Source: Staphylococcus phage vB_StaM_PB50. From it: DNA of 64,000 nt. The notes beneath the pieces were generated by a model. It saw only the letters and a list, made by a program, of their open reading frames with translations, had not been told where the DNA came from and searched no databases. The stretch is from sequence record OR770614.1. One strand, written 5' to 3'. A program made the translations under genes and the position numbers. How positions within the stretch are numbered: the first letter of the stretch is position 1; each line of letters starts with the position of its first letter. This document shows, one piece after another, positions 1 through 64,000 of this stretch.

Positions 1-108
1 AGACGTAATGCTTCTTTAACTATACTAACGGTATTACTATCACCTTCAGTTGTTTTATATTTAATCCAAAAATTTTGGTAACAATAATATAGAAAGTAGG
101 AAAATTTA

Positions 109-633
109 ATGGCAAAGAATTTAAAAGTAGGTAAAGATAAATATATTAATGTAGCTTTAAGATTTAAAAATACTACTTGGACAGCAGCATTATTAGTTCA
201 AATTGTAAACTTTGTAATTTTTATGATTAGAGCATTTGGTGGGAATGTTTCAGGTAGTACTGAAGAAAATATAGGTAGTATTATTCAAGTTGCAGCAATG
301 GCCATTTCAAGTATAGTAGGTAGATTTATGGATCCTACAACTAGTGGAACAGCAGACTCTGAACGTAACTTAGCTAAAACTCGATTAACTACAAATGATG
401 AAAAATCTCTTCAAGCAATGGATTATGATGGTTCAGTTTTACCTCCAGTTAAACCTTTTTTGGAGCAAAACAACAACCAAGAAACTACAAACTTGCAAAA
501 CAATCAAAATTCCAATGAAAGTAATTTTGGTGGTGGATCAGTAGGTAATGAAACTATTGATAATGAAGTTAATATAGATTCTAATTACAATCCAGAAATA
601 TTTGGTGGAGGATCTTCTTCTGAAGATAATTAA
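109..633 (+). CDS. putative holin (phage_holin_4_1-like)
   Basis: 174 aa; basic N-terminus, two predicted TM helices (WTAALLVQIVNFVIFMI; IGSIIQVAAMAISSIVG) followed by DPTTSGTADS motif typical of SPP1/XhlB-type holins; AGGAAAA RBS upstream; unusual Q/N/G-rich C-terminal tail. Confidence 0.6.
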   Translation: MAKNLKVGKDKYINVALRFKNTTWTAALLVQIVNFVIFMIRAFGGNVSGSTEENIGSIIQVAAMAISSIVGRFMDPTTSGTADSERNLAKTRLTTNDEKSLQAMDYDGSVLPPVKPFLEQNNNQETTNLQNNQNSNESNFGGGSVGNETIDNEVNIDSNYNPEIFGGGSSSEDN

Positions 634-655
634 AAATCAATAATAAATATAATTT

Positions 656-683
656 ACGGTAACGCTCTTAACTGAGTGTTACC
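656..683 (+). terminator. rho-independent terminator
   Basis: CGGTAAC...GTTACCG 7-bp stem followed by TTATTTTAT immediately after holin-like ORF. Confidence 0.55.
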
Positions 684-762
684 GTTATTTTATAAAAATT
701 TTTAATACATATATAACGTTAATATTATAAATTAATGTGTTACTTAGAAAGGGAGTTTAGGG

Positions 763-1392
763 GTGGCAAAAAAGAAAAAAGAAGTTCCTAAAAAGATACT
801 AGATAAAATTGAAGAAGCTAAAAAATGTAATATAAATATGAATAAAAAAGAAAATTCTATTATAATAAATATTGAAGACCATGAAGTTTATCAATACTTA
901 AGACACCGTAGAAATGGTTATAGAATGTATGATCCTCTACATGCTTATAAAAAAGTATTAGAAGATATGTTTAAAAATTTATTAATAATAAATGATGATA
1001 TAAATGAATTAGTTAAAGAAAATTTCGATAATGCGATAGATATAACTTTAATAGTAGAATGTAATCCAGTTAACAATACAGATTCTATTAAAAAAATATT
1101 ATATAAATTATTGGGTAAAGTTTTTAGAGTTAAAACGCCTGATACAGATAATTTTCAAAAAACTATATTCGATATTATGAATGATATATTTTGGAAAGAT
1201 GATGCACAAATTGTTAAAATTAATGCAGAGAAAAAATACTCATATGATTTTAAAGATAAGACTTACATAAAACTGACTTATCATGAAGATCATAAAGATT
1301 ATGAAAAAGGTTCATTAACTAAAGAAGAAAAAGAGCAATATAAAGAATTAATAGAAAAAATTAAAATGTATAAAGAAAGAGGTATTTTATAA
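763..1392 (+). CDS. hypothetical protein (lysine-rich N-terminus)
   Basis: 209-aa ORF, GTG start preceded by AAAGGGAG RBS; no recognisable motif. Confidence 0.5.
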   Translation: MAKKKKEVPKKILDKIEEAKKCNINMNKKENSIIINIEDHEVYQYLRHRRNGYRMYDPLHAYKKVLEDMFKNLLIINDDINELVKENFDNAIDITLIVECNPVNNTDSIKKILYKLLGKVFRVKTPDTDNFQKTIFDIMNDIFWKDDAQIVKINAEKKYSYDFKDKTYIKLTYHEDHKDYEKGSLTKEEKEQYKELIEKIKMYKERGIL

Positions 1393-1393
1393 A

Positions 1394-1909
1394 ATGGCTG
1401 AAATGAAAAATAGTAGAGATGTATTAATCGGAGAAGAAAAAGATATTAGAGATTTACAATTATTAATGAGAATTAGAAATAATATTATGAATTATGTAGA
1501 TGTAGAAAATACAATTGATATTATTCGAGATGTAATTAATGATTCTGAAAACTTTAGCTTTAGATCTAAACAAGCTGAAAAATTTATTGATGTTAAAAAA
1601 CCTGTATTTGTTATTAAATTAGATGATAGTGAACTATCTGCTAAGAATAAACAAAGCTTTGAAGGTAGTGAAAGTGATTATCAAAGTTATATAGATAATT
1701 ATGAAAAAGATGTAGCTGATAAGCTTGATAGAGAAGTTTTAAAATATATAGGTAAAGCTATTTTTGATTCTATTAAAGATGATAGTGAATTAGATAGATT
1801 ATTAAAAGATAATGAGCTAGAAATGAAAGATTTAATGATTACAAATATTTATGTGTATAAATTATCAGATCCTTATACTAATGCAATCAATCTTTCATTA
1901 TTTATTTAA
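1394..1909 (+). CDS. hypothetical protein
   Basis: 171-aa ORF, start overlaps stop of upstream ORF (translational coupling); no motif. Confidence 0.5.
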   Translation: MAEMKNSRDVLIGEEKDIRDLQLLMRIRNNIMNYVDVENTIDIIRDVINDSENFSFRSKQAEKFIDVKKPVFVIKLDDSELSAKNKQSFEGSESDYQSYIDNYEKDVADKLDREVLKYIGKAIFDSIKDDSELDRLLKDNELEMKDLMITNIYVYKLSDPYTNAINLSLFI

Positions 1910-1988
1910 TACATGAATACTATTAAAACTAGTAAAACATTCTCTTATAATAATAAAAATAAGAGCGAAAGTTTGGTGAATATTCATA

Positions 1989-4985
1989 ATGGAAGATAAA
2001 GATAAAAATCTCTTACAAATAAGTGAAGAGATGAATTCTATTAAGTCTAAGATAAATTCTTTAGTTCAAGATCAAGATAGTATTAAGAATTTATCAGAAG
2101 ATAATAAGAATAAGATTAATGTACTTAATGAAAATCTGGATAATATTGATAAAGAAAATGATAACTTAATAGAAAAATTAAGAAATTTAGATGGTAGTCA
2201 TGATATTGATTTAGATCTTTCTAATTATGTTACACTTGATACACTTAAAACAGAATTAAGAAAATATCAAAAATTAAGTATTGACTATATTGATAGATTA
2301 GCTGAAGGTGGTTGGGATTCTGATATTAAAGGTAATTTAGAAAACCTTAATGGCAGAGTCTCAGCTAATGAAGAATCAATTTCTTCAACTATGTCTAAAG
2401 TTAATAAATATGATTCAACTATTCAATACTTAAGCACTAAGGTTGAACAAACAGCTGAGTCTATTAAGAGTATTGCTACTGATTACACACTTAATGAAAT
2501 TAATCAAAGTATTACTAAATTAGAATCATTTAGAGAACAAACAGCTAGAGTTTTACAAGATACAGTTACTAGAGCTGATATAGATACTATGAATAATAAA
2601 GTAACTGAATTTGAAAGTCAAGTATCTCAGTTTGCAGATTTAATAGAACAGACTGTTTCTAAATCAGAAATTGACGGAATTACTATTGGTGGTAAAAACT
2701 TACTAGAAAATTCATTAGCTATTAAAGGTAATTGGTTATTATACCCTGAAAGTTTATCTTCAACTAAAGAGAATGCTTTAACATTTGGTCAAGATAATAA
2801 CGGTAAGAGTTATTTTACTATTAATACCGATGGAATAGAAGGAGAAGTTGGAACTATAAGCTATAATTCTTTCCCTTTAAAATATAATGAAACTTATACT
2901 ATTTCATTTGATTTTAGATCAGATACATTTAATAGACTTGATCATTGTTACTTCATTGATCCTTCAGGTAATTATACTACACCTATTGCTGAAAAATATT
3001 TAGATATTGATGAAGAATGGCATAGATACTCATTTGTATATAAACAAACTTTAACTGGAAGAAATAGTACAAAATTATTAATTGGTGTAGATACTGATTT
3101 AAATCAATTAAATGGTACATTTGATATATCTAGTGTTAAAGTTGAAAGAGGTAGTGTATCATCTGACTGGACTCCTGCTCCAGAAGACTTTGATAATATG
3201 TTAGAGAATTATAATAAAGATATCAATAATAAAATAGATAATATTGAAGAAAATGCTATTGGGTTAGGTGATACTGTTACTGAAGCTTTTAAAGATGGTA
3301 TTATATCTAATGCAGAAAAAATAGCTATTGAAAAGCAAAAGAATATTATTGATAAAGATAAAAAAGAAATAGATCAAATATTTAATTCATTATATGCAAA
3401 TAAAATGATGACAAATAGTGTTAAAACTGAATTGAAAAATAATTATGATTTATTCAATGAAAAATATAATATATTACTACAAGATATAACTAATACAATT
3501 TCAGATGGAATAGCTACTAAAGAAGAAGTAGCTCAATTTAATACAAATTTCTTAAGATATAATGAAGCTCAATCAAATATTAAATCATCTATTCAAAAGG
3601 CAGTAGATAATATTTCTAATGGCTATGCAGTTGATGAAGCTAGTAAAATCACTGTAGGTGGAATGAACTTAGTAAGTTATGAAAATATTTTAGCTATAGG
3701 ATCTGCAACTCTAAATAAGAATACTTATAAAGAGAACGGTGAAATGAATGTAGCTTTAACTGCTAATGGACAAGGTATTAAATTTAAATTAGATAAAGTG
3801 AGAAATAGACGTGAACATGTATTAGGTTTTAATTTAGAAAAGAAAACTGGTACACTTACAAATGTTGATATTAATATTCCTAATGCTTCTGTAACTTCTT
3901 GTTCTGTTAATGGTAATAAAATTGGAAGTGATTCTAGAAGTATTACATTTAACGATACATCATCATTGACATTTATTGAAGTTGTATTTATACCTAATGA
4001 CAGTTTCACAACTAATACTCCTACAGAAATCGTTATTAATCGTAATGGCACATTCCCATTATCTGTAGATGTAGAAGGGTTAAAAGTGGAAGAAGGTAAT
4101 AAAGCTACTGCTTGGCAACCTTCTATTAAAGACAGTAATGCTAGAATTACTAATATGGAAAGTAGAATTAGTCAGAATGAAAAGAATATAGATTTAAGTG
4201 TAACTAAAGAAACGTACAATGCAGATAAATCTAAAATGGAAAAAATGGGATCAGCTTTATCTATTTTAGCAGATGGTATTAGTATGTCATCTTCATCTAA
4301 TGATAAATTGTCTTCTTTTGATATTGATCCTAATAGCATTAAATTAAAATCTAAAATGGTTGATATTAATGATGGCGATGTAATAATTTCTAATGGTAAA
4401 GCTACTATTAAAGAAGCTTCTATTACTAATTTAATGTCTAAAAATATAGTTGTCCAAACTATGTTAGATGCAATGGGTGAAGTTAAAGGTGGTATTACTA
4501 TTAAACGTCCTGATGGAGGTTACTTAGTATATAATGGTATGCCAAGATTTACTACAGCTTATGTGCGTTCTGAACCAGGTGTGCAAGATTTAATGTCTAA
4601 TGGTACTCCTAGATTTAAGAATGTTGGTAATGCATTTATGTTTAGTGATAAGACTACCGGTAAATACTTCAGACGTGCTATGACAATGTATGGTCAACAT
4701 GAAACTAGATGGTTGCATATAGGTATTTGGTATGCTACTCCTCAATGTGGTATTGATATTAAAGTAGATTCATTTAATGACCAAAATGGAGTATTCTTTG
4801 ATAAAACTGTGTCTATACCTAAAGATACGTCAACTAGTGTAACTAAGACAAAACATAAAGAAATTATTGTAGATATGGGTATTCCAGCACAATCTATAGC
4901 TTCTATAGCAATTCGTGCAAGAGTTAAACCTGGTCAAAAAGGTAATGCTTGGATTCTTAACTCATATGTTTATGGTAGAAACTAA
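1989..4985 (+). CDS. tail fibre / receptor-binding protein
   Basis: 998 aa; N-terminal ~230 aa coiled-coil-like with short repeats; two internal ~200-aa lectin/CBM-like repeats each ending in the Firmicute phage tail-fibre motif (VERGSVSSDWTPAPED; VEEGNKATAWQPS); distinct C-terminal head domain. Confidence 0.7.
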   Translation: MEDKDKNLLQISEEMNSIKSKINSLVQDQDSIKNLSEDNKNKINVLNENLDNIDKENDNLIEKLRNLDGSHDIDLDLSNYVTLDTLKTELRKYQKLSIDYIDRLAEGGWDSDIKGNLENLNGRVSANEESISSTMSKVNKYDSTIQYLSTKVEQTAESIKSIATDYTLNEINQSITKLESFREQTARVLQDTVTRADIDTMNNKVTEFESQVSQFADLIEQTVSKSEIDGITIGGKNLLENSLAIKGNWLLYPESLSSTKENALTFGQDNNGKSYFTINTDGIEGEVGTISYNSFPLKYNETYTISFDFRSDTFNRLDHCYFIDPSGNYTTPIAEKYLDIDEEWHRYSFVYKQTLTGRNSTKLLIGVDTDLNQLNGTFDISSVKVERGSVSSDWTPAPEDFDNMLENYNKDINNKIDNIEENAIGLGDTVTEAFKDGIISNAEKIAIEKQKNIIDKDKKEIDQIFNSLYANKMMTNSVKTELKNNYDLFNEKYNILLQDITNTISDGIATKEEVAQFNTNFLRYNEAQSNIKSSIQKAVDNISNGYAVDEASKITVGGMNLVSYENILAIGSATLNKNTYKENGEMNVALTANGQGIKFKLDKVRNRREHVLGFNLEKKTGTLTNVDINIPNASVTSCSVNGNKIGSDSRSITFNDTSSLTFIEVVFIPNDSFTTNTPTEIVINRNGTFPLSVDVEGLKVEEGNKATAWQPSIKDSNARITNMESRISQNEKNIDLSVTKETYNADKSKMEKMGSALSILADGISMSSSSNDKLSSFDIDPNSIKLKSKMVDINDGDVIISNGKATIKEASITNLMSKNIVVQTMLDAMGEVKGGITIKRPDGGYLVYNGMPRFTTAYVRSEPGVQDLMSNGTPRFKNVGNAFMFSDKTTGKYFRRAMTMYGQHETRWLHIGIWYATPQCGIDIKVDSFNDQNGVFFDKTVSIPKDTSTSVTKTKHKEIIVDMGIPAQSIASIAIRARVKPGQKGNAWILNSYVYGRN

Positions 4986-4992
4986 TATTTAA

Positions 4993-5472
4993 TTGGAAAG
5001 GAGCTTGAATATTTTGTCAGAAGAAAAGAATGAAGAAAAAATTATGATGGATTTAGCAGTAACAGTGGACAATGAAGGAAATATACTTGATTATGAAACT
5101 TTACAATATGAAGATGAACCTACAACTCTTCATCTAAAAACTAAAATTCCTTTCATTTATCAAGATCAAATTGATAAGTTTTATGTATATATGGAAGGTT
5201 TTAAACCAGTAGTTAAATTAAAAGAAAATGAAACTATTGATGAGAACAGATTAATGTCAGAAGAAGAAGCAGAATCATATTTACAAAGGAAAAAAGAAAG
5301 AGTTAAGCACATGAATATGATGAGCGAAGAATTATCTAAAGGTGTAGATACTAATTTTAGTGGAACTTATGGTGGAGATGATTTCAAAGCAACTGGAGAT
5401 AAGACAAATCCTTTAGATGGTCTTGATGCTTTTGGTAGAAGACAAACTGATAATACTGATTATTTTAGATAA
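4993..5472 (+). CDS. hypothetical protein (possible tail fibre accessory/chaperone)
   Basis: 159-aa acidic ORF immediately downstream of tail fibre gene; role inferred from position only. Confidence 0.4.
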   Translation: MERSLNILSEEKNEEKIMMDLAVTVDNEGNILDYETLQYEDEPTTLHLKTKIPFIYQDQIDKFYVYMEGFKPVVKLKENETIDENRLMSEEEAESYLQRKKERVKHMNMMSEELSKGVDTNFSGTYGGDDFKATGDKTNPLDGLDAFGRRQTDNTDYFR

Positions 5473-5490
5473 AAAAAATGCGGTAATAAT

Positions 5491-5520
5491 CCCCTAACCT
5501 TATTAATTTAAGGTTAGGGG
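5491..5520. terminator. bidirectional rho-independent terminator
   Basis: perfect 10-bp stem CCCCTAACCT/AGGTTAGGGG with 10-nt loop, A-run on one side and T-run on the other; sits between convergent plus genes (end 5472) and minus genes (end 5540). Confidence 0.8.
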
Positions 5521-5539
5521 ATATATTTTTAAATTTTAA

Positions 5540-6154
5540 TTATCCAAAGATACGATCTAATGATTCTTCTAATGATTCGTTTGTGCTTTCTTCATCTTCT
5601 GAATCTTCTTCTTCGTCTTCATCTTCTTTAGTAATTTTATCTACATCTTCTTCAGGTTTTTCTTTAGAATCTGGAGATTTTTCTGAATTCATTTTGTTAG
5701 CTTTAGTTGTTTGTTTCTCAACATCCATTTCAGGTTTTTCATTTTCTTCGAATAGACGTTCTAATTCTTCTTCTAATGAATCTTCATCATCTTCAGAATC
5801 TTCATCTTCGTCTTCTTCTAATTCATCATCTTCTTCAGAATCATCTTCTTCAGACTCTTCAACTGAATCTTCATCATCTTCTTCAGAATCATCTTCTTCA
5901 GACTCTTCAACTGAATCTTCATCATCTTCTTCAGAATCATCTTCATCAGCTGATTCAATGATACTTTCGAATTGTTCTTCTACTGAAGTTTCTTCATCAT
6001 CTTCTTCAGATTTTGTTTCAGAATCTTCTTTAGATTTACTTTCGTCTTCATCTGCTGATTCAATGATACTTTCGAATTGTTCTTCAAGAGCTTCTTCCTG
6101 AGCTTGTTCGAAAAGTTGTTCTAACTCTTCTTGAATTGCATTTTGTTTTTCCAT
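5540..6154 (-). CDS. highly acidic repeat protein (E/D/S-rich)
   Basis: 204 aa, strong RBS AAAGGAGAA; internal 48-bp tandem duplication and a second ~105-bp-spaced repeat (EEQFESIIESADED x2; EDDEDSVEESEEDDSEEDD x2); plus-strand S-rich ORFs 5583..6101 and 5707..5961 are antisense shadows. Confidence 0.6.
   Translation of the reverse strand: MEKQNAIQEELEQLFEQAQEEALEEQFESIIESADEDESKSKEDSETKSEEDDEETSVEEQFESIIESADEDDSEEDDEDSVEESEEDDSEEDDEDSVEESEEDDSEEDDELEEDEDEDSEDDEDSLEEELERLFEENEKPEMDVEKQTTKANKMNSEKSPDSKEKPEEDVDKITKEDEDEEEDSEDEESTNESLEESLDRIFG
5827..5922. repeat. 48-bp tandem duplication inside acidic protein gene
   Basis: CATCTTCTTCAGAATCATCTTCTTCAGACTCTTCAACTGAATCTTCAT x2; additional 32-bp repeat at about 5949 and 6054. 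Confidence 0.7.
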
Positions 6155-6342
6155 AATAAGTAATTCTCCTTTTTCAAAATATTTATATAATGATATAAAA
6201 ATTATGTTTTGTTATTTTTCTAAATACGTGTACAGATTAATAAAAAATTGTTCATATTAATCTAAAAAATACAATTTCTGATAAAAAAAATAAATCACAT
6301 ATCTTAAAATTAATTAAGATATGTGAATGTTATTAATAAACA

Positions 6343-7041
6343 TTAAATAAATGCATTTTTAATTTTTGCTTTTCTTTCTATATCTTTGAATTCATCTTCT
6401 TCTATAAAATCAAAATTATAATTAGACATTAATGCATAAGTCAATGTATTAAAAATAGGACTTTTCTTACAATATTCTTCTCCTAAATTACTTATCAAAT
6501 CTATTATAGAACAAGTGTCTTCATCATTATAATTCTTTATATTAATTATTATTCTATCTCGTTTTCTATTTTTAGGTTTACTTAATGTAAATATATAGGT
6601 ATACTTATCCCTTAAATATTTTATTTCTTTATGAATATTTTTTATTAATAATTCAGCTTGTTCTTTTTGTTCTTTATTACTAATCATGAATTCAAAGCTC
6701 ATATTTAATAATGCTCTTTCATCATTAGGATTATAAGGTCTATTGTAATTACTTTTATATAACACTATATTTAAAAAGCCTTCATTGTTATAATAATCCA
6801 TATTATTATAATCATTTAAAGATTTCAGTATATCAACTATAGTTTCTTTATTTATAAAAGTTTTTAAATAATCTAAATGTTTATCACTTAATTTTACTGA
6901 TTTATTAAAATTGTTAATCATATTTGGTATTCTTAAATAAACTGGATTATCTTTATATAGATCACATAATTGATTAAAACTTAAAGGAATTACTCTAGGA
7001 CCTATTAGTTCTTTTTCTTTAAGTATTCTGATATTAATCAC
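6343..7041 (-). CDS. hypothetical protein
   Basis: 232-aa ORF; C-terminus ...ERKAKIKNAFI weakly resembles the KExFK-tail family. Confidence 0.5.
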   Translation of the reverse strand: MINIRILKEKELIGPRVIPLSFNQLCDLYKDNPVYLRIPNMINNFNKSVKLSDKHLDYLKTFINKETIVDILKSLNDYNNMDYYNNEGFLNIVLYKSNYNRPYNPNDERALLNMSFEFMISNKEQKEQAELLIKNIHKEIKYLRDKYTYIFTLSKPKNRKRDRIIINIKNYNDEDTCSIIDLISNLGEEYCKKSPIFNTLTYALMSNYNFDFIEEDEFKDIERKAKIKNAFI

Positions 7042-7054
7042 TTTCTTTCTATTA

Positions 7055-7717
7055 TTATATAAATAATTCTTTAGTTAATATTGATTTATATTCTTTTTTA
7101 TCTATACTTTCTATAAAATTTCTATGATCCAAAAGAACTTTTATCTCATTATTGAATTTATTATAATCATCTGCATATACTGCAATATTATCCAAAATGA
7201 ATTGAATGATCTTAATATAGTTTGAGTAAAATAAATTCTCTATAAATTCATCTATTTTATTTTTATCTATTAAAAATATTAATGTCAAATCTAATACATA
7301 CTCTGTATTGTAATGATCCAGAGAAACAGATTTTAAAAAATCTAGATCAATTTCATGTATACTATCTATAAATTCTTTTTCGTTTTCAATTAAATCTGAA
7401 TAACTTTTTAAACTGAAATACATATTCATTATATATCTATTTTTAGATGTTTTACTAATAAAAAATTCTAATTTACTATTAAAGAAATCCATATGAACTA
7501 CTTTCATATTTTCTCTATTAAGAATTTCAAATATTTTATTAGCTATACATTTAGATGCTTTTTCCATATTATTAATTTCTTCATCAGAATTAATTAAATA
7601 AATTGATCTGTCTTTATTATCATTAAAATCATAGATCTTTTTATTACCATTGGCACTTCTCTTATGATAAAATATATTTACATTTTCTTTGTTAAAACGA
7701 TATAAGTAGTTAACCAT
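7055..7717 (-). CDS. hypothetical protein (probable KExFK-tail family)
   Basis: 220 aa; C-terminus KKEYKSILTKELFI. Confidence 0.5.
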   Translation of the reverse strand: MVNYLYRFNKENVNIFYHKRSANGNKKIYDFNDNKDRSIYLINSDEEINNMEKASKCIANKIFEILNRENMKVVHMDFFNSKLEFFISKTSKNRYIMNMYFSLKSYSDLIENEKEFIDSIHEIDLDFLKSVSLDHYNTEYVLDLTLIFLIDKNKIDEFIENLFYSNYIKIIQFILDNIAVYADDYNKFNNEIKVLLDHRNFIESIDKKEYKSILTKELFI

Positions 7718-7794
7718 AAAAGCATCTCATCCATTTCTATATTATAATATAATAAAAAGTTACTATATTATTTATGGATGAGATGTTATATAAT

Positions 7795-8637
7795 CTATTT
7801 AAAACTTTCTTTTACTGCTATCTTCTTATATTCATCTTCTGGTACAAAAGTTATTTTTTCTTTATTTTTATTAATAATATCTTTATATGATATAGAATCT
7901 AAATTATCTATTACTTCATCTTTAAAATATAAAGAATATAATTCAATACCTTTTTTATCTCTAAAGAAATTGCAATTTAGTATTTCATAATTATATTTTT
8001 TCATTAAAACTGATAAGAAATTATTTAATTCTTCTTTATTAGGAATTAAAAAGAATTTCATATTTTTCATTTCTTTATTATTTATACGATCTCTCCTAGA
8101 TATATTGATATATGAAGTTATTGTTTTTGAAATAACTTCATATAATTTATTTGGAGATGAATAATTATTAAAAAGATAAGGATTGATTTGCTTTCTATTT
8201 TTACCTTTTACATAATTATCTAATTTAAATTGATACTCTTTAAATCTATTTAATATTCTTTTATTTACTTTATTAGATAAAATTAAATAATAACTTTCTT
8301 TAGTACCACGATTTTCTATATATAATATATCTATTCTATTGTCTATATCCTTTTTAACATGTCTAAATAATTTTTTATTAAATAATTGCATTACTTCACT
8401 TATGTCAAAATAATTATCACTATATCTTTCATCTTCAGGTACAATATCATGTACAAATATTGTACCTACTTGGGGCATAAATTTTCCATCATTTTTATAA
8501 TTTGAATTATAATCTACAACAGAATTGATAAAGAATTTATAAAAATTATCATCTTCATTATTTTTATACAACATATTCAATTTTGTATTCTCATTATCCT
8601 TTTTAGTTAGTCTTTTATCTATTTTAATGATTTCCAT
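7795..8637 (-). CDS. KExFK-tail paralog family protein
   Basis: 280 aa; C-terminus EDEYKKIAVKESFK. Confidence 0.55.
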   Translation of the reverse strand: MEIIKIDKRLTKKDNENTKLNMLYKNNEDDNFYKFFINSVVDYNSNYKNDGKFMPQVGTIFVHDIVPEDERYSDNYFDISEVMQLFNKKLFRHVKKDIDNRIDILYIENRGTKESYYLILSNKVNKRILNRFKEYQFKLDNYVKGKNRKQINPYLFNNYSSPNKLYEVISKTITSYINISRRDRINNKEMKNMKFFLIPNKEELNNFLSVLMKKYNYEILNCNFFRDKKGIELYSLYFKDEVIDNLDSISYKDIINKNKEKITFVPEDEYKKIAVKESFK

Positions 8638-8655
8638 AATATCAATTTCATCTCC

Positions 8656-9195
8656 TTATTTAAATGTCTCTTTTACTATAAATTTTTTGTATTCTTCCTT
8701 AGACATATCATCTATATATCCTTTATATTCATATAAATTATAATCAGAACTATAGAAAATAACATCTTCTTCCTCTCCATCATGTTCTGGAAGAAAATCA
8801 AAATTGTATGAAAAAACTATATACATATCTTCTTTAATATTACGTATATAGCTATTAAATATAAATTTATTCATATTTTTACTTTCTAAGAAACTAATAT
8901 TTTTAGTATATTCTTCTCCATTTTCATGAATGTGAATTATATTATTTAAATGATTATCTTCAACCCATTCAGGACTATTCTCAAATGATATATGTTTAAC
9001 TACTTCATTATTCATATTTATTAATTTAAAATTAATTAATACGTTTCCTGGTGTAGTTTCTACATTATGTTTAAATCTATAAAACATATAAGTGTCAATA
9101 ATTTCTTTATTTGAAATTTCTCCTTCATCTCTTGTTAAATGAAATATGTCAAAGTGACCGTCTTGTTCTATTCTAAATTTTTTATTGATTTCCAT
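8656..9195 (-). CDS. KExFK-tail paralog family protein
   Basis: 179 aa; C-terminus SKEEYKKFIVKETFK. Confidence 0.55.
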   Translation of the reverse strand: MEINKKFRIEQDGHFDIFHLTRDEGEISNKEIIDTYMFYRFKHNVETTPGNVLINFKLINMNNEVVKHISFENSPEWVEDNHLNNIIHIHENGEEYTKNISFLESKNMNKFIFNSYIRNIKEDMYIVFSYNFDFLPEHDGEEEDVIFYSSDYNLYEYKGYIDDMSKEEYKKFIVKETFK

Positions 9196-9196
9196 T

Positions 9197-9823
9197 TTAT
9201 TTAAATCCCCTTTTTATTAATTCATTTTTATATTCTTTTTCATTAATTTCTTGTATTCTAGTATTTATAATATTCATAAAATTGTATAACCTCATATTAT
9301 TAACTTTATACATTCTTGCATTATTTCCATTATCATAACCAATATTATTATTTATAGGTTCGATAATTTCTTTAGAGTTACAATGTGAAATTAATTCAAA
9401 TACGATATTTCTATTTTCACTTATATCGATAATTAATTCTAGGTTTGAAAATTCTAAATCTAAATTATTAATATCTTCTTTAATTAGATTAAATATATTT
9501 TTAGAATTTTCTATATCATGGGTCAATCTATAATAATCTCCATATATGTCTTCCCTAAATAAACCTATATTACCTTTTGATATTATATGATATTTAAATT
9601 CTATAATATTTCTTAAACTATTCAATTCAATAGTGATTGTGTTATATTTAATTATTTTTCTCATTCTATCAGTATAAAATTCATTGAAAAATTGTTCAAA
9701 TAAAATAATATTTAATTCTTGAGAATCAATACTATCTTTATTTTGTTTATATGGTAATTTTAGTGTATCAATATTTTTAAAATTTCTTAATAAACCTCTA
9801 AAATCCAACATGAAATAATTCAT
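9197..9823 (-). CDS. KExFK-tail paralog family protein
   Basis: 208 aa; C-terminus NEKEYKNELIKRGFK. Confidence 0.55.
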   Translation of the reverse strand: MNYFMLDFRGLLRNFKNIDTLKLPYKQNKDSIDSQELNIILFEQFFNEFYTDRMRKIIKYNTITIELNSLRNIIEFKYHIISKGNIGLFREDIYGDYYRLTHDIENSKNIFNLIKEDINNLDLEFSNLELIIDISENRNIVFELISHCNSKEIIEPINNNIGYDNGNNARMYKVNNMRLYNFMNIINTRIQEINEKEYKNELIKRGFK

Positions 9824-9904
9824 CTATCCTTTTCATCTCCTTCAAATAAAAAAATTAATTATAAAAGAGATGATACTTTAATTAAAGTATCATCTCATTT
9901 TTTA

Positions 9905-10204
9905 TTAAATTACATTCTTATAGATAGTTTCAGGTACAAATTCTTCATCATAATCATGAATAGTTAATAATACATCTTCATGAGAATATTCTAAAGTATA
10001 CATATCATTTTCATCATTAACATTAACTACTGAATAAGAGAAAATACTTGAATCTTTGTCTAATCCTAATTCTTCAATTAAACCTGATTCAGTTCCATAA
10101 CCTTCATCTACACCTATTTCATTACTTTCTAGTACTTCATACTCTCCATCTACTTCACCTCTAAGTTGTAAATCTCTTAATACTTCTTCATTTAATTTTG
10201 TCAT
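9905..10204 (-). CDS. small acidic protein
   Basis: ORF track start (MEEFVM) runs through the leader hairpin and RBS; GGAGGAA RBS precedes internal ATG (MTKLNEEV), so start moved to ~10204. Confidence 0.5.
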   Translation of the reverse strand: MTKLNEEVLRDLQLRGEVDGEYEVLESNEIGVDEGYGTESGLIEELGLDKDSSIFSYSVVNVNDENDMYTLEYSHEDVLLTIHDYDEEFVPETIYKNVI

Positions 10205-10224
10205 AACAAATTCCTCCATTAATT

Positions 10225-10282
10225 TTATTAGAAAGATATATGATAATATCTTTCTTCATTATTATAATATATACTTAATCTT
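10225..10282 (-). promoter_or_regulatory. promoter-like motif + 5' hairpin + RBS cassette (subtype TTCATTATTATAATATATACTTA)
   Basis: minus strand reads TAAGTATATATTATAATAATGAAGAAAGA-loop-TCTTTC..TAATAAAATTAATGGAGGAA-ATG. Confidence 0.45.
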
Positions 10283-10587
10283 TATTTTGTTTCAAATTTC
10301 TCAATGCCTTTTTCTTCAATAACTACATCTGCATTTAATACTTGTAAACGTTTACCGTCTACATTAATAACAATGTAACTACCACCTGCTTCATCACTAT
10401 ATTTAGTTCTGATTTTCTTTCCTTCATATTGATGTAATACTTTACCATCTTTACTATATATAGTTACTTTTCTTTCTAGACCTGATGTATCTGATTTATG
10501 ATCTTTAGTAGCATCATCAAACCATGTACAACCTGCTAGTACTGTTGTTAATACTATAACTCCAAATAACATTAATAACTTTTTCAT
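10282..10587 (-). CDS. lipoprotein
   Basis: 101 aa; signal peptide with lipobox LAGC (MKKLLMLFGVIVLTTVLAGC). Confidence 0.6.
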   Translation of the reverse strand: MKKLLMLFGVIVLTTVLAGCTWFDDATKDHKSDTSGLERKVTIYSKDGKVLHQYEGKKIRTKYSDEAGGSYIVINVDGKRLQVLNADVVIEEKGIEKFETK

Positions 10588-10604
10588 AATTTATTTTCTC
10601 CATT

Positions 10605-11090
10605 CTATTCTAAATAGTATATTCCTTCACTAATATCAATTCCATGCTTTTTCAAATCAGAAGATTTAACTAAATTATTTTTACATATTAGTTGTCCATC
10701 AAACCTATTTGTAATAATACCTTTATTATTTACTTTTTTACCAATTGCATGATCTGAAATTCTAATAAATTTAAAATTATTGTTTTTTACATATATCGAT
10801 ATAGATCTTTTATTACTAGAAAAATTAACTATATAACCACTTCTAGCTAATTCATTTGTTAAACTTCCTTTTACATTACCTAATTCTAAAATAACTTCAT
10901 TTGTTTTAGAATTAATAAATTTCTTTCTAATATCTTCCCCTAACATCACATGGTCATTAATCTCTTTCACTATAGGCATTGTATTAAAGTTATTCTTCTG
11001 TGAGTAGTCTAGAAGAAAGAATAATAAATCTTCAATTCCTTCTTCTGTGACTGGAAAGACCTCCTTATTTTTATTCTCCAAATATTTCAT
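10605..11090 (-). CDS. hypothetical protein
   Basis: 161-aa ORF. Confidence 0.5.
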   Translation of the reverse strand: MKYLENKNKEVFPVTEEGIEDLLFFLLDYSQKNNFNTMPIVKEINDHVMLGEDIRKKFINSKTNEVILELGNVKGSLTNELARSGYIVNFSSNKRSISIYVKNNNFKFIRISDHAIGKKVNNKGIITNRFDGQLICKNNLVKSSDLKKHGIDISEGIYYLE

Positions 11091-11116
11091 CCGTTTAATC
11101 TCCTTTAATATATTAT

Positions 11117-11449
11117 TTATACAAAACTATTTAATTCCTTCATATGATAACTTCCTAATTCTAATTTAAGATGAAAGTTCTCTATCATTTTACAATTTAA
11201 ACCATATTCTTCTAATAATTCTACATTAATAGTTTCTTCATTAATTTCCAATATCTCTTTTAATGTAAATATATCTGAAGATACTACTGTTAGAGAATCC
11301 GCTAAATTATCAAGATCTTTTTCTCTAGAATCATCTATATTATAGAAGAAACTTTCTTCCATCAAATGCTTGCAATTAGATATAACAATTAAGTCTCCTA
11401 CAATTTTATCATAAACTCTATCTAAAACTTTTTTACTATCTTTTAACAT
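11117..11449 (-). CDS. hypothetical protein
   Basis: ORF track start at 11500 lies inside the cassette hairpin ATGAAGTT/AACTTCAT; GGAGTGGAATGG RBS precedes internal ATG (MLKDSKKVL) at ~11449. Confidence 0.45.
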   Translation of the reverse strand: MLKDSKKVLDRVYDKIVGDLIVISNCKHLMEESFFYNIDDSREKDLDNLADSLTVVSSDIFTLKEILEINEETINVELLEEYGLNCKMIENFHLKLELGSYHMKELNSFV

Positions 11450-11477
11450 TATCCATTCCACTCCTATTATTTTAATT

Positions 11478-11520
11478 GGTATGAAGTTTATCAACTTCAT
11501 TTATATAATATATACTTATA
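11478..11520 (-). promoter_or_regulatory. promoter-like motif + hairpin cassette
   Basis: TATAAGTATATATTATATAA then hairpin ATGAAGTT/AACTTCAT. Confidence 0.4.
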
Positions 11521-11521
11521 A

Positions 11522-11992
11522 TTAATTTAAATATATATTTTTATTGTAATTATCCTTACCTAATTTATTACTTACATTAATATCAAATATTAAATTTCCA
11601 GTTACAGATTTATCTTTATTATTAATACTTTTTACTAACAACATTGTAATTGAATTATTGTAAGTTAAAGTTTCTATAGTTGTATATATTTTAGTATCTT
11701 TACTTATATCATCCTTTTTAATATTTCTTACTAATTTTAAATCTCCATTGTCTATTATAGTACCTACTTCTGTATCTAATATTTCAATAATACAATTAAC
11801 AAAATCTTCTGCTTTATGAAACAGATCGTGTTTTTCATTAAGAATATAAGTTCTATTTGGTTTAACTTCAGCTTCTTTATTAATTGTATTTAATGATTTA
11901 TATATGAAGTTATTAATATAATTTTGTGTAACTTCAACTGGCAATTTTAAATTATTATTTATTAATTTGTCTATATTCTTTTTATTCTTCAT
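11522..11992 (-). CDS. hypothetical protein
   Basis: 156-aa ORF. Confidence 0.5.
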   Translation of the reverse strand: MKNKKNIDKLINNNLKLPVEVTQNYINNFIYKSLNTINKEAEVKPNRTYILNEKHDLFHKAEDFVNCIIEILDTEVGTIIDNGDLKLVRNIKKDDISKDTKIYTTIETLTYNNSITMLLVKSINNKDKSVTGNLIFDINVSNKLGKDNYNKNIYLN

Positions 11993-12444
11993 TATCTAAA
12001 ATTATCCTTTACTAAATTATTTTTATACTCTTTCTCTGTTATATCTTTTAAATTAAAATCCATTGAATTATGATACCCTTCACTGAGATTATTTTTAATA
12101 ATTAATAGTACTTTGTCTATTATTTTTATTAATCCTTCTTCATCTTCTGGAATAAGTATTGTATCATCATAATGTTGATCATATTCAAATTCATCTTTTA
12201 ATTTACTTAAAATTAAATTATTATCATCTTTAACTATTAAACCATCATCTTCTTCACTATAAAAGAAAAATATAGTACTTTCAGATAAATTTTCGATATC
12301 AAAAGATATTTCACTGTGTAAAGTTAATCCAAAACTATTCACCTTAAATATCTCACTTCTTATTAATTCATCAAAGACTATTTCTTTATTTTTGCCTTGA
12401 AAATAACATTCTTTTCCTCTTAAAATTGTTTTAAAGTATTTCAT
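11992..12444 (-). CDS. KExFK-tail paralog family protein (MKYxK N-terminus)
   Basis: 150 aa; starts MKYFK, ends TEKEYKNNLVKDNFR. Confidence 0.55.
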   Translation of the reverse strand: MKYFKTILRGKECYFQGKNKEIVFDELIRSEIFKVNSFGLTLHSEISFDIENLSESTIFFFYSEEDDGLIVKDDNNLILSKLKDEFEYDQHYDDTILIPEDEEGLIKIIDKVLLIIKNNLSEGYHNSMDFNLKDITEKEYKNNLVKDNFR

Positions 12445-12460
12445 GTTAAGATCTCCTTAT

Positions 12461-12925
12461 TTAAATTTTATCTAATACATTAGCTAGATATTCATTATGA
12501 TTGAGTTCAATTCTGTTTTCTTCAGGAACTTTATTCTCTATATCATCTATAAAACTATCAAACATATTATCAAGAAGTTCAATGAATTTACTATCTGAAC
12601 CTCTTTCTTTATATCTATTTAGATAAATTTCTTTATCTGAACGTTTAGGATAAGCTACAACAAATTCTAAATTATTATCAATCAACTCTTGGATAACCTC
12701 TTTGTGTGTAGATACAAAAATGTAATCCATCACATTCTTATAATAAAGGTCTTTAATATAACGAATATAATTCTTTGGAAATCTAGGATCTCTAATCTTT
12801 TCCCCATCTTTTACTAACCATGAAAAGCTAGTTGAATCCGAATCAGATGTTTTTAAGAATGTGATATTGTTTTTAATATAAGATTTACCTGTACCTGGAA
12901 ATGCTGCGATTATTTTAGTGTTCAT
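12461..12925 (-). CDS. P-loop NTPase (putative nucleotide/nucleoside kinase)
   Basis: 154 aa; N-terminal Walker A AFPGTGKS. Confidence 0.45.
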   Translation of the reverse strand: MNTKIIAAFPGTGKSYIKNNITFLKTSDSDSTSFSWLVKDGEKIRDPRFPKNYIRYIKDLYYKNVMDYIFVSTHKEVIQELIDNNLEFVVAYPKRSDKEIYLNRYKERGSDSKFIELLDNMFDSFIDDIENKVPEENRIELNHNEYLANVLDKI

Positions 12926-13538
12926 TTTTATTTTCTCCTTTAGTGTTTAAATTGTAGTAATCTTGAAACTCTTCTATTTCTTTAATCATTTCATTTGATT
13001 TTTCTATCTTGAGTTTATTCTCTTTATATCTTAAGAATTCGATATATGTCAAAAGACGATTACTCTCAATATTATTTTTCCAGTGATTTTTATATTTCCT
13101 TTCATGACTTTCTATAACTCCTTTTATAAATGGAGGCATATATAGTCCGTCTAGATTATAAAGTATATTACTATCTTCACTAAGAGTACCGTCATTTTTC
13201 ATAACATCCATTAACTCTTTGAAGTATGGATCTTTACTATTTAATATTATATACCATGCAGAATAATATTTTCCTTTATACTTATATGATTTATTTAAAT
13301 GTTGATACTCTTCCATTATTCTTGAATTAAAATATTTTTTACCTATAATTATAGAAGAAATTATTATTGGAACTAATACAAATAAAGATAGTAATGCTAA
13401 TTTAGAGCTAACTCCTAGTAATGAAAAGAATAATAATACTGATCCAAGCATCATTATCATTTTAATTATAAAAGGTATCATTGCATCATAACCTGTTTTA
13501 TAAAGATACCAGTCAAATATATTTACTTTATTTTTCAT
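12915..13538 (-). CDS. membrane protein
   Basis: 207 aa; two N-terminal TM segments. Confidence 0.5.
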   Translation of the reverse strand: MKNKVNIFDWYLYKTGYDAMIPFIIKMIMMLGSVLLFFSLLGVSSKLALLSLFVLVPIIISSIIIGKKYFNSRIMEEYQHLNKSYKYKGKYYSAWYIILNSKDPYFKELMDVMKNDGTLSEDSNILYNLDGLYMPPFIKGVIESHERKYKNHWKNNIESNRLLTYIEFLRYKENKLKIEKSNEMIKEIEEFQDYYNLNTKGENKNEH

Positions 13539-13544
13539 AATTTA

Positions 13545-13739
13545 TCACTTCTCTTTCTTCCTTCTATAAAATGTTCTTCCGTACATATTTTCATAATAAT
13601 CAATAATATCAGTAATACACTGTCTACTAACATTAAATCTTTCAGCAAATTGATCTAATGTTTTCCAATTATTATGAATTATATATTGCATTACTTCTTT
13701 ACGTTCTTTAGGTGTTAATTTATAGTTTCTTCCAGCCAT
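13545..13739 (-). CDS. small HTH-like DNA-binding protein
   Basis: 64 aa; LTPKERKEVMQYI...DQFAERFNVSRQCITDII resembles sigma region-4/HTH; basic C-terminus. Confidence 0.4.
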   Translation of the reverse strand: MAGRNYKLTPKERKEVMQYIIHNNWKTLDQFAERFNVSRQCITDIIDYYENMYGRTFYRRKKEK

Positions 13740-13750
13740 AACTATCTCCT

Positions 13751-14248
13751 TTAATAAGCAATATATAATTTCTTAGCTTGTTTATTACTAATATTGTATT
13801 TATCTTGTAATTCTTTAACTTTATCCATAAGTAAATTAGCATACTCCATATCAATATCATGTCCATTTTTATTCATCTTTTTAAAGTATTCAAATTCAAT
13901 AATAGATTTAATAATCTCACATGCTCTTTCATCATCCGATTTTTTAATCATGAAATTATAAATCATTTCTTGAACTACTTCATTTAAAGTATATTCGATA
14001 TTTTTATCATCTACTATAAAAGTCATTTTAATTTTGTAATCAGGATCATAGAAAACCTCTAAATTAGTAAAATGTGCTACACTCATATCAAATAACCATG
14101 ATGATAATAGATTATCTTTTAGATATCTTAAATTTAATAATAAGTCATTTTTAAACATTTTTGTAATCTCCATTTCTAAGTATTTTGTTTTTAGTAATTC
14201 ATTATTAATAATATCTTGATTAATTTCAATATTTTTATTTTTTAACAT
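13751..14248 (-). CDS. hypothetical protein
   Basis: 165-aa ORF. Confidence 0.5.
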   Translation of the reverse strand: MLKNKNIEINQDIINNELLKTKYLEMEITKMFKNDLLLNLRYLKDNLLSSWLFDMSVAHFTNLEVFYDPDYKIKMTFIVDDKNIEYTLNEVVQEMIYNFMIKKSDDERACEIIKSIIEFEYFKKMNKNGHDIDMEYANLLMDKVKELQDKYNISNKQAKKLYIAY

Positions 14249-14270
14249 ATCCGTTTCAGCTCCCTATTTA

Positions 14271-14492
14271 TTATATTGATAAAAATGTTATTGTTAATAT
14301 GACTTCTCCAATTGCAATTATCATAGCTAATAATACCATTGTCATTAATTCTTTTTTCATTCCAATAAAACCTATTATAAAAGCAATTAATAATAAAGAA
14401 AATAAAAATATCGTCTCAAACATATCCAATTCAACTCCTATTAATTTAATTAAAATAATCCCAATGAGAATATTTATCTCATTGGGATTCAT
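14271..14492 (-). CDS. small membrane protein
   Basis: 73 aa, two hydrophobic segments. Confidence 0.4.
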   Translation of the reverse strand: MNPNEINILIGIILIKLIGVELDMFETIFLFSLLLIAFIIGFIGMKKELMTMVLLAMIIAIGEVILTITFLSI

Positions 14493-14494
14493 TA

Positions 14495-15019
14495 TTATAA
14501 TTCTTTGTATTTATTATATAACTCAGATAATTCTTTATCTTCATATTTAGAAATTTTATCTTCAATATCTTTTTCAGATTCTAATTTCTGCATTCTTAAT
14601 TTCATTAACTTTTCTAATTTTTCTTTTTCTTTCTTCTTATCTAGATTTTTAAAATGTTCAAAAATATCTCTACCAATAAAACTTATGATTTCTTTATATT
14701 CATGAACTTCATCTTCTTCGTCAGTTCTATATTCTAAATCATCTAAATCTTTTACATATTCAGATCTAATGAATTCATCTTCCGACATGATAGATTCAAC
14801 TCTAATTGGTTTAATACTAACCGCAAAATCTTCTAATGTTTCAGAAGTGCTGTAATTTGCAGTAGTTACTAAAGCATAATCTCTATCAAAAGATCCAATA
14901 TTTTCTATAAGTTCTGGAGTTACTAATTTTTCTGGTACTTTATAAATATAGTCATTTCCTTTAAATTCTCTATTGCTAGCAAATTTACCAATTAAATAAT
15001 ATTTCATTTTTATTTCCAC
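14495..15019 (-). CDS. hypothetical protein
   Basis: 174 aa; AAAGGTGGA RBS; N-terminus contains MKYYLIG like the MKYYK family. Confidence 0.5.
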   Translation of the reverse strand: MEIKMKYYLIGKFASNREFKGNDYIYKVPEKLVTPELIENIGSFDRDYALVTTANYSTSETLEDFAVSIKPIRVESIMSEDEFIRSEYVKDLDDLEYRTDEEDEVHEYKEIISFIGRDIFEHFKNLDKKKEKEKLEKLMKLRMQKLESEKDIEDKISKYEDKELSELYNKYKEL

Positions 15020-15031
15020 CTTTTATTTTAT

Positions 15032-15088
15032 TTTGAGTAATATTAATTAATATTACTCATTTTTATAATATATATTTAAATTTGAGAT
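15032..15088 (-). promoter_or_regulatory. promoter-like motif + hairpin cassette
   Basis: TAAATATATATTATAAAAAT then hairpin GAGTAATATTAAT/ATTAATATTACTC then A-rich spacer, AAAGGTGGA RBS. Confidence 0.45.
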
Positions 15089-15747
15089 AATAAAAAGTAT
15101 ATAGTTAATAATCCCATTATAATATGAAAATAGAATAATTTTTTATTTATTCTTTCTTCATATACTTTAAATATTATACTGTCTAAATACTTTTCTAAGT
15201 CCTTATTATCTTTAAAGTTTTTTATAAGTTCTTCAAATTTAATTATATTTCCATCTTTATCTTTCATTTCTAAATTACTAAATACATATTTCTTATTTTC
15301 AAAACTTAAATTTCCACCACCTTCTTTTATTAATTCATATTGAAATAATTTATGTTTTATCATAGGTATTAGACTCATTATAATTATAATGAATATACTC
15401 ATATAAATATCATTGGTTATTCCGTAATTTGTGTTTATTATAAATAAAGAATAAAATATTACTGTATATAAAACTACATCATAACTTTTTAAAATTTTTC
15501 TTATAACTATATTTATCATAAGTATTATAAAGAAATAATATACAATATATGACTTAGCTACTTCATGGTTAAATATAAGTGAAACTATTGGAAATACTGA
15601 ACTTGATAATGTTAACACAGTTGGGAAAAATTTCCTATCTAATTTTTCTTTATATGATGTTGTAAGAATTTTAAATAAAGAAAAATAAGTAATATATACC
15701 ATTATTACAGTTAAAATTGTTACTATAATTTCTTCCACTTTATACAC
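15076..15747 (-). CDS. multi-pass membrane protein
   Basis: 223 aa; 5-6 hydrophobic helices. Confidence 0.5.
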   Translation of the reverse strand: MYKVEEIIVTILTVIMVYITYFSLFKILTTSYKEKLDRKFFPTVLTLSSSVFPIVSLIFNHEVAKSYIVYYFFIILMINIVIRKILKSYDVVLYTVIFYSLFIINTNYGITNDIYMSIFIIIIMSLIPMIKHKLFQYELIKEGGGNLSFENKKYVFSNLEMKDKDGNIIKFEELIKNFKDNKDLEKYLDSIIFKVYEERINKKLFYFHIIMGLLTIYFLLSQI

Positions 15748-15813
15748 TTCTTTCTTATAAAAAAATAATTAATGAAGATCATGGATCTATGAAAAGATCC
15801 ATGATCTAATAAT

Positions 15814-16056
15814 TTAAATACCTTTTGTTATCTTGAGAAATAAGTCTAAATCATCATTGTATTCATCCATAATAACTACTTTAGTTAATTCGCTATGATG
15901 ATTTTTATACACTTCAATTTCATCAAATTCATTTAATTTAATAAATTTAGGTCCTGATGGTACATGTATAATGAAACTGTCATATACGTTAGTTAGTCCT
16001 AAATTTGAAATAAATCTATTAAATATTTCTTCTTTTTTAGTTATTGTTTTAATCAT
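15814..16056 (-). CDS. hypothetical protein
   Basis: 80-aa ORF. Confidence 0.45.
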   Translation of the reverse strand: MIKTITKKEEIFNRFISNLGLTNVYDSFIIHVPSGPKFIKLNEFDEIEVYKNHHSELTKVVIMDEYNDDLDLFLKITKGI

Positions 16057-16084
16057 TTTTTTTTTCTCCTTTATAATTTATATA

Positions 16085-16513
16085 TTATTCTTCAAATAAT
16101 TCTGGATCTGTTTCTGGAGTGATTTCTCTTGAAGTACTTCCTGGTTCACCTGGTGATTTAACTTCACCTTCTGCATCTAACTCTTCTTCACGGCCATTCG
16201 CTGAATATACTGATTCTTCTGTTGTTTCATTTTGTTGAACTTCATTACCAGTGTCTGCATTATTATTTTCTTCTACATTGTTATTTTTAGTTTGTTGATC
16301 ATTTTCATTTGTAGCTTGTTGTTGAGATTCTGTATTTTGATGTTGTTCTTTTTCTTTCTTATTCTCTTTTTCCTTTTTAACTTCTTTTTGCTCAGTTTGT
16401 AATTTTTGTTTTTCTAATTGTAAATCCTTATAACTTGTGTATGCAAATAAAGCTCCTACGAATAATACTGCTACTACCACAATTGCACCTAAACTTATTA
16501 ATAGTTTTTTCAT
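16085..16513 (-). CDS. TM-anchored low-complexity acidic protein (paralog 1 of 3)
   Basis: N-terminal MKKLLISLGAIVVVAVLFVGALFAYTSYKDL TM anchor then Q/E/N-rich region. Confidence 0.55.
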   Translation of the reverse strand: MKKLLISLGAIVVVAVLFVGALFAYTSYKDLQLEKQKLQTEQKEVKKEKENKKEKEQHQNTESQQQATNENDQQTKNNNVEENNNADTGNEVQQNETTEESVYSANGREEELDAEGEVKSPGEPGSTSREITPETDPELFEE

Positions 16514-16541
16514 AATAATTTTCCTCTTTTCTAATTTATTT

Positions 16542-17015
16542 TTAGTTTGCCCACTCTTTAATAATATCTGGATTATTGTTTACTTCTTCTCTGATACTAT
16601 CTACATATTCATTACCTCGTTGTGCTTCTACTTTTCCTTCAGTAATAGCTCTGTCGTTTTCATCCATGTAAGTCATATAGTATTCCATTAATTCTTCGTC
16701 ACTCATAGTACCAATATCTGTATTAACTTCATTACTAGTGTCTACATTATTATTTTCTTTTTGACTTGGTGCTTCTTCTTGACTTGGTGCTTCTTCTTGA
16801 ACTGCTTGTTCTTGATCGTTATTTGTTTGTGTGTTACTTACCGTTTCTTGATTTTTATCTTCTTCAGAATCTTTTTGATTATTTTCTTGAGATACTTTAT
16901 TTTGCTCTTCTTGAGTTTCATTTAGATCTTTATATACTGAATAACCAAATAATACTGTTACTCCCAATACTGATAATAATACTAATACACCTAATATACC
17001 TAATAATTTTTTCAT
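16542..17015 (-). CDS. TM-anchored low-complexity acidic protein (paralog 2 of 3)
   Basis: N-terminus MKKLLGILGVLVLLSVLGVTVLFGYSVYKDL nearly identical to neighbours. Confidence 0.55.
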   Translation of the reverse strand: MKKLLGILGVLVLLSVLGVTVLFGYSVYKDLNETQEEQNKVSQENNQKDSEEDKNQETVSNTQTNNDQEQAVQEEAPSQEEAPSQKENNNVDTSNEVNTDIGTMSDEELMEYYMTYMDENDRAITEGKVEAQRGNEYVDSIREEVNNNPDIIKEWAN

Positions 17016-17062
17016 AATAAATTCTCCTTTAATATTTTATTTATTCTATTCAATTATATCAA

Positions 17063-17653
17063 TTACATACCTTCGCCTGGTTCTGGAATTTCACCTCTTG
17101 ATGCTTTCTCATACATCTCTTTTTGCTTTTCATATTCTGCATCCATATCTTCTTCTTCAGAACCACTATGTTTTTCTTCTTCGCTCAATTCATATTTTTT
17201 ATGAAGTTCAGGATTCGCCATTTCAGGTGAAACTGGTTGGAATTTACCTTCTTCAGCTAATCTATTTAGCTCTGGTGTCATTTCATCTGTTGTGGCAATT
17301 CCATCTCCATTCTTATCAGCCTTAATAATTTCTTCTTTTATGCTTTGAGGATCATCTGCTTTTGGTTGGTCACTGTTATCAACTTCTTGAGTATTTTCAA
17401 CATTACTATTAACTTCTGTTGAATCTGAACTTTGTTCTGTTTCTAAAGATTGATTCTCTTCGTTGTTTACTTCTTTGTTATTTTCTTCGTTGTTATTTTT
17501 ATTAGGTTTTTCTTTAACTTCTTGTTTTTGTTCTGTCTTCAGTTCTTTATCATTACTTTTTATATTCTTATATTGACTGTATCCAAATAAAACTGTTACA
17601 CCTAATACCGCTAATAATACTATTACACCTAATACACCTAAAATTTTTTTCAT
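17063..17653 (-). CDS. TM-anchored low-complexity acidic protein (paralog 3 of 3) with EF-hand-like loop
   Basis: N-terminus MKKILGVLGVIVLLAVLGVTVLFGYSQYKN; DKNGDGIATTDE resembles a Ca-binding EF-hand loop. Confidence 0.55.
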   Translation of the reverse strand: MKKILGVLGVIVLLAVLGVTVLFGYSQYKNIKSNDKELKTEQKQEVKEKPNKNNNEENNKEVNNEENQSLETEQSSDSTEVNSNVENTQEVDNSDQPKADDPQSIKEEIIKADKNGDGIATTDEMTPELNRLAEEGKFQPVSPEMANPELHKKYELSEEEKHSGSEEEDMDAEYEKQKEMYEKASRGEIPEPGEGM

Positions 17654-17730
17654 AATAATTTCTCCTTTAATTTTAATAGTGAGTTAATCACTCTATAAGC
17701 TATCTACCTTAATAGATAGCCTAACAATGA

Positions 17731-18000
17731 TCAGAATACGTCAACGTCAAAGCCTTCAAAGAATTCAAAGACTTCTTCCTGCTTTCTTCCGTCTGCTCCT
17801 GCCATGTGGAACAGGAGACCGAAGTTGTTCTCCTCATCGTGAAACTGTCTCTCGATGGCTTCAGTTAGGTCAAACACATCTTGAGATAGAGCAAGATCCA
17901 GACCCTCTTTGTCTTTAGCTACCACCTCTAGAACTGTCACTCCATTTATTTGAGGTTGGAATCCTCTTGTTGTTTTAATAATTTTAATTGTATCTGTCAT
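17731..18000 (-). CDS. acidic protein on a GC-rich island
   Basis: local GC clearly above background; AAAGGTGGA RBS precedes ATG (MTDTIKII); ORF track extends to a GTG at 18012; acidic C-terminus EEVFEFFEGFDVDVF. Confidence 0.55.
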   Translation of the reverse strand: MTDTIKIIKTTRGFQPQINGVTVLEVVAKDKEGLDLALSQDVFDLTEAIERQFHDEENNFGLLFHMAGADGRKQEEVFEFFEGFDVDVF

Positions 18001-18028
18001 TTTGTCGTCCACCTTTATTTTTAATATG

Positions 18029-18057
18029 TAGAGTGGATCATAGAAAATAATCCACTC
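18029..18057 (-). promoter_or_regulatory. GGATCATAGAAAAT element (copy 1, embedded in hairpin AGAGTGGAT/ATCCACTCT)
   Basis: shared 14-17-nt motif, 4 copies between 18.0 and 21.7 kb, each in an intergenic leader. Confidence 0.4.
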
Positions 18058-18064
18058 TTTTAAA

Positions 18065-18178
18065 TCTATTTATCTTCATTGTTATTATTGAAGACTTCTT
18101 TCATAAATTTGAAACATCCTGTTGCTTTCATGAATACAAGCAACACGATGATTGTAATAAAGTTTGCGATTAACATAT
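18065..18178 (-). CDS. small hydrophobic peptide (about 37 aa)
   Basis: GGAGGTG RBS then ATG; MLIANFITIIVLLVFMK...; not in ORF track (short); coordinates approximate. Confidence 0.3.
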
Positions 18179-18206
18179 CCGATACACCTCCTTATAGTTT
18201 AATTGA

Positions 18207-18404
18207 TTATTTCCAAAAATTTCCTTTCCTAATTTCTCCTACTGTATAATTAATTAATAATGATACAGCTGATAATACTAATCCAAGTGCTAAAGATTTT
18301 CCTTCTACGTATCCAATCATTTCTCCTATGATAAAACCAATTATAAAAGTAAACCAAAATAATATCCATGGCTTTATTTTCAATAATCTTTTTTCTTCAT
18401 TCAT
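18207..18404 (-). CDS. small membrane protein
   Basis: 65 aa; shares INY(T/A)xG(E/D)xRK motif with neighbour 18404..18661. Confidence 0.45.
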   Translation of the reverse strand: MNEEKRLLKIKPWILFWFTFIIGFIIGEMIGYVEGKSLALGLVLSAVSLLINYTVGEIRKGNFWK

Positions 18405-18661
18405 TATCTAAATACATCTCCTTTCTCACTATTTATTCTAATATAGTATACTTTATTACTTTTACTTTCTTGTATTTTAGATTTTCTTTCATCTCCAATT
18501 GCATAATTAATTGCTATAGCAATTAATGGTGTTAACATAGAAATTGTAGCTCCTACAAAGAAATCATTTGACATTAAACCAATAGTTGATCCTAATGTCA
18601 TACCTAAAACTAATGCCCATTCAGTTCTTAATCTTAAAATTTTCATAATAAAATCCTCCAT
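18404..18661 (-). CDS. small membrane protein (paralog of 18207..18404)
   Basis: 85 aa; AINYAIGDERKSK. Confidence 0.45.
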   Translation of the reverse strand: MEDFIMKILRLRTEWALVLGMTLGSTIGLMSNDFFVGATISMLTPLIAIAINYAIGDERKSKIQESKSNKVYYIRINSEKGDVFR

Positions 18662-18666
18662 TTATA

Positions 18667-18990
18667 TTATTGAATTACTAATAAATCGTCTTTCCATAGA
18701 TTATGCTCTTCTTTACTTTGGAAAGATTGATGTAATCTTCCAGCTTTCGCATAATCACTGTTAACTTTATATTCCTTAATTTTATTCTTTTTGACATTTC
18801 TTAAATATCTTTCTGATCTAATGTCAAATTTTAATTTCTCTATTTGTTTCATTAAATCTAATTTCCTTTCAAATTGTTTATTTGAAATTGGTTTATCTCC
18901 GAATCTAATTTCTTTTTCTAATATTGCTTGTAATTCTTGTTTCAATTGTTTGATTTTTTCTTCTCTGACCATTTTAATTACACTCCCCAT
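18667..18990 (-). CDS. hypothetical basic protein (paralog of 20301..20609)
   Basis: shared motif SDYAKAGRLHQSFQSKEEH vs DEFSKAGRLHRKYQKQEKH; likely real start at the second Met (MVREEK) after a GGGGAGTG RBS. Confidence 0.5.
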   Translation of the reverse strand: MGSVIKMVREEKIKQLKQELQAILEKEIRFGDKPISNKQFERKLDLMKQIEKLKFDIRSERYLRNVKKNKIKEYKVNSDYAKAGRLHQSFQSKEEHNLWKDDLLVIQ

Positions 18991-19147
18991 TTTCTTAATC
19001 CGAAAGCTGAATTATCAAAGCTATCTAGTATAGATTCTATTTCTTTATACGTTTGTTCAGATGGGTATCTTGCTCCATCTGAATAATTGTTTAGCAATTC
19101 CTCTTCGTTAATTTCCATAAATTCAATTTCATTTAATAAGTCTAACA
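18975..19147 (-). CDS. small acidic ORF (about 57 aa)
   Basis: AAGGATGA RBS + ATG (MLDLLNEIEF...), directly downstream of a GGATCATAGAAAAT element; overlaps next gene start. Confidence 0.3.
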
Positions 19148-19170
19148 TAATAAATCATCCTTTTCTTTTT

Positions 19171-19222
19171 AGTTTTTTGTTGGATCATAGAAAATTATAG
19201 ACCTAATGAACTTGATCCATGT
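19171..19222 (-). promoter_or_regulatory. GGATCATAGAAAATTAT element + AGACCTAATG/CATTAGGTCT hairpin (copy 2)
   Basis: exact 30-nt identity with copy 3. Confidence 0.45.
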
Positions 19223-19375
19223 CCATTAGGTCTCTTTAAAACAGTATCTTTTTCAACTCCTTATAATTTCTTAATTAATTTTCTTTCAAATAGAATAGTT
19301 TTAAGACTAATTCTATAAGAAGATTTTTCATTCTGTTTATTAATGATAGTGATTTTCATAATGTTTCCTCCTTTT

Positions 19376-19541
19376 TTATTTTAATTTAGCGAACGGATGT
19401 TCAAAAGTTATTTCTGAAGCTCTTTTAAAAACTTGTTTTTCCATTTCTTTTTGCATAGACATTTCTTCAATCTTGTCTAAAACAACTCCCATCACAATTC
19501 CTAATCCAAATCCTGCTAATAATTTCAATAATAATTTTGTC
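19376..19541 (-). CDS. small membrane protein (paralog of 20716..20881)
   Basis: ORF-track N-terminus MKKEIIINSF... is read-through of the cassette hairpin; GGAGGAA RBS precedes MTKLLLKLLAGFGLGIV. Confidence 0.5.
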
Positions 19542-19565
19542 ATAATATATTCCTCCATTAATTTT

Positions 19566-19622
19566 ATGAAGAAAGAGTTAATGATAATCTCTTTCTTCAT
19601 AATTATAATATATGCTTATTTT
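19566..19622 (-). promoter_or_regulatory. promoter-like motif + hairpin cassette (subtype)
   Basis: near-identical to the 10225, 20907 and 62297 copies. Confidence 0.45.
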
Positions 19623-19639
19623 ATTATACGTTACGCTTT

Positions 19640-20287
19640 TTAAAATTCAACTGATTTACTATTAATTAATTGATCTACAATAATATCAATATCTCTTCCA
19701 AAATATTCTTCTATTAATACATTATCCCATGTTACATAATTTTTATCTTCAAAATATTCAATATCAATATCCATATAGACTAGCTCGATAATTAATTCTC
19801 TAAGATCTTCAATGTTATTAACATTTTCTATTTCGTTATTTTTTAAAGTTTTTTGTATAATGTAAAAATAATATAGACCATTTTGTTGTTCAGGTTCTTC
19901 ATTATTAAGTTGGATAATTTGATTACATAATCTTATAATATGTTTATGAGTTAATTTCCAATCTTCTTTGTTTAATAAAGATATTGTATTCTCTTCTACA
20001 ATATTTCTAGGATTTAGAATTTCATTATTCATGATTCTCATTAAGAATTTCAAAGAATCATTAACTGAAATTACATCTAATCTACTTAATTTTCCATTAT
20101 ATTTTTCAGTATTTAATTCTTTTTCTTTTTCTAAAAATAACTTAACAAATTCATTTCCTTTAACTATATGCTTTTGATCTCCTAAAAATGCTAAATCAAT
20201 ATAATCTATAGCTTTTTGATATGAATCTTTAATTCCTGAAAATTCTAAATTTGACTCTTTTAAATTACTTTTATTTATTTTTAACAT
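19640..20287 (-). CDS. hypothetical protein
   Basis: ORF track starts at 20407 overlapping upstream gene; AAAGGAGAAAT RBS precedes internal ATG (MLKINKSN) at ~20287. Confidence 0.5.
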   Translation of the reverse strand: MLKINKSNLKESNLEFSGIKDSYQKAIDYIDLAFLGDQKHIVKGNEFVKLFLEKEKELNTEKYNGKLSRLDVISVNDSLKFLMRIMNNEILNPRNIVEENTISLLNKEDWKLTHKHIIRLCNQIIQLNNEEPEQQNGLYYFYIIQKTLKNNEIENVNNIEDLRELIIELVYMDIDIEYFEDKNYVTWDNVLIEEYFGRDIDIIVDQLINSKSVEF

Positions 20288-20300
20288 AATTATTTCTCCT

Positions 20301-20609
20301 TTATTGTTCTGAATTATTGAAAATTGCGTGTTTCTCTTGTTTCTGATATTTTCTATGAAGTCTACCTGCTTTAGAAAATTCATCTGATCCTTTGTAAATA
20401 TTATCATTATTCTGATCTTTAACTCTCGCTATATGTTTTTCTCTATCGAAAGTTTTTTCATCTTTTTCTAGTTCATTAATTTCTTTAATTAATCTTTCTT
20501 TTTCTTTATGAAGTCTTTCTCTTATAGTGAATGATCTGTTTATTCCTATATTTGAATATACAGTTTTTAATTCTTTTCTTAACTCTACTAATTTATTTTT
20601 GTTATTCAT
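20301..20609 (-). CDS. hypothetical basic protein (paralog of 18667..18990)
   Basis: AAAGGAG RBS; shared KAGRLH motif. Confidence 0.5.
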   Translation of the reverse strand: MNNKNKLVELRKELKTVYSNIGINRSFTIRERLHKEKERLIKEINELEKDEKTFDREKHIARVKDQNNDNIYKGSDEFSKAGRLHRKYQKQEKHAIFNNSEQ

Positions 20610-20632
20610 TGATTTTTAGCTCCTTTTTATTG

Positions 20633-20689
20633 TTGGATCATAGAAAATTATAGACCTAATGAACTTGATACATTATATTCATTAAGTCT
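20633..20689 (-). promoter_or_regulatory. GGATCATAGAAAATTAT element + AGACCTAATGAA/TTCATTAAGTCT hairpin (copy 3)
   Basis: precedes AAAGGAG RBS of 20301..20609. Confidence 0.45.
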
Positions 20690-20715
20690 TTAAAACAGTT
20701 ATCCTCTTTCCTCCT

Positions 20716-20881
20716 CTATCCTAAATTAGAAAACGGATGTTCAAACGTTATTTCTGAAGCTCTTTTAAGAACTTGTTTTTCCATTTCCTTTTGCATAATT
20801 AATTCGTCAATCTTATTGTTAATTACTCCTAATACGATTCCTACACCAAATCCTACCAACGTTTTCAATACTAAGTTTTTC
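20716..20881 (-). CDS. small membrane protein (paralog of 19376..19541)
   Basis: MKNLVLKTLVGFGVGIVLGV...; ORF-track N-terminal extension spans hairpin/RBS. Confidence 0.5.
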
Positions 20882-20906
20882 ATAATAATTCCTCCATTAA
20901 TTTTTA

Positions 20907-20962
20907 TTAGAAAGATAATTAATATTTTATCTTTCTTCATTATTATAATATATACTTATTTT
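20907..20962 (-). promoter_or_regulatory. promoter-like motif + hairpin cassette (subtype)
   Basis: AAGTATATATTATAATAATGAAGAAAGATAA..TTATCTTTCT. Confidence 0.45.
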
Positions 20963-20970
20963 AGCATACA

Positions 20971-21594
20971 TTACGCTTTTTCTAAAACACCTAAATCATA
21001 TAAATGGTTAACCATAATATAAAATTCATCTTTATCTATATTTTTATTATTTGGTATCATTTCAAATAAATCATATTTATTTATATTAATAATATCTACA
21101 TTATCCTTATTTTTGTCTAAAACACGCTCTATGTGAATTGTATTATGCAATAGATTATTTAACTCAGGTAGATAAAAATAGATATTTTGATACTTACAAT
21201 TATCTGAATTTAACTCTATAATTAATTCATCTAGCTTATCTTTAATGTATTTGATAACTCTATCAAATGTACTACCATTTGTTAATTTAAAACCAGTAGA
21301 TCGAATTACTTCTTTAGTATCAAAAACATTAGATTTAACAATATTGTTTAACATCATTAAATCTTCTTTCAATAATTTGATATTTAAATTAGATTCATTA
21401 AAGTTGTTAGATTCTAATGCTTGGTATCTAGATTTTTCTAAATAATAAATAATGAAATTGTAATAATCTTTTAACGGTTTATAAGATATATATTCTTTAT
21501 TGATAATATCTCTATACTCATTTATTAGTTTTGTATAACTATCATCCGTTTTTATTTCTTTAACATTTGTTAATAGTTCATTGACTTTAATCAT
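20971..21594 (-). CDS. hypothetical protein
   Basis: AGAGGTG RBS then ATG (MIKVNELL); ORF track begins at an upstream GTG. Confidence 0.5.
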   Translation of the reverse strand: MIKVNELLTNVKEIKTDDSYTKLINEYRDIINKEYISYKPLKDYYNFIIYYLEKSRYQALESNNFNESNLNIKLLKEDLMMLNNIVKSNVFDTKEVIRSTGFKLTNGSTFDRVIKYIKDKLDELIIELNSDNCKYQNIYFYLPELNNLLHNTIHIERVLDKNKDNVDIININKYDLFEMIPNNKNIDKDEFYIMVNHLYDLGVLEKA

Positions 21595-21622
21595 AATATA
21601 TTGCACCTCTATATTTTTTATT

Positions 21623-21660
21623 TTTGGATCATAGAAAATTACATACCTAGAAAGCTAGAT
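21623..21660 (-). promoter_or_regulatory. GGATCATAGAAAATTACAT element (copy 4)
   Basis: precedes AGAGGTG RBS of 20971..21594. Confidence 0.4.
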
Positions 21661-21881
21661 ATAACATGTACTCGTATTTCAACTATTGATTTTACTATTG
21701 ATGTTAACGTTACAAGTGATATCGCTAATATAAGTTTTGTCCTTAAGCTTAATTTTCTTTTAAATATATAATTCTCTAAATAAGTAGATAAATATTTAGA
21801 AATTTCAAAAGACCCAAAAGCTATCGCTACTGGTATTAACGTATAATATAATAAAGCAATTATTATATCTAATATAAACAT
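21639..21881 (-). CDS. small membrane protein
   Basis: 80 aa, AAAAGGAGATGA RBS. Confidence 0.45.
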   Translation of the reverse strand: MFILDIIIALLYYTLIPVAIAFGSFEISKYLSTYLENYIFKRKLSLRTKLILAISLVTLTSIVKSIVEIRVHVISSFLGM

Positions 21882-21904
21882 TAATTCATCTCCTTTTTAT
21901 TTAT

Positions 21905-22020
21905 TTAAGATATATCATTATATATTATATATCTTCATTATTATAATATATATTTAAATAAATGATAATTACGAAAAAAAAAATATTAGAGGTAATGATC
22001 AAATTAATGATCATTACCTC
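21905..22020 (-). promoter_or_regulatory. terminator hairpin + promoter-like motif + leader hairpin
   Basis: GAGGTAATGATCA..TGATCATTACCTC followed (minus strand) by T10; then TTTAAATATATATTATAATAATG; then hairpin AAGATATAT..ATATATCTT; then AAAAGGAGATGA RBS. Confidence 0.5.
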
Positions 22021-22739
22021 AATTTTATTAATTCTTTTATTACTGTGTAAATATTAATATTGAAACCTTTAAATATAATTACAATCATATTCCATATTAA
22101 TAATAATATTTGAATTGATATAATTATATATTTTTCATTGACATTATTATTAATATTGTAATGTGATAATTCAAAATTTATTGTATTCATATTTAAAATT
22201 AGTATTGAAAATATTAATGGAAATAAAGAAAAGAATGAAGCAAAAGTAACTCTCATACTTTTATCTTTATATATTCCATAATCTGAAGAATAATGTAATA
22301 CCGTTATTATAAGTAGTATCATTACAAAAAACATAAATACTGAATTTAATATAGAAGAATCGGATATTAATAAACCAAATAAAAATATATTAGCAACAAT
22401 AAATATTCTTAAAATACTTTTCATTTTAATAAAACCAACAAATGCTAAATCTAATAATATATTAATAATTATTGCACTTAATATTACGATTAAAATGCTC
22501 CAATTCCATATTAAATTTCCATATGAAGATATATCATCAATTATAATTTGTAAAAATATTATTAATAATAAACTTAAATATACGGTAAAAGAAACTGGAG
22601 CAATATCATATATACTATTCTTTTTATCTTTTATATTCTTATAGGTATAAAAATAAAATGTAATATATATTGATATTAATAAGAAAGGTATATTTAATAT
22701 CAATGATATAAAATTTAATTTATTTATTAAATCCATCAT
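22014..22739 (-). CDS. multi-pass membrane protein
   Basis: 241 aa, 6-7 hydrophobic helices. Confidence 0.5.
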   Translation of the reverse strand: MMDLINKLNFISLILNIPFLLISIYITFYFYTYKNIKDKKNSIYDIAPVSFTVYLSLLLIIFLQIIIDDISSYGNLIWNWSILIVILSAIIINILLDLAFVGFIKMKSILRIFIVANIFLFGLLISDSSILNSVFMFFVMILLIITVLHYSSDYGIYKDKSMRVTFASFFSLFPLIFSILILNMNTINFELSHYNINNNVNEKYIIISIQILLLIWNMIVIIFKGFNINIYTVIKELIKLR

Positions 22740-22758
22740 AATTTAAAACACATTCTTT

Positions 22759-23376
22759 CTATTCTGATTTACTAAATTCATTAATAAAATTATATTCTTG
22801 ATCAATATCTTTAAAATATTCGTCTATAATTTTACTCTGTTTAGATAGTATATTAATCTCTGTTACACTTGGTTTAAGATTAAGAACTTTCTGATTCACT
22901 GTCTCTGATTTAAAAACATCATTTAAACGTTTATTCATAAGAGAAGTATCTATTTTAGAAATATATTCATTTAATTCAATTGTATCAATATCAACAGGTA
23001 TAATAAAGTATAAGTTAGTCTTAATTATTTCATTATCTTCTGTTTTATTTCCTGTATAAATAATATTAACTTTATCAACTGATTTTAAATCAGAATTCAT
23101 AATATTATCAATAATTTTAGCATTTGAATTTTTAAAGTCTTTATCAATATTATCTAGATAATTGTAAAATTCATTAAATCTAACGATATGACCTGTATGG
23201 AAATCAAATCTCATTTTAAATTGATTTTTTCCTTTTTTATTGAATTTAACAACTTCATTAATATCTTTTATATCATGCGTGTAATCTGGTTTAACCTTTT
23301 TATTAAATTCAAAATTAGACAATAATAAATAATTATTATTGTCTTTATCTTGAAATATTAGAAATTTATTTTTCAT
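22759..23376 (-). CDS. hypothetical protein
   Basis: 205-aa ORF. Confidence 0.5.
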   Translation of the reverse strand: MKNKFLIFQDKDNNNYLLLSNFEFNKKVKPDYTHDIKDINEVVKFNKKGKNQFKMRFDFHTGHIVRFNEFYNYLDNIDKDFKNSNAKIIDNIMNSDLKSVDKVNIIYTGNKTEDNEIIKTNLYFIIPVDIDTIELNEYISKIDTSLMNKRLNDVFKSETVNQKVLNLKPSVTEINILSKQSKIIDEYFKDIDQEYNFINEFSKSE

Positions 23377-23390
23377 AATTCATTTCACCC

Positions 23391-23918
23391 TTATCCGTTT
23401 TTAATTTTGTCAAATCCGTCTATTAATTTAAGTAATTTATATGACATTAATGTTACTGATAAATTATTATAAGTTGATACATAAAGTTCTTTAAGATCTT
23501 TATTATTAAATTCATCTTTATTAATTTTATTAATAATTTCATCTAAAGATGTTTCTAATATTAATACTGATTTATAATCATCTTTATTAATATTTGTTTT
23601 AATATCACTTGATGTTTTTAATAAAGTACTGATATTCTCTTTATCAGCTTCATTAACTTCATTATCTTTGAAGATATCAATTATATTATCTTCAATATTC
23701 TTTAATTCTTTTAGTGAATTATTAATATTGATACTTATATACATTTTATTATTTTCTAAATCTCTCTTATTACTGATATTCTCTAATATACCTTTTAAGA
23801 TATTCTTATTAGGAAATTCCTCCAATTTACTACTTGTTTGAAAATCTGTTAATTCTTTAAATATTTCTTCAAATGTAAAAATTTCTTGTTTGTTTGACAT
23901 ATCCATTTCACTCTCCAT
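23391..23918 (-). CDS. hypothetical protein
   Basis: 175-aa ORF with promoter cassette upstream. Confidence 0.5.
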   Translation of the reverse strand: MESEMDMSNKQEIFTFEEIFKELTDFQTSSKLEEFPNKNILKGILENISNKRDLENNKMYISININNSLKELKNIEDNIIDIFKDNEVNEADKENISTLLKTSSDIKTNINKDDYKSVLILETSLDEIINKINKDEFNNKDLKELYVSTYNNLSVTLMSYKLLKLIDGFDKIKNG

Positions 23919-23931
23919 TTTAATAATTTAA

Positions 23932-23990
23932 TATAGGTAATGAGCGTTATAATATTTGCTCATTACCTATTTATAATATATATTTATTTC
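23932..23990 (-). promoter_or_regulatory. promoter-like motif + hairpin cassette
   Basis: AAATATATATTATAAAT then hairpin AGGTAATGAGC..GCTCATTACCT. Confidence 0.45.
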
Positions 23991-25052
23991 TTATTTAATA
24001 CTACTAAATAATATTGGATCTGATAATTTAATTCTTTCTTTAGGAACTCCAAAATCTTTTTCTTCTTCATGTAAATTGTAATAAATATTAGCATCATTAA
24101 GTTTAACTGCAATTGAATTGCCCAACATTCTATAACTTTTATAATCTGATAATTTAACATCTTTATCTGAATAAATATTTATATTCATATTAAGTAAACC
24201 TAATTTACTTAAATAATCAAATACAAATTTATATCCTTTTCCATTATTAGCTATAAATAAATCATTATCATTTATCTCCCTATTATGAATATGATTAAAT
24301 ATAGATATAATGTCAAAGAAACCTTCTGCTATATGAATGTTATACACATTTTGATCCAATGCCAAATTATTCGTGATTGAATAAAATCTATTACTTTCTT
24401 CTGCTAGATTTTTAAATATCTTTTGTTTAAAGTGTTTTCTACCAGTAACTTCATTAAACATTTTTCTACAATTTATAGTGTTTCTATCATTTAACATATA
24501 ACTAAAATAATTTTGATTTAATGTATTTATTTGAAGTTTATTATCTATATCAAAATTATTCTTTCTATAGAAATCATTTATATTTAATATTAGTTTATAT
24601 AAATCAATATCTGATTCACTAATATTAATTCCTAATCTTTCATTGATATAATTAATTTTTCCTATTTCTAATTCATTATATTGATCTGGATAGTAATCTA
24701 ATACTTTAGTATTTCTATCAATAAAACTTTTACCGTATTTTCTATTTAAGTTAGATAAGTAATTATTATATTCACTATTAATATAACTACCAATATCAGC
24801 TTGATTAGAGTTTAGCATTTCTAATACTTTACTATTCATAACTCCTGAAGCATTACATCTCTGACAGAAATATTTAAATGGTGTATTATTTTGAATATAC
24901 ATATGTGTTGATTTATTAGATTTTTTAGAATCACCACAAAATGGACATCTAACCATTGTTTCATCTTGAGAAGAAGTTAATCTACATGGATTAACATTCT
25001 GTTTTAAATGATGGTATAAAGTTAAATCGTATTTACTCATGTAGATTAACAC
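23991..25052 (-). CDS. DnaG-like DNA primase (zinc ribbon + TOPRIM)
   Basis: N-terminal CPFCGD...CQRCNASG zinc ribbon; TOPRIM motifs IAEGFFDIISI (E-G-x-x-D) and NIYSDKD (DxD). Confidence 0.65.
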   Translation of the reverse strand: MLIYMSKYDLTLYHHLKQNVNPCRLTSSQDETMVRCPFCGDSKKSNKSTHMYIQNNTPFKYFCQRCNASGVMNSKVLEMLNSNQADIGSYINSEYNNYLSNLNRKYGKSFIDRNTKVLDYYPDQYNELEIGKINYINERLGINISESDIDLYKLILNINDFYRKNNFDIDNKLQINTLNQNYFSYMLNDRNTINCRKMFNEVTGRKHFKQKIFKNLAEESNRFYSITNNLALDQNVYNIHIAEGFFDIISIFNHIHNREINDNDLFIANNGKGYKFVFDYLSKLGLLNMNINIYSDKDVKLSDYKSYRMLGNSIAVKLNDANIYYNLHEEEKDFGVPKERIKLSDPILFSSIK

Positions 25053-25066
25053 TTCTTTCTTTTATA

Positions 25067-25729
25067 TTATAATAAATTAATAATTTTTCGAGCAACTTTA
25101 TCAAAGATAGATTCTTGTTTTCCTGCTTTTTTAATATCTACATTATCACGATATTCTCTACCTGTTTCAGGATCTTTTTGAACATTTTGCATCTTATCTT
25201 TAATTTCTTTAGCTTTTTCTTCTGTTTTATTTTTAAGTCCTTCTGTAGCTTCTTTTGTTTTCTCTACTGTAGGTGATTCAACTACAGTTTCTACAGCTAA
25301 TTCTACTTTACTTGGTTTAACTTCATCTCCACGTAAAATTTTCTTGTATTCGTTAAATGTAGGATATCCTTCTTTAGCAAATCTATAATCTTCAGTTAAA
25401 TGTCCAAAATATTCAGCTCTACGAATATGAGTAATAGTGTGAGTTTTTCTTTCAATTCCATATTTCTCTTTAAATTCTTTTAAAATGTAAGTATTACCAT
25501 GTCCTTTATCGATTAAACCAGCAATAAAGTGAACTTGCTCTTTAGTTAATTTTGGTGTACCTTTAGTAGTTGTTTGTTTTTTAGTCATTTTTAAATCATC
25601 CTTTTTATTATTATTTTTTGGCAAATCTATAATTTTTTCGTTAATTGAGTTTTCTAATTTAATTTCTTTTTCTAACTTTTTCTTTTCTAACTTTTTTCTT
25701 TGTCGTTTATTCATGGTCAATGTCTCCAA
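25067..25729 (-). CDS. hypothetical protein (shares N-terminal domain with 52564..53208)
   Basis: 220 aa; QVHFIAGLIDKGHGNTYILKEFKEKY vs QLHFISKMIDKGYNNKIILLLFKEEF. Confidence 0.5.
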   Translation of the reverse strand: METLTMNKRQRKKLEKKKLEKEIKLENSINEKIIDLPKNNNKKDDLKMTKKQTTTKGTPKLTKEQVHFIAGLIDKGHGNTYILKEFKEKYGIERKTHTITHIRRAEYFGHLTEDYRFAKEGYPTFNEYKKILRGDEVKPSKVELAVETVVESPTVEKTKEATEGLKNKTEEKAKEIKDKMQNVQKDPETGREYRDNVDIKKAGKQESIFDKVARKIINLL

Positions 25730-25748
25730 TTATATTTATTTAATTTTC

Positions 25749-25868
25749 TTATCTATTTTTCTGACACTGTTTAGCTAATTCCCTCATCACCTTTGTTCTC
25801 TTTGCCCCTTTCTTTGCTACTGCTCTATTTCTCTTGTAATTTCTCACCATTTGATTTAGAATTTCTCT
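25749..25868 (-). CDS. small basic ORF (about 40 aa), uncertain
   Basis: AAAGGAGAAG RBS + ATG (MREILNQMVRNYKRNR...) in a locally GC-richer stretch just after beta-prime-N exon 2; preceded by hairpin GAATAACG...CGTTATTC. Confidence 0.3.
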   Translation of the reverse strand, partial: REILNQMVRNYKRNRAVAKKGAKRTKVMRELAKQCQKNR

Positions 25869-25935
25869 CATCTTTATCTTCTCCTTTATATAATAATAAG
25901 AATAACGATCTAATAAGACCGTTATTCTAAAAAAT

Positions 25936-26133
25936 CTATTCACTAGCTTTAATATCTACATTTTTTGATTTAGGATTATTTAATAAATAAACAGCTATTT
26001 GTGAGTCTTTATTAAGTGAGTAAGTTCTATTAAACAATCCATCATTATATGAAATTAATTGGTTTACTGGATCTTGTACTTTTAATTGTTCGTATTGTTC
26101 TTCTGAAAATAGTGCTATGATATTTAAAGTATC
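25936..26133 (-). CDS. RNA polymerase beta-prime N-terminal fragment, exon 2
   Basis: DTLNIIALFSEEQYEQLKVQDPVNQLISYNDG...QIAVYLL aligns to bacterial RpoC immediately after the catalytic NADFDGDQMAVHVPL (..LEAQLEAR..NNILSPANGEP..QDVVLGLYY); joins exon 1 to give GADYDG-D. Confidence 0.7.
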   Translation of the reverse strand, partial: DTLNIIALFSEEQYEQLKVQDPVNQLISYNDGLFNRTYSLNKDSQIAVYLLNNPKSKNVDIKASE

Positions 26134-27861
26134 CATTTATCTTAACCTACATTTAATATATAGGATGAGACTATATCTTATGGTTTCCCATTTATATATT
26201 TAGTCGTTGAACCTTATAATTAGGATGCTGATTAGTTTCAAACTGTCCCAGCAATTAATATGATTTATTGAAGGCAATAAATCAATAAATTTTATAATTC
26301 ATTAAAATATTTCCGCTATTCCAAATTCGATAAACACCCGATTGTTTTTTAGGAAAATCTGAGTATTCCATGTTTTCATTAATGTAATTTGGAAAGTATT
26401 CTGGTATAATAGATTTTTCAAATTCATGAACTGAATAAATATTTCTTTTAAAAATTATTTTACATGTAGATTTTAATTCTTTAACATAATTAAAACCAAA
26501 ATCTTTGAAATATTTACCATCAGAATAATCTTTATTTATTATTAAATCTATTGTTTTTATATTGTTTCTTTTGAAATATTTAATTGAATTACTTAATAAT
26601 TTAAATAAACCACCATTTACAATTGTTTTATTACTAAAAGCAAATTTTTCTAATTTAACTTTATTCTTATTTATATAATTATATGACATAATTGCAATTA
26701 TTTCATCATTAATTTTTAATGAAAAATTAATATCATGAGAGGAATTTATATAGGTACTATTATTTTTATAGAAGTTTTTAGCGTCATAATCGTTAATTAT
26801 TTCAAAATTACATTCTCTAGCATTTATTTTCTTTTCTTGAAAATAATCTATAGAATACAATATCCTATTAATTATTAAATCTTTTTTAAACTCGTAATCT
26901 AATGAGTTAATAAAATATATTTCAATATCAAAATTATTTTTAAAAAAATCTTTCTTATGTTTATGATATTCTTTATTTTTCATTTTATCTGAATGATAAT
27001 AGTATCCATTAAATTCAAATCCTATTTTTTTATCTGGAAAGAATAGATCTACTTCATATATTTGATCATTAAAAGAGAATCTTTTGTTATTTAAAATAAT
27101 TCCTTTATATGATTCTTTTATATATTTTATTAATTCAATTTCTTGATTAGATTTAATATTTTTACAAAGAGGACATCTATATCCTTGTTGAAAGTCATTA
27201 ACTCTTACACTATAAATATTACCACATTTTTTATGTTTTATTGGATATTTTTCTTTATTATTGAATTTATAATTTAAATCCAACCATTCATATTCATTAC
27301 CATCTTTAGATTCAGATAATATTTTTATTAAATAATTTTCATCATCTTTATAATAATATTTACCTCTTTTTTTATTTGAACAAAAAGGACATCTTCTTTT
27401 CTTATTTCCCAAAAATAAGCGTGGTTCTACTTTATATTCATTTCCGCATATTTCATGTCTTAATAAAACTTTATCGCTACCATTTTTATTAAAACCTTCT
27501 ATATAAGTATAATCTTTATTTTCTTTTTTAATTTCTTCAAAAAAGTCTTTATCCGATATATTTTTATAATTTCTAGCTTTTTTATTCCCTTCATTTTTAA
27601 AACATTTCGGACATCTTCCTTTTCCTTCATTTAAGAAAATATTACCTTTAGATACTCTATATTCTTCACCACAAATTTTATGTTTTAAAATAAAAGGCTT
27701 TGAAGTTCCCTCATAATTGCTTATTAATTCATAATTATTATTATCTATATTTTTTATTTTGTTTATTACATCTTCTTCTGTTAATTTAGGTGGCATAAAC
27801 TCATCCTTTCAATTAATTATTAAGGAGGTTTATTTAAATTTATTTTTTATTGATAATTTTT
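26134..27861 (-). mobile_element. group I intron in beta-prime gene (HEG-containing), about 1.73 kb
   Basis: last exon-1 nucleotide U, intron ends ..AAAUG; 3' 145 nt contain R (GGUUCAACGACUAAAU) and S (AAGAUAUAGUC) P7 elements homologous to the mini-introns in beta-C; contains 504-aa ORF with own RBS. Confidence 0.7.
26282..27796 (-). CDS. intron-encoded putative homing endonuclease (3 zinc ribbons + Vsr/EDxHD-like PD-(D/E)xK domain)
   Basis: three repeats of C-G-x-x-Y...C-P-x-C zinc ribbons; YEVDLFFPDKKIGFEFNGYYYHS matches the Vsr/DUF559-type nuclease core; GAAAGGATGAG RBS inside intron. Confidence 0.6.
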   Translation of the reverse strand: MPPKLTEEDVINKIKNIDNNNYELISNYEGTSKPFILKHKICGEEYRVSKGNIFLNEGKGRCPKCFKNEGNKKARNYKNISDKDFFEEIKKENKDYTYIEGFNKNGSDKVLLRHEICGNEYKVEPRLFLGNKKRRCPFCSNKKRGKYYYKDDENYLIKILSESKDGNEYEWLDLNYKFNNKEKYPIKHKKCGNIYSVRVNDFQQGYRCPLCKNIKSNQEIELIKYIKESYKGIILNNKRFSFNDQIYEVDLFFPDKKIGFEFNGYYYHSDKMKNKEYHKHKKDFFKNNFDIEIYFINSLDYEFKKDLIINRILYSIDYFQEKKINARECNFEIINDYDAKNFYKNNSTYINSSHDINFSLKINDEIIAIMSYNYINKNKVKLEKFAFSNKTIVNGGLFKLLSNSIKYFKRNNIKTIDLIINKDYSDGKYFKDFGFNYVKELKSTCKIIFKRNIYSVHEFEKSIIPEYFPNYINENMEYSDFPKKQSGVYRIWNSGNILMNYKIY

Positions 27862-28974
27862 ACCATCATAGTCTGCACCCATACCAGCAAGTATATTATT
27901 ACTGATACCTACTACTGATGATTCTATATCTTGAATTATATCTTTAATTTTTAATATTTGAACTGAGCTTTCACTAATACTGGGATTTCTATTTAAAATA
28001 ACTCTCATTCCATTTTCAGTTTTATCAACTAGTTCTCTCATATATTTATATACTTTAGGATTAAATGTATCTAATGCTCTGTCTAATATTTCTTCACCTT
28101 TAGCTAAAGGAATATTTTCTGTTACATACATTAAATTTGCTAAGATAGGTTTATATACTTCTAAGAAGATGGTATAATTTAATCTAATTTCATTTAATTT
28201 AAGGTCAGGTGCTGGAACAATTACTGAACGTGCAGAGAAACCAACACGACTACCCATTAGTAATTTACGAATAGTTCCACCTTTACCTTTAATATTCTCA
28301 TTAATTACACGATCACTAATATTAATACTATCATCTTGAATTTTACTTAATAGATTTAATTTTTGTAACTCTACTGAATCATCTGTATAATGTCTATCAA
28401 GTTCTTTAATACTATTACTATGAGCAATTAATAAATTATAATCTTTATTAATTTCAGAATGTCTAAAAGTTTTAGTAGCTTTATTAACTGTAGCAGGTCT
28501 TAATTTAGGACTAAATACAGTTACATAATTTTGGAATAGTAAATCAGATAAATACCATTGTACTACTCTATTGTAATCTTTAGTTTTACGTTTTTCACGT
28601 TTAACTTCTTCTTTAAGAATTTTTAAGAAATTCTTTCTAAATTCAATTAAACCAATATAAGAGTTATGATCATCTTCAGGTTCAATTACATTACCATTTT
28701 CATCAATAGGTTTTTCAGAACTAATAATTTCTTGGAATCTTTTATTACCAATTAATTTTTTAACACGTTCATAACCTAACGGATTTAAAATATAATTATT
28801 ACCTAAATCTACAATAGCTTCATTAGTAATATTATCTGCTTCTGAATCAGGACCGAAGATTTTCTCACTGAAGATACCATCTTCAGTGAAATCACCTTTC
28901 TTATCAATTGATTCATGATTAGTTACAACTGGAACATTTTCTAAATCCTTTTTCTTGAGTAAAAATCTAACCAT
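27862..28974 (-). CDS. RNA polymerase beta-prime N-terminal fragment, exon 1
   Basis: GIFSEKIFGP (cf. GLFCERIFGP), VFSPKLRPATV (cf. PPDLRP), GKGGTIRKLLMGSRVGFSARSVIVPAP (cf. [23 protein letters not shown]), NRNPSISESSVQ (cf. NRAPTLHRLGIQ), ends ILAGMGADYDG (cf. NADFDGD); ORF track read-through KNYQ-stop is intronic. Confidence 0.8.
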
Positions 28975-28977
28975 AAC

Positions 28978-30600
28978 TTAATCTTCTCCTTCTTCTACAA
29001 TTTCTTTAATGTCCATAATAACTTCCTGATCATCATTTTCTTTCTCTAATTTATCAATATTTTCAATATCTTCAATTTCTTTGATATTAGGTTTATTTTC
29101 AAAATAGAATGAACCATTCTCACCAGGATCTTTAACTTCACAGAATGGAGTTAACGTACGAGTAATACCTGGATTATTTGATGAAGTAGCAATCAAATCA
29201 ATTCTACCGAAATAAGTGTTATTGATATTGATTGTTCTAATAGATGGTTTACTAGTGTCTACAGCTGATTGTGGACCTGCTTTAGTCATTTTAAGAATTC
29301 TAGTAAATAAATCAATTGTATTAACTGCATTAGAATAACGTATACCATCAGAAGTTCCAATAGTTTTCAATAGATAATCTCTAGGTACTCCTGAGAATAA
29401 ACCTTTAAGGTTTTTAATAGTACGTTTTTTATCTGAGAAGTTAATCATACGGTAAGATGTATCAGAATTTTTTCTATTCAGTGGATAAGTTAAGTATTCT
29501 AATACTCTTAATCGTTTATTAGCTAAATCTGTATTATCTAATAAGTTAAGATTATCAAAGTTCTTAAACATGTATTTAACCACATGATAAGTTGATTCTT
29601 TATCTTCTTTTTCTAATCGTGATATAGCTTGAGTACGACTATCTAATATACGATCAAATGAAAGTATCATTGAATTCGCTTTATCTATTTTAGTGTCAAT
29701 ATTAGTTGAACCACTGAAGATAGAACCTAAAGCCTTTAACCAGAATTCTCTATCGTATATTTTATCTAATCCAGCTCTCATTCCTTTGAATAAATCTTTA
29801 ATACAAAGGATCATAGAATTTCTATAACGATCATCAACATCTAACCATTCTTTTTCAACTTTTAAAGAAAGTTTATTATTAATTTTAAAGTAATAGTAAT
29901 TATCTTCTTTATCATCATTAATATCTATTACTTCACAATGGTCTTTAATTTCTAAAAATTCAAATGTTTCGTCAAATCCCATTTTTGCAACAAAGAACAT
30001 AAATGCTGGAACACTCTTATTTTTATTGAACACTTCTAGATATAGAGTTCTCCCTCTTTGGAAATTAGACATCTTATTATCGTCATCCATAATAGTGTCT
30101 TTTTTAGAACCATTGACTGATAGTGGTTGCAATAAGTTTTTCATTACTACAGTACTAGCTTTTGGTTTATAAAATTCAGCATCAGCTAATTGTAGAATTG
30201 GGAAAAATTTGTTATTATTGATATAGTAGTATTGACCTTCAATAAGTTCAGGGAAATCTAATTTGTGTGTATATTCTTCTTTATTACCTTCTGAATCTTC
30301 AAATTCTACTGTAATTTGAACTTCCAGTAATTTAGATTCTTCAACATTGATTTTTCTATAATCTTTAGATTTAAGTTGTTTATCTGTCATTTGATTATAT
30401 TCATAAACCTGACTTGGTGAAACAACTTTACAATCTAAGAATTTAATTCCTTTAATAAATTCTACTGATCGATAAATATCTGAAATGATTTTTTCTAAAC
30501 TTTCATTTTGTCTGAAATAAATTACGTCTTCGTTAAATGGTTCTTTTTTGCTAATGTCTTCGTTGATGTTCTTTGTAACTTTACTTAAGTATTTACTCAA
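28978..30600 (-). CDS. RNA polymerase beta N-terminal fragment
   Basis: 540 aa, TTG start after GGAGAGTG RBS; ANKRLRVLEY (cf. HKRRISALG) and IRTININNTYFGRIDLIATSSNNPGI (cf. [27 protein letters not shown]); stop overlaps start of beta-prime-N. Confidence 0.75.
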   Translation of the reverse strand: MSKYLSKVTKNINEDISKKEPFNEDVIYFRQNESLEKIISDIYRSVEFIKGIKFLDCKVVSPSQVYEYNQMTDKQLKSKDYRKINVEESKLLEVQITVEFEDSEGNKEEYTHKLDFPELIEGQYYYINNNKFFPILQLADAEFYKPKASTVVMKNLLQPLSVNGSKKDTIMDDDNKMSNFQRGRTLYLEVFNKNKSVPAFMFFVAKMGFDETFEFLEIKDHCEVIDINDDKEDNYYYFKINNKLSLKVEKEWLDVDDRYRNSMILCIKDLFKGMRAGLDKIYDREFWLKALGSIFSGSTNIDTKIDKANSMILSFDRILDSRTQAISRLEKEDKESTYHVVKYMFKNFDNLNLLDNTDLANKRLRVLEYLTYPLNRKNSDTSYRMINFSDKKRTIKNLKGLFSGVPRDYLLKTIGTSDGIRYSNAVNTIDLFTRILKMTKAGPQSAVDTSKPSIRTININNTYFGRIDLIATSSNNPGITRTLTPFCEVKDPGENGSFYFENKPNIKEIEDIENIDKLEKENDDQEVIMDIKEIVEEGED

Positions 30601-30694
30601 TTATCCGACACTCTCCCTCTTGGTAATAAAAAACTTTATAAGTTATGAGTTATTTCTGTTTTTTATTTTTTTATAAAATGAAAACTCATAACAA

Positions 30695-30710
30695 TATTAT
30701 ATCATAAAAC
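30695..30710 (-). promoter_or_regulatory. candidate sigma-A-type extended -10 promoter (TGATATAAT) for beta-N/beta-prime-N operon
   Basis: minus-strand TTATGATATAATATTG about 100 nt upstream of beta-N start; 10-bp inverted repeat GTTATGAGTT/AACTCATAAC (about 30642-30692) in the leader. Confidence 0.35.
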
Positions 30711-30783
30711 TTAGAAAAAAGCTAGGAAAATAATTAAATTTTTCTAAATTTTTTAAAAATAAATGAAAGAAAGGAAACTAAAA

Positions 30784-31095
30784 ATGAATAGACAAATTCA
30801 AGATCAAAAACATTTCTTCCGTGAATGGTCTAAACGAACTGGTTTATCTCAAAGAGAATTAGTAGATGCTTATTCAGAAATGATTGATATTTTAGTTGAA
30901 TCAGCTAATGATTCAGATCAAACTAAAACTATTATTCCTGAAATCGGTGTTTTAGAAGTTAAACCTGAAGATATGCGTAAACGTAGAAATCCAAGAACTA
31001 ATCAAATTGTAGTTACTGAACCTACACGTAAAGCACACATTCGTTTATACCCTAGACTTAAAAATAGATTTAAACCGGATGAATTAGAGAAATAA
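30784..31095 (+). CDS. HU/IHF-family DNA-binding protein
   Basis: IGVLEVKPEDMRKRRNPRTNQIVVTEPTRKAHIRLYPRLKNRF matches the HU beta-arm signature (GFGxF..R..R.GRNPxTGe.i.I.a....F..gk.LK); AGGAAA RBS favours ATG at 30784 over ORF-track 30763; lone plus-strand gene. Confidence 0.75.
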   Translation: MNRQIQDQKHFFREWSKRTGLSQRELVDAYSEMIDILVESANDSDQTKTIIPEIGVLEVKPEDMRKRRNPRTNQIVVTEPTRKAHIRLYPRLKNRFKPDELEK

Positions 31096-31108
31096 AAATA
31101 ATTTAAAA

Positions 31109-31138
31109 GCCATAATATACTTATTTGTATATTATGGC
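31109..31138. terminator. bidirectional rho-independent terminator
   Basis: perfect 12-bp stem GCCATAATATAC/GTATATTATGGC, 6-nt loop, T-rich downstream; between convergent HU gene and 31146..31424. Confidence 0.75.
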
Positions 31139-31145
31139 AATTTTA

Positions 31146-31424
31146 TTATTCATTCTCATTAATGTCTTCTTTAGTTTCTTTTCTTTTAATAGTTAAATTA
31201 AGTACTTTTCTGAAGAATTTAATTTTAAGATTTAATAAGAAATTATTATCTGATTTAATCTTAACATCAAACTTCTGTTCTTTATCTTCTTCAGTTTCAG
31301 GTAAAGTAACAAATTCAAAGTCTACTCTTTCTAAGTCTTTTCTAGATAATAATTCTTTCTTTTGTTTTTCATTAAGTTTTAACCCTAATCTTTTTTCTAA
31401 TTTCTTTTGTTTTCTTTTATTCAT
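31146..31424 (-). CDS. hypothetical lysine-rich protein
   Basis: 92-aa ORF. Confidence 0.45.
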   Translation of the reverse strand: MNKRKQKKLEKRLGLKLNEKQKKELLSRKDLERVDFEFVTLPETEEDKEQKFDVKIKSDNNFLLNLKIKFFRKVLNLTIKRKETKEDINENE

Positions 31425-31454
31425 ATTTAATAAGTCATCTCCATATTATAATTA

Positions 31455-31838
31455 TTAATCTTTATAGTCTGGTTTAGCTGGAATCCACATTTTAGGATTG
31501 TAATTAATTTCATACTGATATTTGCTAACATTCTTAGTTGTTACATCTTCGACAGTATATGAAACATTATCAGATAAACCAATGATGTGTTTTTGGTATT
31601 TACCATCTTCATTTTCTACAACTATTTCTAACTGGTTATCTTCTTTATCCGCTTTAATAGACATGCGTCCAGACATCTGAAAAATAATATCGTTCTTAAT
31701 AGCATTTATGACAGTTACTTTTCTAACCACATTAAAATTATCTGACTCTTCAGACATATTTTGACTAACCTTATCTGCTTGAGAGCACCCTGCTAATAAT
31801 AAAACTAATAATAATGGTAATACTAAAAATTTCTTCAT
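31455..31838 (-). CDS. lipoprotein
   Basis: MKKFLVLPLLLVLLLAGCSQ signal peptide with lipobox; AAAGGAGAAAAC RBS; promoter cassette upstream. Confidence 0.6.
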   Translation of the reverse strand: MKKFLVLPLLLVLLLAGCSQADKVSQNMSEESDNFNVVRKVTVINAIKNDIIFQMSGRMSIKADKEDNQLEIVVENEDGKYQKHIIGLSDNVSYTVEDVTTKNVSKYQYEINYNPKMWIPAKPDYKD

Positions 31839-31871
31839 GATTGTTTTCTCCTTTGATTGGTTTTAATATAT

Positions 31872-31930
31872 TAGAGGTAATGATAAATAATATATCATTA
31901 CCTCATTTTTATAATATATATTTAAATAAT
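31872..31930 (-). promoter_or_regulatory. promoter-like motif + hairpin cassette
   Basis: TTAAATATATATTATAAAAAT + GAGGTAATGATATATTATTTATCATTACCTC + TAATATATTAAAACC.. + RBS of lipoprotein gene; motif abuts stop codon of upstream gene. Confidence 0.5.
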
Positions 31931-32143
31931 ATCTTCTTCGTAACTAGGAATAATTAATTCTTGTTCTAATAAATTATCTAACTTACTTTTTTCTAATATA
32001 AATCCATTACCATCTTTATCTGAATATAAAAGTAATTCAGATTCACCATCAATAAAGTTTTTTAAACCTCTACGGTGTAAAAAGAATTTTCTTTCGTTTC
32101 TCTTATATTCAAATGAGAATGGTACTTTTCCTTCTTCCATCAT
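31922..32143 (-). CDS. hypothetical protein
   Basis: 73-aa ORF. Confidence 0.45.
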   Translation of the reverse strand: MMEEGKVPFSFEYKRNERKFFLHRRGLKNFIDGESELLLYSDKDGNGFILEKSKLDNLLEQELIIPSYEEDII

Positions 32144-32433
32144 ACTACAACATCTCCATCTTTAGTTTCAATATTCTTTGAATTTAATTCAATACTAAAA
32201 TTCTTAATATGATTCAAGTGATTTAATTTTAATTTATTTTTAAAACTTTCCTTATCAATACTTTCGATATTATAAGTATTCAATATCATTTGCATTGTAG
32301 TAAAGTTTTCTGAATCATATATTTCTAATAACGTAATCTCTAATTTATTAATAGCTTCTTCAAATGTATCAAATGTAAATGATTCAATTATTTTTCTATT
32401 AAATTTTAATTTAAATCCATATACTCTTTTCAT
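32140..32433 (-). CDS. hypothetical protein
   Basis: 97-aa ORF. Confidence 0.45.
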   Translation of the reverse strand: MKRVYGFKLKFNRKIIESFTFDTFEEAINKLEITLLEIYDSENFTTMQMILNTYNIESIDKESFKNKLKLNHLNHIKNFSIELNSKNIETKDGDVVV

Positions 32434-32454
32434 TTAAATTCTCCTCCTTTCTAT

Positions 32455-33105
32455 TTAACTAAATAAAGAATTTACAAATATAGATCTATATTCTTTAATC
32501 GTAATCTCTTTATTATAATTGAAGAATACATTTTTAGACTGCTTTAAAGTTAAAAAGAATTCAGCTAATGTTAATGCTTTAAGATATTGCTTTTCATTGT
32601 CTCTATTTTGTTTAAATAAATTAATGAATATATCTTCAATTCCTATTTCTTTAAAATTATCTGTATATAATTCTTCTTTAATATCCTTCTCTACATATGG
32701 TACTTTAGTTATTGTAAAATATGCATTATTAGTTTTAACTAAGTTATTTGAATCTAATAAATCATCTATTTCCGGTTCAGTAAGACTATTAATTTCTTTA
32801 AAATCTCTGAAATTACTTACTTTTTTAATATTCTCTTTTATTAAATTTAATGTCTGATGATTTACTATTTTACTATAGAAATTCATAGTAGTTCTTTCAT
32901 TTGAGAATATATTTTCTTCCAATATTAAAGAATAACTAGCATTATTAATCATTAAAGCATTACTATTTTCTGTAATATCCAATTGCTTTTCAATTTGTTC
33001 CATTATATCTTTATCGTAATCTATAAGTAGAACAATTGTATTTAAATTCTTTTTATACGTATTCCTAGACTTTCTTTGAAAATTAATTAAGTACATTATA
33101 ACCAA
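32455..33105 (-). CDS. hypothetical protein
   Basis: 216-aa ORF. Confidence 0.5.
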   Translation of the reverse strand: MVIMYLINFQRKSRNTYKKNLNTIVLLIDYDKDIMEQIEKQLDITENSNALMINNASYSLILEENIFSNERTTMNFYSKIVNHQTLNLIKENIKKVSNFRDFKEINSLTEPEIDDLLDSNNLVKTNNAYFTITKVPYVEKDIKEELYTDNFKEIGIEDIFINLFKQNRDNEKQYLKALTLAEFFLTLKQSKNVFFNYNKEITIKEYRSIFVNSLFS

Positions 33106-33169
33106 ACTATATCACCACACTTATATATTAATGAATTTATAATAATTACACGTTAGTTTCATTTATTAA

Positions 33170-33598
33170 TTATTTAAATGAATTCGTTACGATTAAATTA
33201 TTAAATTGCTTTTCAGTTAATATATCTTTCAAGTATCGATGAAAAGTTTCTTTAAAATCATATACTATATACTTATCATTTTCTTTTACTAATGCACATA
33301 TATGACTATAATCATTTTCTTTTAATAACATTTTATTTAAAGTAGCATAATCAATTTTTCCATCATCAAAATATATTATTGACTTAAAAGATGGTTTAAT
33401 TATTGTTTCATAAAAACTATCAAATGATTCCATATATAAATCTTTATCATCTTTAAAACTAGTACTACTAAAAAATACTTGTCTCATTACAGGATAAATA
33501 AACGACCTCAATACTTTATATTTTTTTATTTGAATTGATAAATCGTTATAATTGAAATATTCAGCATTTGGATTATTATCTCTCATTATCTTTTTCAC
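33170..33598 (-). CDS. hypothetical protein (probable KExFK-tail family)
   Basis: 142 aa; C-terminus TEKQFNNLIVTNSFK. Confidence 0.5.
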   Translation of the reverse strand: MKKIMRDNNPNAEYFNYNDLSIQIKKYKVLRSFIYPVMRQVFFSSTSFKDDKDLYMESFDSFYETIIKPSFKSIIYFDDGKIDYATLNKMLLKENDYSHICALVKENDKYIVYDFKETFHRYLKDILTEKQFNNLIVTNSFK

Positions 33599-33620
33599 CT
33601 CTCTTTAAATAAATATTTTA

Positions 33621-33678
33621 GAAAGATGTATAAATATCATACATCTCTCACAATTTTATAATATATATTTAAATTGAG
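33621..33678 (-). promoter_or_regulatory. promoter-like motif + hairpin cassette
   Basis: TTTAAATATATATTATAAAATTG then hairpin GAGATGTAT..ATACATCTC. Confidence 0.45.
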
Positions 33679-33681
33679 TTT

Positions 33682-34131
33682 TTACTTAAATGAATCTTTT
33701 ACCATAATATTTTTATACTGTTTCTCTGTTATTTCATCAAAGTGTTCCATATACAAATTATGATTTAAAAAATTAATATTAAATCTTGGCATAGTCATTA
33801 CTGTATTTACTTCATTATTAATAATTAAATCTACATGAATTAAAGATTTAGCATCTTCATATTTTCTATTAACAAATACTATTGGATTATTCTCTATTTC
33901 ATGATTAACTTTTTCAGTTAGACTTTCAAATCCAAGTTTAGGGTAAATATCTTTGTTTTTCATTTTATTAATTTCATCTAATGTAAAACAAAAATCTGCA
34001 CCATTGCAATATTTGACAATGAAGTTTTTATTTTTTATGTCTTTTTTAATAAGTGGGGTTTTAAGTCCAGGCATAACATCTAAACCTAAAAATTTAATAT
34101 AACCATCTTTATTTAATCTATAATATTTCAT
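33682..34131 (-). CDS. MKYYK/KExFK-tail paralog family protein (tandem array 1/5)
   Basis: MKYYRLNKDGYIKFLGLD...EITEKQYKNIMVKDSFK. Confidence 0.6.
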   Translation of the reverse strand: MKYYRLNKDGYIKFLGLDVMPGLKTPLIKKDIKNKNFIVKYCNGADFCFTLDEINKMKNKDIYPKLGFESLTEKVNHEIENNPIVFVNRKYEDAKSLIHVDLIINNEVNTVMTMPRFNINFLNHNLYMEHFDEITEKQYKNIMVKDSFK

Positions 34132-34145
34132 ATTATAAAACCTCT

Positions 34146-34616
34146 TTATTTAAAAATTTCTTTAATTTTATTAGCTTTATATTCCTTTTCAGTTATTTTT
34201 ATATAATCTTCATTAATTATTAATTCCATTTTATTAATACCTTCTAAATTGAATGTAAATTTATCGTTATATCCATGATTTCTTATATTATCATATATTT
34301 CATTCAAAGTTTCTTCACCGGTTAAATGCATGCTATTTTCCCATATTGCATAACTTTTAAGATCAATCCAGTAATTCACGTACGTGTTTTCTTCTTCATC
34401 TCTTAAAAAATTAGTTTCTATTTTTATAGGAAAATCTTTAATTAAATCAATTAATATAATTTCTTCATCTTCTTTTACATATAAAGATTCTAATAATTCA
34501 ATATCTTTACCGTCTTTCTTAAGATACCAATTTCTTTCCATTAATTGAGAATATACATCAGGATCAATAAATAAAATTTTAGATATTCCACTTTGGGTCA
34601 TTTTATAATATTTCAT
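34146..34616 (-). CDS. MKYYK/KExFK-tail paralog family protein (2/5)
   Basis: MKYYKMTQSGISKILFID...KITEKEYKANKIKEIFK. Confidence 0.6.
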   Translation of the reverse strand: MKYYKMTQSGISKILFIDPDVYSQLMERNWYLKKDGKDIELLESLYVKEDEEIILIDLIKDFPIKIETNFLRDEEENTYVNYWIDLKSYAIWENSMHLTGEETLNEIYDNIRNHGYNDKFTFNLEGINKMELIINEDYIKITEKEYKANKIKEIFK

Positions 34617-34634
34617 TTTATATCTACTCCTTTT

Positions 34635-35087
34635 TTATTTAAAAGTTTCTTTGACCTTTAGATCTTTATACTCTTTTTCGGATACTTCTTCATAGTCAAT
34701 CCCTTCTGAGAGACTATATACACCTTCCTTTAATTTTTCAATTGAAAATTTTGTTTTAGATATTTTTTTATTTATTTTGTTATATATTTTTAATAAAGAA
34801 CTATTTTCATTCATTTTCATATTACTAACTTTACATATATGAAATTCTTCTTCTCCAATAAATACATACATATAACCATCTACATACATTTTTTCCTTTG
34901 GTCCTTTTCGAACACTATATTCTATACTTGGTGTTTTGTTTTCAATAATTTCTGATATACTAATTTCTTCATCTTCTCTTAAATAAAGATCTTCTTTTCT
35001 GAATAAATTATTGTAACAGTATACCATTTCACTATTAATACCTAAAATTTCAGACATTCCATATTGATTTATTTTATAATATTTCAT
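34635..35087 (-). CDS. MKYYK/KExFK-tail paralog family protein (3/5)
   Basis: MKYYKINQYGMSEILGIN...EVSEKEYKDLKVKETFK. Confidence 0.6.
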   Translation of the reverse strand: MKYYKINQYGMSEILGINSEMVYCYNNLFRKEDLYLREDEEISISEIIENKTPSIEYSVRKGPKEKMYVDGYMYVFIGEEEFHICKVSNMKMNENSSLLKIYNKINKKISKTKFSIEKLKEGVYSLSEGIDYEEVSEKEYKDLKVKETFK

Positions 35088-35103
35088 AATTTATTTCTCC
35101 TTT

Positions 35104-35535
35104 TTATTTAAAACTTTCTTTGATTTTATTATCTTTATATTCTTTTTCAGTAATTTCTACATATTGGATATTCTCTTTTAAATCATAAATTTCTTTATCT
35201 CTGCTAAAAATAAAATCTTTATTAAAAACTAAATCTTCTGCATGTTTATGAACTTCTTCAAGTGTATGATGTTTAAAATTATCTAAAATAATCTCTACAC
35301 TATTCGTTAAATATCCGCCTTTCATTTCTAAGTGAGCATCCATAGTTAAAGGTCTATTTGAATTTGTAAAGACGTTGAAATTAAGCTTTAAATTATCTTG
35401 ATCTTTAATCAAGTAACGTGTTTTAATGACTTCATTTTCTTCAAAACAAAAATTTTGTTTAAGATTATCATAACCACCACCATAAGTTTCTAAAATTTGA
35501 ACTACACCATCATTTATTAATTTATAATATTTCAT
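35104..35535 (-). CDS. MKYYK/KExFK-tail paralog family protein (4/5)
   Basis: ORF-track N-terminal 25 aa read through a 13-bp hairpin ATCCCAATACCTA/TAGGTATTGGGAT; AAAAGGAGATAT RBS precedes MKYYKLINDGVVQIL; ends EITEKEYKDNKIKESFK. Confidence 0.55.
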   Translation of the reverse strand: MKYYKLINDGVVQILETYGGGYDNLKQNFCFEENEVIKTRYLIKDQDNLKLNFNVFTNSNRPLTMDAHLEMKGGYLTNSVEIILDNFKHHTLEEVHKHAEDLVFNKDFIFSRDKEIYDLKENIQYVEITEKEYKDNKIKESFK

Positions 35536-35626
35536 TTTATAATATATCTCCTTTTTATTTATATAATAAAATATCCCAATACCTATTAATTTAGGTATTG
35601 GGATTATCATAATTTATTTCTCCTCT

Positions 35627-36076
35627 TTATTTAAAGTTTTCTTTAACTTTATTTTGATAGTATTCTTTTTTAGATATTTCAATATAATGAATATCCTTCA
35701 ATAATTTAACTCCAATTTTTTCAAAATTAGTGAATGAAAATACATCATTCACTAATTTTCTTTTAATGATTTTAAATAATTCATTATCACACATTTTAGT
35801 ATCTTTTAAATTAATATTAATGCTATAAAGCATAGGAATATCATTATCTTTTTTATCTATAATTAAACAAGCTTTTCCTTTTTCATAACCTTTGTTAGAA
35901 ATATCAATTGAATTAACTTTTTCATCATAATCTTTTTCTATAAAATTGTAAAAAGGAATTTCTTCATCTTCTGTTAGATAAATATATCCACTTTTAAATA
36001 TATCAATAATATTGTTGGATCCATGTATACCTAATACTTCTGACATTCCTTTTTTATTAAGTTTATAATATTTCAT
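35627..36076 (-). CDS. MKYYK/KExFK-tail paralog family protein (5/5)
   Basis: MKYYKLNKKGMSEVLGIHG...EISKKEYYQNKVKENFK. Confidence 0.6.
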   Translation of the reverse strand: MKYYKLNKKGMSEVLGIHGSNNIIDIFKSGYIYLTEDEEIPFYNFIEKDYDEKVNSIDISNKGYEKGKACLIIDKKDNDIPMLYSININLKDTKMCDNELFKIIKRKLVNDVFSFTNFEKIGVKLLKDIHYIEISKKEYYQNKVKENFK

Positions 36077-36077
36077 A

Positions 36078-38069
36078 TTATAATAGCTCTCCTTTGGAAT
36101 CTTCTACATTAATGATATTAATACCTTTTTCCTTAGCTTTCTTAATTTTAGTTGAACCTGAATTTGGATCCGGAGTAACTAATAAATCAGTCTTACCTGA
36201 AACTGATGAAGTTACTTTATGACCTTTAAGTTCTAACTGTTCTTTAAATTCAGCATCTCTAAATCCACTAAATACGATATTCATTGGCTCAACTGAATCA
36301 TCTTTATTAGCTTCCATTTCTTTTTTAAGTGATTTAACATCCAATTCATTAAATAAGAATTCAATTAAATCTTTATTCTGTTTATAACCGTTAATAATAA
36401 TCTCAGCAGTGATATCAGCGATTCCTTTAATAGAAGTTAAATCTTTAATACTTAAATCTGTATAATCTATTTCTTGTGGATCATAGACTTTAGTAACTAA
36501 TTTAAATGTAGTTCTTCCAACTCCGTTTAATCCTAATGAACCTAATACATCATAGTCATAATATTCTTTATTTTTATGAATTGTATTAATAATATTCTGA
36601 GCTGATTTTTCTTTAAATGTATCTACTTGCATGATATCATTTTTATCAATTTCATATAAACTTTGAATTCCATTAGGTAGTTTGTTACCTTTATAAAGTT
36701 TATTAATAGTAGAATATTCAATTCCTTTAATATCCATTTTATCCACATAATTGTTAATAATACCTAGTACTCTACATTCACAATCGTTATTAATGCATGA
36801 TACAAATGTTTCATTTTCATTAACCTCAAGTTCTTCCCCACAGTATACACACTCTTTAATGAACGGTATAGGTTCTCCAGTAATTTCGTTAGTAGGAGAC
36901 GGAGTTAAATAGCTTAAAACATCATTACGATACTCAATAATAACTTCTTGACCTTTAACTAATTGAAGTTCTTTAAATCGTTTATAGTTAGCAATTGAAA
37001 CACGTTCACATTTAGCACCATTAAAATAAATAGGTTCAAATCTAACTACAGGCGTGTAACGACCAGTTCCATTTTCAGACACATCAAATTCAATATCAAT
37101 AACATTAGTTTTCTTAGTCATATACGGAAATTTTAAAGCTACATCAAATTTATTACGATCATTTAATCTACCTAAACGATTTCTATCATCTTCATCAAGA
37201 GCTTCAATAACTAAACCATCAATCATGTATTCATAATACTCTCTTTCATCAGCTATTTGATGATATAATTCATTAAAGTCTTTATAATCGTGTTCATCTT
37301 CCATAACAAAATTATACTGTGGATCAAGTTGATCAAATACAGTACTATGACTAGTAATTGCTGAAATTAGATTTAATTCTTCTTGTCGAGTTAACTCTTT
37401 ATTGCTAATATTAATTCTCAATGGTAATAAATTAATTAATTTACGTTTCTTATATCCATCATCTGAGTTTAATAATCCGGCAACAATTGATCTAGGATTA
37501 GCATACTCCTCATCAATCTTATTAAAGTTACTATAACTCATTACTGCTTCACACTTAATAGCGATATCAATATTATCTTCAGATAAATCAACTGCATTAA
37601 TATCTACATCTGATTTTTTAATTTTAATATGGCTAAAGAAATCAGTTAAGTCAGCTCCTTTTCCATCTTTTCCTCTTGTTAAAGCTGATTTAGTTACTAA
37701 ATAATCTCCCTTAGTAGTTAAAATAACTAAAACACTATTACCGTCATATTTTTGAGTAATTAATAATTGTTTACCATTTAAACCTTTATCATATATCCAT
37801 TCTGATAGTTCTTCTACAGAATTAACCTTAGAAACTGTTCCTACTAATTCAGGATATTCATGAGAAACATCTACTAACTTTTTACCTTTAGAAGGTAAAG
37901 CTCCACCATTAAATGGTCTATATCGTTCATATTCTCTTAATAATTTGTCAAACTCTTCATCTGTTAACTCTGGTTGATCTGATGTGTTATAATATACATA
38001 AGATTGATCCTCTAAATATTTTTGTACTTCATCTAAATTACTTTCATTTACTTCGTTAAATTTTGTCAT
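36078..38069 (-). CDS. ligA: NAD-dependent DNA ligase (LigA-type)
   Basis: 663 aa; adenylation KxDG motif (ITQKYDGNSV); OB/Zn/HhH architecture by length; C-terminal BRCT-like segment (VFSGFRDAEFKEQLELKGHKVTSSVSGKTDLLV). Confidence 0.85.
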   Translation of the reverse strand: MTKFNEVNESNLDEVQKYLEDQSYVYYNTSDQPELTDEEFDKLLREYERYRPFNGGALPSKGKKLVDVSHEYPELVGTVSKVNSVEELSEWIYDKGLNGKQLLITQKYDGNSVLVILTTKGDYLVTKSALTRGKDGKGADLTDFFSHIKIKKSDVDINAVDLSEDNIDIAIKCEAVMSYSNFNKIDEEYANPRSIVAGLLNSDDGYKKRKLINLLPLRINISNKELTRQEELNLISAITSHSTVFDQLDPQYNFVMEDEHDYKDFNELYHQIADEREYYEYMIDGLVIEALDEDDRNRLGRLNDRNKFDVALKFPYMTKKTNVIDIEFDVSENGTGRYTPVVRFEPIYFNGAKCERVSIANYKRFKELQLVKGQEVIIEYRNDVLSYLTPSPTNEITGEPIPFIKECVYCGEELEVNENETFVSCINNDCECRVLGIINNYVDKMDIKGIEYSTINKLYKGNKLPNGIQSLYEIDKNDIMQVDTFKEKSAQNIINTIHKNKEYYDYDVLGSLGLNGVGRTTFKLVTKVYDPQEIDYTDLSIKDLTSIKGIADITAEIIINGYKQNKDLIEFLFNELDVKSLKKEMEANKDDSVEPMNIVFSGFRDAEFKEQLELKGHKVTSSVSGKTDLLVTPDPNSGSTKIKKAKEKGINIINVEDSKGELL

Positions 38070-38073
38070 TATC

Positions 38074-38781
38074 TTATTTCTCTCCTTTAATATATAGATT
38101 TGTATAGTGATTATTTAATTTATTTCCATCTTTTCTACGTATATATGTTGCATATACTTCTTTATTTAAGAAATTTTCTAGTACTAATTTTTTAATTAAG
38201 AATAAAGGATTTTCTTTATAATTTGATATATTAACATAAGGTTCTTCACCTATAAAATTGATAGGTAATAATTTATTCGTGTTTGTATTTTTAACTCTTC
38301 CATAGCTACTTAATATAAAATTATCATAACATTTAATATTAGTCCATTCTTCATTATTTTCATCGTATATTAATTCTTTATTCAAATTATTTAAAACACC
38401 TTTAATTCTTCTAATTGATGTGTGGTTATTAATATTAAATTTATCAGATAATTGTTCTTTATCATTGTTTTTTAAAAGTATCTTAATCTCTTCTATATCT
38501 TTAATAGAATATTTTCTTATAGGTGTATATTCTAAATTATCTTTATGAACATTTAATGAATTCCCATCTTTGTAATGTAAATGTTTATAATTATTTTGAT
38601 TATCTAAAAATGTTTCAGCTACTATTCTATCAACTCTTTGTAATTTTCTACCATTCATATTAAAATGTAAATGGTTATTAACTGGAAAAATACTTACATA
38701 AATATCTTCGTATTCATTGTATATATTACCTTTTTCACTAATTATATACCTTTCATCTTTTGGGTATTGTTTCCATTTCAT
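38074..38781 (-). CDS. HNH homing-type endonuclease (NUMOD4 + HNH_3)
   Basis: N-terminal W..P...YIISEKGNIYN (NUMOD4-like), HLHYKDGNSLNVHKDNLEY (H-x-D-G-N..N..N-L HNH core), second NUMOD4-like WTNIKCYDNFILSSYGRVKN; immediately upstream of ligase. Confidence 0.6.
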   Translation of the reverse strand: MKWKQYPKDERYIISEKGNIYNEYEDIYVSIFPVNNHLHFNMNGRKLQRVDRIVAETFLDNQNNYKHLHYKDGNSLNVHKDNLEYTPIRKYSIKDIEEIKILLKNNDKEQLSDKFNINNHTSIRRIKGVLNNLNKELIYDENNEEWTNIKCYDNFILSSYGRVKNTNTNKLLPINFIGEEPYVNISNYKENPLFLIKKLVLENFLNKEVYATYIRRKDGNKLNNHYTNLYIKGEK

Positions 38782-38809
38782 ATTTTTTCCATCTCCTTAT
38801 TAATATAAA

Positions 38810-38983
38810 AACGTATTGTACAACAAATCAAAAACAAAAATGGCTATTACACATACTATAAATGAAATCAATGTTATCAACGATCCCATAAATAATATGT
38901 GAGAATCTTTTACACAGATTCCCACAACAAGTGCAATTATTCCTACAATTATACTTATTATTGATCCCATTATTAAAATGCTA
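38810..38983 (-). CDS. small membrane protein (about 57 aa), not in ORF track
   Basis: MGSIISIIVGIIALVVGICV...; two hydrophobic helices; coordinates approximate. Confidence 0.3.
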
Positions 38984-39060
38984 TTAATGCAAGAATGAAA
39001 TTTACTGCAATTACCATTATCTTTTCCATCTCCTTATTTATAAAAAAATTATTAAATTAA

Positions 39061-39116
39061 GAGTAATGATGAAGTTAATCATCATTACTCCATTTTTATA
39101 ATATATATTTAAATAT
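39061..39116 (-). promoter_or_regulatory. promoter-like motif + hairpin cassette
   Basis: TTAAATATATATTATAAAAATG + GAGTAATGATGATTAACTTCATCATTACTC. Confidence 0.45.
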
Positions 39117-39122
39117 TAATTT

Positions 39123-39320
39123 CTAAAAAGAAGTCAAATGCCAGTATATAATAAATGTCAATGATAATGATAATACTATTTTTATTAAATCTATTTTTAT
39201 ATCTTCTCTAAACGTTTTATTAAAAATTGAAATAAATAAAAATGAAATTTCTGATATAGAAAAACTTAAACTAATAATACCAATCCAAAATAAAATAATC
39301 ACATATATACCTAACAGCAA
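39123..39320 (-). CDS. small membrane protein
   Basis: 65 aa hydrophobic. Confidence 0.4.
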   Translation of the reverse strand: MLLGIYVIILFWIGIISLSFSISEISFLFISIFNKTFREDIKIDLIKIVLSLSLTFIIYWHLTSF

Positions 39321-40495
39321 CTTAAAAACATCCTTTCTCGTTTATCTTCTTCCACTTTATTAAATAAAGGACCAAAATATAAATTATTGCTTATTTTTTT
39401 ATTTTCTTTTTCATATTCGAAAATTTCATATAACATATTGAAAGTAAAATTATTACTTCTTATATAAGGAGTATCGTATAAGTTTGATACTTTATAAACA
39501 TTCATGATGTAATATTTGATAGCTTCTAAGAAATTGTTGAATTTATATTCTTTATCATTTCTAAATAATCTTAAATAAAAATTATTTGAAAGATTAAAAT
39601 CATATAGATTTTCAATTTTAACAAGAGTATTAAATAGATGATTATTTTTATGATCTTTATGATTTTCTATCAAATTATCTTCAATAATCTCAGTATCTAA
39701 AAATGTAAATTCATTTCTTCCTCTAGTATGATCAATAATATTATGAATATTACCATTCATCATTAAATTTAAAATTAAACCATTACTATATTTATTATCT
39801 AAATTCACAAATTCATTAATAAAATCTGAAAACGTATCTTCTGAAAAGAAAAAGCGTGTAAAGTTACTTCCAATATCATCCGATGGTTCTATATATTCAT
39901 AATAATCATCAACATTATCAGTATCAAGAAAAATAGTAGACATCTTTGAAGTGTAGTATTTTTCATCTCCATTTAATTCATTAAAGAAATTATTATTTTT
40001 AGAAAATTCTTTAATTAATTTTTTATTAAAATTGTATGGATGTACAGTTAATGCCCCTAAAGAACTCATTAAATCTTCATCAGTTAAAATATTTAAATAT
40101 AGCAATAATGTCTTAATATAAGATATTGAAACTACAAAATCTTTTCTTTCATAATTTTTAAAATTCTTTTCCATATCTAAAAATATTTCATATTGATTTA
40201 CTTCATTTCCTTTAATTAAATTACCTAAATACATTATTATTAAATCATCATTATTTTCATTTGATAATTCAATTAATGTATCTTTATATTCATTTAATTT
40301 ATTTTCTATATCTTTATAAAATGTAGATGTTTTTCTAAAGAAAGATTTACCATTAAAATAAAAATAAATTAGGTAATCCATTAATTCTTCAAATAATAAT
40401 TTTTCATCTTTTTTAATTTTATCTTTATTAATCATTATATTATTATATTTATTCTCAATTAATAACAAATCTTTTTCTTCAATTACATATTTCAT
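39311..40495 (-). CDS. hypothetical protein
   Basis: 394-aa ORF. Confidence 0.5.
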   Translation of the reverse strand: MKYVIEEKDLLLIENKYNNIMINKDKIKKDEKLLFEELMDYLIYFYFNGKSFFRKTSTFYKDIENKLNEYKDTLIELSNENNDDLIIMYLGNLIKGNEVNQYEIFLDMEKNFKNYERKDFVVSISYIKTLLLYLNILTDEDLMSSLGALTVHPYNFNKKLIKEFSKNNNFFNELNGDEKYYTSKMSTIFLDTDNVDDYYEYIEPSDDIGSNFTRFFFSEDTFSDFINEFVNLDNKYSNGLILNLMMNGNIHNIIDHTRGRNEFTFLDTEIIEDNLIENHKDHKNNHLFNTLVKIENLYDFNLSNNFYLRLFRNDKEYKFNNFLEAIKYYIMNVYKVSNLYDTPYIRSNNFTFNMLYEIFEYEKENKKISNNLYFGPLFNKVEEDKRERMFLSCC

Positions 40496-40509
40496 ATCTC
40501 TTTCATCTC

Positions 40510-41217
40510 CTAATTAAATGATTTTGATGCATAATGTGTTTTTAATTTTTTAGATATGTGCTCTCTATCTTTTTTATTTATTTGATTAAATAATTTTAGA
40601 TTGATATTTTCCATTTCTTTAATTGAATCTAATCTTGAGGCATAATCATCTAGTAATTCCATAACACGAGCTCCATTCATTATTGAATTATTAAATGAAT
40701 CTTCACTTACTAAAAAATCTTTATCAGATACTATTTCAGAATTCATGACAATCTTAAAACTAGTATTTTTAGTATATTCTGAATTAATAGATTTTAAATA
40801 ATTTATTAAAGTTTCTACTATTAAGAATAATTTTAGTTTTACTCTACTTAATATTAGATGACTATCATTCGCATTTATTTCAAATCTATGGTTAAAATGC
40901 GAATATACAATATTAAACAATTTCTTTTCATTATAGTAATTTATTACTTCTTTAAGAGATTCTATACCTAGTCTACCAGATAATGCATATTGAAACGCAG
41001 TAACTAAGAGTAATTCATATTTTCTAGCATTATCAAACAATTCGCTTTCATCCATTTCATTTTCTTGTTGTTTAATCATAGGTATTAGTCTATCTATTTT
41101 TTCTGAATCACTTATTTTACTTTTGTATTTATTTTTCATTTCTTTAGTATCCATATAATCCTTTAGAACTATTTCAGTTCTAATGGATGTATTAGGATTT
41201 TTATTATAATTATACAT
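40510..41217 (-). CDS. hypothetical protein
   Basis: 235-aa ORF. Confidence 0.5.
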   Translation of the reverse strand: MYNYNKNPNTSIRTEIVLKDYMDTKEMKNKYKSKISDSEKIDRLIPMIKQQENEMDESELFDNARKYELLLVTAFQYALSGRLGIESLKEVINYYNEKKLFNIVYSHFNHRFEINANDSHLILSRVKLKLFLIVETLINYLKSINSEYTKNTSFKIVMNSEIVSDKDFLVSEDSFNNSIMNGARVMELLDDYASRLDSIKEMENINLKLFNQINKKDREHISKKLKTHYASKSFN

Positions 41218-41231
41218 AGTAAATTCTCCTT

Positions 41232-41789
41232 TTATTTAAAATTATTTCTGACTAGATATTTTTTAACTTCTCTTTCAAAATGATTCACTATATTATCTTC
41301 AAAGAATTCTCTTTCTTTTTTAATATATTCAATCAATGCTTTTATATACATAATATAGTTTATTGAGATTATTTTATCAAGTTTCTCATTATAATAAATA
41401 TATATCGTATTAGATTCAGAACTAAATTCGCTAAGAGTTTCTGCTTTAGATTTAAACTGATCTTTCATCATTTCTATAAAATTATCAAATGCAAATTTAT
41501 TATTAAACGTACCTTCCATAATTGTATATAAACCGTAATCGTATATTGAATGTCTAATAACTTCTTCTAAACTTACTGATGGTATAATAGTGCCGATATT
41601 CCTATTTCTTAACTCATTTGCTTTATTTTTAAGAATATACGTTAAAATCTCATTTTGACTATTAACTTTATTATACATATCCCTTTTTTCTTTAATAGAC
41701 ATTTTATTAATAATATTATCAAAATCATCAATATTCTTTTTAAAAATATCTACATTAAAAGTTTTATCTACGTCTATTTCAGCATTCAT
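41232..41789 (-). CDS. hypothetical protein (paralog of 41805..42353; KxNFK tail)
   Basis: ...YIMYIKALIEYIKKEREFFEDNIVNHFEREVKKYLVRNNFK. Confidence 0.5.
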   Translation of the reverse strand: MNAEIDVDKTFNVDIFKKNIDDFDNIINKMSIKEKRDMYNKVNSQNEILTYILKNKANELRNRNIGTIIPSVSLEEVIRHSIYDYGLYTIMEGTFNNKFAFDNFIEMMKDQFKSKAETLSEFSSESNTIYIYYNEKLDKIISINYIMYIKALIEYIKKEREFFEDNIVNHFEREVKKYLVRNNFK

Positions 41790-41804
41790 AAAATTTATCT
41801 CCTT

Positions 41805-42353
41805 TTATTTAAAATTATTTTTAACTAGGTAATTTTTATACTCTTTTAAAATATCATTAACTAATTCTTCTCCATAAAAATGTCTTGCACTGTCAAAATA
41901 ATTAATTAAAGACTTTAAGTACATTAAATAATCAACTTCGATTAATTTATTTAATTTAGTATTAAAATAAATATGTACAACGCCTTCAGATCCTCTTGAA
42001 AATTTATCTAGTTCTGATTGATTTTCATTTTTCTCAAATCCTCTTTTAATATTATTTGCAAAATGGTCAAAATTTAATTTCCCATTACTTGTAGTTAAAT
42101 TAATAGTTAACATCGAATATACATCATAATCATTTAATATATGTTTAATAAAAAACTCTAAACTATCAGCTTCTAAAATCCTACCTAATTGGTTAATCAT
42201 TAATTCTTTTTTATAATCTTTATATAGGTTAGTAAATAAATCACTTTCATTTTTACTTTTCTTGTATAAATTTCCTGCTTCTTCAAAATTTAAATTATTA
42301 ATAGTACTATAAAATGCAGATAAATCTTTTCTAAGTTTTTCTTCACCAAACAT
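41805..42353 (-). CDS. hypothetical protein (paralog of 41232..41789)
   Basis: ...YLMYLKSLINYFDSARHFYGEELVNDILKEYKNYLVKNNFK. Confidence 0.5.
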   Translation of the reverse strand: MFGEEKLRKDLSAFYSTINNLNFEEAGNLYKKSKNESDLFTNLYKDYKKELMINQLGRILEADSLEFFIKHILNDYDVYSMLTINLTTSNGKLNFDHFANNIKRGFEKNENQSELDKFSRGSEGVVHIYFNTKLNKLIEVDYLMYLKSLINYFDSARHFYGEELVNDILKEYKNYLVKNNFK

Positions 42354-42369
42354 AATAATCCTCCTTATT

Positions 42370-44268
42370 CTATCTAAACATTATATTTACAATTTCATTT
42401 CTAAAAGCTTTATCTAATTCTCTAGCTTCATCTGGAAAGAATTTACCTATATATCTACATAATTCTCTAAAGAATTCTGGTAGAGTTAAATGAGTTAATT
42501 CAATACCGTCATATGATATTATGAAGTGATTAGTTTCATAATATGTATTTTTATTATTTGAAACCTTATCAGAAATATTTTTTACTAATCGTTTAGCAAC
42601 AGAATTAATTTTTAAATCAAATTTTATATTAATACCAGAATCTTTTAAAAGACCCAGACTCATTTTTTCTTCAAAGTAACTATCTAAATCTTTATAATAA
42701 AATCTACTAGCATTTACGTCAATATCATATTTAAAGTTATTGAATATTTTATCAATTTCTTCAATTTTACTTGCAGCATAAGAACTATTTTTATACATTA
42801 ATGGTTCTATAATACTATTAGACGTTACATCTATAATATTTATTCTATTTATATTCTTATTACTAAATACCGAATTAGAATTTAATTCTATACCAGCCTT
42901 TATTAATTCATCTATTTTAAAATCAGAATGATCTCTAGTTAATAATTTATTTTCTTTAATAAGGTTAATATTTCTTCTAAGTTTACTAGGTGTATTACTA
43001 AGAATTAATTTGAAAAGTGATTTTATAGTTTCAAATTCAAATTTCTTTAATTTAGAAGGATTATATAAGTATTTATCTATTAATCCATAGAAATACTTGT
43101 GTTCAATTATACAGATATCATTAGTTAATAAGTTATACGATTCTAAGTTACAAATTTTACTAATTCTTCTATTTTCAGTTAAACTTGTTTTATTCACATA
43201 TAAATCATTTATATAATTACCTAATAAGATATTATAATAATTATTGCCATCCATGCATTTTTTAAGGATATTTAATTTAGTATCTTTTAAATCAAATTCA
43301 TTTTTATAATTTGAATCATAATTTTTATATCCTTCATCTTTGGTTGATGTGAATAACCATTCAGGTAAGAAGTTGTCCATTACAGCATATTTCTTTATAT
43401 TATTTTTACTACTATTATCATTAATAAAAGTAAATGCTTTAGTTAATATATATTCAAATTTATCAAAGTTCATATCTACAACAATTTCAAACATATCTGG
43501 AGCTATACCTTTACGATAATCAACTGACTCACTATAATAATTATTGATATGCTTTCCTGGTTTTAAATCATTAATTAAAATACTAAGTTCTTCTTTTCTA
43601 TTTTTGTTAATTTTACAATCTATATACTCTATTATTAGATTCATAAAATAATCATTTAAATTCACATTTTTATTTTTAATATAAATCTTGTCTAAATTAT
43701 TTTTAGAAATATAAGATAATTGTAGGTATGAGAAGATTAAATTAAATAAAAAGAAATCTCTATCTATTTTCTTTATATTTCCATTTTTACATTTATTGAT
43801 TCCTTCTGATAAACTATATGGAACTAACAAACTATAATAAAAATTAAAAAGACTATTTTTACTTAAGTATTCTTCAATTAAACTAATATTATCTCTAGTA
43901 TCAAATATAGATCTATTTAACATTGCTTCTAAACTACTAATCATTTCTGAATACATAATTTTTGTTGTACTGTCTAAATTTTGTTTATCTATTTGATCAC
44001 TTAGGTATTTTATTGAATTTAAATAATCTTCTTTCTTTGGATTCTGTAAGTGAACATTAGATTGTTCCTTTAGACCTTTTGCTTCTTGTACAGACATTTT
44101 ATTTATATTTTCAATAACATCAGAAAAGAAATCATTAAATTTAGTTTTAATATTATCATTATAGAATTCAAATATATTATCTACATTAATACCATTATTA
44201 TCAATATATTCCAATTTATCAATTATGTCATTTATTAAGTCTCTATGAACTGCCATTATCATATTCAT
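42370..44268 (-). CDS. hypothetical protein (632 aa)
   Basis: long ORF without recognisable motifs. Confidence 0.5.
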   Translation of the reverse strand: MNMIMAVHRDLINDIIDKLEYIDNNGINVDNIFEFYNDNIKTKFNDFFSDVIENINKMSVQEAKGLKEQSNVHLQNPKKEDYLNSIKYLSDQIDKQNLDSTTKIMYSEMISSLEAMLNRSIFDTRDNISLIEEYLSKNSLFNFYYSLLVPYSLSEGINKCKNGNIKKIDRDFFLFNLIFSYLQLSYISKNNLDKIYIKNKNVNLNDYFMNLIIEYIDCKINKNRKEELSILINDLKPGKHINNYYSESVDYRKGIAPDMFEIVVDMNFDKFEYILTKAFTFINDNSSKNNIKKYAVMDNFLPEWLFTSTKDEGYKNYDSNYKNEFDLKDTKLNILKKCMDGNNYYNILLGNYINDLYVNKTSLTENRRISKICNLESYNLLTNDICIIEHKYFYGLIDKYLYNPSKLKKFEFETIKSLFKLILSNTPSKLRRNINLIKENKLLTRDHSDFKIDELIKAGIELNSNSVFSNKNINRINIIDVTSNSIIEPLMYKNSSYAASKIEEIDKIFNNFKYDIDVNASRFYYKDLDSYFEEKMSLGLLKDSGINIKFDLKINSVAKRLVKNISDKVSNNKNTYYETNHFIISYDGIELTHLTLPEFFRELCRYIGKFFPDEARELDKAFRNEIVNIMFR

Positions 44269-44299
44269 CTCCTATTTATAAAAAATACTGATTTAACTA

Positions 44300-44908
44300 T
44301 TAAATAAAATTATCTTTTACTGCATATTTATTCATTTCTTTAATTAATGATTCAACTATTTCTTCTTTTAATGAATCTAATAAAAACTTCTCTAAAGAAT
44401 CTATAAATTGTTTGTATGTTAATTCTTTCCATTCTGATTTAATATTAATATATAAAGATCTATTTTCTTTACTAAATGCTTCATATTCTTTATAAAATAC
44501 TTTAGCAATTTCTTTGAATGTCTTCTTACTAATTATAGGTAATTCTTCTACATTATCTAAGAAGAAATAATATAGAGGATATACTTCATCTTCTGTATAT
44601 ATTTTAGAATCTATAGATATTTTTATAGTATGTGCATCCAATTTTTCTTTACCACTATTGTTATACAGAGATATATCTCCTATTTCTAAATTATTTAAAC
44701 TCATATCACTATTTTCCTCCATATCTTTAGATTCAGTAGATGGTGTTTCCCAAACTTTAGTAGTAGAAAAAAGATTATTTTGAGATGGAAGATTATAATT
44801 TACTCTTTTTGCATCTGTATGAAATACAACATTATCTGTATCTATATCAAATCTTTCAGCTAATTTTTTATATGTTTCTTTAAAATCTCTATTAATTTTA
44901 ATCACCAC
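44300..44908 (-). CDS. hypothetical protein (KDNFI tail)
   Basis: 202 aa; GTG start; C-terminus KEMNKYAVKDNFI. Confidence 0.45.
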   Translation of the reverse strand: MVIKINRDFKETYKKLAERFDIDTDNVVFHTDAKRVNYNLPSQNNLFSTTKVWETPSTESKDMEENSDMSLNNLEIGDISLYNNSGKEKLDAHTIKISIDSKIYTEDEVYPLYYFFLDNVEELPIISKKTFKEIAKVFYKEYEAFSKENRSLYINIKSEWKELTYKQFIDSLEKFLLDSLKEEIVESLIKEMNKYAVKDNFI

Positions 44909-44917
44909 TTTTTATTA

Positions 44918-44985
44918 AATAAGGAGTAATGATGAAATTAATCACCATTACTCCAATTATATTTATTTTGAATCTTCTTTAATTT
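44918..44985. repeat. direct repeat copy A (cassette + last beta-C codons)
   Basis: about 65-75 nt near-identical to 45237..45305: ..AGTAATGATGAAATTAATCA(C/T)CATTACT..ATTATATTTATTTTGAATCTTCTTTAATTT. Confidence 0.65.
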
Positions 44986-45216
44986 TTATCCTGCATCATA
45001 CGTGTTATCACCATTGATTGAAGTAGTTGGCTCTACTTTTTCCCACTCTACATCTGATTTAAATTTAGGTCGAAAATCTCCATCGCCATCTGCAAAAATT
45101 GAAACACTGCCAGACGAACCTACTATTCCAAGACATTCCATTTCGTTCAACATTGACATAAAACAATCAATCCATCTTTCTTCCATTTCAACTTCAATTG
45201 TAAATTTCTTTTTCAT
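44986..45216 (-). CDS. hypothetical protein flanked by about 65-75-bp direct repeats
   Basis: 76 aa; TAAAGGAG RBS; flanked by near-identical copies of cassette + last codons of beta-C. Confidence 0.5.
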   Translation of the reverse strand: MKKKFTIEVEMEERWIDCFMSMLNEMECLGIVGSSGSVSIFADGDGDFRPKFKSDVEWEKVEPTTSINGDNTYDAG

Positions 45217-45236
45217 AATAATACTCCTTTATTAAA

Positions 45237-45305
45237 AATAAAAGTAATGATGAAATTAATCATCATTACTTTTATTATATTTATTTTGAATCTTCTTTAA
45301 TTTCT
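45237..45305. repeat. direct repeat copy B
   Basis: see copy A; includes the genuine 3' end (..KEDSK-stop) of beta-C. Confidence 0.65.
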
Positions 45306-45673
45306 TTAACTAGATTATTTATTTCTCTAGGTGATAAATCTTTAATATCATCTACATTTTCGAATTTTTCCATTAAGAACTCTAATTGATCTGGAGAAAG
45401 ATCCATAATTGAATGAAGATCTTCTTCTCCTGCTTTATTATAATCAATACTAACATTTAGTGGACTAAAGTAAGCATTAAGTACTTTAGTGTTATTATTT
45501 TGATATCTCTTTTCAAATGAAGTATTTAATTTAAACGGATTACCTGTATATAACTCTACTAATAGACGTTTTCTTAAGTCTTCATTATTAGAGTACATAT
45601 TAGTTAATTCATTAATAGCTTTGATAGATCCACCGATCATCATGTTAGTTGTTTCCATCTCACCGCAGTTATT
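45281..45673 (-). CDS. RNA polymerase beta C-terminal fragment, exon 4
   Basis: exon begins NNCGEMETTNMMIGGSIKAINEL (cf. RpoB ..GGQRFGEMEVWALEAYGAA..); ORF-track Met at 45658 is internal. Confidence 0.6.
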   Translation of the reverse strand, partial: NNCGEMETTNMMIGGSIKAINELTNMYSNNEDLRKRLLVELYTGNPFKLNTSFEKRYQNNNTKVLNAYFSPLNVSIDYNKAGEEDLHSIMDLSPDQLEFLMEKFENVDDIKDLSPREINNLVKEIKEDSK

Positions 45674-45833
45674 CTAAATATTATTATTTAGCTAGACTAT
45701 ATCATTACCATTTAAGGTAGAATATATTTAGTCGTTGAACACTAATTAAAGTGATGCCGATTAGTTTAATACTCTTCTCAGCAATTAATATTCTTTACAT
45801 TTATACATTTCTATATAACGGAGCCTTTATTTG
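45674..45833 (-). mobile_element. compact ORF-less group I intron (about 160 nt), beta-C intron 3
   Basis: 5' exon ends ..CUCAGAGU with IGS GCUC 12 nt inside intron (G.U at splice site); R GUUCAACGACUAAAU and S AAUGAUAUAGUCU; ends ..AUUUAG. Confidence 0.65.
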
Positions 45834-46491
45834 ACTCTGAGAGGATTGTTGTTTATTCTTGATCTATAGAACTTAGAATCGGGTGTTCGTGTGGGAATAC
45901 CACTGTAATTATTAAAGTCAATTGATTTTGCACTTAATTTCCCACTAGGCTCGTGTTTTAACTTCAGGTGATACAAATCTCCAACCATAAATGTTCTATT
46001 ACTAACATCTAGTCGGTTTTTCTTAATATTGTATTTATTGAATAAGTATCTGATTTGTTCAGATTCAATATTATCAAAGAAAGGTGCTTGATGAAGTACA
46101 ATACCATTTTTAATAAAGTCTTCAATAGCTTCTTTAGTCTCTTCATTATCTAAACTATCAAATAATTTTACATAATTATCATAAGATACTTTATCTGCAT
46201 CTTTGATATATTCTAATAAATATTCTTTCTGCTTATTAACATCATCTAACTTACTAATACGATGTCTAATAACGCTTGAAATATGATTTAATTCTAATTC
46301 AACTAATGCTGAAGGATTTCCTCTATTAATAATACCCATATTATTATGAATTAAGTCTACTCTTTTCTTAATAGGGGTTTTATTATCTTTTGTGAAATCT
46401 TCTCCATCAAATTCAGTAATCATTGGCATTTCATTATCTGGAACAATCTTAGCTACTACACCTTTTCCACCGTACCTTGTGCTTATTTTTG
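45834..46491 (-). CDS. RNA polymerase beta C-terminal fragment, exon 3
   Basis: (G)SKISTRYGGKGVVAKIVPDNEMPM...DLIHNNMGIINRGNPSALVE (cf. [41 protein letters not shown]) and FMVGDLYHLKLKHEPSGKLSAKS (cf. [20 protein letters not shown]). Confidence 0.75.
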
Positions 46492-46675
46492 CATTTGTGT
46501 TAATGAACTTCATATACTTTACTAAGAAGATCAGACTATATCATTACCTTCATATAAGGTAGAATATATTTAGTCGTTGAACACTATTTATAGTGATGCT
46601 GATTAATTTTATAATTCTCAGCAATTAATATTCTTTACATATAAATTTTCATTCATAAGGGACCTATTAATTTGA
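46492..46675 (-). mobile_element. compact ORF-less group I intron (about 184 nt), beta-C intron 2
   Basis: 5' exon ends ..CACGGAU, IGS GUCC in AAUAGGUCC; R/S elements; 3' end ..ACAAAUG; splicing joins PLVHG-SKISTRYGGKG. Confidence 0.65.
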
Positions 46676-47242
46676 TCCGTGCACTAAAGGTTTCTTCTCT
46701 AATACTTTAACTCTAAATACGATTTTATCAAATTGATTTCCATCATATACAAGTTTAGCATTAGGATCAATGTAGCTCTTAAATCTATTATAAGTTCTAA
46801 TTAAATCATTACTAAATTTCTTCTTGCGTACAATATCATCAGTAACAGTTACAAATGTACGATAGAAGTGTTCTAAATCTTTGATATATTTTAAGAATTG
46901 CTCTGAGTACTTTTCATTCTCTAATTTTTCAATTGATTCATTATTAAGTACATCAATATCAATAATTTTACCATGTACCTTGTATGCATTATCACTTTCA
47001 ACAATTTTAGATAACATATCATTTTTAAATTTATGAATTAATTCGTCATAGTTTAGTCGTCTTGTTGCTGTTAATACACCATCTTTAATTTCTTCTCCAA
47101 CATCTGGAAATGCTTTATAACTTTCTTCATCACCATAAATATTTAAAGGAATATCATTTGTATTTATAGTTACATTAACTACATGAACGAAATAACTTGA
47201 CATTTTCTCAGCTAATGATTCTGATACAACAATACCATCTTC
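46676..47242 (-). CDS. RNA polymerase beta C-terminal fragment, exon 2
   Basis: begins EDGIVVSESLAEK.. (cf. FEDSILVSERV..), ends IVFRVKVLEKKPLVHG(S) (cf. IVKVYLAVKRRIQPGDK); ORF-track Met at 47203 is internal. Confidence 0.7.
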
Positions 47243-47403
47243 CTATAGGTTATAATTAATAAAATTATACCATAGACTATATCATTACCGTTTAAGGTAG
47301 AATATATTTAGTCGTTGAACACTGTTTTTAGTGATGCTGATTAATTTAATAACATCTCAGCAATTAATATTCTTTACATACATAAATTTCTTTATGCAGG
47401 AAC
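47243..47403 (-). mobile_element. compact ORF-less group I intron (about 161 nt), beta-C intron 1
   Basis: R/S elements and P6/P8-like hairpins as in introns 2 and 3; ends ..CCUAUAG giving in-frame stop TAG just before exon 2; exact 5' splice site uncertain (+/- few nt). Confidence 0.55.
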
Positions 47404-47943
47404 AAAGTTAATTTTATTCGTAAATCCTTTATCTGGTAAAAATACTGAAGTAGCGTTTGTACCATATTGGAAATTATTTGATTCTTCATCATAGTTTTGA
47501 TCTTTATAAAGTACTTCATTTTTATCAACAGTACTACCAATTTCTAAAGAATCAATTTTTTCATTTTGATATTTATTACCGAACTTCTCAGCTAAATGAT
47601 TAGCTTCTTCTCTAATAATAATATCATACTCATCATTATCTTTATACTTCACTAAATAGTATTTTACATATTTATTCTTTTCAAATATAAAAATAACTTC
47701 AAAATCTCTTTCAGCTTTCTTATAACCAGTTGAATATTTACCCACTTGATTCTCAAAACCAGTTTGAATTAATGGAGGTTCAGCTTCAGTTAATTGAATA
47801 CATTGACCTATATGTGAAGTGAACATTTGTGATCTATTACCATTAGTTCTATTAACATTAGGCATTAATAGTAGTTCCGATAAAAATTCATGACTTTTCT
47901 TATCTTCAATCTCTTGCATTCTTTGTGTTCTTTCCTTTGTCAT
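47404..47943 (-). CDS. RNA polymerase beta C-terminal fragment, exon 1
   Basis: GGAGAGTG RBS; LLLMPNVNRTNGNRSQM..PLIQTGFEN (cf. LMGANMQRQAVPLL.PLVGTGME) and GTNATSVFLPDKGFTNKINF (cf. GQNMRVAFMPWNGYNFEDS). Confidence 0.75.
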
Positions 47944-48003
47944 CCTATAAACACTCTCCCTGTAATATAAAAGATAATGTGAAATAATATTCTCTTAATA
48001 TTC

Positions 48004-48092
48004 CACATTTTTATAATATATATTTAATAATAATTTTGTGCAATGGAATGGATCCAATGACACTTATTTTATGTCATTGGATATTCCATTTT
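48004..48092 (-). promoter_or_regulatory. terminator-like hairpin + promoter-like motif upstream of beta-C gene
   Basis: imperfect long IR AATGGAATGGATCCAATGACA/TGTCATTGGATATTCCATT then TTAAATATATATTATAAAAATGTGG about 60 nt upstream of beta-C start. Confidence 0.45.
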
Positions 48093-48100
48093 AAATATAA

Positions 48101-49420
48101 TTAACCTTTTTCTACTTCAACTTCATTTTTCTCTGAATCATAGTATTTTCCATCTGAACCTAACCAAATATCTTCTTCACTATTAATACATTCCACTAAC
48201 TCTAATTCTTCTTCATCTAAACTTGATTCATGTTCAATTGAAGCTAAGAATTTATCTTTATAGATATTTCTAATGTATTTATCAAAGTACTCTTGGAAAT
48301 CTTTGTTCCCTTCATATTTCTCTTGGAAAGTTTTAAGTGTAAAACTTACATCATCATAACCATCAATACGGTAAGCACGAGGATTACCTTTTAATAATTT
48401 TTGCTCTTGTAAATATAATAAGTTTGATAGAGTATTATTAAATCCATCTTTTTGTTCAAAGATCAAATTAAATTTAGCTCCAGCTGCATTTGAACGTGAT
48501 TTAATTACTTCAACTGTATTGATAAAACCTTTAATTCCGTATTTAGCTTGATTAGAACTTCCTTCTGGATCTAAAGCTTGTGATGGACTAATTTTAAACA
48601 TGTTATTTGCCATATAGTTGATTGCTTTACCACCTGGTAGTGCTTCACCTTGTTTAAGATAATTTAATTCTTTAGGTGTAGCTGCATAAGGATTAATATC
48701 AATTTTAGTTGTAATATGGTTAATTAAAATAAGCATAATATTAGCCGAGTTTAATGTAGATGAACCAATAATACGTTTAATGAATGTTGTATTATCTTTA
48801 GCTTGTTTAGTGGCATTCATTTGTCCACCTTCACCATCTTTATCATCAATTTCTTTAGAAGCCATTGTAGCAACAGAGTCAATAATAACTACTGTTGGAG
48901 CCATGAATGAAACTTTTTCTCCAGTTTCTGGATCAATCTTATCTGTATGAATAGTAAATTCTTCTTCACTTTCTAATTTAGTATCACGAATACCACGAAT
49001 TAATTGATCCACTGAATCTAAACTAATCTTTTTATTTAATTTAGTGTATTTATCTTGTTTCGTTTGTTTAGACCAACCAGTTAATTGATAAATACGTTCA
49101 TCGGTAGTTGCATCCTCAAAGTCATAATGAATGATACTAGCATTTTCAAATGGTTCAACAATTTTAGCTGCAGCTTGAATTGCTAATGTTGTTTTACCTG
49201 AACCTGATCCACCAATAAATGTTGTAACTTTACCACCCATTAAACCAATACGTTCATCATCAGTTACAGTATTTAAAAAACCATTTCTATAATCTAATAA
49301 GTTGATTCCTGACTCATACATAGGTGTGTAATTATCTTCCTTACCATATACATTAGGGTTTGATTTGATTAAATCATGAATTTTACTTGTTAATTTTGCC
49401 ATTGAAATTTCACTCTCCAA
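48101..49420 (-). CDS. RecA-family recombinase (UvsX/RecA-like)
   Basis: 439 aa; Walker A GGSGSGKTTLAIQ, Walker B VVIIDSVATM, LILINHITTKIDINPYAATPKE..GGKAINYMAN (cf. RecA [31 protein letters not shown]). Confidence 0.7.
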   Translation of the reverse strand: MESEISMAKLTSKIHDLIKSNPNVYGKEDNYTPMYESGINLLDYRNGFLNTVTDDERIGLMGGKVTTFIGGSGSGKTTLAIQAAAKIVEPFENASIIHYDFEDATTDERIYQLTGWSKQTKQDKYTKLNKKISLDSVDQLIRGIRDTKLESEEEFTIHTDKIDPETGEKVSFMAPTVVIIDSVATMASKEIDDKDGEGGQMNATKQAKDNTTFIKRIIGSSTLNSANIMLILINHITTKIDINPYAATPKELNYLKQGEALPGGKAINYMANNMFKISPSQALDPEGSSNQAKYGIKGFINTVEVIKSRSNAAGAKFNLIFEQKDGFNNTLSNLLYLQEQKLLKGNPRAYRIDGYDDVSFTLKTFQEKYEGNKDFQEYFDKYIRNIYKDKFLASIEHESSLDEEELELVECINSEEDIWLGSDGKYYDSEKNEVEVEKG

Positions 49421-49529
49421 AAATTATTTAATACTATAACGTTATTTATTATATCAAATTTTTTATAAAAAAGCTAGAAATTTTTCTTAAGAATTAAAAG
49501 TTTTTTCTAGCTAAATGATATTAATATTA

Positions 49530-49715
49530 CTAATTAGTTAATATGAAAATCACTAAGAAAAATAATAACTGTATAAAAGCTAAACTTAATAAAACATATA
49601 AAGCTTTGATTCTTTTTCTTTCTTTACTAACTGTTTCTATTCCATAAAATGTTTTCAAAATATATAACATTATGAAAAGCATTACAACATTTAAGATTAT
49701 TGTGAATAAACTCAT
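49530..49715 (-). CDS. small membrane protein
   Basis: 61 aa, two TM. Confidence 0.4.
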   Translation of the reverse strand: MSLFTIILNVVMLFIMLYILKTFYGIETVSKERKRIKALYVLLSLAFIQLLFFLVIFILTN

Positions 49716-49751
49716 TAAAAGGTTTCTCCTTTCTAAAAAAAAAATATTAAA

Positions 49752-49786
49752 TAACCTAACCCATTTATAAAAATGAGTTAGGTTGA
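49752..49786 (-). terminator. rho-independent terminator
   Basis: AACCTAAC..GTTAGGTT hairpin followed on the minus strand by a 10-nt T-run, after gene 49796..50281. Confidence 0.55.
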
Positions 49787-49795
49787 GTTTTTAAT

Positions 49796-50281
49796 TTAAT
49801 TTTGTAATTTGAGACTTATATCGTATTTGTTATTAAGTTCATTAACTTTCTTATCTATTTTATTGTAACAATAATTATAATCAGTTTTATCTAGCAATAT
49901 GTCAAGCTCTTCAATATACATTTCTAGACGTTTACTACGTTCACTTTCTGATTCTTCTTTTAATGTATTATTCGTTCTCGTTTTTACATCTTCTAATTTT
50001 TTAGTGATAAAATTTAAATCATTAATAAACACCTCTGATTTCTCTAAATCAAATACTATAGCAGGTTTATCTAAAAAAGTTATTACCATTTTTCCATCAT
50101 CATCATCAACGATAGTATAGTTAAAAGAAAAATATTTCATATCAAGAGTTAAATTTTTTATTACAAAAGGCATAAACAACTCATAATTCAGAAAGTAACC
50201 AATATCTTTTTGTATCTCTTTTATAATTTTATATTTGGATTCAATTTCTTTTATATTCTTTAATATCTTTTTATTATCCAT
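49796..50281 (-). CDS. hypothetical protein
   Basis: 161-aa ORF. Confidence 0.5.
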   Translation of the reverse strand: MDNKKILKNIKEIESKYKIIKEIQKDIGYFLNYELFMPFVIKNLTLDMKYFSFNYTIVDDDDGKMVITFLDKPAIVFDLEKSEVFINDLNFITKKLEDVKTRTNNTLKEESESERSKRLEMYIEELDILLDKTDYNYCYNKIDKKVNELNNKYDISLKLQN

Positions 50282-50397
50282 TATAATATCATCCTTTATT
50301 TTTTATATGAAGCTAAATTTACTAATCCTAATACTAGAATTGAAATTAACGTATACGGTAGTATGAATAACATAATTATTGACTCCTTTCTTCTATA

Positions 50398-50739
50398 TTA
50401 ATATATTTTACTTTTATCTTCATGATATTCAGATATTGATGATCTAGAACTTGCTATTAAGATAATCAATAACATTATAGATAACACTATAGCAATAAAT
50501 GAATCTTTGAAAAACAAAGACCATACTAAATATGACAAAACTATTGATGCTAAAGAAATCATTATTCCTAAAGAAGATTTGACATTGAATCCCATAAAAC
50601 TCTTATACCAAAAGCCATGAGTTCCATAGTCAACATCTCTCCAAATAAACATAGGATTTCTAATCATAAGAATAATACCGCATAAAAACGTTATAAATAA
50701 TAAACCAATTAATATAAACATAAAAATTGACATATACAA
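50398..50739 (-). CDS. membrane protein
   Basis: 113 aa, 3-4 TM. Confidence 0.45.
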   Translation of the reverse strand: MYMSIFMFILIGLLFITFLCGIILMIRNPMFIWRDVDYGTHGFWYKSFMGFNVKSSLGIMISLASIVLSYLVWSLFFKDSFIAIVLSIMLLIILIASSRSSISEYHEDKSKIY

Positions 50740-50751
50740 ATCATCCTTTCA

Positions 50752-51024
50752 TTATACTACATCCGCATACATAATATATTCATTATCAATATATCCATAA
50801 TATGCCATAATAGCTTTAATTTTATTTTCTACTTGAAAAGTATCTACATCAGAATGATAAGATGGTCTCATATTACATTCAGGATCATCAAATAAAAGAT
50901 ATTCAATTTCTATTGATTTACCTTCTTTTTTAATTACTGCAGATATATTTTCTTCTTTAAATTTATTTTGAATTAATTCAAATCTTTTATTTGTTTTATT
51001 TTTAAATATATTAAATAAACCCAT
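50752..51024 (-). CDS. hypothetical protein
   Basis: 90-aa ORF. Confidence 0.45.
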   Translation of the reverse strand: MGLFNIFKNKTNKRFELIQNKFKEENISAVIKKEGKSIEIEYLLFDDPECNMRPSYHSDVDTFQVENKIKAIMAYYGYIDNEYIMYADVV

Positions 51025-51266
51025 ATCCTATTCATCTCCTATTTAAATAATTATTTAGATTGTTAATAGTACAACTAATACAGTATATATAGTAAATGAT
51101 ATTATCAATAGTATTGATAATATAACTGTAATTTTACCCATTAAACCTTCAAGACTCTCCGTATCAACCCCCCTATTACAAAGGATATAGTTGTTACCAC
51201 CATTAATACAATCGTAGATATTGATGTTATAATTGCTAATATTTCCATTTAATTACACCATCTTCA

Positions 51267-51800
51267 TTATTTATTTTTATATAAATTTCCATTCATATAA
51301 TCATTAAATTCTTTTATCTGTTCTACATTAAGAATACCATTTATGATATCATTATATTCTTTACTTATTTTCTTAGTCTTCTTCATATTTAATTTTTCAT
51401 TGTTTTCAATGAAATTAAACCAATGATCATAAAACATAGGTCTTTTTACTGATCTAGAGAATAAATATTCCCTTTTATCTTTATCAGATAATAATTCTTC
51501 TGAAGTTACACCTAATTCACCTTTTACAAAGAATTTTTTATCTGGATTTTTTAATAAATAATGACCCGCATATAATCTTTCGCCACCATCTTTTTCTGAA
51601 ATCAATAAAAAAGACATATTTAAAAATTCCATGATCCCATTTATATTAGTTCCAAATATGTTTTTATCTTGATATATTCGATCTTCATTATACAAATATT
51701 TTGTTTTTTCATTTATATTACCAATTTCATTAGCTTGTAATAATACTAATATAATTAAAATAATTATTACAAATACTAGTGCACCTATTATCCATGTCAT
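51267..51800 (-). CDS. N-terminally anchored membrane protein
   Basis: 177 aa; GAAAGGTGG RBS; N-terminal TM. Confidence 0.5.
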   Translation of the reverse strand: MTWIIGALVFVIIILIILVLLQANEIGNINEKTKYLYNEDRIYQDKNIFGTNINGIMEFLNMSFLLISEKDGGERLYAGHYLLKNPDKKFFVKGELGVTSEELLSDKDKREYLFSRSVKRPMFYDHWFNFIENNEKLNMKKTKKISKEYNDIINGILNVEQIKEFNDYMNGNLYKNK

Positions 51801-51819
51801 AGTTAATAAACCACCTTTC

Positions 51820-51990
51820 TTATTGTAAAATGTATATCATTTCTATTAAGTTTATTCTCGGTAAATATAATATTGATATGATCAATATAATTAATGAAAA
51901 TATACCACCTGCCATAACTAGTGCATTATCATTAATTTCTAAACCTAAAATAACCAAGCAAAGACCGATTATAGATAATATAGTTAACAT
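51820..51990 (-). CDS. small membrane protein (about 56 aa), not in ORF track
   Basis: GAAAGGTGGAC RBS + ATG; MLTILSIIGLCLVILGLEINDNALVMAGGIFSLIILIISILYLPRINLIEMIYILQ (retranslated); coordinates approximate. Confidence 0.35.
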   Translation of the reverse strand: MLTILSIIGLCLVILGLEINDNALVMAGGIFSLIILIISILYLPRINLIEMIYILQ

Positions 51991-52058
51991 TTTATGTCCA
52001 CCTTTCTTTTAATTTATAAAGAGTAATGAACTTAATGTACATCACTCTATTAATAAAA

Positions 52059-52238
52059 CTAACTTCCAGTAATTACACCAACTATACCTGTAGCTATAAA
52101 TAATATTACGGTTATTGCAGCCAAAACTACAGTTATTGATAAATATAATTCATCATCCCAAAATAAAGCTGCTATGAAAAAAGAAATTAAAGTTAAAACG
52201 AAAAATGTAATGAATGATATTAATAAAAACATATCCAT
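52059..52238 (-). CDS. small membrane protein (about 59 aa), not in ORF track
   Basis: GGAGAAAA RBS + ATG; MDMFLLISFITFFVLTLISFFIAALFWDD... Confidence 0.35.
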   Translation of the reverse strand: MDMFLLISFITFFVLTLISFFIAALFWDDELYLSITVVLAAITVILFIATGIVGVITGS

Positions 52239-52240
52239 AG

Positions 52241-52561
52241 TTATTTTCTCCGATCTTTAACTAATTTGAAATTCTTATCTCTACTTTCATGTTTAATATT
52301 CCCATTCCAATCAACTATATCAATTTCATAACCATAATCTTTAAATTTTTTATTATTTCTAAATTTATTAATCGCTGAATTTAAATAGCTTTTAGAATCA
52401 GCTTTAATATAAATTAATTTATATTCTTTACTTGCCATGTAATATCTAGGTAAATTTTCAGTATAATTATCATTTGATGCATCATTTTTAGTTTTATAGT
52501 TTATGAATAACATTACAGATAAAATTGTTAACATTACAATTACTAATATTGTAGTACCCAT
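52241..52561 (-). CDS. N-terminally anchored membrane protein
   Basis: 106 aa. Confidence 0.45.
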   Translation of the reverse strand: MGTTILVIVMLTILSVMLFINYKTKNDASNDNYTENLPRYYMASKEYKLIYIKADSKSYLNSAINKFRNNKKFKDYGYEIDIVDWNGNIKHESRDKNFKLVKDRRK

Positions 52562-52563
52562 GA

Positions 52564-53208
52564 TTATTTCACCATCTTTTCATATTTATTATACAAATGA
52601 TAATTTATTATAGAATCCATTCCTTTAATAGCATACATAAATATATACATTATTGTCTCATATTTATTTAAATTATTAGTATCTATACGTATATAAGTTT
52701 CTTTATATTCCACATTCAAATCATTCATATTATGAGTTATACTTTTGATTCTTTTCGTAAAATCCTCATCAATAATTTTATCATCTATAGATTTAACTAG
52801 TCTAAATCCACTATCAGTTTCTTGCAAGTATGCAATTAATTTAAATGTATTACTTTTAGTGACCAAGAACATATCATCTTCTTCAATTTTATCTTTAATG
52901 TAATTACCAAATTCTTCAAATTTAGTTTTATGATAGATATTATTCTCCATTAGATAATCTACCCACTCATAATAAGTGGGATAGTTATGGTAAGTATCAA
53001 ATTTATAATTTTGACTTATAGCAAATTTATAATTTTGACTTATATTTTTTCCTTGAATTCCTCTACGAACTTGCGTTATATATGCAGATATTGTTTCTTC
53101 ATTAAATTCTTCTTTAAATAATAAAAGAATTATTTTGTTGTTATACCCTTTGTCAATCATTTTAGATATAAAATGTAATTGTGAGTCATTAAATTTTTTA
53201 ATATGCAT
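52564..53208 (-). CDS. hypothetical protein (shares N-terminal domain with 25067..25729)
   Basis: 214 aa. Confidence 0.5.
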   Translation of the reverse strand: MHIKKFNDSQLHFISKMIDKGYNNKIILLLFKEEFNEETISAYITQVRRGIQGKNISQNYKFAISQNYKFDTYHNYPTYYEWVDYLMENNIYHKTKFEEFGNYIKDKIEEDDMFLVTKSNTFKLIAYLQETDSGFRLVKSIDDKIIDEDFTKRIKSITHNMNDLNVEYKETYIRIDTNNLNKYETIMYIFMYAIKGMDSIINYHLYNKYEKMVK

Positions 53209-53304
53209 ATCAAAATCTCTCCTTTAATTTTATTTATTCTTCTAATTTAAATCTCCTTATAATATATTAGAAGTAATGACAAATAATGTGTCATTACTTC
53301 ATTT

Positions 53305-54633
53305 TTATTGATTCATATAATGTTTATATTCTTCAATATATTCCATCTTTTCTTTTTCAATTATACTTTGGTTTAAGTTCTTAATAAATTTCTTCTTCTC
53401 TTTATTATTTAACTTATAATTAGTTTCTATTAAATTAGACCAATGATCTTTATCATGAGTACGATCATATTGATATTCTTTTAATAAATCAAATTTACTA
53501 TCATCAACTTCTTTTTCTTCATATTTCTTGTAAATATATTCCAATAAATCTCTCATATTGACTTTTACTTCGTCATATTCATCATCACTTAGTAAACTAA
53601 TAGTCATTACTTTATCTATATTTTTAGTATATTTTAAAGATTCTTTGTTTAATATAAATTCACTTCTTTTATTAATTGCATATTCAATTCCATAGTAATC
53701 TTCTTCTAGAAATTCATCATATATAAATCTCGTAATTAAATTTTTATTTAAATATTCTCTACCTTTTTCATCAATATTAACAATTTCTATTTTAGGAGTT
53801 AATATACTATTTATACAAATATCCGCTTCAGAACCATAGAGATCATCTGTTCTATCTAATTCTCTCATATAAACGTTTTTATTTTCATCTATAGCTGCTA
53901 CGATTATTTTATTTAATTTTTTAGTTACTAGTATCATTATTTTGCTTCCTAAAAAAGACATTATATTAATATTTTTAAAATCCTTTATTGACATAAATAA
54001 TTTTTCTTTTTCTAACCTAACTAAATCATTAATATCTTCATTTATCATAATATTAAAGCTACTATATATATCTTTTGATTTTAATGTATCTTTATAATTA
54101 TTATTTATAAAGTATTTTACAAATTTATCTAATTCCATTTTTCTATCATAATTTAGTAAACCTTTTTCTACATTACCATTATTAAGATTAAGACTTTCTA
54201 TACTATATATTTGTAAAGGAGATTTAAAGAAATCTTTATTATCTTGTACATTAGCTTTGTATAAATTGATTTTTTCTTTTAAATAAAATTCTAATTCTGG
54301 ATGACTTAAAAGATAATGGAGAGAGTAATATCTCTCCTTATTATCAAAAGTATTTTTTAATTTAAAAGATTGATTTAATATTTTAGATAATTCATTATTG
54401 TTAAAGTCTATTAATCTATCAGATTTCTTTATTAATGGAGCTTTATTGTAATCTTTTTTATCTATCTTTATTTTAGATTTATTAATCTTTCTTATATTAT
54501 TTTTTCTTCCTTCTTTATACGATTCAATGTTATTTTTTATATAAAATATTGTCATATAAATTACTATACTTATAAATGTTAATACTACTGCTGCTAATAA
54601 AAAGTAAATTGATAAATAGAATAAACCACGCAT
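53305..54633 (-). CDS. hypothetical protein (paralog of 58067..59224)
   Basis: 442 aa; shared blocks FDNKERYYSLHYLLSHPELEF and HWSNLIETNYKLNNKEKKKFIKNL; N-terminal TM. Confidence 0.5.
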   Translation of the reverse strand: MRGLFYLSIYFLLAAVVLTFISIVIYMTIFYIKNNIESYKEGRKNNIRKINKSKIKIDKKDYNKAPLIKKSDRLIDFNNNELSKILNQSFKLKNTFDNKERYYSLHYLLSHPELEFYLKEKINLYKANVQDNKDFFKSPLQIYSIESLNLNNGNVEKGLLNYDRKMELDKFVKYFINNNYKDTLKSKDIYSSFNIMINEDINDLVRLEKEKLFMSIKDFKNINIMSFLGSKIMILVTKKLNKIIVAAIDENKNVYMRELDRTDDLYGSEADICINSILTPKIEIVNIDEKGREYLNKNLITRFIYDEFLEEDYYGIEYAINKRSEFILNKESLKYTKNIDKVMTISLLSDDEYDEVKVNMRDLLEYIYKKYEEKEVDDSKFDLLKEYQYDRTHDKDHWSNLIETNYKLNNKEKKKFIKNLNQSIIEKEKMEYIEEYKHYMNQ

Positions 54634-54634
54634 A

Positions 54635-55732
54635 TTATCTCTCCATTTCTTGCATTTCTATTCTTTCAGTGTTTTGTTTAATTTCTTTAAGCTCTTCATA
54701 TCCTCTTTGTCTTTCATTATAAGCTTCTTCAGACATACGTTTAAGATCTTCTGTCATTTCAATCATATTGTTTTGAGTTTCTTTTAATACATCAATATCG
54801 ATAAATGATTTATTAGATTCATTAAACATTTGGATGGCATTATCTTTAAGGATATTAGAGTTACTTAATAGAATATCAGAAGTTGCTTCTCTAATAGCTT
54901 TATTAGTCTTAATAGCTTGTTGTTGTTGAATTAAGATAACAGCTTTAGTTAATTGAGACTTCCAAATAGGAATACTATTTACTAATGAATTATTAATACT
55001 TTCTTTTAAGTTATGGTTAATATTCTTAACCATTTCTAATTCGTAAACATTTTGTTTTGATAGAGCTAATGAAGTTCTTAAATCGTATAAACGTTTATCT
55101 AAATTATCTAAACCTTGTTCTTTATCTGATACTAATTGAATTTGATTTTGTTTACTTTCATCGTCATTAATATTTTTAACTTCTTCCATATCTTGCTTGA
55201 TTTCAAGTTTTAAGTCTTCTTGCTTTTGACTAGCTGCTTCAATGTAATCATTTAAAGTTTCATAATAATCTTTATTAGATTGAATTAATTTATCTAATGA
55301 ACTATTTGAATGATCTATATAAGAGCTTCCTTCTTTTAATTGTTTCTCTATGAATACCATATTATTTGATGCTGAATCAACTTTAGATAATTCTTTACCA
55401 ATTAATTTGTTCTTTTCTTTATTAAAGATACCTTTGATTTTCTCTAATATGCCAGGTTTGTCAACATCTGCATTAACATCATCAACCGCCTTCTGCGGAT
55501 CATAGGAATTAAACACATCTAACATTTCTTCTAGTACTTTATTTATTTGCTCATTTGAATCATTTTCTTTAATACGTTTTAAAACTTCATCTGATTCTTT
55601 AGAAAGTTTATTTTGAACTTCATGACCATAATTAATAATAGTGTTTTTATCAAGTACATTAATTTTATCTGCTTTCTTAATTACCTCTGGTGAAATATCT
55701 TTTCTTTCTACTAATTGATTATTATTTTCCAT
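54635..55732 (-). CDS. hypothetical coiled-coil protein
   Basis: 365 aa, heptad-rich. Confidence 0.45.
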   Translation of the reverse strand: MENNNQLVERKDISPEVIKKADKINVLDKNTIINYGHEVQNKLSKESDEVLKRIKENDSNEQINKVLEEMLDVFNSYDPQKAVDDVNADVDKPGILEKIKGIFNKEKNKLIGKELSKVDSASNNMVFIEKQLKEGSSYIDHSNSSLDKLIQSNKDYYETLNDYIEAASQKQEDLKLEIKQDMEEVKNINDDESKQNQIQLVSDKEQGLDNLDKRLYDLRTSLALSKQNVYELEMVKNINHNLKESINNSLVNSIPIWKSQLTKAVILIQQQQAIKTNKAIREATSDILLSNSNILKDNAIQMFNESNKSFIDIDVLKETQNNMIEMTEDLKRMSEEAYNERQRGYEELKEIKQNTERIEMQEMER

Positions 55733-55950
55733 ATCCTATACATCTCCTAATTTAATTATTTATTAAGTAAGTGAGTCTAATATTATTTTCAGACTCAATC
55801 TCCATTATTTAAAACCTCATAATATACTAATTTATAACTACTTTTCTCTAAGTTTTCTTTACTAGGTTTTTGTTCTTCACCGCTACATGCTGCTAAAATA
55901 ACTGTTAAACATATTGTTAGACCTAAAATCATTAATTTCTTCATTTTAAT

Positions 55951-56208
55951 TTAAATCCCCTTTATCCTTTTTATTAAATCTCCGAATTCACTTATAGAAT
56001 TATAAACTTTATCTCCATTCTCTTCTGTCTTCTTAGATAAATAATACTGAATGTCATTTTTATCCATTACCATATAAACTTCTAAAATTTCTTTTCTTTG
56101 ATTTTTTGCTAAATTAGAACTATCAAAATCACATCTAAATAGATAATTACTTATGGCATTTAACTTATATACATCGACATATTTTTCTATCTGTTTTATT
56201 TCATCCAA
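55951..56208 (-). CDS. hypothetical protein (paralog of 59243..59518)
   Basis: IEKYVDVYKLNAISNYLF vs IEKYLDVNKLNAISNYLY. Confidence 0.5.
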   Translation of the reverse strand: MDEIKQIEKYVDVYKLNAISNYLFRCDFDSSNLAKNQRKEILEVYMVMDKNDIQYYLSKKTEENGDKVYNSISEFGDLIKRIKGI

Positions 56209-56227
56209 TGTTTTACCTACTCTCTAT

Positions 56228-56533
56228 TTAAATTTTACTTGCAAAATTCTTTAGAACTGATAAAATTGCTTCCTTGTCTACACTACTTGAATTTGATTCC
56301 TTGTCTACACTACTTGAATCTGATTCTTTACGTGAAATATCTTTTAAACCTTCTGCAATCTTACTTAAAGATTCTTCATATCTATATTCTACATGTAATT
56401 TTTCTAATTTTAAGTATTTTTCAAATACTTCTCCGTTAGTTTTTGGCTCTAAAGAATCAAAATCATCCCCTTGTAAAGCTATGCTTAATGCATCCAATTT
56501 TTCTTTATTAATATAATCACTTAATTCTTTTCT
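56228..56533 (-). CDS. hypothetical protein with tandem SSSVDKE repeat
   Basis: TAGGAGATGA RBS precedes internal Met (MRKELSDYINKEKL); ORF-track start 56629 would overlap upstream gene; 27-bp tandem repeat at about 56272-56330. Confidence 0.45.
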   Translation of the reverse strand, partial: RKELSDYINKEKLDALSIALQGDDFDSLEPKTNGEVFEKYLKLEKLHVEYRYEESLSKIAEGLKDISRKESDSSSVDKESNSSSVDKEAILSVLKNFASKI

Positions 56534-56576
56534 CATATATAATTCATCTCCTAATATTATTTTATATTTCTTTCTT

Positions 56577-56954
56577 CTAACCATGTATTCTCCAAAATGA
56601 CTCATTAATTCTTTTCCCAATAACTTCATTTAAGTTAATTAAACCACTTATTAAATCTTGATCCTTAATGATATCATATACTGCATTAAAATCAATTGTT
56701 TCATAATCAACTTCAGGAATAGTGACATAATCTTCATCTTCTTCCTTCGCATTATATTCAGTATCATAATAAAACATATCATGACCTTCCACTTCAATAT
56801 CCAAATCACTACTATTTAAATTTAACTTTTCACCATCAATAAAAAGATTATAAAAAGCTCTACCTGGTTCCGATGGATACCATGCTCTTTTATTCAACTC
56901 ATTCAATAATTGTGCAGCCTCTTTAATTGTAAAAACTTCTCCAAATTTTTTCAT
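56577..56954 (-). CDS. hypothetical acidic protein
   Basis: 125 aa; AAAGGATGA RBS. Confidence 0.5.
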   Translation of the reverse strand: MKKFGEVFTIKEAAQLLNELNKRAWYPSEPGRAFYNLFIDGEKLNLNSSDLDIEVEGHDMFYYDTEYNAKEEDEDYVTIPEVDYETIDFNAVYDIIKDQDLISGLINLNEVIGKRINESFWRIHG

Positions 56955-57029
56955 ATCTAAATCATCCTTTTCATTATCTTATTTTATCTTTCAATTTTAT
57001 AATATATATTTATTTAATTCTTTACTAAT

Positions 57030-57380
57030 TTATAATTTATATAAAGCCATTAATGTGTTAATAGTTAATACAAATAAACTTATCATGTAAATATTCTTGT
57101 ATAATATTGTTACATTATTCTTATCAATTGATTTAAATAAAAAGAATATAAATGAACCACCGAACACTATTATTGATAATAATGAAACTCTTGGATCAAT
57201 ATAGTCTTTGAATAACATAATAAAGTTTGATATTAAAAGTATGAAGCTTATTGAAAATAATAACTTCATTTGTTTGATTACTGTATTTTGTTTCATATTT
57301 CCTATATTACTAAAAACAAACATTAACACTAACAAAGTATAAGTAATTAATAAAACCATTGTAATTAAATTTATAAACAT
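57030..57380 (-). CDS. membrane protein
   Basis: 116 aa, 3 TM. Confidence 0.45.
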   Translation of the reverse strand: MFINLITMVLLITYTLLVLMFVFSNIGNMKQNTVIKQMKLLFSISFILLISNFIMLFKDYIDPRVSLLSIIVFGGSFIFFLFKSIDKNNVTILYKNIYMISLFVLTINTLMALYKL

Positions 57381-57395
57381 ATCTATTTCACTCTC

Positions 57396-58058
57396 CTAAT
57401 CAATATTTGAATCCCAATAATAACTATTTTTAGATTTTAATAAAAAGTTATTACTTATAGAATTTCTTATATTATGTGTAATATTTTCATTTCCAACTAA
57501 AGACCATATAGTGTATATAAAAATTGATTTAAAAGTATAACCTCTATCATTTTCATTTAATATATCTTTTTTGTACTGTAATAATTCTTTAAATTCGAAA
57601 TATTTATTTATAATATCATCTACACTAAATTCAGGTATATATTTACTTCCAGATACATATAGTATTGCAGAAACTTTAATTATATATTTTTCTAAGTCAG
57701 ATTCTTTAATATTCTCATTTCTTATCTCATCTAACATTTCCATTAATCTTTGTTCGTAAGTTAAATGAGGTTCATGATTATTCAAACCAAAACGATTCAT
57801 TTCATCACTAACTCTACTTTCTATATGTTCTAGTCTTCTTTTTAGATATTTATCATTTCTATTAATTTGTCTTCTATAATCTTCATTAAGATTAAGTGAT
57901 ATATGACCATAATGATTATCTCTATCATATATTCCTGAATTCATTTCATTAATAATACTATCCATGTGTCTTTCTATATTTTCATTATTTCTATCATGTA
58001 TATTATCTAAACTATTTACCAAATAATCAAAGTCTTCTTCCATTCCCATATTTTTCAC
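57396..58058 (-). CDS. hypothetical protein
   Basis: 220-aa ORF. Confidence 0.5.
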   Translation of the reverse strand: MKNMGMEEDFDYLVNSLDNIHDRNNENIERHMDSIINEMNSGIYDRDNHYGHISLNLNEDYRRQINRNDKYLKRRLEHIESRVSDEMNRFGLNNHEPHLTYEQRLMEMLDEIRNENIKESDLEKYIIKVSAILYVSGSKYIPEFSVDDIINKYFEFKELLQYKKDILNENDRGYTFKSIFIYTIWSLVGNENITHNIRNSISNNFLLKSKNSYYWDSNID

Positions 58059-58066
58059 CTCTTATT

Positions 58067-59224
58067 CTATTTGGAATATTCTTTAAATTCTTCAATATCT
58101 TTTAGTCTTTTCTGTTCTACTAATTTTCTATGAAGATTTTTAATAAATTTTTTCTTCTCTTTATCATTTAATCTATAATTAGTTTCTATCATGTTAGACC
58201 AATGATTTTTATCTAGATCTCTATCAATTCTTTTATCTTCAAGATAACTTAAATTATCATTTCTTCTTTTAACATCGGAAAGCACATAATTCATTAATCC
58301 TTCAGTATTAAAAGAAACTTTTTCAACTTTTATATCATGTAAATATAAATATAACTTTTTATCAATAAGAGATTCATTATTTAAAGATTCATGTTTAAAG
58401 AATATTTCAGAATTTTCATCTATATGATAATATTTATACTGTCTTTTATTAAAGAAAGCCAATTCATTATTGGATTGGTTTATGAAAAATTCTGGTCGAT
58501 ATATTAATCTCATTTCATTTCCGCTATTTTCATGAAATTGTAATTCATGTTTTTTAATATAGACCTTTTGATTTTCATCCACTATAACTAATTGAATCTT
58601 CTCATTTACTTCAACTAGTCCAATTAAAATTTTAGTTCCGAGAAAAGAATACTTATACATTTTATTAATATAATCGGAATAAAGTTCAAAAGAAGATTTT
58701 TCTAATTTAGGTAATTCATTTATATCACTATCTATTAAATCTTTAAATTGTCTAATAAAATTATTATCATCCTTTTTCATTTCATCTATATTTTTATAGA
58801 ATATATTTAATAATAATATTGGCAACATTTCAAATGACATTTCATAATCGAATAATTTACCTTTTTCAAATGGATCTATTTTAAAATGTGATGTTTGTGA
58901 TGGATCTCTATCCAATCTAGCATCAAATATTGGTATATTAATATCTCTATTAAACTCTAATTCTGGATGACTTAATAGATAATGTAAAGAATAATATCTT
59001 TCTTTTCCATCAAAAGCATTTTCTAATTTATATGAATGATTAAGTTTATCCATTAATTTTTCTTCATCTAAAGTTATTAATTTTTCAGCTTCTTTAAATT
59101 TTTTATCTTCATTATTATTTATTTTTCTTTTATTTTTTCTAAAAATAATATTTGAAATCACTATTGTAGAGATTCCTCCTACAATACCAGTTCCTGAAAA
59201 TGCATATAACAAAATATCAGACAT
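58067..59224 (-). CDS. hypothetical protein (paralog of 53305..54633)
   Basis: 385 aa, N-terminal TM, shared sequence blocks. Confidence 0.5.
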   Translation of the reverse strand: MSDILLYAFSGTGIVGGISTIVISNIIFRKNKRKINNNEDKKFKEAEKLITLDEEKLMDKLNHSYKLENAFDGKERYYSLHYLLSHPELEFNRDINIPIFDARLDRDPSQTSHFKIDPFEKGKLFDYEMSFEMLPILLLNIFYKNIDEMKKDDNNFIRQFKDLIDSDINELPKLEKSSFELYSDYINKMYKYSFLGTKILIGLVEVNEKIQLVIVDENQKVYIKKHELQFHENSGNEMRLIYRPEFFINQSNNELAFFNKRQYKYYHIDENSEIFFKHESLNNESLIDKKLYLYLHDIKVEKVSFNTEGLMNYVLSDVKRRNDNLSYLEDKRIDRDLDKNHWSNMIETNYRLNDKEKKKFIKNLHRKLVEQKRLKDIEEFKEYSK

Positions 59225-59242
59225 ACATTTATCCCTCCTTTC

Positions 59243-59518
59243 TTAGTTGAAATGTTGAGATCTAATTTCTTCAGCTATTTTTTTCGTTGCTTCTGAATTT
59301 GATTCTCCTAGTTCTTCTATCTTTTTAGCCAAGTAATAATTAACATCATTTTTATCCATTTCCATGTATAATTTTAAAATTTTTTCTCTTTCTGTTGTGC
59401 TTATAAAAGGTCTTCCATCTTGAAATGTTTCATCATAATCTTTTAAATATAAATAATTACTTATTGCATTTAACTTGTTTACGTCTAAGTATTTCTCTAT
59501 TTGCTTTAATTCTTCCAT
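59243..59518 (-). CDS. hypothetical protein (paralog of 55951..56208)
   Basis: 91 aa. Confidence 0.5.
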   Translation of the reverse strand: MEELKQIEKYLDVNKLNAISNYLYLKDYDETFQDGRPFISTTEREKILKLYMEMDKNDVNYYLAKKIEELGESNSEATKKIAEEIRSQHFN

Positions 59519-59620
59519 TTTTTAATTCGCTCCTTAAAATTTATAATTAATTTATTTATACAAAAAATTAAAATAATAAGGATAATGACTAAATAAATAG
59601 CCATTATCCAAATTTAAATA

Positions 59621-59998
59621 TTAACAAAACTCATAAAAATCATAAAAATAAACTTTACCACTTTCTAATACAATTCCATGTAAAGATAAAGCTAAAGTAT
59701 GTCCATGTGCTAATGATGTAACACCTTTATCGAATACTTTTTGCATTACTGAAGCCCAATTGTCTATGCTCTCTTCATAACCACCAAATTTACTTTGTAA
59801 TATAGTATATAAATCTGATTCATAAAAATTATCAATAATATCAGATTTATTTGAATCATCGAAAGAGTCGTCTTCTTCATATGAAGAAATTACTGTGTCT
59901 ACGAAACTATCAATACTTTCTTTATCGATTTCAGTTAAAACATTTCCATCTTTTTCAATTACTTCTAAAATTACTTCTTTAAATTCTTTTTTATTCAT
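59621..59998 (-). CDS. hypothetical protein
   Basis: 125-aa ORF. Confidence 0.45.
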   Translation of the reverse strand: MNKKEFKEVILEVIEKDGNVLTEIDKESIDSFVDTVISSYEEDDSFDDSNKSDIIDNFYESDLYTILQSKFGGYEESIDNWASVMQKVFDKGVTSLAHGHTLALSLHGIVLESGKVYFYDFYEFC

Positions 59999-60017
59999 AT
60001 CCTAAACATCTCCTATT

Positions 60018-60365
60018 TTATATTTGTTTATTTTGTTTTAAATGAGGTATTAACTCATTTAAAACATAATTATCTACTTTGATTCCGAAATCCTCAGCTG
60101 AATCTGTTATCAATATATTATTGAATGTGAATTCATCTTCGAATAATAAAGATTTATCAGAAGTATCAATTCTAAATATTCCCTTTATATTGACTGTGTT
60201 GTTGTAGTTATTTTCGTATTCTATGTCTTCGAAAACTAAATAAACGTTTTCATCATATTTCTCGCTGTATACATTCCAAAATCTGTATAAAGATGATTCA
60301 ATATCCACTCTACCTAATATTTCATTTATAGAGTTTTTTAATTCTACTTTTTCATAATCTTTCAT
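60018..60365 (-). CDS. hypothetical protein
   Basis: 115 aa; AGGAGAGTG RBS; promoter cassette upstream. Confidence 0.5.
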   Translation of the reverse strand: MKDYEKVELKNSINEILGRVDIESSLYRFWNVYSEKYDENVYLVFEDIEYENNYNNTVNIKGIFRIDTSDKSLLFEDEFTFNNILITDSAEDFGIKVDNYVLNELIPHLKQNKQI

Positions 60366-60429
60366 ATCTAATTCACTCTCCTAATTAAATAATATTTTTG
60401 AAATAATGACTAAATTAATAATCGCTATA

Positions 60430-60508
60430 TCACTATAATAATATATATTTAAAATACATTTAAACGCAATATAATAGAGGCAATGACAAGTTAATGTCAT
60501 TACCTCTT
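60430..60508 (-). promoter_or_regulatory. hairpin + promoter-like motif cassette
   Basis: AGAGGCAATGACA..TGTCATTACCTCT hairpin then TTTAAATATATATTATTATAG. Confidence 0.45.
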
Positions 60509-60512
60509 TATC

Positions 60513-60662
60513 TACCTAAATAAATAAAATACTATTACTACAACTAAAATTGCAACTACAATTCCAGACCATCCCATAGGCGGAATTACTGCTAACGGTC
60601 CACGGAAGATAATACCTAATATTAATAATATAACTAATATAGCTATTAACCAAGTAATCATA
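60513..60662 (-). CDS. small membrane protein (about 49 aa), not in ORF track
   Basis: GGAGATAAATT RBS + ATG; MITWLIAILVILLILGIIFRGPLAVIPPMGWSGIVVAILVVVIVFYLFR. Confidence 0.35.
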
Positions 60663-60727
60663 ATTTATCTCCTTTCTTAATTCATATAAATTACATATGA
60701 ATATAAGGATAAAGAGTTGTTTTATAA

Positions 60728-61192
60728 CTATTTAATTACTAGAGTCACTTCTTTAAAATCATTAATATTAAACTGAATATGTGATATATTAAATTTATAT
60801 TTTCCAGTTAAAATGATATTATCATTATATAAATCACTAATTATTTCGTACTCACGATTTTGTCCATCTTTAAATGTATGAGTATATTGATTAGTGTCAA
60901 TACCTAATGATTTTTTTACACTTTTGAAAAGAGATATTATTTCTTTAATTAGCGAATACATTAAAGGATAATCAATTGAAGTAACACTATTTACAGATTT
61001 AATTAATATAGTATCCGATTTTTTATCATATATGAAATTATCTTTAGATGTTTCTTTAATTAAAGCATTGTCAAATATAGTTAATAAAACATTTAGATTC
61101 TTATTTATTTCATTTTTACAATTTTCAACAGAACCTAATCTTTCTTCCATATCTTTCATTTTAGCATTTTTCTTTAAATCAATAATGTCCAT
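60728..61192 (-). CDS. hypothetical protein
   Basis: 154 aa; AGGAGAGTG RBS; promoter cassette upstream. Confidence 0.5.
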   Translation of the reverse strand: MDIIDLKKNAKMKDMEERLGSVENCKNEINKNLNVLLTIFDNALIKETSKDNFIYDKKSDTILIKSVNSVTSIDYPLMYSLIKEIISLFKSVKKSLGIDTNQYTHTFKDGQNREYEIISDLYNDNIILTGKYKFNISHIQFNINDFKEVTLVIK

Positions 61193-61230
61193 ATCCTAAA
61201 CACTCTCCTATTTTCTAATATATTAGAGGT

Positions 61231-61285
61231 AATGACAAATAATATGTCATTACCTCATTTTTATAATATATATTTATTCTTCTTC
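61231..61285 (-). promoter_or_regulatory. promoter-like motif + hairpin cassette
   Basis: AATAAATATATATTATAAAAAT + GAGGTAATGACATATTATTTGTCATTACCTC + TAATATATTAGAAAATAGGAGAG-ATG. Confidence 0.5.
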
Positions 61286-61323
61286 TTGATCATAATCAGG
61301 TCTAGTATCTTTAAGTAAATCTT
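61275..61323. repeat. 49-bp ectopic copy of the 3' end of beta-prime-C last exon
   Basis: TTATTCTTCTTCTTGATCATAATCAGGTCTAGTATCTTTAAGTAAATCT identical to 62391..62439 (encodes ..DLLKDTRPDYDQEEE-stop on minus strand) but here non-coding. Confidence 0.7.
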
Positions 61324-61356
61324 AAAGATCATCTTAAAATTAAAAAAAAATAAAGG

Positions 61357-61393
61357 ATCATAGATATTAGTCTTAATGACTAATATCTATGAT
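61357..61393 (-). terminator. rho-independent terminator
   Basis: perfect 16-bp stem ATCATAGATATTAGTC/GACTAATATCTATGAT, 5-nt loop, followed on the minus strand by a 9-nt T-run; just after stop of 61396..61713. Confidence 0.7.
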
Positions 61394-61395
61394 AT

Positions 61396-61713
61396 TTATA
61401 AACTATCAATAATAGGTGCCAATTCTGCACTAACATTTTCATTTGTTGATTCATAATAAGCACTTATTAAAATTTCTTTAAGTGATAATCCAGGATATGC
61501 TCTTACAATTTTATAGCATTCTGAAATTTCACGAATAGTAAATGAACTAATATGATTTTCATAAGTATCAACTATAGACATAGTTCCTTTATTATCAATT
61601 TCTGCTTGTTCTAATAAAACACTATCATTAATGACTTTTTTATTTCTTTCCGTCATCATTTCAACACCGAATTCGTTAAATAATCTTTCTAATTTTTCTT
61701 TACATATACACAT
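61396..61713 (-). CDS. hypothetical protein
   Basis: 105-aa ORF. Confidence 0.45.
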   Translation of the reverse strand: MCICKEKLERLFNEFGVEMMTERNKKVINDSVLLEQAEIDNKGTMSIVDTYENHISSFTIREISECYKIVRAYPGLSLKEILISAYYESTNENVSAELAPIIDSL

Positions 61714-61733
61714 ATTTATCTTCTCCTTTTTTA

Positions 61734-62232
61734 TTAAGCTTCTTGTAAATCTTCATCGATTAAAGAAATTACTTCTTTTTTCTTATTTTCTAACTCTTCA
61801 ACGTTTAAAGCTTCTTCTAAAATGTAGTTATTTAAAAGAATTGTATCAATTGTAATAGATGAACCATTAATAGTAACATCGACAGTAACAGGAGTTGAAG
61901 AAACTTTTGCATTTAAATTAATAACTTCAGCATTATATTTTTCTTCTAAAGAAGATATGAATTCTTTTATATCTTTTTCTTTATATGCTAAAAATTCAGC
62001 TTCTTTTTTTACTCCTTTAACTGCTTTTCCATATCCTTCAATAGCTTCAACAACTTTACTAATTTGATTATCGTTATTTTCATTAGTGAAAATTGTAAGT
62101 GATTTTAATTCTCTTTGTCTGTTAATGTTAAAATTAGATACCATCATTTCTTTTAATTCTTCGTGTTCCACTACATTAATTGTTAAACCAGTTTTGCTTT
62201 CTAATTCTTTTACTTCTTTGATAAATTTATTC
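61734..62232 (-). CDS. hypothetical protein
   Basis: ORF-track N-terminus MKKEIIIISLNKIKQIMEEFIM is read-through of hairpin + RBS; ATGGAGGAA RBS precedes MNKFIKEV. Confidence 0.5.
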
Positions 62233-62296
62233 ATAATAAATTCCTCCATTATTTGTTTTATTTTATTTAAAGAGATTATGATAATCTCTTTCTTCA

Positions 62297-62386
62297 TTAT
62301 TATAATATATAATTAAAAATATGTATGTTACGCTTTTGCAATATATTAGAGGTAACGCTCAATTTAATGAGCGTTACCTCTGTTTA
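62297..62386 (-). promoter_or_regulatory. hairpin + promoter-like motif + leader hairpin cassette
   Basis: GAGGTAACGCTCA..TGAGCGTTACCTC + TAATATATTGC.. + TTAATTATATATTATAATAATGAAGAAAGAGATTATCATAATCTCTTT + RBS. Confidence 0.5.
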
Positions 62387-62389
62387 GTT

Positions 62390-62650
62390 TTATTCTTCTT
62401 CTTGATCATAATCAGGTCTAGTATCTTTAAGTAAATCTGAATCAATACCAGCACCTAATAAATAATAGTAAGTAGTATTCAAAGTAGTTTTATCAGAAAG
62501 ATCATCAGGTAGATCTTCTAGACGAGTATAACCATACATTGAAATGTTTTTATTCATTTCCTGTTTAGCATTCATAGAGTCTGAACGTGGTCCCATTAAT
62601 TCTCTTAATATATCTTGAGACCCAATTGCTCTTAATGCAGAAGCTTCCAT
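62390..62650 (-). CDS. RNA polymerase beta-prime C-terminal end, last exon
   Basis: SVSNMEASALRAIGSQDILRELMG aligns to RpoC C-terminal conserved block (..[22 protein letters not shown]..); exon start approximate (about 62650-62670), preceded by intron core. Confidence 0.5.
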   Translation of the reverse strand: MEASALRAIGSQDILRELMGPRSDSMNAKQEMNKNISMYGYTRLEDLPDDLSDKTTLNTTYYYLLGAGIDSDLLKDTRPDYDQEEE

Positions 62651-62659
62651 ATTTGATAC

Positions 62660-64000
62660 GCTTGCAACCTTGTCCGAACCTGAAAGTTGCGGTTATCCTA
62701 TATATTTCTATATAAGCCAGACTATATCTTAATCCCAGAGGGATCATTCCTGTTTCGATTTAAAGGGTTCTCACCTACTTTTATTTATAAAAGCCCTACT
62801 CCTATTGCGAAATTTCATCGCTTAAAGGATAGTCGTTGAACCAATTTATTAGTATTTTGTCTATTTTTTGCATTTCATAAAAGTTTATACGAAGTAAAGG
62901 TATTTCTCTTTCTTTACAAAAATTATTTTTTAATTCATCTCTTTTATTTATATCTTTATCTCTAAACATACTTTTTCTATGATTATTATTGTGTTGTCTT
63001 CCATCGAACTCTATTAAAGTATTATTTCCTGATACATAGAAATCAAATCTCAAGCTTTTTTTGTATTTTAAATCAGGAAATGTTTTTTCTTTAATATAAT
63101 CTATATTATTTTTTTCTAGAAATTTGATTATGTTTTTTTCTCCTCTAGAATATGTGTTCCCTAAACGTCTGTCTTTACGACACATAGGACAACCAGGCAT
63201 TTCATATATCCATCTAGGTTGTTTATAAAAAGTATGATTACATTTCACACATTTGAATTTATTTTTAGATGTATTTGTTTTATATTCATCCAGACATATT
63301 ATATCTCCATTAAACAAATTAGACAGCCTTTCTTCAAATTCTTCATGTGTTATAATTTTAAATTTAGGGGGATTACATACAGGACAACTATCACTTTTTC
63401 TTTTTCTTAGTTGTGATATGCTATTTTCAAATTCATGTCCGCATCTTTTATCTCTCATCACTATTTTAGAATTTATATTTTTGTAATCTCCACTCACATA
63501 CTCTTTATGATAAATATTTAATTTCTCGTTTATAGTATTAAAATTAGATTTTTTTAAACTTCTCTTTTTAATACCGCAATGTGGACATACTTTCCCTACT
63601 TTTATTTTTTCAAATGTTCTTTGGAATTCTTTATTACATTTTAAACATACAAAATCCATTTTAGTTTTTGTATTTACATATTCTTTAGATAATAAGATAC
63701 ATTTATTTTTTACTTCTTCTTTTACATCTTCAATACTAAAAAATTTTCTAGACATTATTAATCTCTCCCAATTTTATATTATAAAAAATAGTTAACTGGG
63801 TTAGATAAAATTGCTAATAAAATTGGTGCTGATTTCCCATTATTTCAATACTTAGGACTCTTAAAAAGAGCTTTTATTTCACCATATATCATCTCACTAC
63901 TTGTTTCTACTTTCGTTCCATTTAGGCAAGTGAGCTTTAGGGAGTTCCAGCTTTAAAGGAATTTATTCGACACTATATTGCTATAGTAGAAGGGGCCAAG
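62660..64000 (-). mobile_element. group I intron with HEG in beta-prime-C gene (5' end and upstream exon beyond window)
   Basis: R UGGUUCAACGACUAUCC and S UUAAGAUAUAGUCUGGC between HEG stop and exon; GC-rich structured 5' part at 63760-64000; ORF 62565..62747 is an intronic artefact. Confidence 0.55.
62802..63755 (-). CDS. intron-encoded putative homing endonuclease (3 zinc ribbons + Vsr/DUF559-like domain)
   Basis: three C-x2-C...C-P-x-C ribbons; LRFDFYVSGNNTLIEFDGRQHNNNHRK matches Vsr/DUF559 core (..VEVDGxxxH); GGGAGAGATTAATA RBS; paralog of 26282..27796. Confidence 0.6.
   Translation of the reverse strand: MSRKFFSIEDVKEEVKNKCILLSKEYVNTKTKMDFVCLKCNKEFQRTFEKIKVGKVCPHCGIKKRSLKKSNFNTINEKLNIYHKEYVSGDYKNINSKIVMRDKRCGHEFENSISQLRKRKSDSCPVCNPPKFKIITHEEFEERLSNLFNGDIICLDEYKTNTSKNKFKCVKCNHTFYKQPRWIYEMPGCPMCRKDRRLGNTYSRGEKNIIKFLEKNNIDYIKEKTFPDLKYKKSLRFDFYVSGNNTLIEFDGRQHNNNHRKSMFRDKDINKRDELKNNFCKEREIPLLRINFYEMQKIDKILINWFNDYPLSDEISQ

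Follow-up and report, generated by a model that had tools for sequence, protein, structure and literature searches.

Probable AR9-type early promoters with 5′-hairpin leaders in a Staphylococcus jumbo phage

A 64,000-nucleotide stretch of the Staphylococcus phage vB_StaM_PB50 genome (OR770614.1, hereafter the window) carries an AT-rich motif that recurs together with hairpins in front of minus-strand genes, and the question arises which polymerase would read these repeats and what the hairpins are for. The source is a jumbo phage related to AR9 and PBS1, approximately 96% identical to Machias, and further relatives are AH12, S6, and MarsHill. Orthologues of the AR9 nvRNAP subunits beta-N, beta′-N, and beta-C, of the primase, the ligase, and UvsX, and of the C-terminus of the vRNAP protein g078 were found in the genome (E = 1e-9 to 1e-109). 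Homologues of both nvRNAP and vRNAP are encoded, in agreement with the annotation of Machias and MarsHill. As an AR9 relative, the phage has two multisubunit RNA polymerases, and in AR9 the vRNAP, injected from the virion, uses the early promoters (PMC5312081).

The sites follow the formula T-AAATATATATTAT-N6-G on the minus strand only. TATATATTAT has 16 exact matches (14 on the minus strand) vs 6.5 expected. ATATATTAT-N6-G has 16 matches vs 1.8 expected, and the highest count among 100 shuffles was 8. All 16 are minus-strand matches, and all sites are found in leaders. For the full 13-mer AAATATATATTAT, the minus strand of the window has 10 copies and the plus strand none. Core and G at N6+1 coincide at 15 sites, each in the leader of a minus-strand gene. 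Eleven of these are located outside the mechanically called open reading frames, and four inside artificial 5′ extensions of such frames that start at the ATG of positions −2 to +1. The initial annotation had counted 17 copies, of which these 15 stand. The other two, near 44960 and 45280, were rejected as promoters, because both have a degenerate AAATAAATATAAT, lack the G at +1, and abut a stop codon:

44923..44954, minus strand: GGAGTAATGG..CATTACTCC hairpin (the 44960 copy), directly 3′ of the stop codon of a duplicated small ORF
45237..45276, minus strand: 17-bp hairpin (the 45280 copy), directly 3′ of the stop that ends the final nvRNAP beta-C exon (45281..45658)

The motif matches the AR9 early consensus exactly in its 13-mer, its 6-nt spacer, and its start G. 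In AR9, AAATATATATTAT-(6N)-G(+1) precedes 41 transcription start sites mapped by dRNA-seq, selected ones of which were checked by primer extension, and as in the window, the sites stand before co-oriented early genes including nvRNAP subunits (PMC5312081). A MEME motif centred on TATATTAT was reported upstream of 29 genes in MarsHill (bioRxiv 10.1101/2020.12.14.422802), which belongs to the same clade and shares the motif; several window promoters are orthologous to MarsHill promoters. Judged by sequence, the promoter class is thus already known, described in AR9 and predicted in the sibling MarsHill, and the earlier suggestion of a phage-specific class resembling the virion-RNAP early promoters of phiKZ/AR9-like phages is supported by the identical consensus and the AR9-like genome. 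A virion-packaged multisubunit RNAP, injected with the DNA, would recognise the linear 13-mer at −19 to −7, and transcription would start at the invariant G six bases 3′ of it. We infer this start from the mapped AR9 consensus.

Compared with AR9, the window spacer is more constrained (AAwAAT, with T at −1). The lineage-specific extension of the 13-mer comprises an invariant T at −20, AA at −6/−5, and T at −1, and positions −20 to −13 are invariant among the window promoters. The initial transcribed sequence is purine-rich and conserved (GAAG/GAGG, with G at +4 in 10 of 15 sites).

It could also be argued that S. aureus RNA polymerase reads the motif as a host sigma-A promoter, as TATTAT at −12 to −7 lies in an AT-rich context at the correct spacing from the G to serve as a −10 hexamer. 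In addition, TGATATAAT stands in front of the phage's nvRNAP beta-N operon (beta-N at 28978..30600), an observation of the initial annotation that holds. However, no conserved −35 element or TG extension was found at the window promoters, the invariance from −20 to −13 is not required by sigma-A, and sigma-70-type consensus sequences are not enriched in the AT-rich window DNA (155 vs 145 ± 12). Moreover, the motif is the AR9 element, and the two AR9 early promoters tested, P087 and P104, stayed active under chloramphenicol, that is, without new protein synthesis (PMC5312081). We consider host recognition very improbable.

The 15 promoters, all with predicted +1 positions, are as follows:

62269..62315, minus strand: promoter with 5′ hairpin of the GAAGAAAGA family (paired +5..+27); T at −20 to −1 = 62315..62296, +1 G = 62295; predicted genes 61734..62234 and 61396..61713
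61226..61276, minus strand: promoter with hairpin GAGGTAATGAC..GTCATTACCTC (+1..+31, −18.5 kcal/mol); +1 = 61256; predicted target 60728..61192
60400..60451, minus strand: promoter with weaker, imperfect hairpin (+1..+32); +1 = 60431; predicted targets 60018..60365, then downstream genes
56992..57012, minus strand: promoter without hairpin; +1 = 56992; short leader, start codon at +38
47979..48026, minus strand: promoter with hairpin (+1..+28); +1 = 48006; predicted target first exon of the nvRNAP beta C-terminal gene (47392..47943)
39060..39111, minus strand: promoter with hairpin GGAGTAATGATGA..TCATCATTACTC (+1..+32); +1 = 39091; upstream of an HNH gene and DNA ligase operon
33621..33671, minus strand: promoter with hairpin (+3..+31); +1 = 33651; stems differ in the Machias and MarsHill orthologues
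31874..31924, minus strand: promoter with hairpin GAGGTAATGAT..ATCATTACCTC (+1..+31); +1 = 31904; overlapped by the preceding gene's stop codon
23937..23986, minus strand: promoter with hairpin GTAATGAGC..GCTCATTAC (+1..+30); +1 = 23966; downstream of the primase gene
21907..21956, minus strand: promoter with hairpin (+2..+30); +1 = 21936; separate T-run terminator just upstream (21989..22020)
20909..20958, minus strand: promoter with GAAGAAAGA-family hairpin (+3..+30); +1 = 20938
19568..19618, minus strand: promoter (13-mer AAGCATATATTAT) with GAAGAAAGAG-family hairpin (+1..+31); +1 = 19598
15035..15078, minus strand: promoter with hairpin GAGTAATATTAATTAATATTACTC (+1..+24); +1 = 15058
11483..11518, minus strand: promoter with short hairpin GAAGTTGATAAACTTC (+1..+16); +1 = 11498
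10230..10277, minus strand: promoter with GAAGAAAGA-family hairpin (+3..+28); +1 = 10257

The UvsX and nvRNAP beta-C genes flank the promoter at 48006, as they flank P087 in AR9. For SA1, RNA-seq assigned the ligase and TelA-like orthologues to the early class (PMC9414953).

At 14 of the 15 promoters (56992 being the exception), a hairpin starts between +1 and +5 and extends to between +16 and +32. The hairpin had been described as following or preceding the motif; it follows at every hairpin-bearing promoter, and preceding hairpins are separate elements. As had also been noted, the hairpin gives way to an A-rich stretch and then to a ribosome-binding site of the GGAG type (14 of 15 sites). 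The supposedly fixed spacing to the start codon varies within narrow limits, from 38 to 66 nt at the 14 sites with an assignable start, and the proposed two stem classes are too simple a description: two families do recur at non-homologous loci (GAAGAAAGA-type at 4 sites and GAGGTAATGA-like at about 4), but six stems are unrelated. A strict 5′ hairpin is present at 12/15 window promoters and at 44/57 promoters across four Staphylococcus jumbo phages, a set that contains orthologous, non-independent copies, vs 0/30 in AR9; random G-starts have one in 5% of cases and chance matches in 8% (Fisher p = 2e-13). Hence, AR9 leaders are unstructured, whereas 77–80% of those in the Staphylococcus phages bear a hairpin. 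The stem starts exactly at +1 in 38 of 51 hairpins. At orthologous promoters the hairpin is kept despite different stem sequences or G.U changes, and the Machias orthologue of 19598 has its inner stem and loop in inverted orientation. The G>C skew of the sense strand confounds the evidence from G.U pairs and strand asymmetry, which would fit a terminator equally well. The words hairpin, stem-loop, and terminator are absent from the MarsHill report (bioRxiv 10.1101/2020.12.14.422802), and the coupling of promoter and hairpin appears to be unreported so far.

If transcription starts as in AR9, +1 is the G at the opening of the hairpin, which supports the idea that the transcript has the hairpin at its very 5′ end. 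The +1 G would be the first base of a 10–14-bp stem-loop or lie within 2–4 nt of the stem. Stem-loops that stabilise mRNA from its 5′ terminus are known from the T7 phi10 leader, the E. coli ompA 5′ UTR, and the B. subtilis aprE and ermC leaders, and at phi10, transcription by the phage polymerase starts at the first base of the stem. The window leaders resemble these: their stem-loop starts at the 5′ end or a few nt inside it and does not reach the ribosome-binding site further downstream. They differ in that the feature systematically spans a whole promoter class with many stem sequences. Protection of early mRNA 5′ ends is the most likely function we infer for the hairpin, at roughly even chances. 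AR9 calls for caution here, as its host B. subtilis has the same RNase J/Y machinery and its early leaders are nevertheless hairpin-free, so that a stabiliser is not obviously required.

The main competitor is a composite promoter–terminator cassette, in which the hairpin ends the upstream early transcript or forms its stable 3′ end, the following promoter lies packed against it, and the 5′ placement is incidental. Hairpins of the GAGGTAATGA type also stand at gene ends without a promoter, at 21989 (with a T-run), 62348, 60476, 53270, and 59580. The promoter-less elements include:

62348..62381, minus strand: GAGGTAAC..GTTACCTC hairpin immediately 3′ of a vRNAP-subunit gene
60476..60507, minus strand: GAGGTAATGAC-type hairpin with a single mismatch, ahead of the 60451 promoter
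21989..22020, minus strand: GAGGTAATGATC..GATCATTACCTC hairpin plus T-run, canonical terminator-like
53270..53300, minus strand: GAAGTAATGAC..GTCATTACTTC hairpin after a decayed motif (..ATAAAAATG kept, 13-mer lost)

The vRNAP gene end bears promoter and hairpin in Machias and the hairpin alone in the window. Some intergenic hairpins are labelled "terminator" in the MarsHill and Machias GenBank records, the Machias orthologue of the 31904 site being the only annotated terminator position-checked as a +1 hairpin. In the AR9-like metagenomic contigs L078, L012, and L115, some +1 hairpins are followed by U-runs.

Against this, a U-tract (≥5 T in 8) follows only 1/14 promoter-coupled hairpins vs 10/17 promoter-less intergenic ones (p = 0.007), and the tails of the former are 60% A. 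A stop signal after +1 would also halt the transcripts begun there, and locking of the stem start to +1 is unneeded for termination. At five promoters, a second, separate hairpin stands no more than about 100 nt upstream, and at 21936 and 61256 the +1 hairpin is present despite a separate upstream terminator. The complete S6 genome retains the hairpin at 4/5 divergent-intergenic promoters vs 18/25 co-directional ones; since divergent promoters have no upstream transcript to stop, its retention there argues against a terminator-only role. As far as sequence can tell, the hairpin more likely serves the 5′ end itself than termination, and a pure cassette role appears possible but unlikely.

The known cassettes of this kind are the PeSLs (promoter-early stem-loops) of T4-type phages, in which the stem-loop is a terminator upstream of a sigma-70-like promoter (PMC2839356, PMC4122927). 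Repeated units of early promoter, stem-loop, and Shine-Dalgarno sequence between small early genes are common to both systems, as is a module insertion bounded by repeats, which speaks for the cassette reading. The order of elements is the opposite, however: in the window, a vRNAP-type promoter comes first, and the stem-loop follows downstream from +1, mostly without a U-tract. The insertion in question is:

61326..62333, minus strand: 1-kb module missing from Machias, with its own promoter cassette, two genes, and a T-run terminator

It is flanked by a 50-nt duplicate of the 3′ end of the vRNAP gene, together with a GAGGTAA-type hairpin. Breakpoints at cassettes showed no clear enrichment over ordinary gene boundaries. 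The GAGGTAATGA..TCATTACCTC-TAATATATT family may have an additional role as a terminator or 3′-end former, and it may also be a repeat where gene modules get inserted or lost.

This association with an indel, together with sequence families at many intergenic sites, would equally suit selfish or neutral dispersed palindromes devoid of regulatory function. Such elements would hardly keep the strict strand, the position before genes, the 13-mer, and the G, nor be conserved between phages of only about 81–84% identity, and the motif is also found in AR9-like contigs with GC contents of 0.23 to 0.38. We regard this explanation as highly improbable.

Alternatively, the nascent hairpin could act on the polymerase or a protein partner, through escape or pausing of the sigma-less vRNAP, attenuation to short 5′ RNAs, or as a mark for a phage or host RNA-binding factor. 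A stem from +1 would fold once the RNA leaves the exit channel, and both the conserved purine-rich start and the two recurring stem families fit such a role. The giant phage 201phi2-1 is reported to make short RNAs derived from 5′ UTRs by premature termination (PMC11512511). Yet AR9 has the same promoter with no hairpin in 30 leaders, so that enzyme needs none for recognition or escape; freely differing stems at orthologous promoters speak against a sequence-specific binder, and attenuation is unsupported as the U-tract is absent. Overall, such a role seems distinctly unlikely. A DNA hairpin upstream of +1 is the recognition element of the N4 virion RNAP promoters, which are read by a single-subunit enzyme. 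An injected virion polymerase and an early promoter with a hairpin are shared with N4, but the window hairpin is downstream of +1 and variable in sequence, and recognition would rely on the linear 13-mer common to AR9.

Taken together, the repeats are probably the early promoters of an AR9/PBS1-like Staphylococcus phage, read by the virion-packaged RNAP and equipped with 5′-hairpin leaders that may protect early mRNA. The early mRNA would open with a hairpin spanning +1 to about +30; an A-rich, unstructured spacer would separate it from a strong GGAGG/GGAGAGTG Shine-Dalgarno sequence, and the start codon would lie at +38 to +66. The hairpin would leave the 5′ end without a single-stranded stretch while the ribosome-binding site stays free, and it would thereby shield early transcripts from the 5′-end-dependent decay of the host by RppH, then RNase J1/J2, and RNase Y.

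Fifteen of the 17 copies of an AT-rich motif coupled to a hairpin that the initial annotation had claimed for the window proved to be real, and their motif is identical to the early promoter of Bacillus phage AR9 in sequence, spacing and start base, which supports their reading as phage-specific early promoters. For AR9, transcript 5′ ends were mapped by dRNA-seq and primer extension, and the early promoter was defined as AAATATATATTAT-(6N)-G(+1) (Lavysh et al., PMC5312081). This 13-mer was found in ten copies on the minus strand of the window and in none on the plus strand; the five remaining sites deviate from it by one or two changes at positions 2–4 (AAG/AAT/AAGC). The pattern TATATATTAT had 16 matches, 14 of them on the minus strand, where 6.5 were expected, and ATATATTAT-N6-G likewise had 16, none of them on the plus strand, where chance predicts 1.8. 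A G is located six nucleotides 3′ of the 13-mer in 15/15 sites and is lacking in near-matches within genes, and we infer that it is the actual transcription start site (TSS). The site consensus reads T(−20) A A A/G T A T A T A T T A T(−7) A A w A A T(−1) G(+1) A A G.

All 15 sites lie within leaders of minus-strand genes and are co-oriented with them. Downstream of the hairpin, the leader continues with an A-rich spacer and then a Shine-Dalgarno (SD) sequence (GGAGG/GGAGAGTG), and the start codon follows at +38 to +66. As the consensus from −2 to +1 (..AATG) creates an ATG, which is in frame with the gene at TSS 62295, 20938, 19598 and 11498, mechanical ORF calling over-extends these four genes by 17–21 codons; their true, SD-preceded starts lie 3′ of the promoter ATG. 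The two claimed copies that failed, at about 44960 and 45280, show only a degenerate AAATAAATATAAT without the G and are situated directly 3′ of stop codons, one of them terminating the gene for the C-terminal β part of the non-virion RNA polymerase (nvRNAP) and the other a duplicated small ORF. The 16th pattern match, at 50764, was rejected as well, having a 13-mer with three mismatches inside an ORF end and no hairpin.

Lavysh et al. credited the AR9 early promoter to the injected virion RNA polymerase (vRNAP), since transcripts from two tested early promoters accumulated despite chloramphenicol (PMC5312081). A host sigma-A promoter is an unlikely reading of the motif, because the aligned sites have neither a conserved −35 element (information content of at most 0.6 bit over −40..−28) nor TG at −15/−14, and are invariant from −20 to −13. 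A scan with the sigma-70 consensus was uninformative in DNA of 23% GC (155 matches vs 145 expected). The putative host-type element that the initial annotation noted at the RNAP operon is present: TGATATAAT, a perfect extended −10, lies at 30690–30710 on the minus strand, 5′ of the nvRNAP β-N gene (28978..30600). No canonical early promoter was found for this operon of β-N, β′-N and primase, the best register having four mismatches.

The window, with a GC content of approximately 23%, is 96.4–96.8% identical to Machias, 93–94% to AH12 and about 81–84% to S6, PALS_2, UFV_DC4, MarsHill, Madawaska, LY01 and SA1. These Staphylococcus jumbo phages are relatives of Bacillus phage AR9/PBS1. A tblastn search of the window ORFs against AR9 returned orthologues of primase, NAD-ligase and UvsX, and the RNAP ORFs matched g105, g270, g089 and the C-terminus of g078:

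RNA polymerase genes in the window with AR9 orthologues by tblastn
28978..30600: nvRNAP β-N
27847..28974: nvRNAP β′-N
45281..47943: nvRNAP β-C, in four ORFs
62390..62650: vRNAP subunit g078, C-terminus

Judged by these orthologues, the genome encodes AR9-like virion and non-virion multisubunit RNAPs. The annotation of Machias and MarsHill is consistent with this gene content, and the Machias records list both viral and non-viral RNAP subunits. A 998-aa ORF (1989..4985) was discarded as an RNA polymerase candidate and is a tail fibre.

Several further features of the gene content were noted. The nvRNAP β C-terminal gene is a single ORF in AR9 (g089) and four ORFs in the window, separated by three intervening sequences of 150–190 nt on the minus strand (45659–45826, 46514–46666 and 47204–47391) with a highly conserved, predicted-structured common core of about 105 nt. 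They gave no Rfam match and are rather short to be group I introns. As no convincing SD precedes the downstream ORFs, the pieces seem more likely to be spliced together than translated separately. On the minus strand, a 504-aa ORF (26282..27796) resembles the Hef-like homing endonuclease g146 of AR9 (E = 4e-33). Machias, MarsHill and S6 all lack the segment carrying it (gap 26134–27876); a mobile element has probably inserted here recently, separating the genes of the primase operon from nvRNAP β′-N. Another minus-strand ORF, of 317 aa (62802..63755), resembles the homing endonuclease g147 of an AR9 group I intron, and its segment is missing at the same spot in Machias (gap 62732–64000); it is positioned directly upstream of the last vRNAP gene piece (62390..62650), so that the vRNAP gene is interrupted in the window, too. 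Five paralogues coding for about 150 aa each stand in tandem at 33682..36076 (minus strand) and form a putative expanded early gene family. Their 3′ and 5′ ends are conserved (repeat families D2, D3, D6 and D15), and gene ends of this kind recur at 8656, 9197, 11992 and 41805 (minus strand). Where the late block on the plus strand meets the early block on the minus strand, a 204-aa ORF (5540..6154, minus) built from short, degenerate tandem repeats with a high share of Asp, Glu and Ser codons (repeat families D1, D7 and D9) encodes a highly acidic repeat protein.

The promoter class itself was already known from the AR9 experiment and from prediction within the Staphylococcus jumbo-phage clade. 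P48006 lies between UvsX and nvRNAP β-C, the same place as P087 in AR9, and RNA-seq of SA1 assigned the ligase and TelA-like orthologues to the early class (PMC9414953). A scan of IMG/VR with the 20-nt pattern became informative once filtered for AR9-like loci; among the matches listed, most were single chance matches in unrelated AT-rich contigs. The exact AR9 13-mer with N6 and G occurred in at least 18 metagenomic viral contigs which encode AR9-like proteins and range in GC from 0.23 to 0.38, indicating that the promoter code is conserved far beyond the cultured phages.

AR9-like IMG/VR loci with the exact motif
L012, L022, L034, L039, L047, L055, L059, L062, L074
L078, L084, L087, L103, L106, L109, L114, L115, L117

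In 14/15 window sites, a hairpin directly follows the motif. The two stem classes that had been described do exist (GAAGAAAGA at four sites and GAGGTAATGA-like stems at about four), but six more sites carry unrelated stems. Relative to the predicted +1 G, the first paired base of 51 hairpins taken from four Staphylococcus jumbo phages was +1 in 38, +2 in one, +3 in nine and +5 in three. The median ΔG of +1..+36 was −9.7, compared to −1.6 for random segments. Since the hairpins end at +16..+32, with SD and start codon outside them and beyond the unpaired A-rich spacer, the ribosome-binding site is left free. A lenient criterion (ΔG ≤ −4, start ≤ +6) was passed by 34% of the chance matches, and a stricter one was used instead.

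Strict 5′ hairpins (first pair no later than +3, ≥ 7 bp, ΔG ≤ −5 kcal/mol within +1..+36)
Window: 12/15
Window, Machias, MarsHill and S6, non-redundant sequences: 44/57 (77%)
AR9: 0/30
Random G-starting window segments: 5%
Chance matches listed in unrelated viral contigs: 8%

The difference between the Staphylococcus phages and AR9 was significant (Fisher p = 2e-13), and in the AR9-like metagenomic loci listed (at least 18), 8/29 promoter sites had a strict hairpin, clustered in few contigs. The hairpin is thus a variable, lineage-specific add-on to a promoter that is itself conserved, and has become nearly obligatory among the Staphylococcus phages. An N4-type promoter formed by a DNA hairpin was ruled out by the geometry and by the hairpin-free use of the same linear motif in AR9.

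At orthologous promoters the hairpin is kept and the stem sequence altered. Orthologues of the 33651 site have three different stems, and those of 48006 show A-U to G·U changes. At 19598 (19568–19598), inner stem and loop are exactly inverted relative to the Machias orthologue (L009), GAGATTATCATTAACTC vs GAGTTAATGATAATCTC, with the same outer stem, which is the signature of a template switch or palindrome inversion in the DNA. Rfam gave no match for the whole window at gathering thresholds, and an E-value search of 44200–48100 returned a chance miRNA match only. No discussion of hairpins at these promoters was found in the accessible papers on these phages, and the systematic coupling at +1 is a robust, clade-specific refinement of the known promoter class. 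In GenBank, some intergenic hairpins of MarsHill and Machias are tagged as 'terminator'. One of those in Machias is, by position, the orthologue of the +1 hairpin at 31904; here, the label probably marks a 5′ leader element.

It could be argued that the hairpin merely terminates the upstream transcript. All window cassettes (promoter, spacer, G and stem-loop) are located 3′ of co-directional genes, and promoter-less members of the GAGGTAATGA..TCATTACCTC-TAATATATT family are found at gene ends as well (21989, 62348, 60476, 53270 and 59580). Alignment of the vRNAP gene end further shows promoter and hairpin following in Machias and the hairpin alone in the window. However, a U-tract (at least 5 T in 8) follows only 1/14 promoter-coupled hairpins vs 10/17 promoter-less intergenic hairpins of the window (p = 0.007), and the tails are A-rich (305 A vs 186 T over 510 positions). 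Clear operon-end terminators, e.g., 31109..31138, 61357..61393 and 21989..22020, do have T-runs, and between 19000 and 34000, 0/5 +1 hairpins were called as intrinsic terminators on the minus strand. Moreover, five promoters retain their own +1 hairpin despite a separate one approximately 100 nt or less upstream. In the complete S6 genome, strict hairpins were present at 4/5 early promoters in divergent regions vs 18/25 co-directional ones; at the former there is nothing to terminate, as no co-directional transcript arrives from upstream. A stem locked to +1 is predicted by a 5′-end function and unnecessary for termination, and a terminator 3′ of +1 would abort the transcripts begun there. Taken together, these data argue against a purely terminating role. 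Comparing sense and antisense stability and G·U counts was weak evidence, as the sense strand is G-rich vs C and a terminator is also a sense-RNA structure.

Read in antisense (plus strand, e.g., 31874..31904), a cassette presents the hairpin and then the promoter-spacer complement ATTTTTATAA, and consequently scores as an intrinsic terminator; this property may be incidental or may reflect a real insulator. A dual or attenuating role of the +1 hairpin may also apply, since +1 hairpins are followed by U-runs in some AR9-like contigs and premature termination in 5′ UTRs is described for giant phage 201phi2-1 (PMC11512511).

In T4-type phages, PeSL (promoter-early stem-loop) cassettes place a terminator stem-loop just 5′ of a sigma-70-like early promoter, and modular shuffling has been ascribed to them (PMC4122927). 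In the window cassettes, by contrast, the order is opposite and the promoter is not sigma-70-like. A 1-kb module (61326–62333), which comprises two genes together with a promoter cassette of its own and a terminator with a T-run, lies between the vRNAP-end hairpin and a 50-nt gene-end duplicate with promoter cassette, an arrangement which resembles PeSL modular shuffling. It is the sole clear insertion bounded by cassettes. Of the gap edges relative to Machias, about 5/24 fall within 100 nt of a cassette, not clearly above gene boundaries generally, and considering all gaps vs Machias, MarsHill and S6, a breakpoint preference for cassettes over ordinary gene boundaries was not shown.

Given the evidence against a pure terminator and the stem locked to +1, protection of the 5′ end of early mRNAs is the best reading and a plausible one. 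Decay that depends on the 5′ end involves RppH-type pyrophosphohydrolase, RNase J1/J2 and RNase Y, from which a 5′-terminal stem-loop would shield the early mRNAs. Stabilising 5′ stem-loops are known from the T7 φ10 leader, ompA, aprE and ermC, and the window hairpins likewise begin near the predicted 5′ end and leave the RBS unsequestered. The main weakness of the protection reading is that AR9 manages without the hairpin in a host with similar RNases. It is conceivable, though improbable, that the +1 hairpin is instead a lineage-specific mark of injected-vRNAP transcripts, needed beyond generic stability. Such a mark would allow early mRNAs to be distinguished from host transcripts as the phage induces RNA turnover, or would let a phage factor handle release, export or translation where the injected DNA is first transcribed; it would have been lost or never gained in AR9 and some other AR9-like lineages.

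While the promoter itself is nothing new, the AR9 early-promoter code is confirmed as common to the Staphylococcus jumbo phages. With a 5′ stem-loop on about 80% of the virion-polymerase transcripts of one clade and on none in AR9, leader design could matter, and the two provide a clean natural comparison for the survival of early jumbo-phage mRNA in Firmicutes. As compact promoter and leader units predicted to be independent of the host RNAP, the cassettes could also serve staphylococcal phage engineering.

Follow-up and report, generated by a model that had tools for sequence, protein, structure and literature searches.

The RNA polymerase (RNAP) genes of jumbo phages are known to carry introns (Korn et al., bioRxiv 10.1101/2020.12.14.422802; PMC11620839). 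The closest described case is gene g270 of Bacillus phage AR9 (GenBank KU878088), which is annotated as two joined exons with an interrupting intron that encodes the HNH endonuclease g271. Its product, gp270, was purified from infected cells as a subunit of ~48 kDa (PMC5449584), and Korn et al. cite experimentally determined mature AR9 mRNAs (bioRxiv 10.1101/2020.12.14.422802; Lavysh et al. 2016). In PhiPA3, the gp210 endonuclease nicks the intron-less allele of a co-infecting phage and gives a competitive advantage (PMC11620839). Hef-type endonucleases have been assigned to the I-Bth0305I (EDxHD) family (PMC3239194), and mini-introns have been predicted in Staphylococcus jumbo phages from protein alignments (Korn et al., bioRxiv 10.1101/2020.12.14.422802).

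The locus described here lies in a window of 64,000 nucleotides from Staphylococcus phage vB_StaM_PB50 (OR770614.1), on which a literature search found no paper. With a probability of roughly 90%, this PBS1/AR9-like jumbo phage carries a mobile group I intron that interrupts the non-virion RNAP (nvRNAP) β'-N gene between the Gly and final Asp codons of its catalytic loop, GADYDG|D. All features lie on the minus strand, and both exons were placed from the ORF list and the sequence. Exon 1 (28974..27862) comprises 371 codons, ends in GADYDG with U27862 as its last base, matches Pfam RNA_pol_Rpb1_2 and phrog_2987 in profile searches, and aligns with AR9 gp270 (PDB 7S01_d). Exon 2 (26133..25936) comprises 65 codons and a stop; its first codon, GAU, encodes the third catalytic Asp, it continues as DTLNIIALF, and it aligns with AR9 gp270 up to residue 424. 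An AUG made of the last three intron bases stands in frame directly before exon 2. The nvRNAP β-N gene adjoins the β'-N gene, the same arrangement as in phage Machias.

An earlier, sequence-only reading had proposed this split, and the exon boundaries it gave hold throughout. The ORF 28974..27847 ends in ILAGMGADYDG followed by KNYQ and a stop, the ORF 26136..25936 reads M-DTLNIIALFSEEQYEQL, and a join of 27862 to 26133 keeps the frame and reads GADYDGDTLNII. The insertion between the exons (27861..26134) is 1728 nt long, starts after exon base U27862, and has G26134 as its last base. The joined product of 436 aa matches PDB 7S01_d with E=1.8e-70 over residues 18-424, in an alignment that passes through GADYDG|DTLNII, and a TIGR02386 match also covers the junction. 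This similarity to gp270 is full length and includes the double-psi beta-barrel with its DxDGD loop, which reads GADYDGD in the joined product versus GDYDGD in AR9 (GDYDGDVLNII).

Related Staphylococcus phages present the same gene in three allelic states: intron-plus, intron-minus and other-intron. An uninterrupted 1308-nt version is found in six phages (PALS_2, S6, DC4, MarsHill, Madawaska and SA1), so the insertion is not due to chance. These intron-less orthologues place the insertion between the Gly and third Asp codons of the catalytic DxDGD loop; in PALS_2 the two PB50 segments abut exactly at 27862|26133, which bears out the claim that the catalytic Asp loop of an RpoC-type gene had been invaded. 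In Machias and AH12 the DYDG|D site is empty; the gene instead contains two other introns, at G|AD|YDGD, that measure 182 and 180 nt and flank a micro-exon of 6 nt.

It is also conceivable that the RNA does not splice at all. The gene could be genuinely split, with a 375-aa fragment ending in GADYDGKNYQ and a 66-aa peptide started from the AUG at 26136, or it could encode a dead β'-N subunit beside a relic of an intron core. The AUG before exon 2 would serve such a peptide, the GenBank records of Machias and AH12 call the pieces of the gene as separate or truncated CDSs, and the β and β' genes of jumbo phages are naturally split elsewhere (PMC7598289). Splitting at this point, however, would leave the first two metal-binding Asp residues on one polypeptide and the third on another. 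The AR9 orthologue, which an intron interrupts at the same site, carries a joined-exon annotation, and its full-length subunit is part of a purified and solved enzyme. In AR9-type phages, moreover, nvRNAP is required for late transcription, as has reportedly been established for AR9. As an apparently isolated and named phage, PB50 should carry a working copy of this essential gene. A split or dead gene is highly improbable.

The structure at the 3' end supports the assignment of the insertion to the group I introns. The R (GUUCAACGACUAAA) and S (AAGAUAUAGUCU) elements that the sequence-only reading had located in the last ~148 nt are present there, and the P (AAUUGCUGGGAC) and Q (AAUCAGCAUC) elements are readable as well. 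A compact and complete P3-P9 core occupies about the last 146 nt, in which all helices were located and P3 and P7 form the expected pseudoknot. The catalytic core P3-P8 spans 26261..26169, as placed by a purpose-built family covariance model (R1), Rfam RF00028 and covariation within the family. P3 pairs 26261..26258 with 26197..26194, P4 pairs 26253..26248 with 26231..26226, P5 pairs 26244..26241 with 26237..26234, and P6 pairs 26224..26222 with 26214..26212. P7 is formed by 26205..26201 and 26173..26169, and P8 by 26191..26188 and 26183..26180 around a GAAA loop. The P9 hairpin and 3' tail follow at 26168..26134, with P9 (26164..26158 paired with 26152..26146) found in both the MFE and centroid folds. 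The tail, UUAAGAUAAAUG, ends in G26134, the omega G, and is similar to the 3' tails (AAAUG|GAU) of the same-site introns in MarsHill and AR9. In the PB50 copy P, Q, R and S are invariant and every core helix is able to form, which argues against a decayed relic.

The family model R1 matches 26268..26168 with 86.2 bits (E=5e-14). Rfam Intron_gpI (RF00028), the type of model against which the earlier reading had proposed to fold the RNA, does match the 3' core (26289..26146), with a score of 21.9 bits that falls short of the 50-bit gathering threshold. ORF-less family members, aligned over model positions 1-253, score 44.9, 42.3, 38.8, 32.4, 26.8 and 20.1 bits, and every member of the family stays below this threshold. 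An Rfam scan of the whole window returned 0 matches at the gathering threshold and 0 at E<=0.1, and a scan of 25800-28100 at E<=10 returned no group I match; sub-threshold Intron_gpI matches pass the filters on narrow sub-ranges only. These low scores are due to the ~1.5-1.6-kb ORF in the P1 loop and a very reduced periphery, and the gathering score is a cut-off set by the database and does not define the group I class. Across 21 family members, 92.6% of cells are paired versus 27-47% in slid-partner controls, in an alignment that was fitted by the model and thus leans towards the structure. Both sides change in 15 of 29 pairs, and the covariation score was reached by none of 500 shuffles. Covariation is seen in P3, P5, P6 and P8, and P4 and P7 hardly vary. 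The thermodynamic z of the 3' 148 nt (-1.45) is unremarkable and uninformative.

The 5' side of the ribozyme is arranged differently from what had been expected. The first ~70 nt of the intron had been taken as its 5' part; the best-supported guide instead lies downstream of the endonuclease ORF. This internal guide sequence, UAUU|GCCUUC (26279..26270), was identified by a pairing scan and by its position in related introns. Its GCCUUC segment (26275..26270) pairs with the 5' exon GAUGGU in 5 of 6 positions to form P1, with one U-U mismatch and, at the splice site, the G26275-U27862 wobble that a group I P1 requires, while UAUU (26279..26276) pairs with the 3' exon GAUA to form P10. The pairing score is not significant when all 1728 nt are searched, since scores >=10 are common in shuffles and the top match falls inside the ORF; the guide is assigned because of its position and the orthologous introns, not the score alone. 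In a metagenomic jumbo-phage contig (L016) the guide ACAUU|GCCAUCG follows the ORF and forms a 7-bp P1 and a 5-bp P10. Likewise, the guides of the AR9 g145 intron (GUCGUAG, downstream of its Hef-like ORF) and the Madawaska terL intron (GCCGGC) come after the ORF, and that of the MarsHill vRNAP β' intron (UAUAUU|GCCGU) has the same position and layout. A guide after the ORF places the endonuclease gene in the P1 loop, which is the best-supported layout. The A/U-rich leader of 65 nt (27861..27797), with the 4 read-through codons, their stop and the Shine-Dalgarno-like GGAUGAG, is taken to form the 5' portion of the P1 loop, outside the ribozyme core.

The same intron could also be drawn with its guide, P1 and P2 in the first ~70 nt, the ORF between P2 and P3, and the hairpin at 26281..26264 as P2. 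This hairpin, UUUAUUG-CCUU-CAAUAAA, sits where P2 lies in the P2-containing mini-introns, appears in the MFE and centroid folds, and would sequester the guide proposed here; in the Rfam alignment it occupies the model's P1 slot. AUUAUC (intron nt 5-10) is able to pair with GAUGGU, but this helix would have two G-U pairs, place U-A instead of U-G at the splice site and leave P10 unformed, and GCCA at the ORF start offers only 4 bp and no P10. A pairing scan of the leader found no convincing guide sequence. Furthermore, four related introns, with or without an ORF, have their guide directly upstream of P3 and after any ORF, with a P1 of 5-7 bp, and the hairpin is not conserved in L016. The first ~70 nt were rejected as the source of P1 and P2 on these grounds (weaker pairing, no P10 and the position of related guides before P3), and this layout is improbable beside the one with the guide before P3.

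The ORF within the P1 loop (27796..26282) encodes 504 aa and has a ribosome-binding site of its own, as had been noted, in the GGAUGAG sequence just upstream. Its product shows 100% identity to an annotated PB50 protein. Homology and fold support its identification as a Hef-like homing endonuclease gene. The protein presents three treble-clef zinc ribbons (~aa 30-215), followed at ~aa 215-315 by a nuclease domain of the Vsr/DUF559-like type and, at the C-terminus (~aa 320-504), by a GNAT-fold domain. Profile searches matched phrog_559 (3.8e-60) and phrog_3339 (2.6e-23). Its closest relative in the phage collection, by tblastn, is AR9 g146, annotated 'Hef-like homing endonuclease', with 29.7% identity over 100% of its length, and its closest metagenome relative is 39% identical. 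The protein thus combines Hef-type sequence homology with a Vsr-like (PD-(D/E)XK-derived) nuclease fold. Among 20 homologues, D250 is invariant, conservation reaches at least 90% at E219, E261 and K281, and the zinc ligands are all conserved; H268, in the YYYHS motif, is present and lies outside the near-invariant columns. Catalytic residues of the nuclease domain were assigned by conservation only, and the last Asp of the E, D, H, D set has no assigned counterpart.

Several of these features would also suit an intron that splices and is immobile, with an ORF that is inactive or re-purposed as a maturase-like helper or as a DNA-binding protein acting through a GNAT/Mom-like domain. The GNAT fold is an extra part without explanation, H268 is not near-invariant, and the closest relatives are as distant as given above. 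The nuclease domain has no direct sequence-family match: phmmer against PDB sequences returned nothing (3R3P included), a search of NCBIfam returned nothing, and the isolated nuclease and C-terminal domains gave nothing useful against Pfam at E<=10. Against immobility stand an ORF that is intact over 504 codons within an intron of 20% G+C and the conservation of E219, D250, E261, K281 and the zinc ligands. Homologues at the same gene, moreover, lie either inside the intron (L016) or free-standing beside an uninterrupted copy (L015), a distribution typical of active homing genes. Finally, the β'-N CDS differs from that of Machias at 1 position in its first 737 nt and at 22 in its last 574 nt. 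Divergence that rises towards the insertion site is what co-conversion would produce and weakly suggests it; the signature is not decisive because the whole region is a mosaic with other divergent patches. Immobility is unlikely, and the ORF is better read as an active homing endonuclease gene.

Splicing and homing in PB50 are inferred from these features and would proceed as follows. P1 would form between the guide and the end of exon 1, with the U-G wobble at U27862, and P10 between the guide and the first bases of exon 2. The P2-less P3-P9 core of ~146 nt would bind guanosine in P7 and perform two transesterifications, with G26134 as omega G; the resulting mRNA would encode a subunit of 436 aa in which the Mg-binding triad is intact. 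Within the P1 loop, the endonuclease gene would be translated from a ribosome-binding site of its own, and its product would cut or nick intron-less alleles in co-infecting relatives near the insertion site, and repair of the cut allele would copy the intron in.

The codons for G-A-D-Y-D-G-D in jumbo-phage β' genes may form a contested landing strip for different group I introns. Within a span of ~15 nt there are at least four points of insertion, G|A, D|Y, D|G and G|D, and near-identical phages differ here: a single intron with an endonuclease gene occupies G|D in PB50, and two ORF-less introns of ~180 nt occupy G|A and D|Y in Machias and AH12. If so, the PB50 endonuclease could serve as a weapon of interference against Staphylococcus jumbo phages that lack the intron, a role demonstrated for PhiPA3 gp210, and the neighbouring ORF-less introns could confer immunity by breaking its recognition site. 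At 158-183 nt (161 nt in LY01), the P2-less or P2-minimal ribozymes would also rank with the smallest group I introns that self-splice in nature. The small extreme of the group is usually taken to be the Azoarcus intron, at ~205 nt, and a literature search on the smallest group I introns returned nothing useful. The joint reading, in which landing strip, weapon, immunity and smallest-class ribozymes all hold, is tentative and on balance doubtful.

In a corrected annotation, PB50 β'-N would be one gene of 436 codons, and Machias, AH12 and LY01 would likewise have one β'-N gene each, not a truncated CDS and a small hypothetical protein. Rfam-based scans miss an entire family of group I introns of this highly compact type; in some Staphylococcus jumbo phages BLAST finds about 24-25 matching places per genome. 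For ribozyme work, these introns offer natural minimal cores with rich covariation and a layout that is conserved with an ORF of ~1.5 kb in the P1 loop. Staphylococcus jumbo phages are studied as therapeutic candidates and are able to transduce. Mixed infections could turn out differently where one phage encodes an endonuclease directed against an essential polymerase gene, as has been demonstrated with PhiPA3 and PhiKZ.

A comparison with known systems shows which parts of the PB50 intron are shared and which are its own. The ORF-less mini-introns of Machias, AH12, LY01, MarsHill and Madawaska have a P3-P8 core 73-76% identical to that of PB50, and the MarsHill virion β' gene carries a P2-less, ORF-less copy of 158 nt at GADFDG|D. 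I-Bth0305I (PMC3239194), of the EDxHD/Vsr-like family, is also an intron-encoded phage endonuclease with a Vsr-like nuclease domain. It uses NUMOD/HTH DNA-binding modules and has its ORF in P5, whereas PB50 has three zinc ribbons and a GNAT-fold domain. PhiPA3 resembles PB50 in that a multisubunit RNAP gene of a jumbo phage is interrupted, where acidic residues are conserved, by a group I intron with a homing endonuclease, gp210 (Birkholz et al., Science 2024, PMC11620839). In contrast to PB50, the host gene is the virion RNAP β subunit of a Pseudomonas chimallivirus, the endonuclease is of the HNH type, and its function is experimental there and predicted here.

Closer still is L016 (ERZ28563612 scaffold_50), where the same gene is interrupted at the same site, NADFDG|DVLNII, by an intron with the ORF in the P1 loop, the guide after it and an endonuclease (P0007) 37% identical to that of PB50. 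It is an unannotated metagenome sequence with a perfect P1 versus the U-U mismatch of PB50, and its post-ORF ribozyme measures 183 nt with an AR9-like insert versus 146 nt. The second intron of AR9 g145 (virion RNAP β'-N) encodes g146, the closest annotated relative of the endonuclease, and both proteins start with MP(P/R)K. Its ORF, like that of PB50, lies between the 5' splice site and the guide, also within the β' catalytic loop; unlike PB50, it occupies the paralogous virion-RNAP gene one codon upstream (GGDYD|GD) and has a larger ribozyme core.

The nearest counterpart is AR9 g270, the orthologous nvRNAP β'-N gene, with 37% aa identity and an end-to-end alignment to 7S01_d. Its insertion point is identical (GGT|...ATG|GAT, that is GDYDG|DVLNII), and it shares with PB50 a group I intron that has R and S elements and an endonuclease ORF. 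The endonucleases differ, an HNH protein of 184 aa in AR9 versus a Hef-like protein of 504 aa in PB50, and so do the ribozymes: that of AR9 is larger, with an extra insert after P7 (GACUAUCGAAA), and the family model R1 fails to detect it. The sequence-only reading had called PB50 an extreme case of insertion at a catalytic site. The catalytic-loop insertion stands, but the PB50 intron is not unprecedented, because AR9 g270 is already annotated with an intron at the identical site. PB50 leaves the known working of such introns unchanged and adds, at the site shared with AR9, to a known type.

In the window, whose features described here all lie on the minus strand, the β'-N gene of the non-virion RNA polymerase (nvRNAP) is divided between two ORFs. 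The first, of 375 aa (28974..27847), runs through ...ILAGMGADYDG and then KNYQ to its stop codon, and the second, of 66 aa (26136..25936), starts M-DTLNIIALFSEEQYEQL, both just as the sequence-only reading had delimited them. When 27862 is joined to 26133, the frame is maintained and the catalytic loop restored, as that reading had predicted, within a 436-aa protein (...GMGADYDGDTLNIIALF...). The intervening 1728 nt (27861..26134) have a G+C content of 20% vs 23.5% in the window and, again as described, are preceded by U and end in G. The gene's upstream neighbour is nvRNAP β-N (30600..28978), as in the related phage Machias.

The claim that a phage RNAP β' gene is split at its catalytic loop is upheld by profile, sequence and comparative matches. 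Exon 1 matches Pfam RNA_pol_Rpb1_2 and phrog_2987, and residues 151-403 of the joined protein, which include the junction at 371/372, match NCBIfam rpoC (TIGR02386). Residues 18-424 align with the β'-N subunit (gp270) of the Bacillus phage AR9 nvRNAP (PDB 7S01/7S00, chain d; E=1.8e-70), and GADYDGDTLNIIALF of the joined protein faces GDYDGDVLNIIPVF of gp270. Searches with tblastn against phage genomes group the window with PBS1/AR9-like Staphylococcus jumbo phages and find the gene as one unbroken 1308-nt match in PALS_2, S6, DC4, MarsHill, Madawaska and SA1. In PALS_2, the window segment that ends at 27863 and the one that starts at 26133 fall on neighbouring positions (2612 and 2614), and the limits of the insertion are therefore known to the base.

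The final ~148 nt of the insertion carry the classical P (AAUUGCUGGGAC), Q (AAUCAGCAUC), R (GUUCAACGACUAAA) and S (AAGAUAUAGUCU) elements, of which R and S had already been recognized. Comparison of this 3' segment with Rfam Intron_gpI, the check named in the sequence-only reading, gives a match of 21.9 bits (E=9e-4 in a 211-nt search) that lies below the family cut-off of 50 bits. ORF-less members of the family, searched as short sub-ranges, likewise score below this cut-off (44.9, 42.3, 38.8, 32.4, 26.8 and 20.1 bits), with alignments spanning the full model, positions 1-253. Rfam searched against the whole 64-kb window returns zero matches at the gathering threshold and zero at E<=0.1. That reading had also allowed for a covariance search without a group I core; R1, a covariance model of the P3-P8 core built from 17 copies, finds one in the β'-N intron at 26168..26268 with 86.2 bits.

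Pairing in the core was examined in the model alignment of 21 sequences, to which P7 was added as a pseudoknot; as a caveat, this alignment had been fitted to the structure. Standard pairs occupy 92.6% of its cells, vs 27-47% after shifting the 3' partner by 1-3 columns, both sides change in 15 of 29 pairs, and the observed covariation score is reached by none of 500 shuffles. Covariation is seen in helices P3, P5, P6 and P8; P4 and P7 are near-invariant. A model-free table anchored on invariant segments agrees, with P3 variants such as AGAAUAU/AUAUUCU, AUAUUAU/AUAAUAU, GAAUUU/AAAUUC and AUACU/AGUAU in constant register. Judged by these sequence comparisons, the RNA of the insertion belongs to a very compact family of group I introns.

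The core is repeated three further times in the window, where R1 finds exactly four copies in all, the others at 45694..45798, 46533..46638 and 47274..47377. The nvRNAP β-C gene (45281..47943) contains three mini group I introns, all without an ORF, at 47415..47243 (173 nt), 46674..46492 (183 nt) and 45833..45666 (168 nt). They interrupt GFTN|EDG, a Ser codon in HGS|KISTRYGGKGV and a Val codon in PLRV|GEME, in that order, and the triple-spliced product of 712 aa aligns across all three junctions with chain C of the AR9 nvRNAP (7S00_C, E=5e-137). At ~62651..64000 lies a fifth group I intron, of a different subtype, its 5' part extending beyond the window end. It has an AR9-like core (GGUUCAACGACUAUCC...AAGAUAUAGUCU) that includes an extra insert, and it holds a 317-aa endonuclease ORF (63755..62802) with a zinc ribbon and a Vsr-like domain (LIEFDGRQH); the 3' end of this ORF extends into the R element. 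This intron's 3' exon starts EASALRAIGSQDILRELMG, which may resemble the stretch after the GEME motif in bacterial β subunits. The 64-kb window holds at least five group I introns, yet none is returned by standard Rfam scans.

The family extends well beyond this phage. BLAST finds core matches at 25 places in Machias, 24 in AH12, 24 in LY01, nine in MarsHill and eight in Madawaska, and an exact Q-R-S pattern with compact spacing is matched by at least 120 stretches of viral contigs (IMG/VR, loci L018-L097 and further ones), many of them on contigs of 200-400 kb. The virion RNAP β' gene of MarsHill, paralogous to β'-N, has an ORF-less, P2-less intron of 158 nt at GADFDG|D (locus L011, 2985-3142), and LY01 has one of 161 nt at LNR|NPS of β'-N itself (L004, 2488-2648). 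Both appear from their sequences to be complete group I introns; the Azoarcus intron, at ~205 nt, is larger. A literature search for the smallest known group I intron found no statement. In the terminase large-subunit gene of Madawaska (L012, 2480-2880), a second mini-intron core comes directly after an endonuclease-bearing intron of the same family; this gene could not be reconstructed by Korn et al. (bioRxiv 10.1101/2020.12.14.422802).

The β'-N gene itself exists in several allelic states. Machias and AH12, whose flanks are 98-99% identical to the window, are without the PB50 intron and carry instead tandem ORF-less group I introns of 182 and 180 nt at G|AD|YDGD (Machias, MW349128, L001 2599-2966; AH12, L002). 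These twins flank a 6-nt micro-exon, GCCGAT (Ala-Asp), and excising both restores the same protein; GenBank gives a truncated CDS at this locus in both phages. A 271-kb metagenomic phage contig (L016, ERZ28563612 scaffold_50) has an intron at the same site, NADFDG|DVLNII, with an endonuclease 37% identical to that of PB50. In a 255-kb metagenomic phage (L015, ERZ28563757 scaffold_25, 1745-4491), β'-N is unbroken (NADFDGDVLNIV) and a free-standing endonuclease homologue (37% identity) begins a few bases past its stop, an arrangement in which the same pair of endonuclease and target gene occurs without an intron. Of the differences between the window's exons and those of Machias, one falls within the first 737 nt of the CDS and 22 within the last 574 nt, a clustering near the site that co-conversion during homing would produce, although the region is generally mosaic. 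Directly 3' of β'-N, Machias (3372..4013, L017) has a 576-nt gene, CPT_Machias_003, that is absent from the window, where the region 25738..25937 has a short 64-aa ORF (25943..25749) in its place. From this comparison, an indel hotspot adjoins the intron-bearing gene.

Between the two exon ORFs lies the 504-aa ORF (27796..26282), present as described with its own ribosome-binding site, GGAUGAG, 7 bases 5' of the AUG. Its proposed role as a homing endonuclease is supported by homology to phrog_559 (3.8e-60), phrog_3339 ('homing endonuclease') and AR9 g146, a 'Hef-like homing endonuclease' that is its best annotated relative (29.7% identity, full length). Hef-type enzymes have been assigned to the Vsr-like EDxHD family (Taylor et al., PMC3239194). 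The product is 100% identical to a protein annotated 'homing endonuclease [Staphylococcus phage vB_StaM_PB50]'; a literature search for this phage found no paper. It contains three DUF4379 treble-clef zinc ribbons, and its AlphaFold model is confident (20 homologues, pLDDT 84.8). Across the 20 homologues D250 is invariant, and conservation reaches at least 90% at E219, E261, K281 and the zinc ligands. Two homologues match the Pfam 'Mom protein family', one exceeding its cut-off.

The sequence-only reading had drawn the 5' half of the ribozyme from the first ~70 nt of the intron; relatives instead place the internal guide just before P3, after any ORF. A scan of the whole intron for G-initiated P1 plus P10 pairing was non-discriminating by score alone, so the guide was placed by comparison. 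The candidate, UAUU|GCCUUC (26279..26270), lies 8 nt 5' of P3; GCCUUC forms five of six pairs with the exon end GAUGGU, the one at the splice site being a G-U wobble, and the partner of UAUU is GAUA in exon 2. The MarsHill virion β' intron, lacking P2, has UAUAUU|GCCGU 6 nt 5' of P3. ORF-bearing relatives share this arrangement: in L016, ACAUU|GCCAUCG immediately 3' of the endonuclease stop forms a perfect 7-bp P1 and a 5-bp P10; in AR9 g145 (virion β'), g146 is followed by GUCGUAG, the complement of the exon end GACUACGAU; and in the Madawaska terminase intron GCCGGC, 3' of the ORF, complements the exon end GCCGGU. Because these relatives place the guide after the ORF, the endonuclease ORF and its 65-nt leader probably lie within the P1 loop. 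On this layout the functional ribozyme would span ~146 nt, 26279 to 26134, comprising the P1/P10 guide, no P2, P3-P9 and the omega G26134. One possible competitor of the guide, a local hairpin at 26281..26264, is not conserved in L016.

Specialists may find interest in the several alternative intron occupancies of one catalytic loop, including the 6-nt micro-exon, in very small ribozymes (158-183 nt) missed by Rfam, in the conserved placement of the ORF inside the P1 loop, and in the endonuclease's GNAT/Mom-like domain. We put the probability that the PB50 β'-N intron self-splices at about 0.9, and hold with moderate confidence that it is currently mobile by homing.

Jumbo-phage RNA polymerase genes are often disrupted by introns, and nvRNAP β'-N is disrupted in AR9 and intact in MarsHill (Korn et al., bioRxiv 10.1101/2020.12.14.422802); that paper also refers to experimentally determined AR9 mature mRNAs. 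AR9 gp270 has been purified from infected cells within the five-subunit enzyme (PMC5449584). Its gene, g270, is annotated as two joined exons around an intron encoding the HNH endonuclease g271, with boundaries located at GGT|AAGGCG...AAATG|GAT (GDYDG|DVLNII). This position is shared with PB50, whereas both the ribozyme subfamily and the endonuclease family differ. In PhiPA3, an intron adjoining conserved aspartates of the RNAP β gene encodes an HNH endonuclease that nicks the PhiKZ allele and confers a competitive advantage (Birkholz et al., PMC11620839). Given the AR9 intron at the identical site and these jumbo-phage precedents, the PB50 intron therefore belongs to a known kind.

Follow-up and report, generated by a model that had tools for sequence, protein, structure and literature searches.

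The closest known counterpart of the locus analyzed here is the non-virion RNA polymerase (nvRNAP) of Bacillus phage AR9 (gp105, gp089, gp270, gp154, and gp226; PDB 7S00, 7S01, 7UM0, and 7UM1). This enzyme is independent of both sigma and host RNAP and works at uracil-containing late promoters (PMC7598289), and the mature mRNAs of AR9 have been determined experimentally (Korn et al., bioRxiv 10.1101/2020.12.14.422802). The nvRNAP of phiKZ (gp55, gp68, gp71-73, gp74, and gp123; PDB 7OGP) belongs to the same class of split enzymes without alpha and omega but is far more remote; its phage differs in having a phage nucleus and thymine DNA (PMC7598289). Among staphylococcal phages, the nvRNAP beta-N, beta'-N, and beta-C genes (with introns) and the viral RNAP beta gene are already annotated in the MarsHill/Machias group, and both beta'-C and the fifth subunit have been reported in MarsHill-like phages (Korn et al., bioRxiv 10.1101/2020.12.14.422802).

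We analyzed a window of 64,000 nucleotides from the genome of Staphylococcus phage vB_StaM_PB50, to which phages Machias and AH12 are the closest relatives with an annotation. All features described below lie on the minus strand. With a genome of 273,701 bp, this 273.7-kb Staphylococcus phage is indeed the jumbo phage that the original prediction had taken it to be. Our data point to positions 27847-30600 as two adjacent nvRNAP genes of an AR9/PBS1-like Staphylococcus jumbo phage, and we assign a probability of roughly 93% to this explanation as a whole. The polymerase system is already known, since the genes of the relatives have been published and the PB50 genome has been deposited. The analysis confirms PB50 as a jumbo phage of the AR9 type equipped with transcription machinery of its own, as published for its close relatives.

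Genes for the N-terminal halves of beta and beta'

The beta-N gene (28978..30600), a homologue of AR9 gp105, has a TTG start and encodes 540 amino acids. Its product matches chain c of PDB 7S00, the N-terminal part of AR9 nvRNAP beta, over residues 18-516 (E = 6e-73), as well as PHROG 2943 (5.6e-41), and it is 99.6% identical to the Machias protein annotated as 'non-viral RNA polymerase beta subunit, N-terminal'. A profile of the beta-N family searched against the PDB reached 6.5e-223 on the AR9 gp105 chain and 3e-5 on phiKZ gp123 (7OGP_E); its matches were confined to AR9 and phiKZ phage chains, with no cellular RpoB among them. A Pfam search with beta-N returned no family at E values up to 1, and hence no RpoB/Rpb2 domain. 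We consider this miss to be outweighed because of the matches to the solved AR9 chain and, at the profile level, to phiKZ gp123, and the predicted beta identity of the protein rests on the solved complexes of these two phages. A GR-x6-T-x5-PG motif was also seen in beta-N, by eye only.

The beta'-N ORF (27847..28974; 375 aa) lies head to tail with beta-N. The stop codon of beta-N and the start codon of beta'-N were thought to overlap, whereas the sequence reads TAA GTT ATG, which leaves a 3-nt spacer. Unspliced, this ORF scores 33.4 bits with Pfam RNA_pol_Rpb1_2 (cut-off 25.3) and 3e-44 with PHROG 2987. It terminates in 'ADYDGKNYQ*', since the reading frame runs into an intron after DYDG. When aligned to the MarsHill, PALS_2, and SA1 proteins, exon 1 (27862..28974) comprises 371 codons and ends in ...GADYDG, and exon 2 (25936..26133; D-TLNIIALF...KASE, stop included) supplies the third Asp and 65 further residues of beta'-N.

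Joining the two exons raises the Rpb1_2 score of the resulting 436-aa protein to 43.8 bits (cut-off 25.3), and its match to 7S00_d (AR9 gp270; E = 2e-70) runs straight across the junction. The spliced protein is exactly colinear with the uninterrupted 436-aa homologues of MarsHill, PALS_2, and SA1 and is 99.8% identical to the Machias protein. In addition, the spliced GADYDGD aligns to GDYDGD of AR9, and the D-x-D-G-D metal loop is intact only once the exons are joined. The sequence comparisons indicate that beta'-N is the N-terminal, double-psi-barrel half of a beta'-like subunit, encoded as a separate polypeptide, and that the codons of its Mg-binding loop, GADYDG|D, are cut between Gly and the third Asp by a predicted group I intron.

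The two 7S00 matches agree with the earlier proposal of a split AR9/phiKZ-type RNAP with N-terminal beta-like and beta'-like halves. The interruption inside the DxDGD loop had been taken for the natural end of the beta' protein, but the ORF itself stops at DYDG and the third Asp is in exon 2. The profile searches suggested as a check placed beta'-N (Rpb1_2) and beta-C (Rpb2_6) above their cut-offs but gave no Pfam match for beta-N. These results also bear on annotation: the nvRNAP beta'-N proteins of PB50, Machias, and AH12 were deposited with their exons left unjoined and are therefore truncated short of the third catalytic Asp, and any expression or modelling of these polymerases requires the spliced 436-aa beta'-N.

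Introns in the beta' and beta genes

The beta'-N intron (26134..27861; 1,728 nt) splits DYDG|D, follows a U at position -1, and has a terminal G; the conserved protein sequence allows only one position for its junction. Its catalytic core (P3-P4-P5-P6-P7-P8-P7'), at 26168..26267, was recognized by our covariance model R1 at 88.1 bits (E = 9e-15). The guide sequence has two candidates, namely UGCCA at the start codon of the endonuclease or UUGCC just past the ORF. The endonuclease ORF (26282..27796) precedes the entire P3-P9 core and sits in the P1 or P2 region.

This ORF encodes a 504-aa protein that is 100% identical to PB50 WPH64175.1 ('homing endonuclease'); the products of this ORF and of the two beta' ORFs correspond to PB50 WPH64174-76 at 100% identity. 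The protein appears Hef-like; it contains zinc-finger repeats along with a VSR/DUF559-like 'FEFNGYYYH' region and is 29.7% identical to the 'Hef-like homing endonuclease' of AR9. It matches PHROG 559 ('HNH endonuclease'; 3.8e-60) and PHROG 3339 ('homing endonuclease'; 2.6e-23). In Pfam only the zinc-finger family DUF4379 passes, and no relative was found in the PDB. We regard it as a putative Hef-like or VSR(DUF559)-type homing endonuclease.

The nvRNAP beta-C gene (45281..47943) consists of four exons and three ORF-less introns of 168-183 nt that belong to the same family as the beta'-N intron. Exon 1 (47416..47943), exon 2 (46675..47242), exon 3 (45834..46491), and exon 4 (45281..45665; stop included) were located by tblastn with the uninterrupted PALS_2 protein; their junctions were read from the sequence, and all four join in frame. 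Between them lie intron 1 (47243..47415; 173 nt; R1 110.8 bits), with UUGUUC at intron nucleotide 11 as internal guide sequence (IGS) and a U.G pair at the splice site, intron 2 (46492..46674; 183 nt; 107.5 bits), with the IGS AGGUCC at nucleotide 10, and intron 3 (45666..45833; 168 nt; 114.4 bits), with the IGS AGGCUC at nucleotide 8. Removal of all three restores the reading frame and yields a 712-aa protein that is colinear with that of PALS_2. This protein, a homologue of AR9 gp089, matches 7S00_C (AR9 nvRNAP beta-C) at 5e-137 and phiKZ gp71 (7OGP_C) at 5e-19, while its matches to cellular RpoB go down to 1e-15. It scores 37.8 bits with Pfam Rpb2_6 (cut-off 23.4).

All four window introns (one in beta'-N and three in beta-C), both Machias introns, and the LY01 intron follow an exon that ends in U, and their own last nucleotide is G. 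The internal guide sequences supply the G of the U.G pair and change in step with the respective exons, and the intron family has the core helices P3, P4, P6, P7, and P8 with the P3/P7 pseudoknot. Across 19 family members, 97.2% of the cells in P3 and P8 are paired, compared with 27-48% when the partners are slid. In 11 pairs both partners have changed, and none of 500 shuffles reached the observed values; this signal excludes P7 and most of P4, which are invariant and hence uninformative. Searched with the Rfam group I model (RF00028 and relatives), the window gave no match at the gathering score, and the Machias beta'-N locus, which served as a proxy, gave none even at E values up to 10. Collectively, the features other than the Rfam result argue that the window introns are group I introns, from which we infer splicing. 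Compact introns of this kind, with clear covariation yet missed by Rfam, could improve detection in AT-rich phage genomes.

A different account would have beta'-N truly split into polypeptides of 375 and 66 aa by a free-standing endonuclease gene, with no splicing. The PB50 GenBank record indeed lists three separate CDSs at this place, and the exon-2 reading frame has an ATG immediately in front of it; the intron, however, itself ends with this ATG. Splitting of genes by endonucleases is known from T4-like phages. Against it stand the full group I core, with a terminal G exactly at the exon-2 boundary, the annotation of AR9 beta'-N as joined at the identical position, and the same intron family restoring the beta-C frame precisely three times. 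A break within the three-Asp Mg-binding loop, plus an extra KNYQ and Met, would also be hard to square with catalysis. We consider a gene split of this kind very unlikely and retain the spliced beta'-N.

The second polymerase and the predicted enzyme

A part of the virion RNAP set, which had been suggested as a target elsewhere in the genome, is present in the window in the form of the last exon of a virion-RNAP beta-like subunit, an AR9 gp078 homologue (62390..62689; junction by analogy with Machias). The ORF at 62390..62650 has an RpoB-type C-terminus, 'NMEASALRAIGS...', and a weak Rpb2_7 match. The exon is 100% identical to the Machias 'viral RNA polymerase beta subunit', and the AR9 annotation lists g078 as a subunit of the virion RNAP. 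Upstream of it lies the 3' part of an endonuclease-bearing intron (62690..64000) inside which the window ends. Its endonuclease ORF (62802..63755; 317 aa) matches Pfam DUF4379, DUF2726, and, weakly, DUF559, and the CAACGACUA (J6/7-P7) element overlaps the 3' end of this ORF. An endonuclease-bearing intron is annotated in the same arrangement in the virion-RNAP beta gene of MarsHill.

We rejected this gene as nvRNAP beta'-C on the basis of its beta-type C-terminus, its identity to the Machias virion beta, and its homology to AR9 g078. Thus, while the placement of beta-C at 45.3-47.9 kb held, that of beta'-C at 62.4 kb did not. As judged by synteny with the Machias annotation, neither a gp154-like beta'-C nor a fifth subunit, the phiKZ gp68-like protein suggested as a target, is encoded in the window.

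Both the virion and the non-virion set contain split beta and beta' homologues, and given the virion-RNAP exon in the same window, the two ORFs at 27847-30600 might themselves belong to the virion-packaged set. Their best matches by far, however, are the AR9 nvRNAP chains of 7S00, whose genes, g105 and g270, carry the annotation 'non-virion RNAP subunit', and both ORFs are annotated as non-viral (non-virion) subunits in Machias and MarsHill, which leaves a virion origin even less probable than a true gene split. That the interrupted beta'-N is a decaying pseudogene in a phage using another polymerase is suggested by the in-frame stop after DYDG-KNYQ but has a negligible probability given exons that match the Machias protein at 99.8% without frameshifts, a single beta'-N-matching place in each related genome, and an intact intron core.

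By analogy with AR9 biochemistry and structures, the nvRNAP of PB50 would be a four-polypeptide core without alpha and omega, formed by beta-N, beta-C, beta'-N, and a beta'-C encoded outside the window, to which a fifth, gp226-like subunit would confer promoter specificity. Again as in AR9, the virion-packaged RNAP may transcribe the nvRNAP genes early, and the nvRNAP in turn may transcribe late genes without sigma or host RNAP.

Comparison with known phage polymerases and introns

In AR9, beta-N, beta'-N, and beta-C are split identically and match over their full length, although amino acid identity to PB50 is only 33-37%. The beta-N and beta'-N genes are adjacent in PB50 but far apart in AR9 (g105 and g270). 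The AR9 annotation joins g270 across an intron at the identical DYDG|D codon boundary and places an HNH endonuclease within this intron; this endonuclease is the 185-aa g271, compared with the 504-aa Hef-like protein of PB50, and the AR9 intron core, at 17 bits, is not recognized by the model built from Staphylococcus introns. In the two phages, the same site holds unrelated endonucleases and cores.

Machias, AH12, MarsHill, Madawaska, S6, and PALS_2 share the gene order of PB50 but differ in their introns. The beta'-N gene has none in MarsHill, Madawaska, PALS_2, S6, UFV_DC4, and SA1, one in LY01 (at NR|NPS), and two in Machias and AH12, where ORF-less introns flank a 6-nt exon (GMG|AD|YDGD). 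The beta-C gene has three introns in PB50, five in Machias, and three in MarsHill. Within the same 18-bp stretch, and with exons >99% identical, PB50 carries one endonuclease-bearing intron whereas Machias and AH12 carry two without ORFs. By analogy, the endonuclease would cut the conserved active-site coding sequence and so spread the intron into intron-less alleles. We tentatively propose, with the odds somewhat against us, that the codons of the beta' catalytic loop form a hot spot at which introns and endonucleases are still turning over in AR9-like phages. Two phage group I introns flanking an internal exon of only 6 nt may lack an earlier description, and the same may apply to mutually exclusive intron configurations, each of which destroys the homing sites of the other.

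Like those of T4 td/nrdB, SPO1, Twort orf142, and AR9, the PB50 introns have the U.G pair at the 5' splice site, the terminal G, and the P3-P9 core; they are inserted where the coding sequence of an essential enzyme is most conserved, and a peripheral loop may or may not contain an endonuclease ORF. The PB50 cores differ from these phage introns in being very compact, with 168-183 nt when no ORF is present, as well as AT-rich and below the RF00028 thresholds, and the ORF of the beta'-N intron lies in the P1 or P2 region and not in P6 or P8.

Genes for a split RNA polymerase

Two minus-strand ORFs occupy positions 27847-30600, within an extended gene block on that strand of ~23% G+C. The first (beta-N; 28978..30600, 540 aa, TTG start) had no matches in Pfam; it matched PHROG 2943 and, over nearly its full length, chain c of the AR9 non-virion RNA polymerase (nvRNAP; E = 6e-73), the 'DNA-directed RNA polymerase beta subunit' of a solved structure. 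AR9 g105 is annotated as 'non-virion RNAP subunit, beta subunit N-terminus', and a beta-N family profile with six members also reached phiKZ gp123 (PDB 7OGP). The second ORF (beta'-N; 27847..28974, 375 aa) covers only positions 1-144 of 166 in Pfam RNA_pol_Rpb1_2 and extends only to position 424 of 478 in PHROG 2987, and is therefore C-terminally truncated. The original prediction of adjacent RpoB- and RpoC-type N-terminal ORFs thus holds for the two ORFs and, by Pfam, for the beta' one, but not for a Pfam match to beta-N or for an overlapping stop and start, which are separated by a 3-nt spacer (TAA-GTT-ATG).

The C-terminal half of beta, expected at 45.3-47.9 kb, was confirmed there. The four ORF fragments found between 45281 and 47943 constitute the exons of nvRNAP beta-C; tblastn with the uninterrupted PALS_2 protein and reading of the DNA give the intervening introns as 173, 183, and 168 nt long. 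The predicted junctions are AAT|GAAGAT, GGAT|CAAAAA, and AGAGT|CGGTGA. Joined in frame, the exons encode a 712-aa protein that matches AR9 nvRNAP chain C (5e-137), phiKZ gp71 (5e-19), and also cellular RpoB, and that scores over the cut-off for Pfam Rpb2_6. In the Machias and MarsHill records, too, beta-C has several exons, under the name 'non-viral RNA polymerase beta subunit, C-terminal'.

The 62.4-kb gene, previously assigned to beta'-C, is instead the last exon of the virion-RNAP beta gene (62689..62390, minus). Its sequence (NMEASALRAIGSQDILRELMGPRSD...) is an RpoB-type C-terminus with a weak Rpb2_7 match, and its product matches the end of the Machias 'viral RNA polymerase beta subunit' at 100% identity; this C-terminus, together with the virion-RNAP counterparts in Machias and AR9, rules out beta'-C. 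In AR9, the corresponding g078 encodes a subunit of the virion RNAP and is split by an intron with a VSR-type endonuclease. Synteny with the full Machias annotation places both nvRNAP beta'-C and the fifth subunit sought in the original prediction outside the window.

Collectively, of the four polypeptides that make up the core of an AR9-type nvRNAP, three are encoded in the window, and full-length products need intron removal in two of these three genes (one intron in beta'-N and three in beta-C). The split-RNAP core of the original prediction stands, with one subunit misassigned and one intron missed. The nvRNAP genes would be transcribed early, by injected virion RNAP. By analogy with AR9 and phiKZ (PMC7598289, 7S00, 7OGP), the four polypeptides would assemble into an active core that lacks alpha and omega, and a gp226/gp68-like fifth subunit would target this core to late promoters. 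AR9 reads its late promoters in the template strand, which contains uracil (PMC7598289). The polymerase, its split architecture, its occurrence in Staphylococcus jumbo phages, and the intron-rich genes are already published and the genome is deposited; therefore, the polymerase finding itself is already known.

Several other features of the window were recorded. A 110-aa plus-strand ORF (30763..31095), the counterpart of a Machias 'DNA-binding protein' gene, diverges from the beta-N gene. Within the 6-64 kb minus-strand block, it is the sole ORF on the plus strand that reaches 100 aa and is not overlapped by a larger minus-strand ORF. The 160-bp spacer that starts at 30601, between the two genes, holds TGATATAATATT, which is similar to an extended -10 element. 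In this AT-rich window, TATATTAT, the consensus of MarsHill early promoters, shows no clear enrichment (62 matches; 48 +/- 6 expected; the observed count was reached in 5 of 100 shuffles), and no tRNAs were found. A 127-aa minus-strand ORF with a lipoprotein-type signal (LLLAGC) lies at 31455-31838, where AH12 also carries a 127-aa gene and Machias a 401-aa transposase gene (CPT_Machias_283); on this comparison, it is a variable spot beside the RNAP operon. Paralogous ORFs were also found on the minus strand. Each of three tandem ORFs at 16085-17653 (142, 157, and 196 aa) has a transmembrane helix at the N-terminus and a long low-complexity tail rich in E/Q/N/K; the three coincide with a local rise in G+C (0.30) and an extreme AT skew (-0.33). 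A tandem five of ~150 aa at 33682-36076 (blastp identity 26-33%, E down to 1e-12) and a separate pair of ~183 aa at 41232-42353 (34% identity, E = 2e-29) are all 'hypothetical proteins' in Machias.

Interruption of the beta'-N gene

MarsHill, PALS_2, and SA1 encode an uninterrupted beta'-N of 436 aa. The window's beta' ORF aligns with these proteins up to ...GADYDG and then departs into KNYQ and a stop, and alignment to the same homologues places the remainder, D-TLNIIALF... to the C-terminus, in a 66-aa ORF at 25936..26136 (minus). In the DNA, the 5' splice site follows GGT, at 27862, and the 3' splice site follows ...AAATG, at 26134; this one junction yields the conserved protein, and no alternative junction does. 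The original prediction had taken the 375-aa ORF without an intron, whereas alignment and DNA put one after DYDG. An intein was ruled out because stop codons follow exon 1.

The predicted exon junction reads GATGGT|GATACT in the DNA and is spanned by GADYDGDTLNIIALF in the protein. The spliced protein matches AR9 nvRNAP chain d (E = 2e-70) unbroken across the junction (GADYDGDTLNII versus GDYDGDVLNII) and cellular beta' at up to 3e-13, and its Pfam score rises on splicing, to 43.8 bits. Judged from sequence, the beta'-N gene is intron-interrupted, its exons being predicted to join into 436 aa.

Within the 1,728-nt insert lies a 504-aa ORF (27796..26282, minus), which has a Shine-Dalgarno sequence of its own. 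It matches endonuclease PHROGs 559 (3.8e-60) and 3339 (2.6e-23) and bears a treble-clef zinc-finger domain; among annotated relatives, the closest is the 'Hef-like homing endonuclease' of AR9 (29.7% identity), and no relative was found in the PDB. As is general for such elements, this putative endonuclease would promote homing of the intron into intron-less alleles. Elsewhere, a 235-aa ORF (38074-38781, minus), the counterpart of a Machias 'HNH endonuclease', lies directly upstream of a 663-aa ORF (36078-38069, minus) corresponding to 'NAD-dependent DNA ligase'. R1, a covariance model that we built from the Staphylococcus phage intron family, finds no intron core at the 235-aa ORF, which looks like a free-standing endonuclease.

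A shared group I core

Rfam group I models gave no match at the gathering score in the whole window and none at E <= 10 at the Machias beta'-N locus; therefore, the core structure was derived by hand and then tested by covariation. The 148 nt past the endonuclease stop hold a conserved core that is also present in the three short beta-C inserts and recurs in many RNAP-gene inserts of Machias, AH12, MarsHill, and LY01. It includes UUAAUUGCUG...AUCAGCAUC...GUUCAACGACUAAAU...GAUAUAGUCU. From an alignment of 19 distinct copies, we propose helices P3, P4, P6, P7 (pseudoknotted with P3), and P8. In these helices, 97.2% of cells are paired, compared with 27-48% after the partners are shifted by 1-3 columns, and none of 500 shuffles reached the observed pairing values. 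Changes on both sides occur in 11 pairs, chiefly in P3 and P8; P7 and most of P4 are invariant and hence uninformative for covariation. R1 detected four full cores in the window (26168-26267, 45694-45797, 46533-46637, and 47274-47376; 88-114 bits) and, in the intron at 62.7 kb, a single partial one.

In all ORF-less introns examined, a guide of 5-6 bp located at intron positions 8-11 pairs with the final bases of the exon, with U.G at the splice site, and the guide varies with the exon (GGAU/GUCC, GAGU/GCUC, GAAU/GUUC, GGGU/GCCU, CGAU/GUCG). The terminal nucleotide is G in every intron of this family examined. The beta'-N intron offers two candidate guides: UGCCA, which overlaps the endonuclease start codon, and UUGCC at 26277-26273, ten bases ahead of P3, a layout similar to that of a related Machias intron without P2. 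If UUGCC is the guide, the endonuclease ORF would lie in the P1 loop. Placement differs in the virion-RNAP beta intron, within which the window ends (62690-64000, minus). The last codons of its 317-aa endonuclease ORF (62802..63755, minus) overlap the J6/7-P7 element GGUUCAACGACUA, and the ORF therefore lies in the P6 loop.

Intron configurations in relatives and in AR9

Searching the phage collection at the DNA and protein levels recovered close relatives only among Staphylococcus jumbo phages. The closest, Machias and AH12, share 99.6% and 98.5% amino-acid identity in beta-N, followed by MarsHill, Madawaska, S6, PALS_2, UFV_DC4, LY01, and SA1 (83-85%) and by Listeria LPJP1, the Bacillus AR9/PBS1 group, and Yersinia phiR1-37 (28-35%). 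A scan of IMG/VR found no beta'-N relatives. The deposited PB50 proteins (273,701-bp contig) are 100% identical to the endonuclease (WPH64175.1) and the beta' ORFs (WPH64176.1 and WPH64174.1); the window therefore derives from that genome or an identical one. The PB50 record lists them as three separate CDSs with the exons unjoined. The Machias CDS (1701..2822) and the AH12 CDS are truncated and extend into intron 1, and the LY01 record divides its interrupted beta'-N into two 'hypothetical proteins'. Joining of the beta'-N exons is thus what the public records lack.

Six other relatives have no intron in beta'-N, and three phages show different arrangements. In Machias (MW349128, 2799-3166; introns of 182 and 180 nt) and AH12 (about 6123-6490), the same loop is interrupted by two ORF-less group I introns, each with a separate guide sequence and U.G pair. 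Between them lies a 6-nt exon, GCCGAT, which encodes Ala-Asp, so that the protein is divided as GMG|AD|YDGD (predicted junctions GGGT|GCCGAT|TATGAT). In LY01 (OR836606, 1468-1713), one ORF-less intron belonging to this family lies at another beta'-N site, NR|NPS of the conserved ILNRNPS motif. A literature search on PB50 or on phage 'mini-exon' introns returned nothing relevant. The alternative ways of interrupting an 18-bp stretch of active-site coding sequence, as read from sequence, are the one mildly new observation.

In AR9 (KU878088), whose mature coding sequences were established by experiment (Korn et al., bioRxiv 10.1101/2020.12.14.422802), g270 is annotated in two joined pieces, between which lies an HNH endonuclease (g271). 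A position ~8 codons further downstream was an artefact of a tblastn alignment that ran into the intron; the DNA reads GACGGT|...AAATG|GAC, exactly the DYDG|D site of the window. The AR9 intron differs in carrying an HNH endonuclease rather than the 504-aa Hef-like candidate, and its core is without an R1 match (17 bits).
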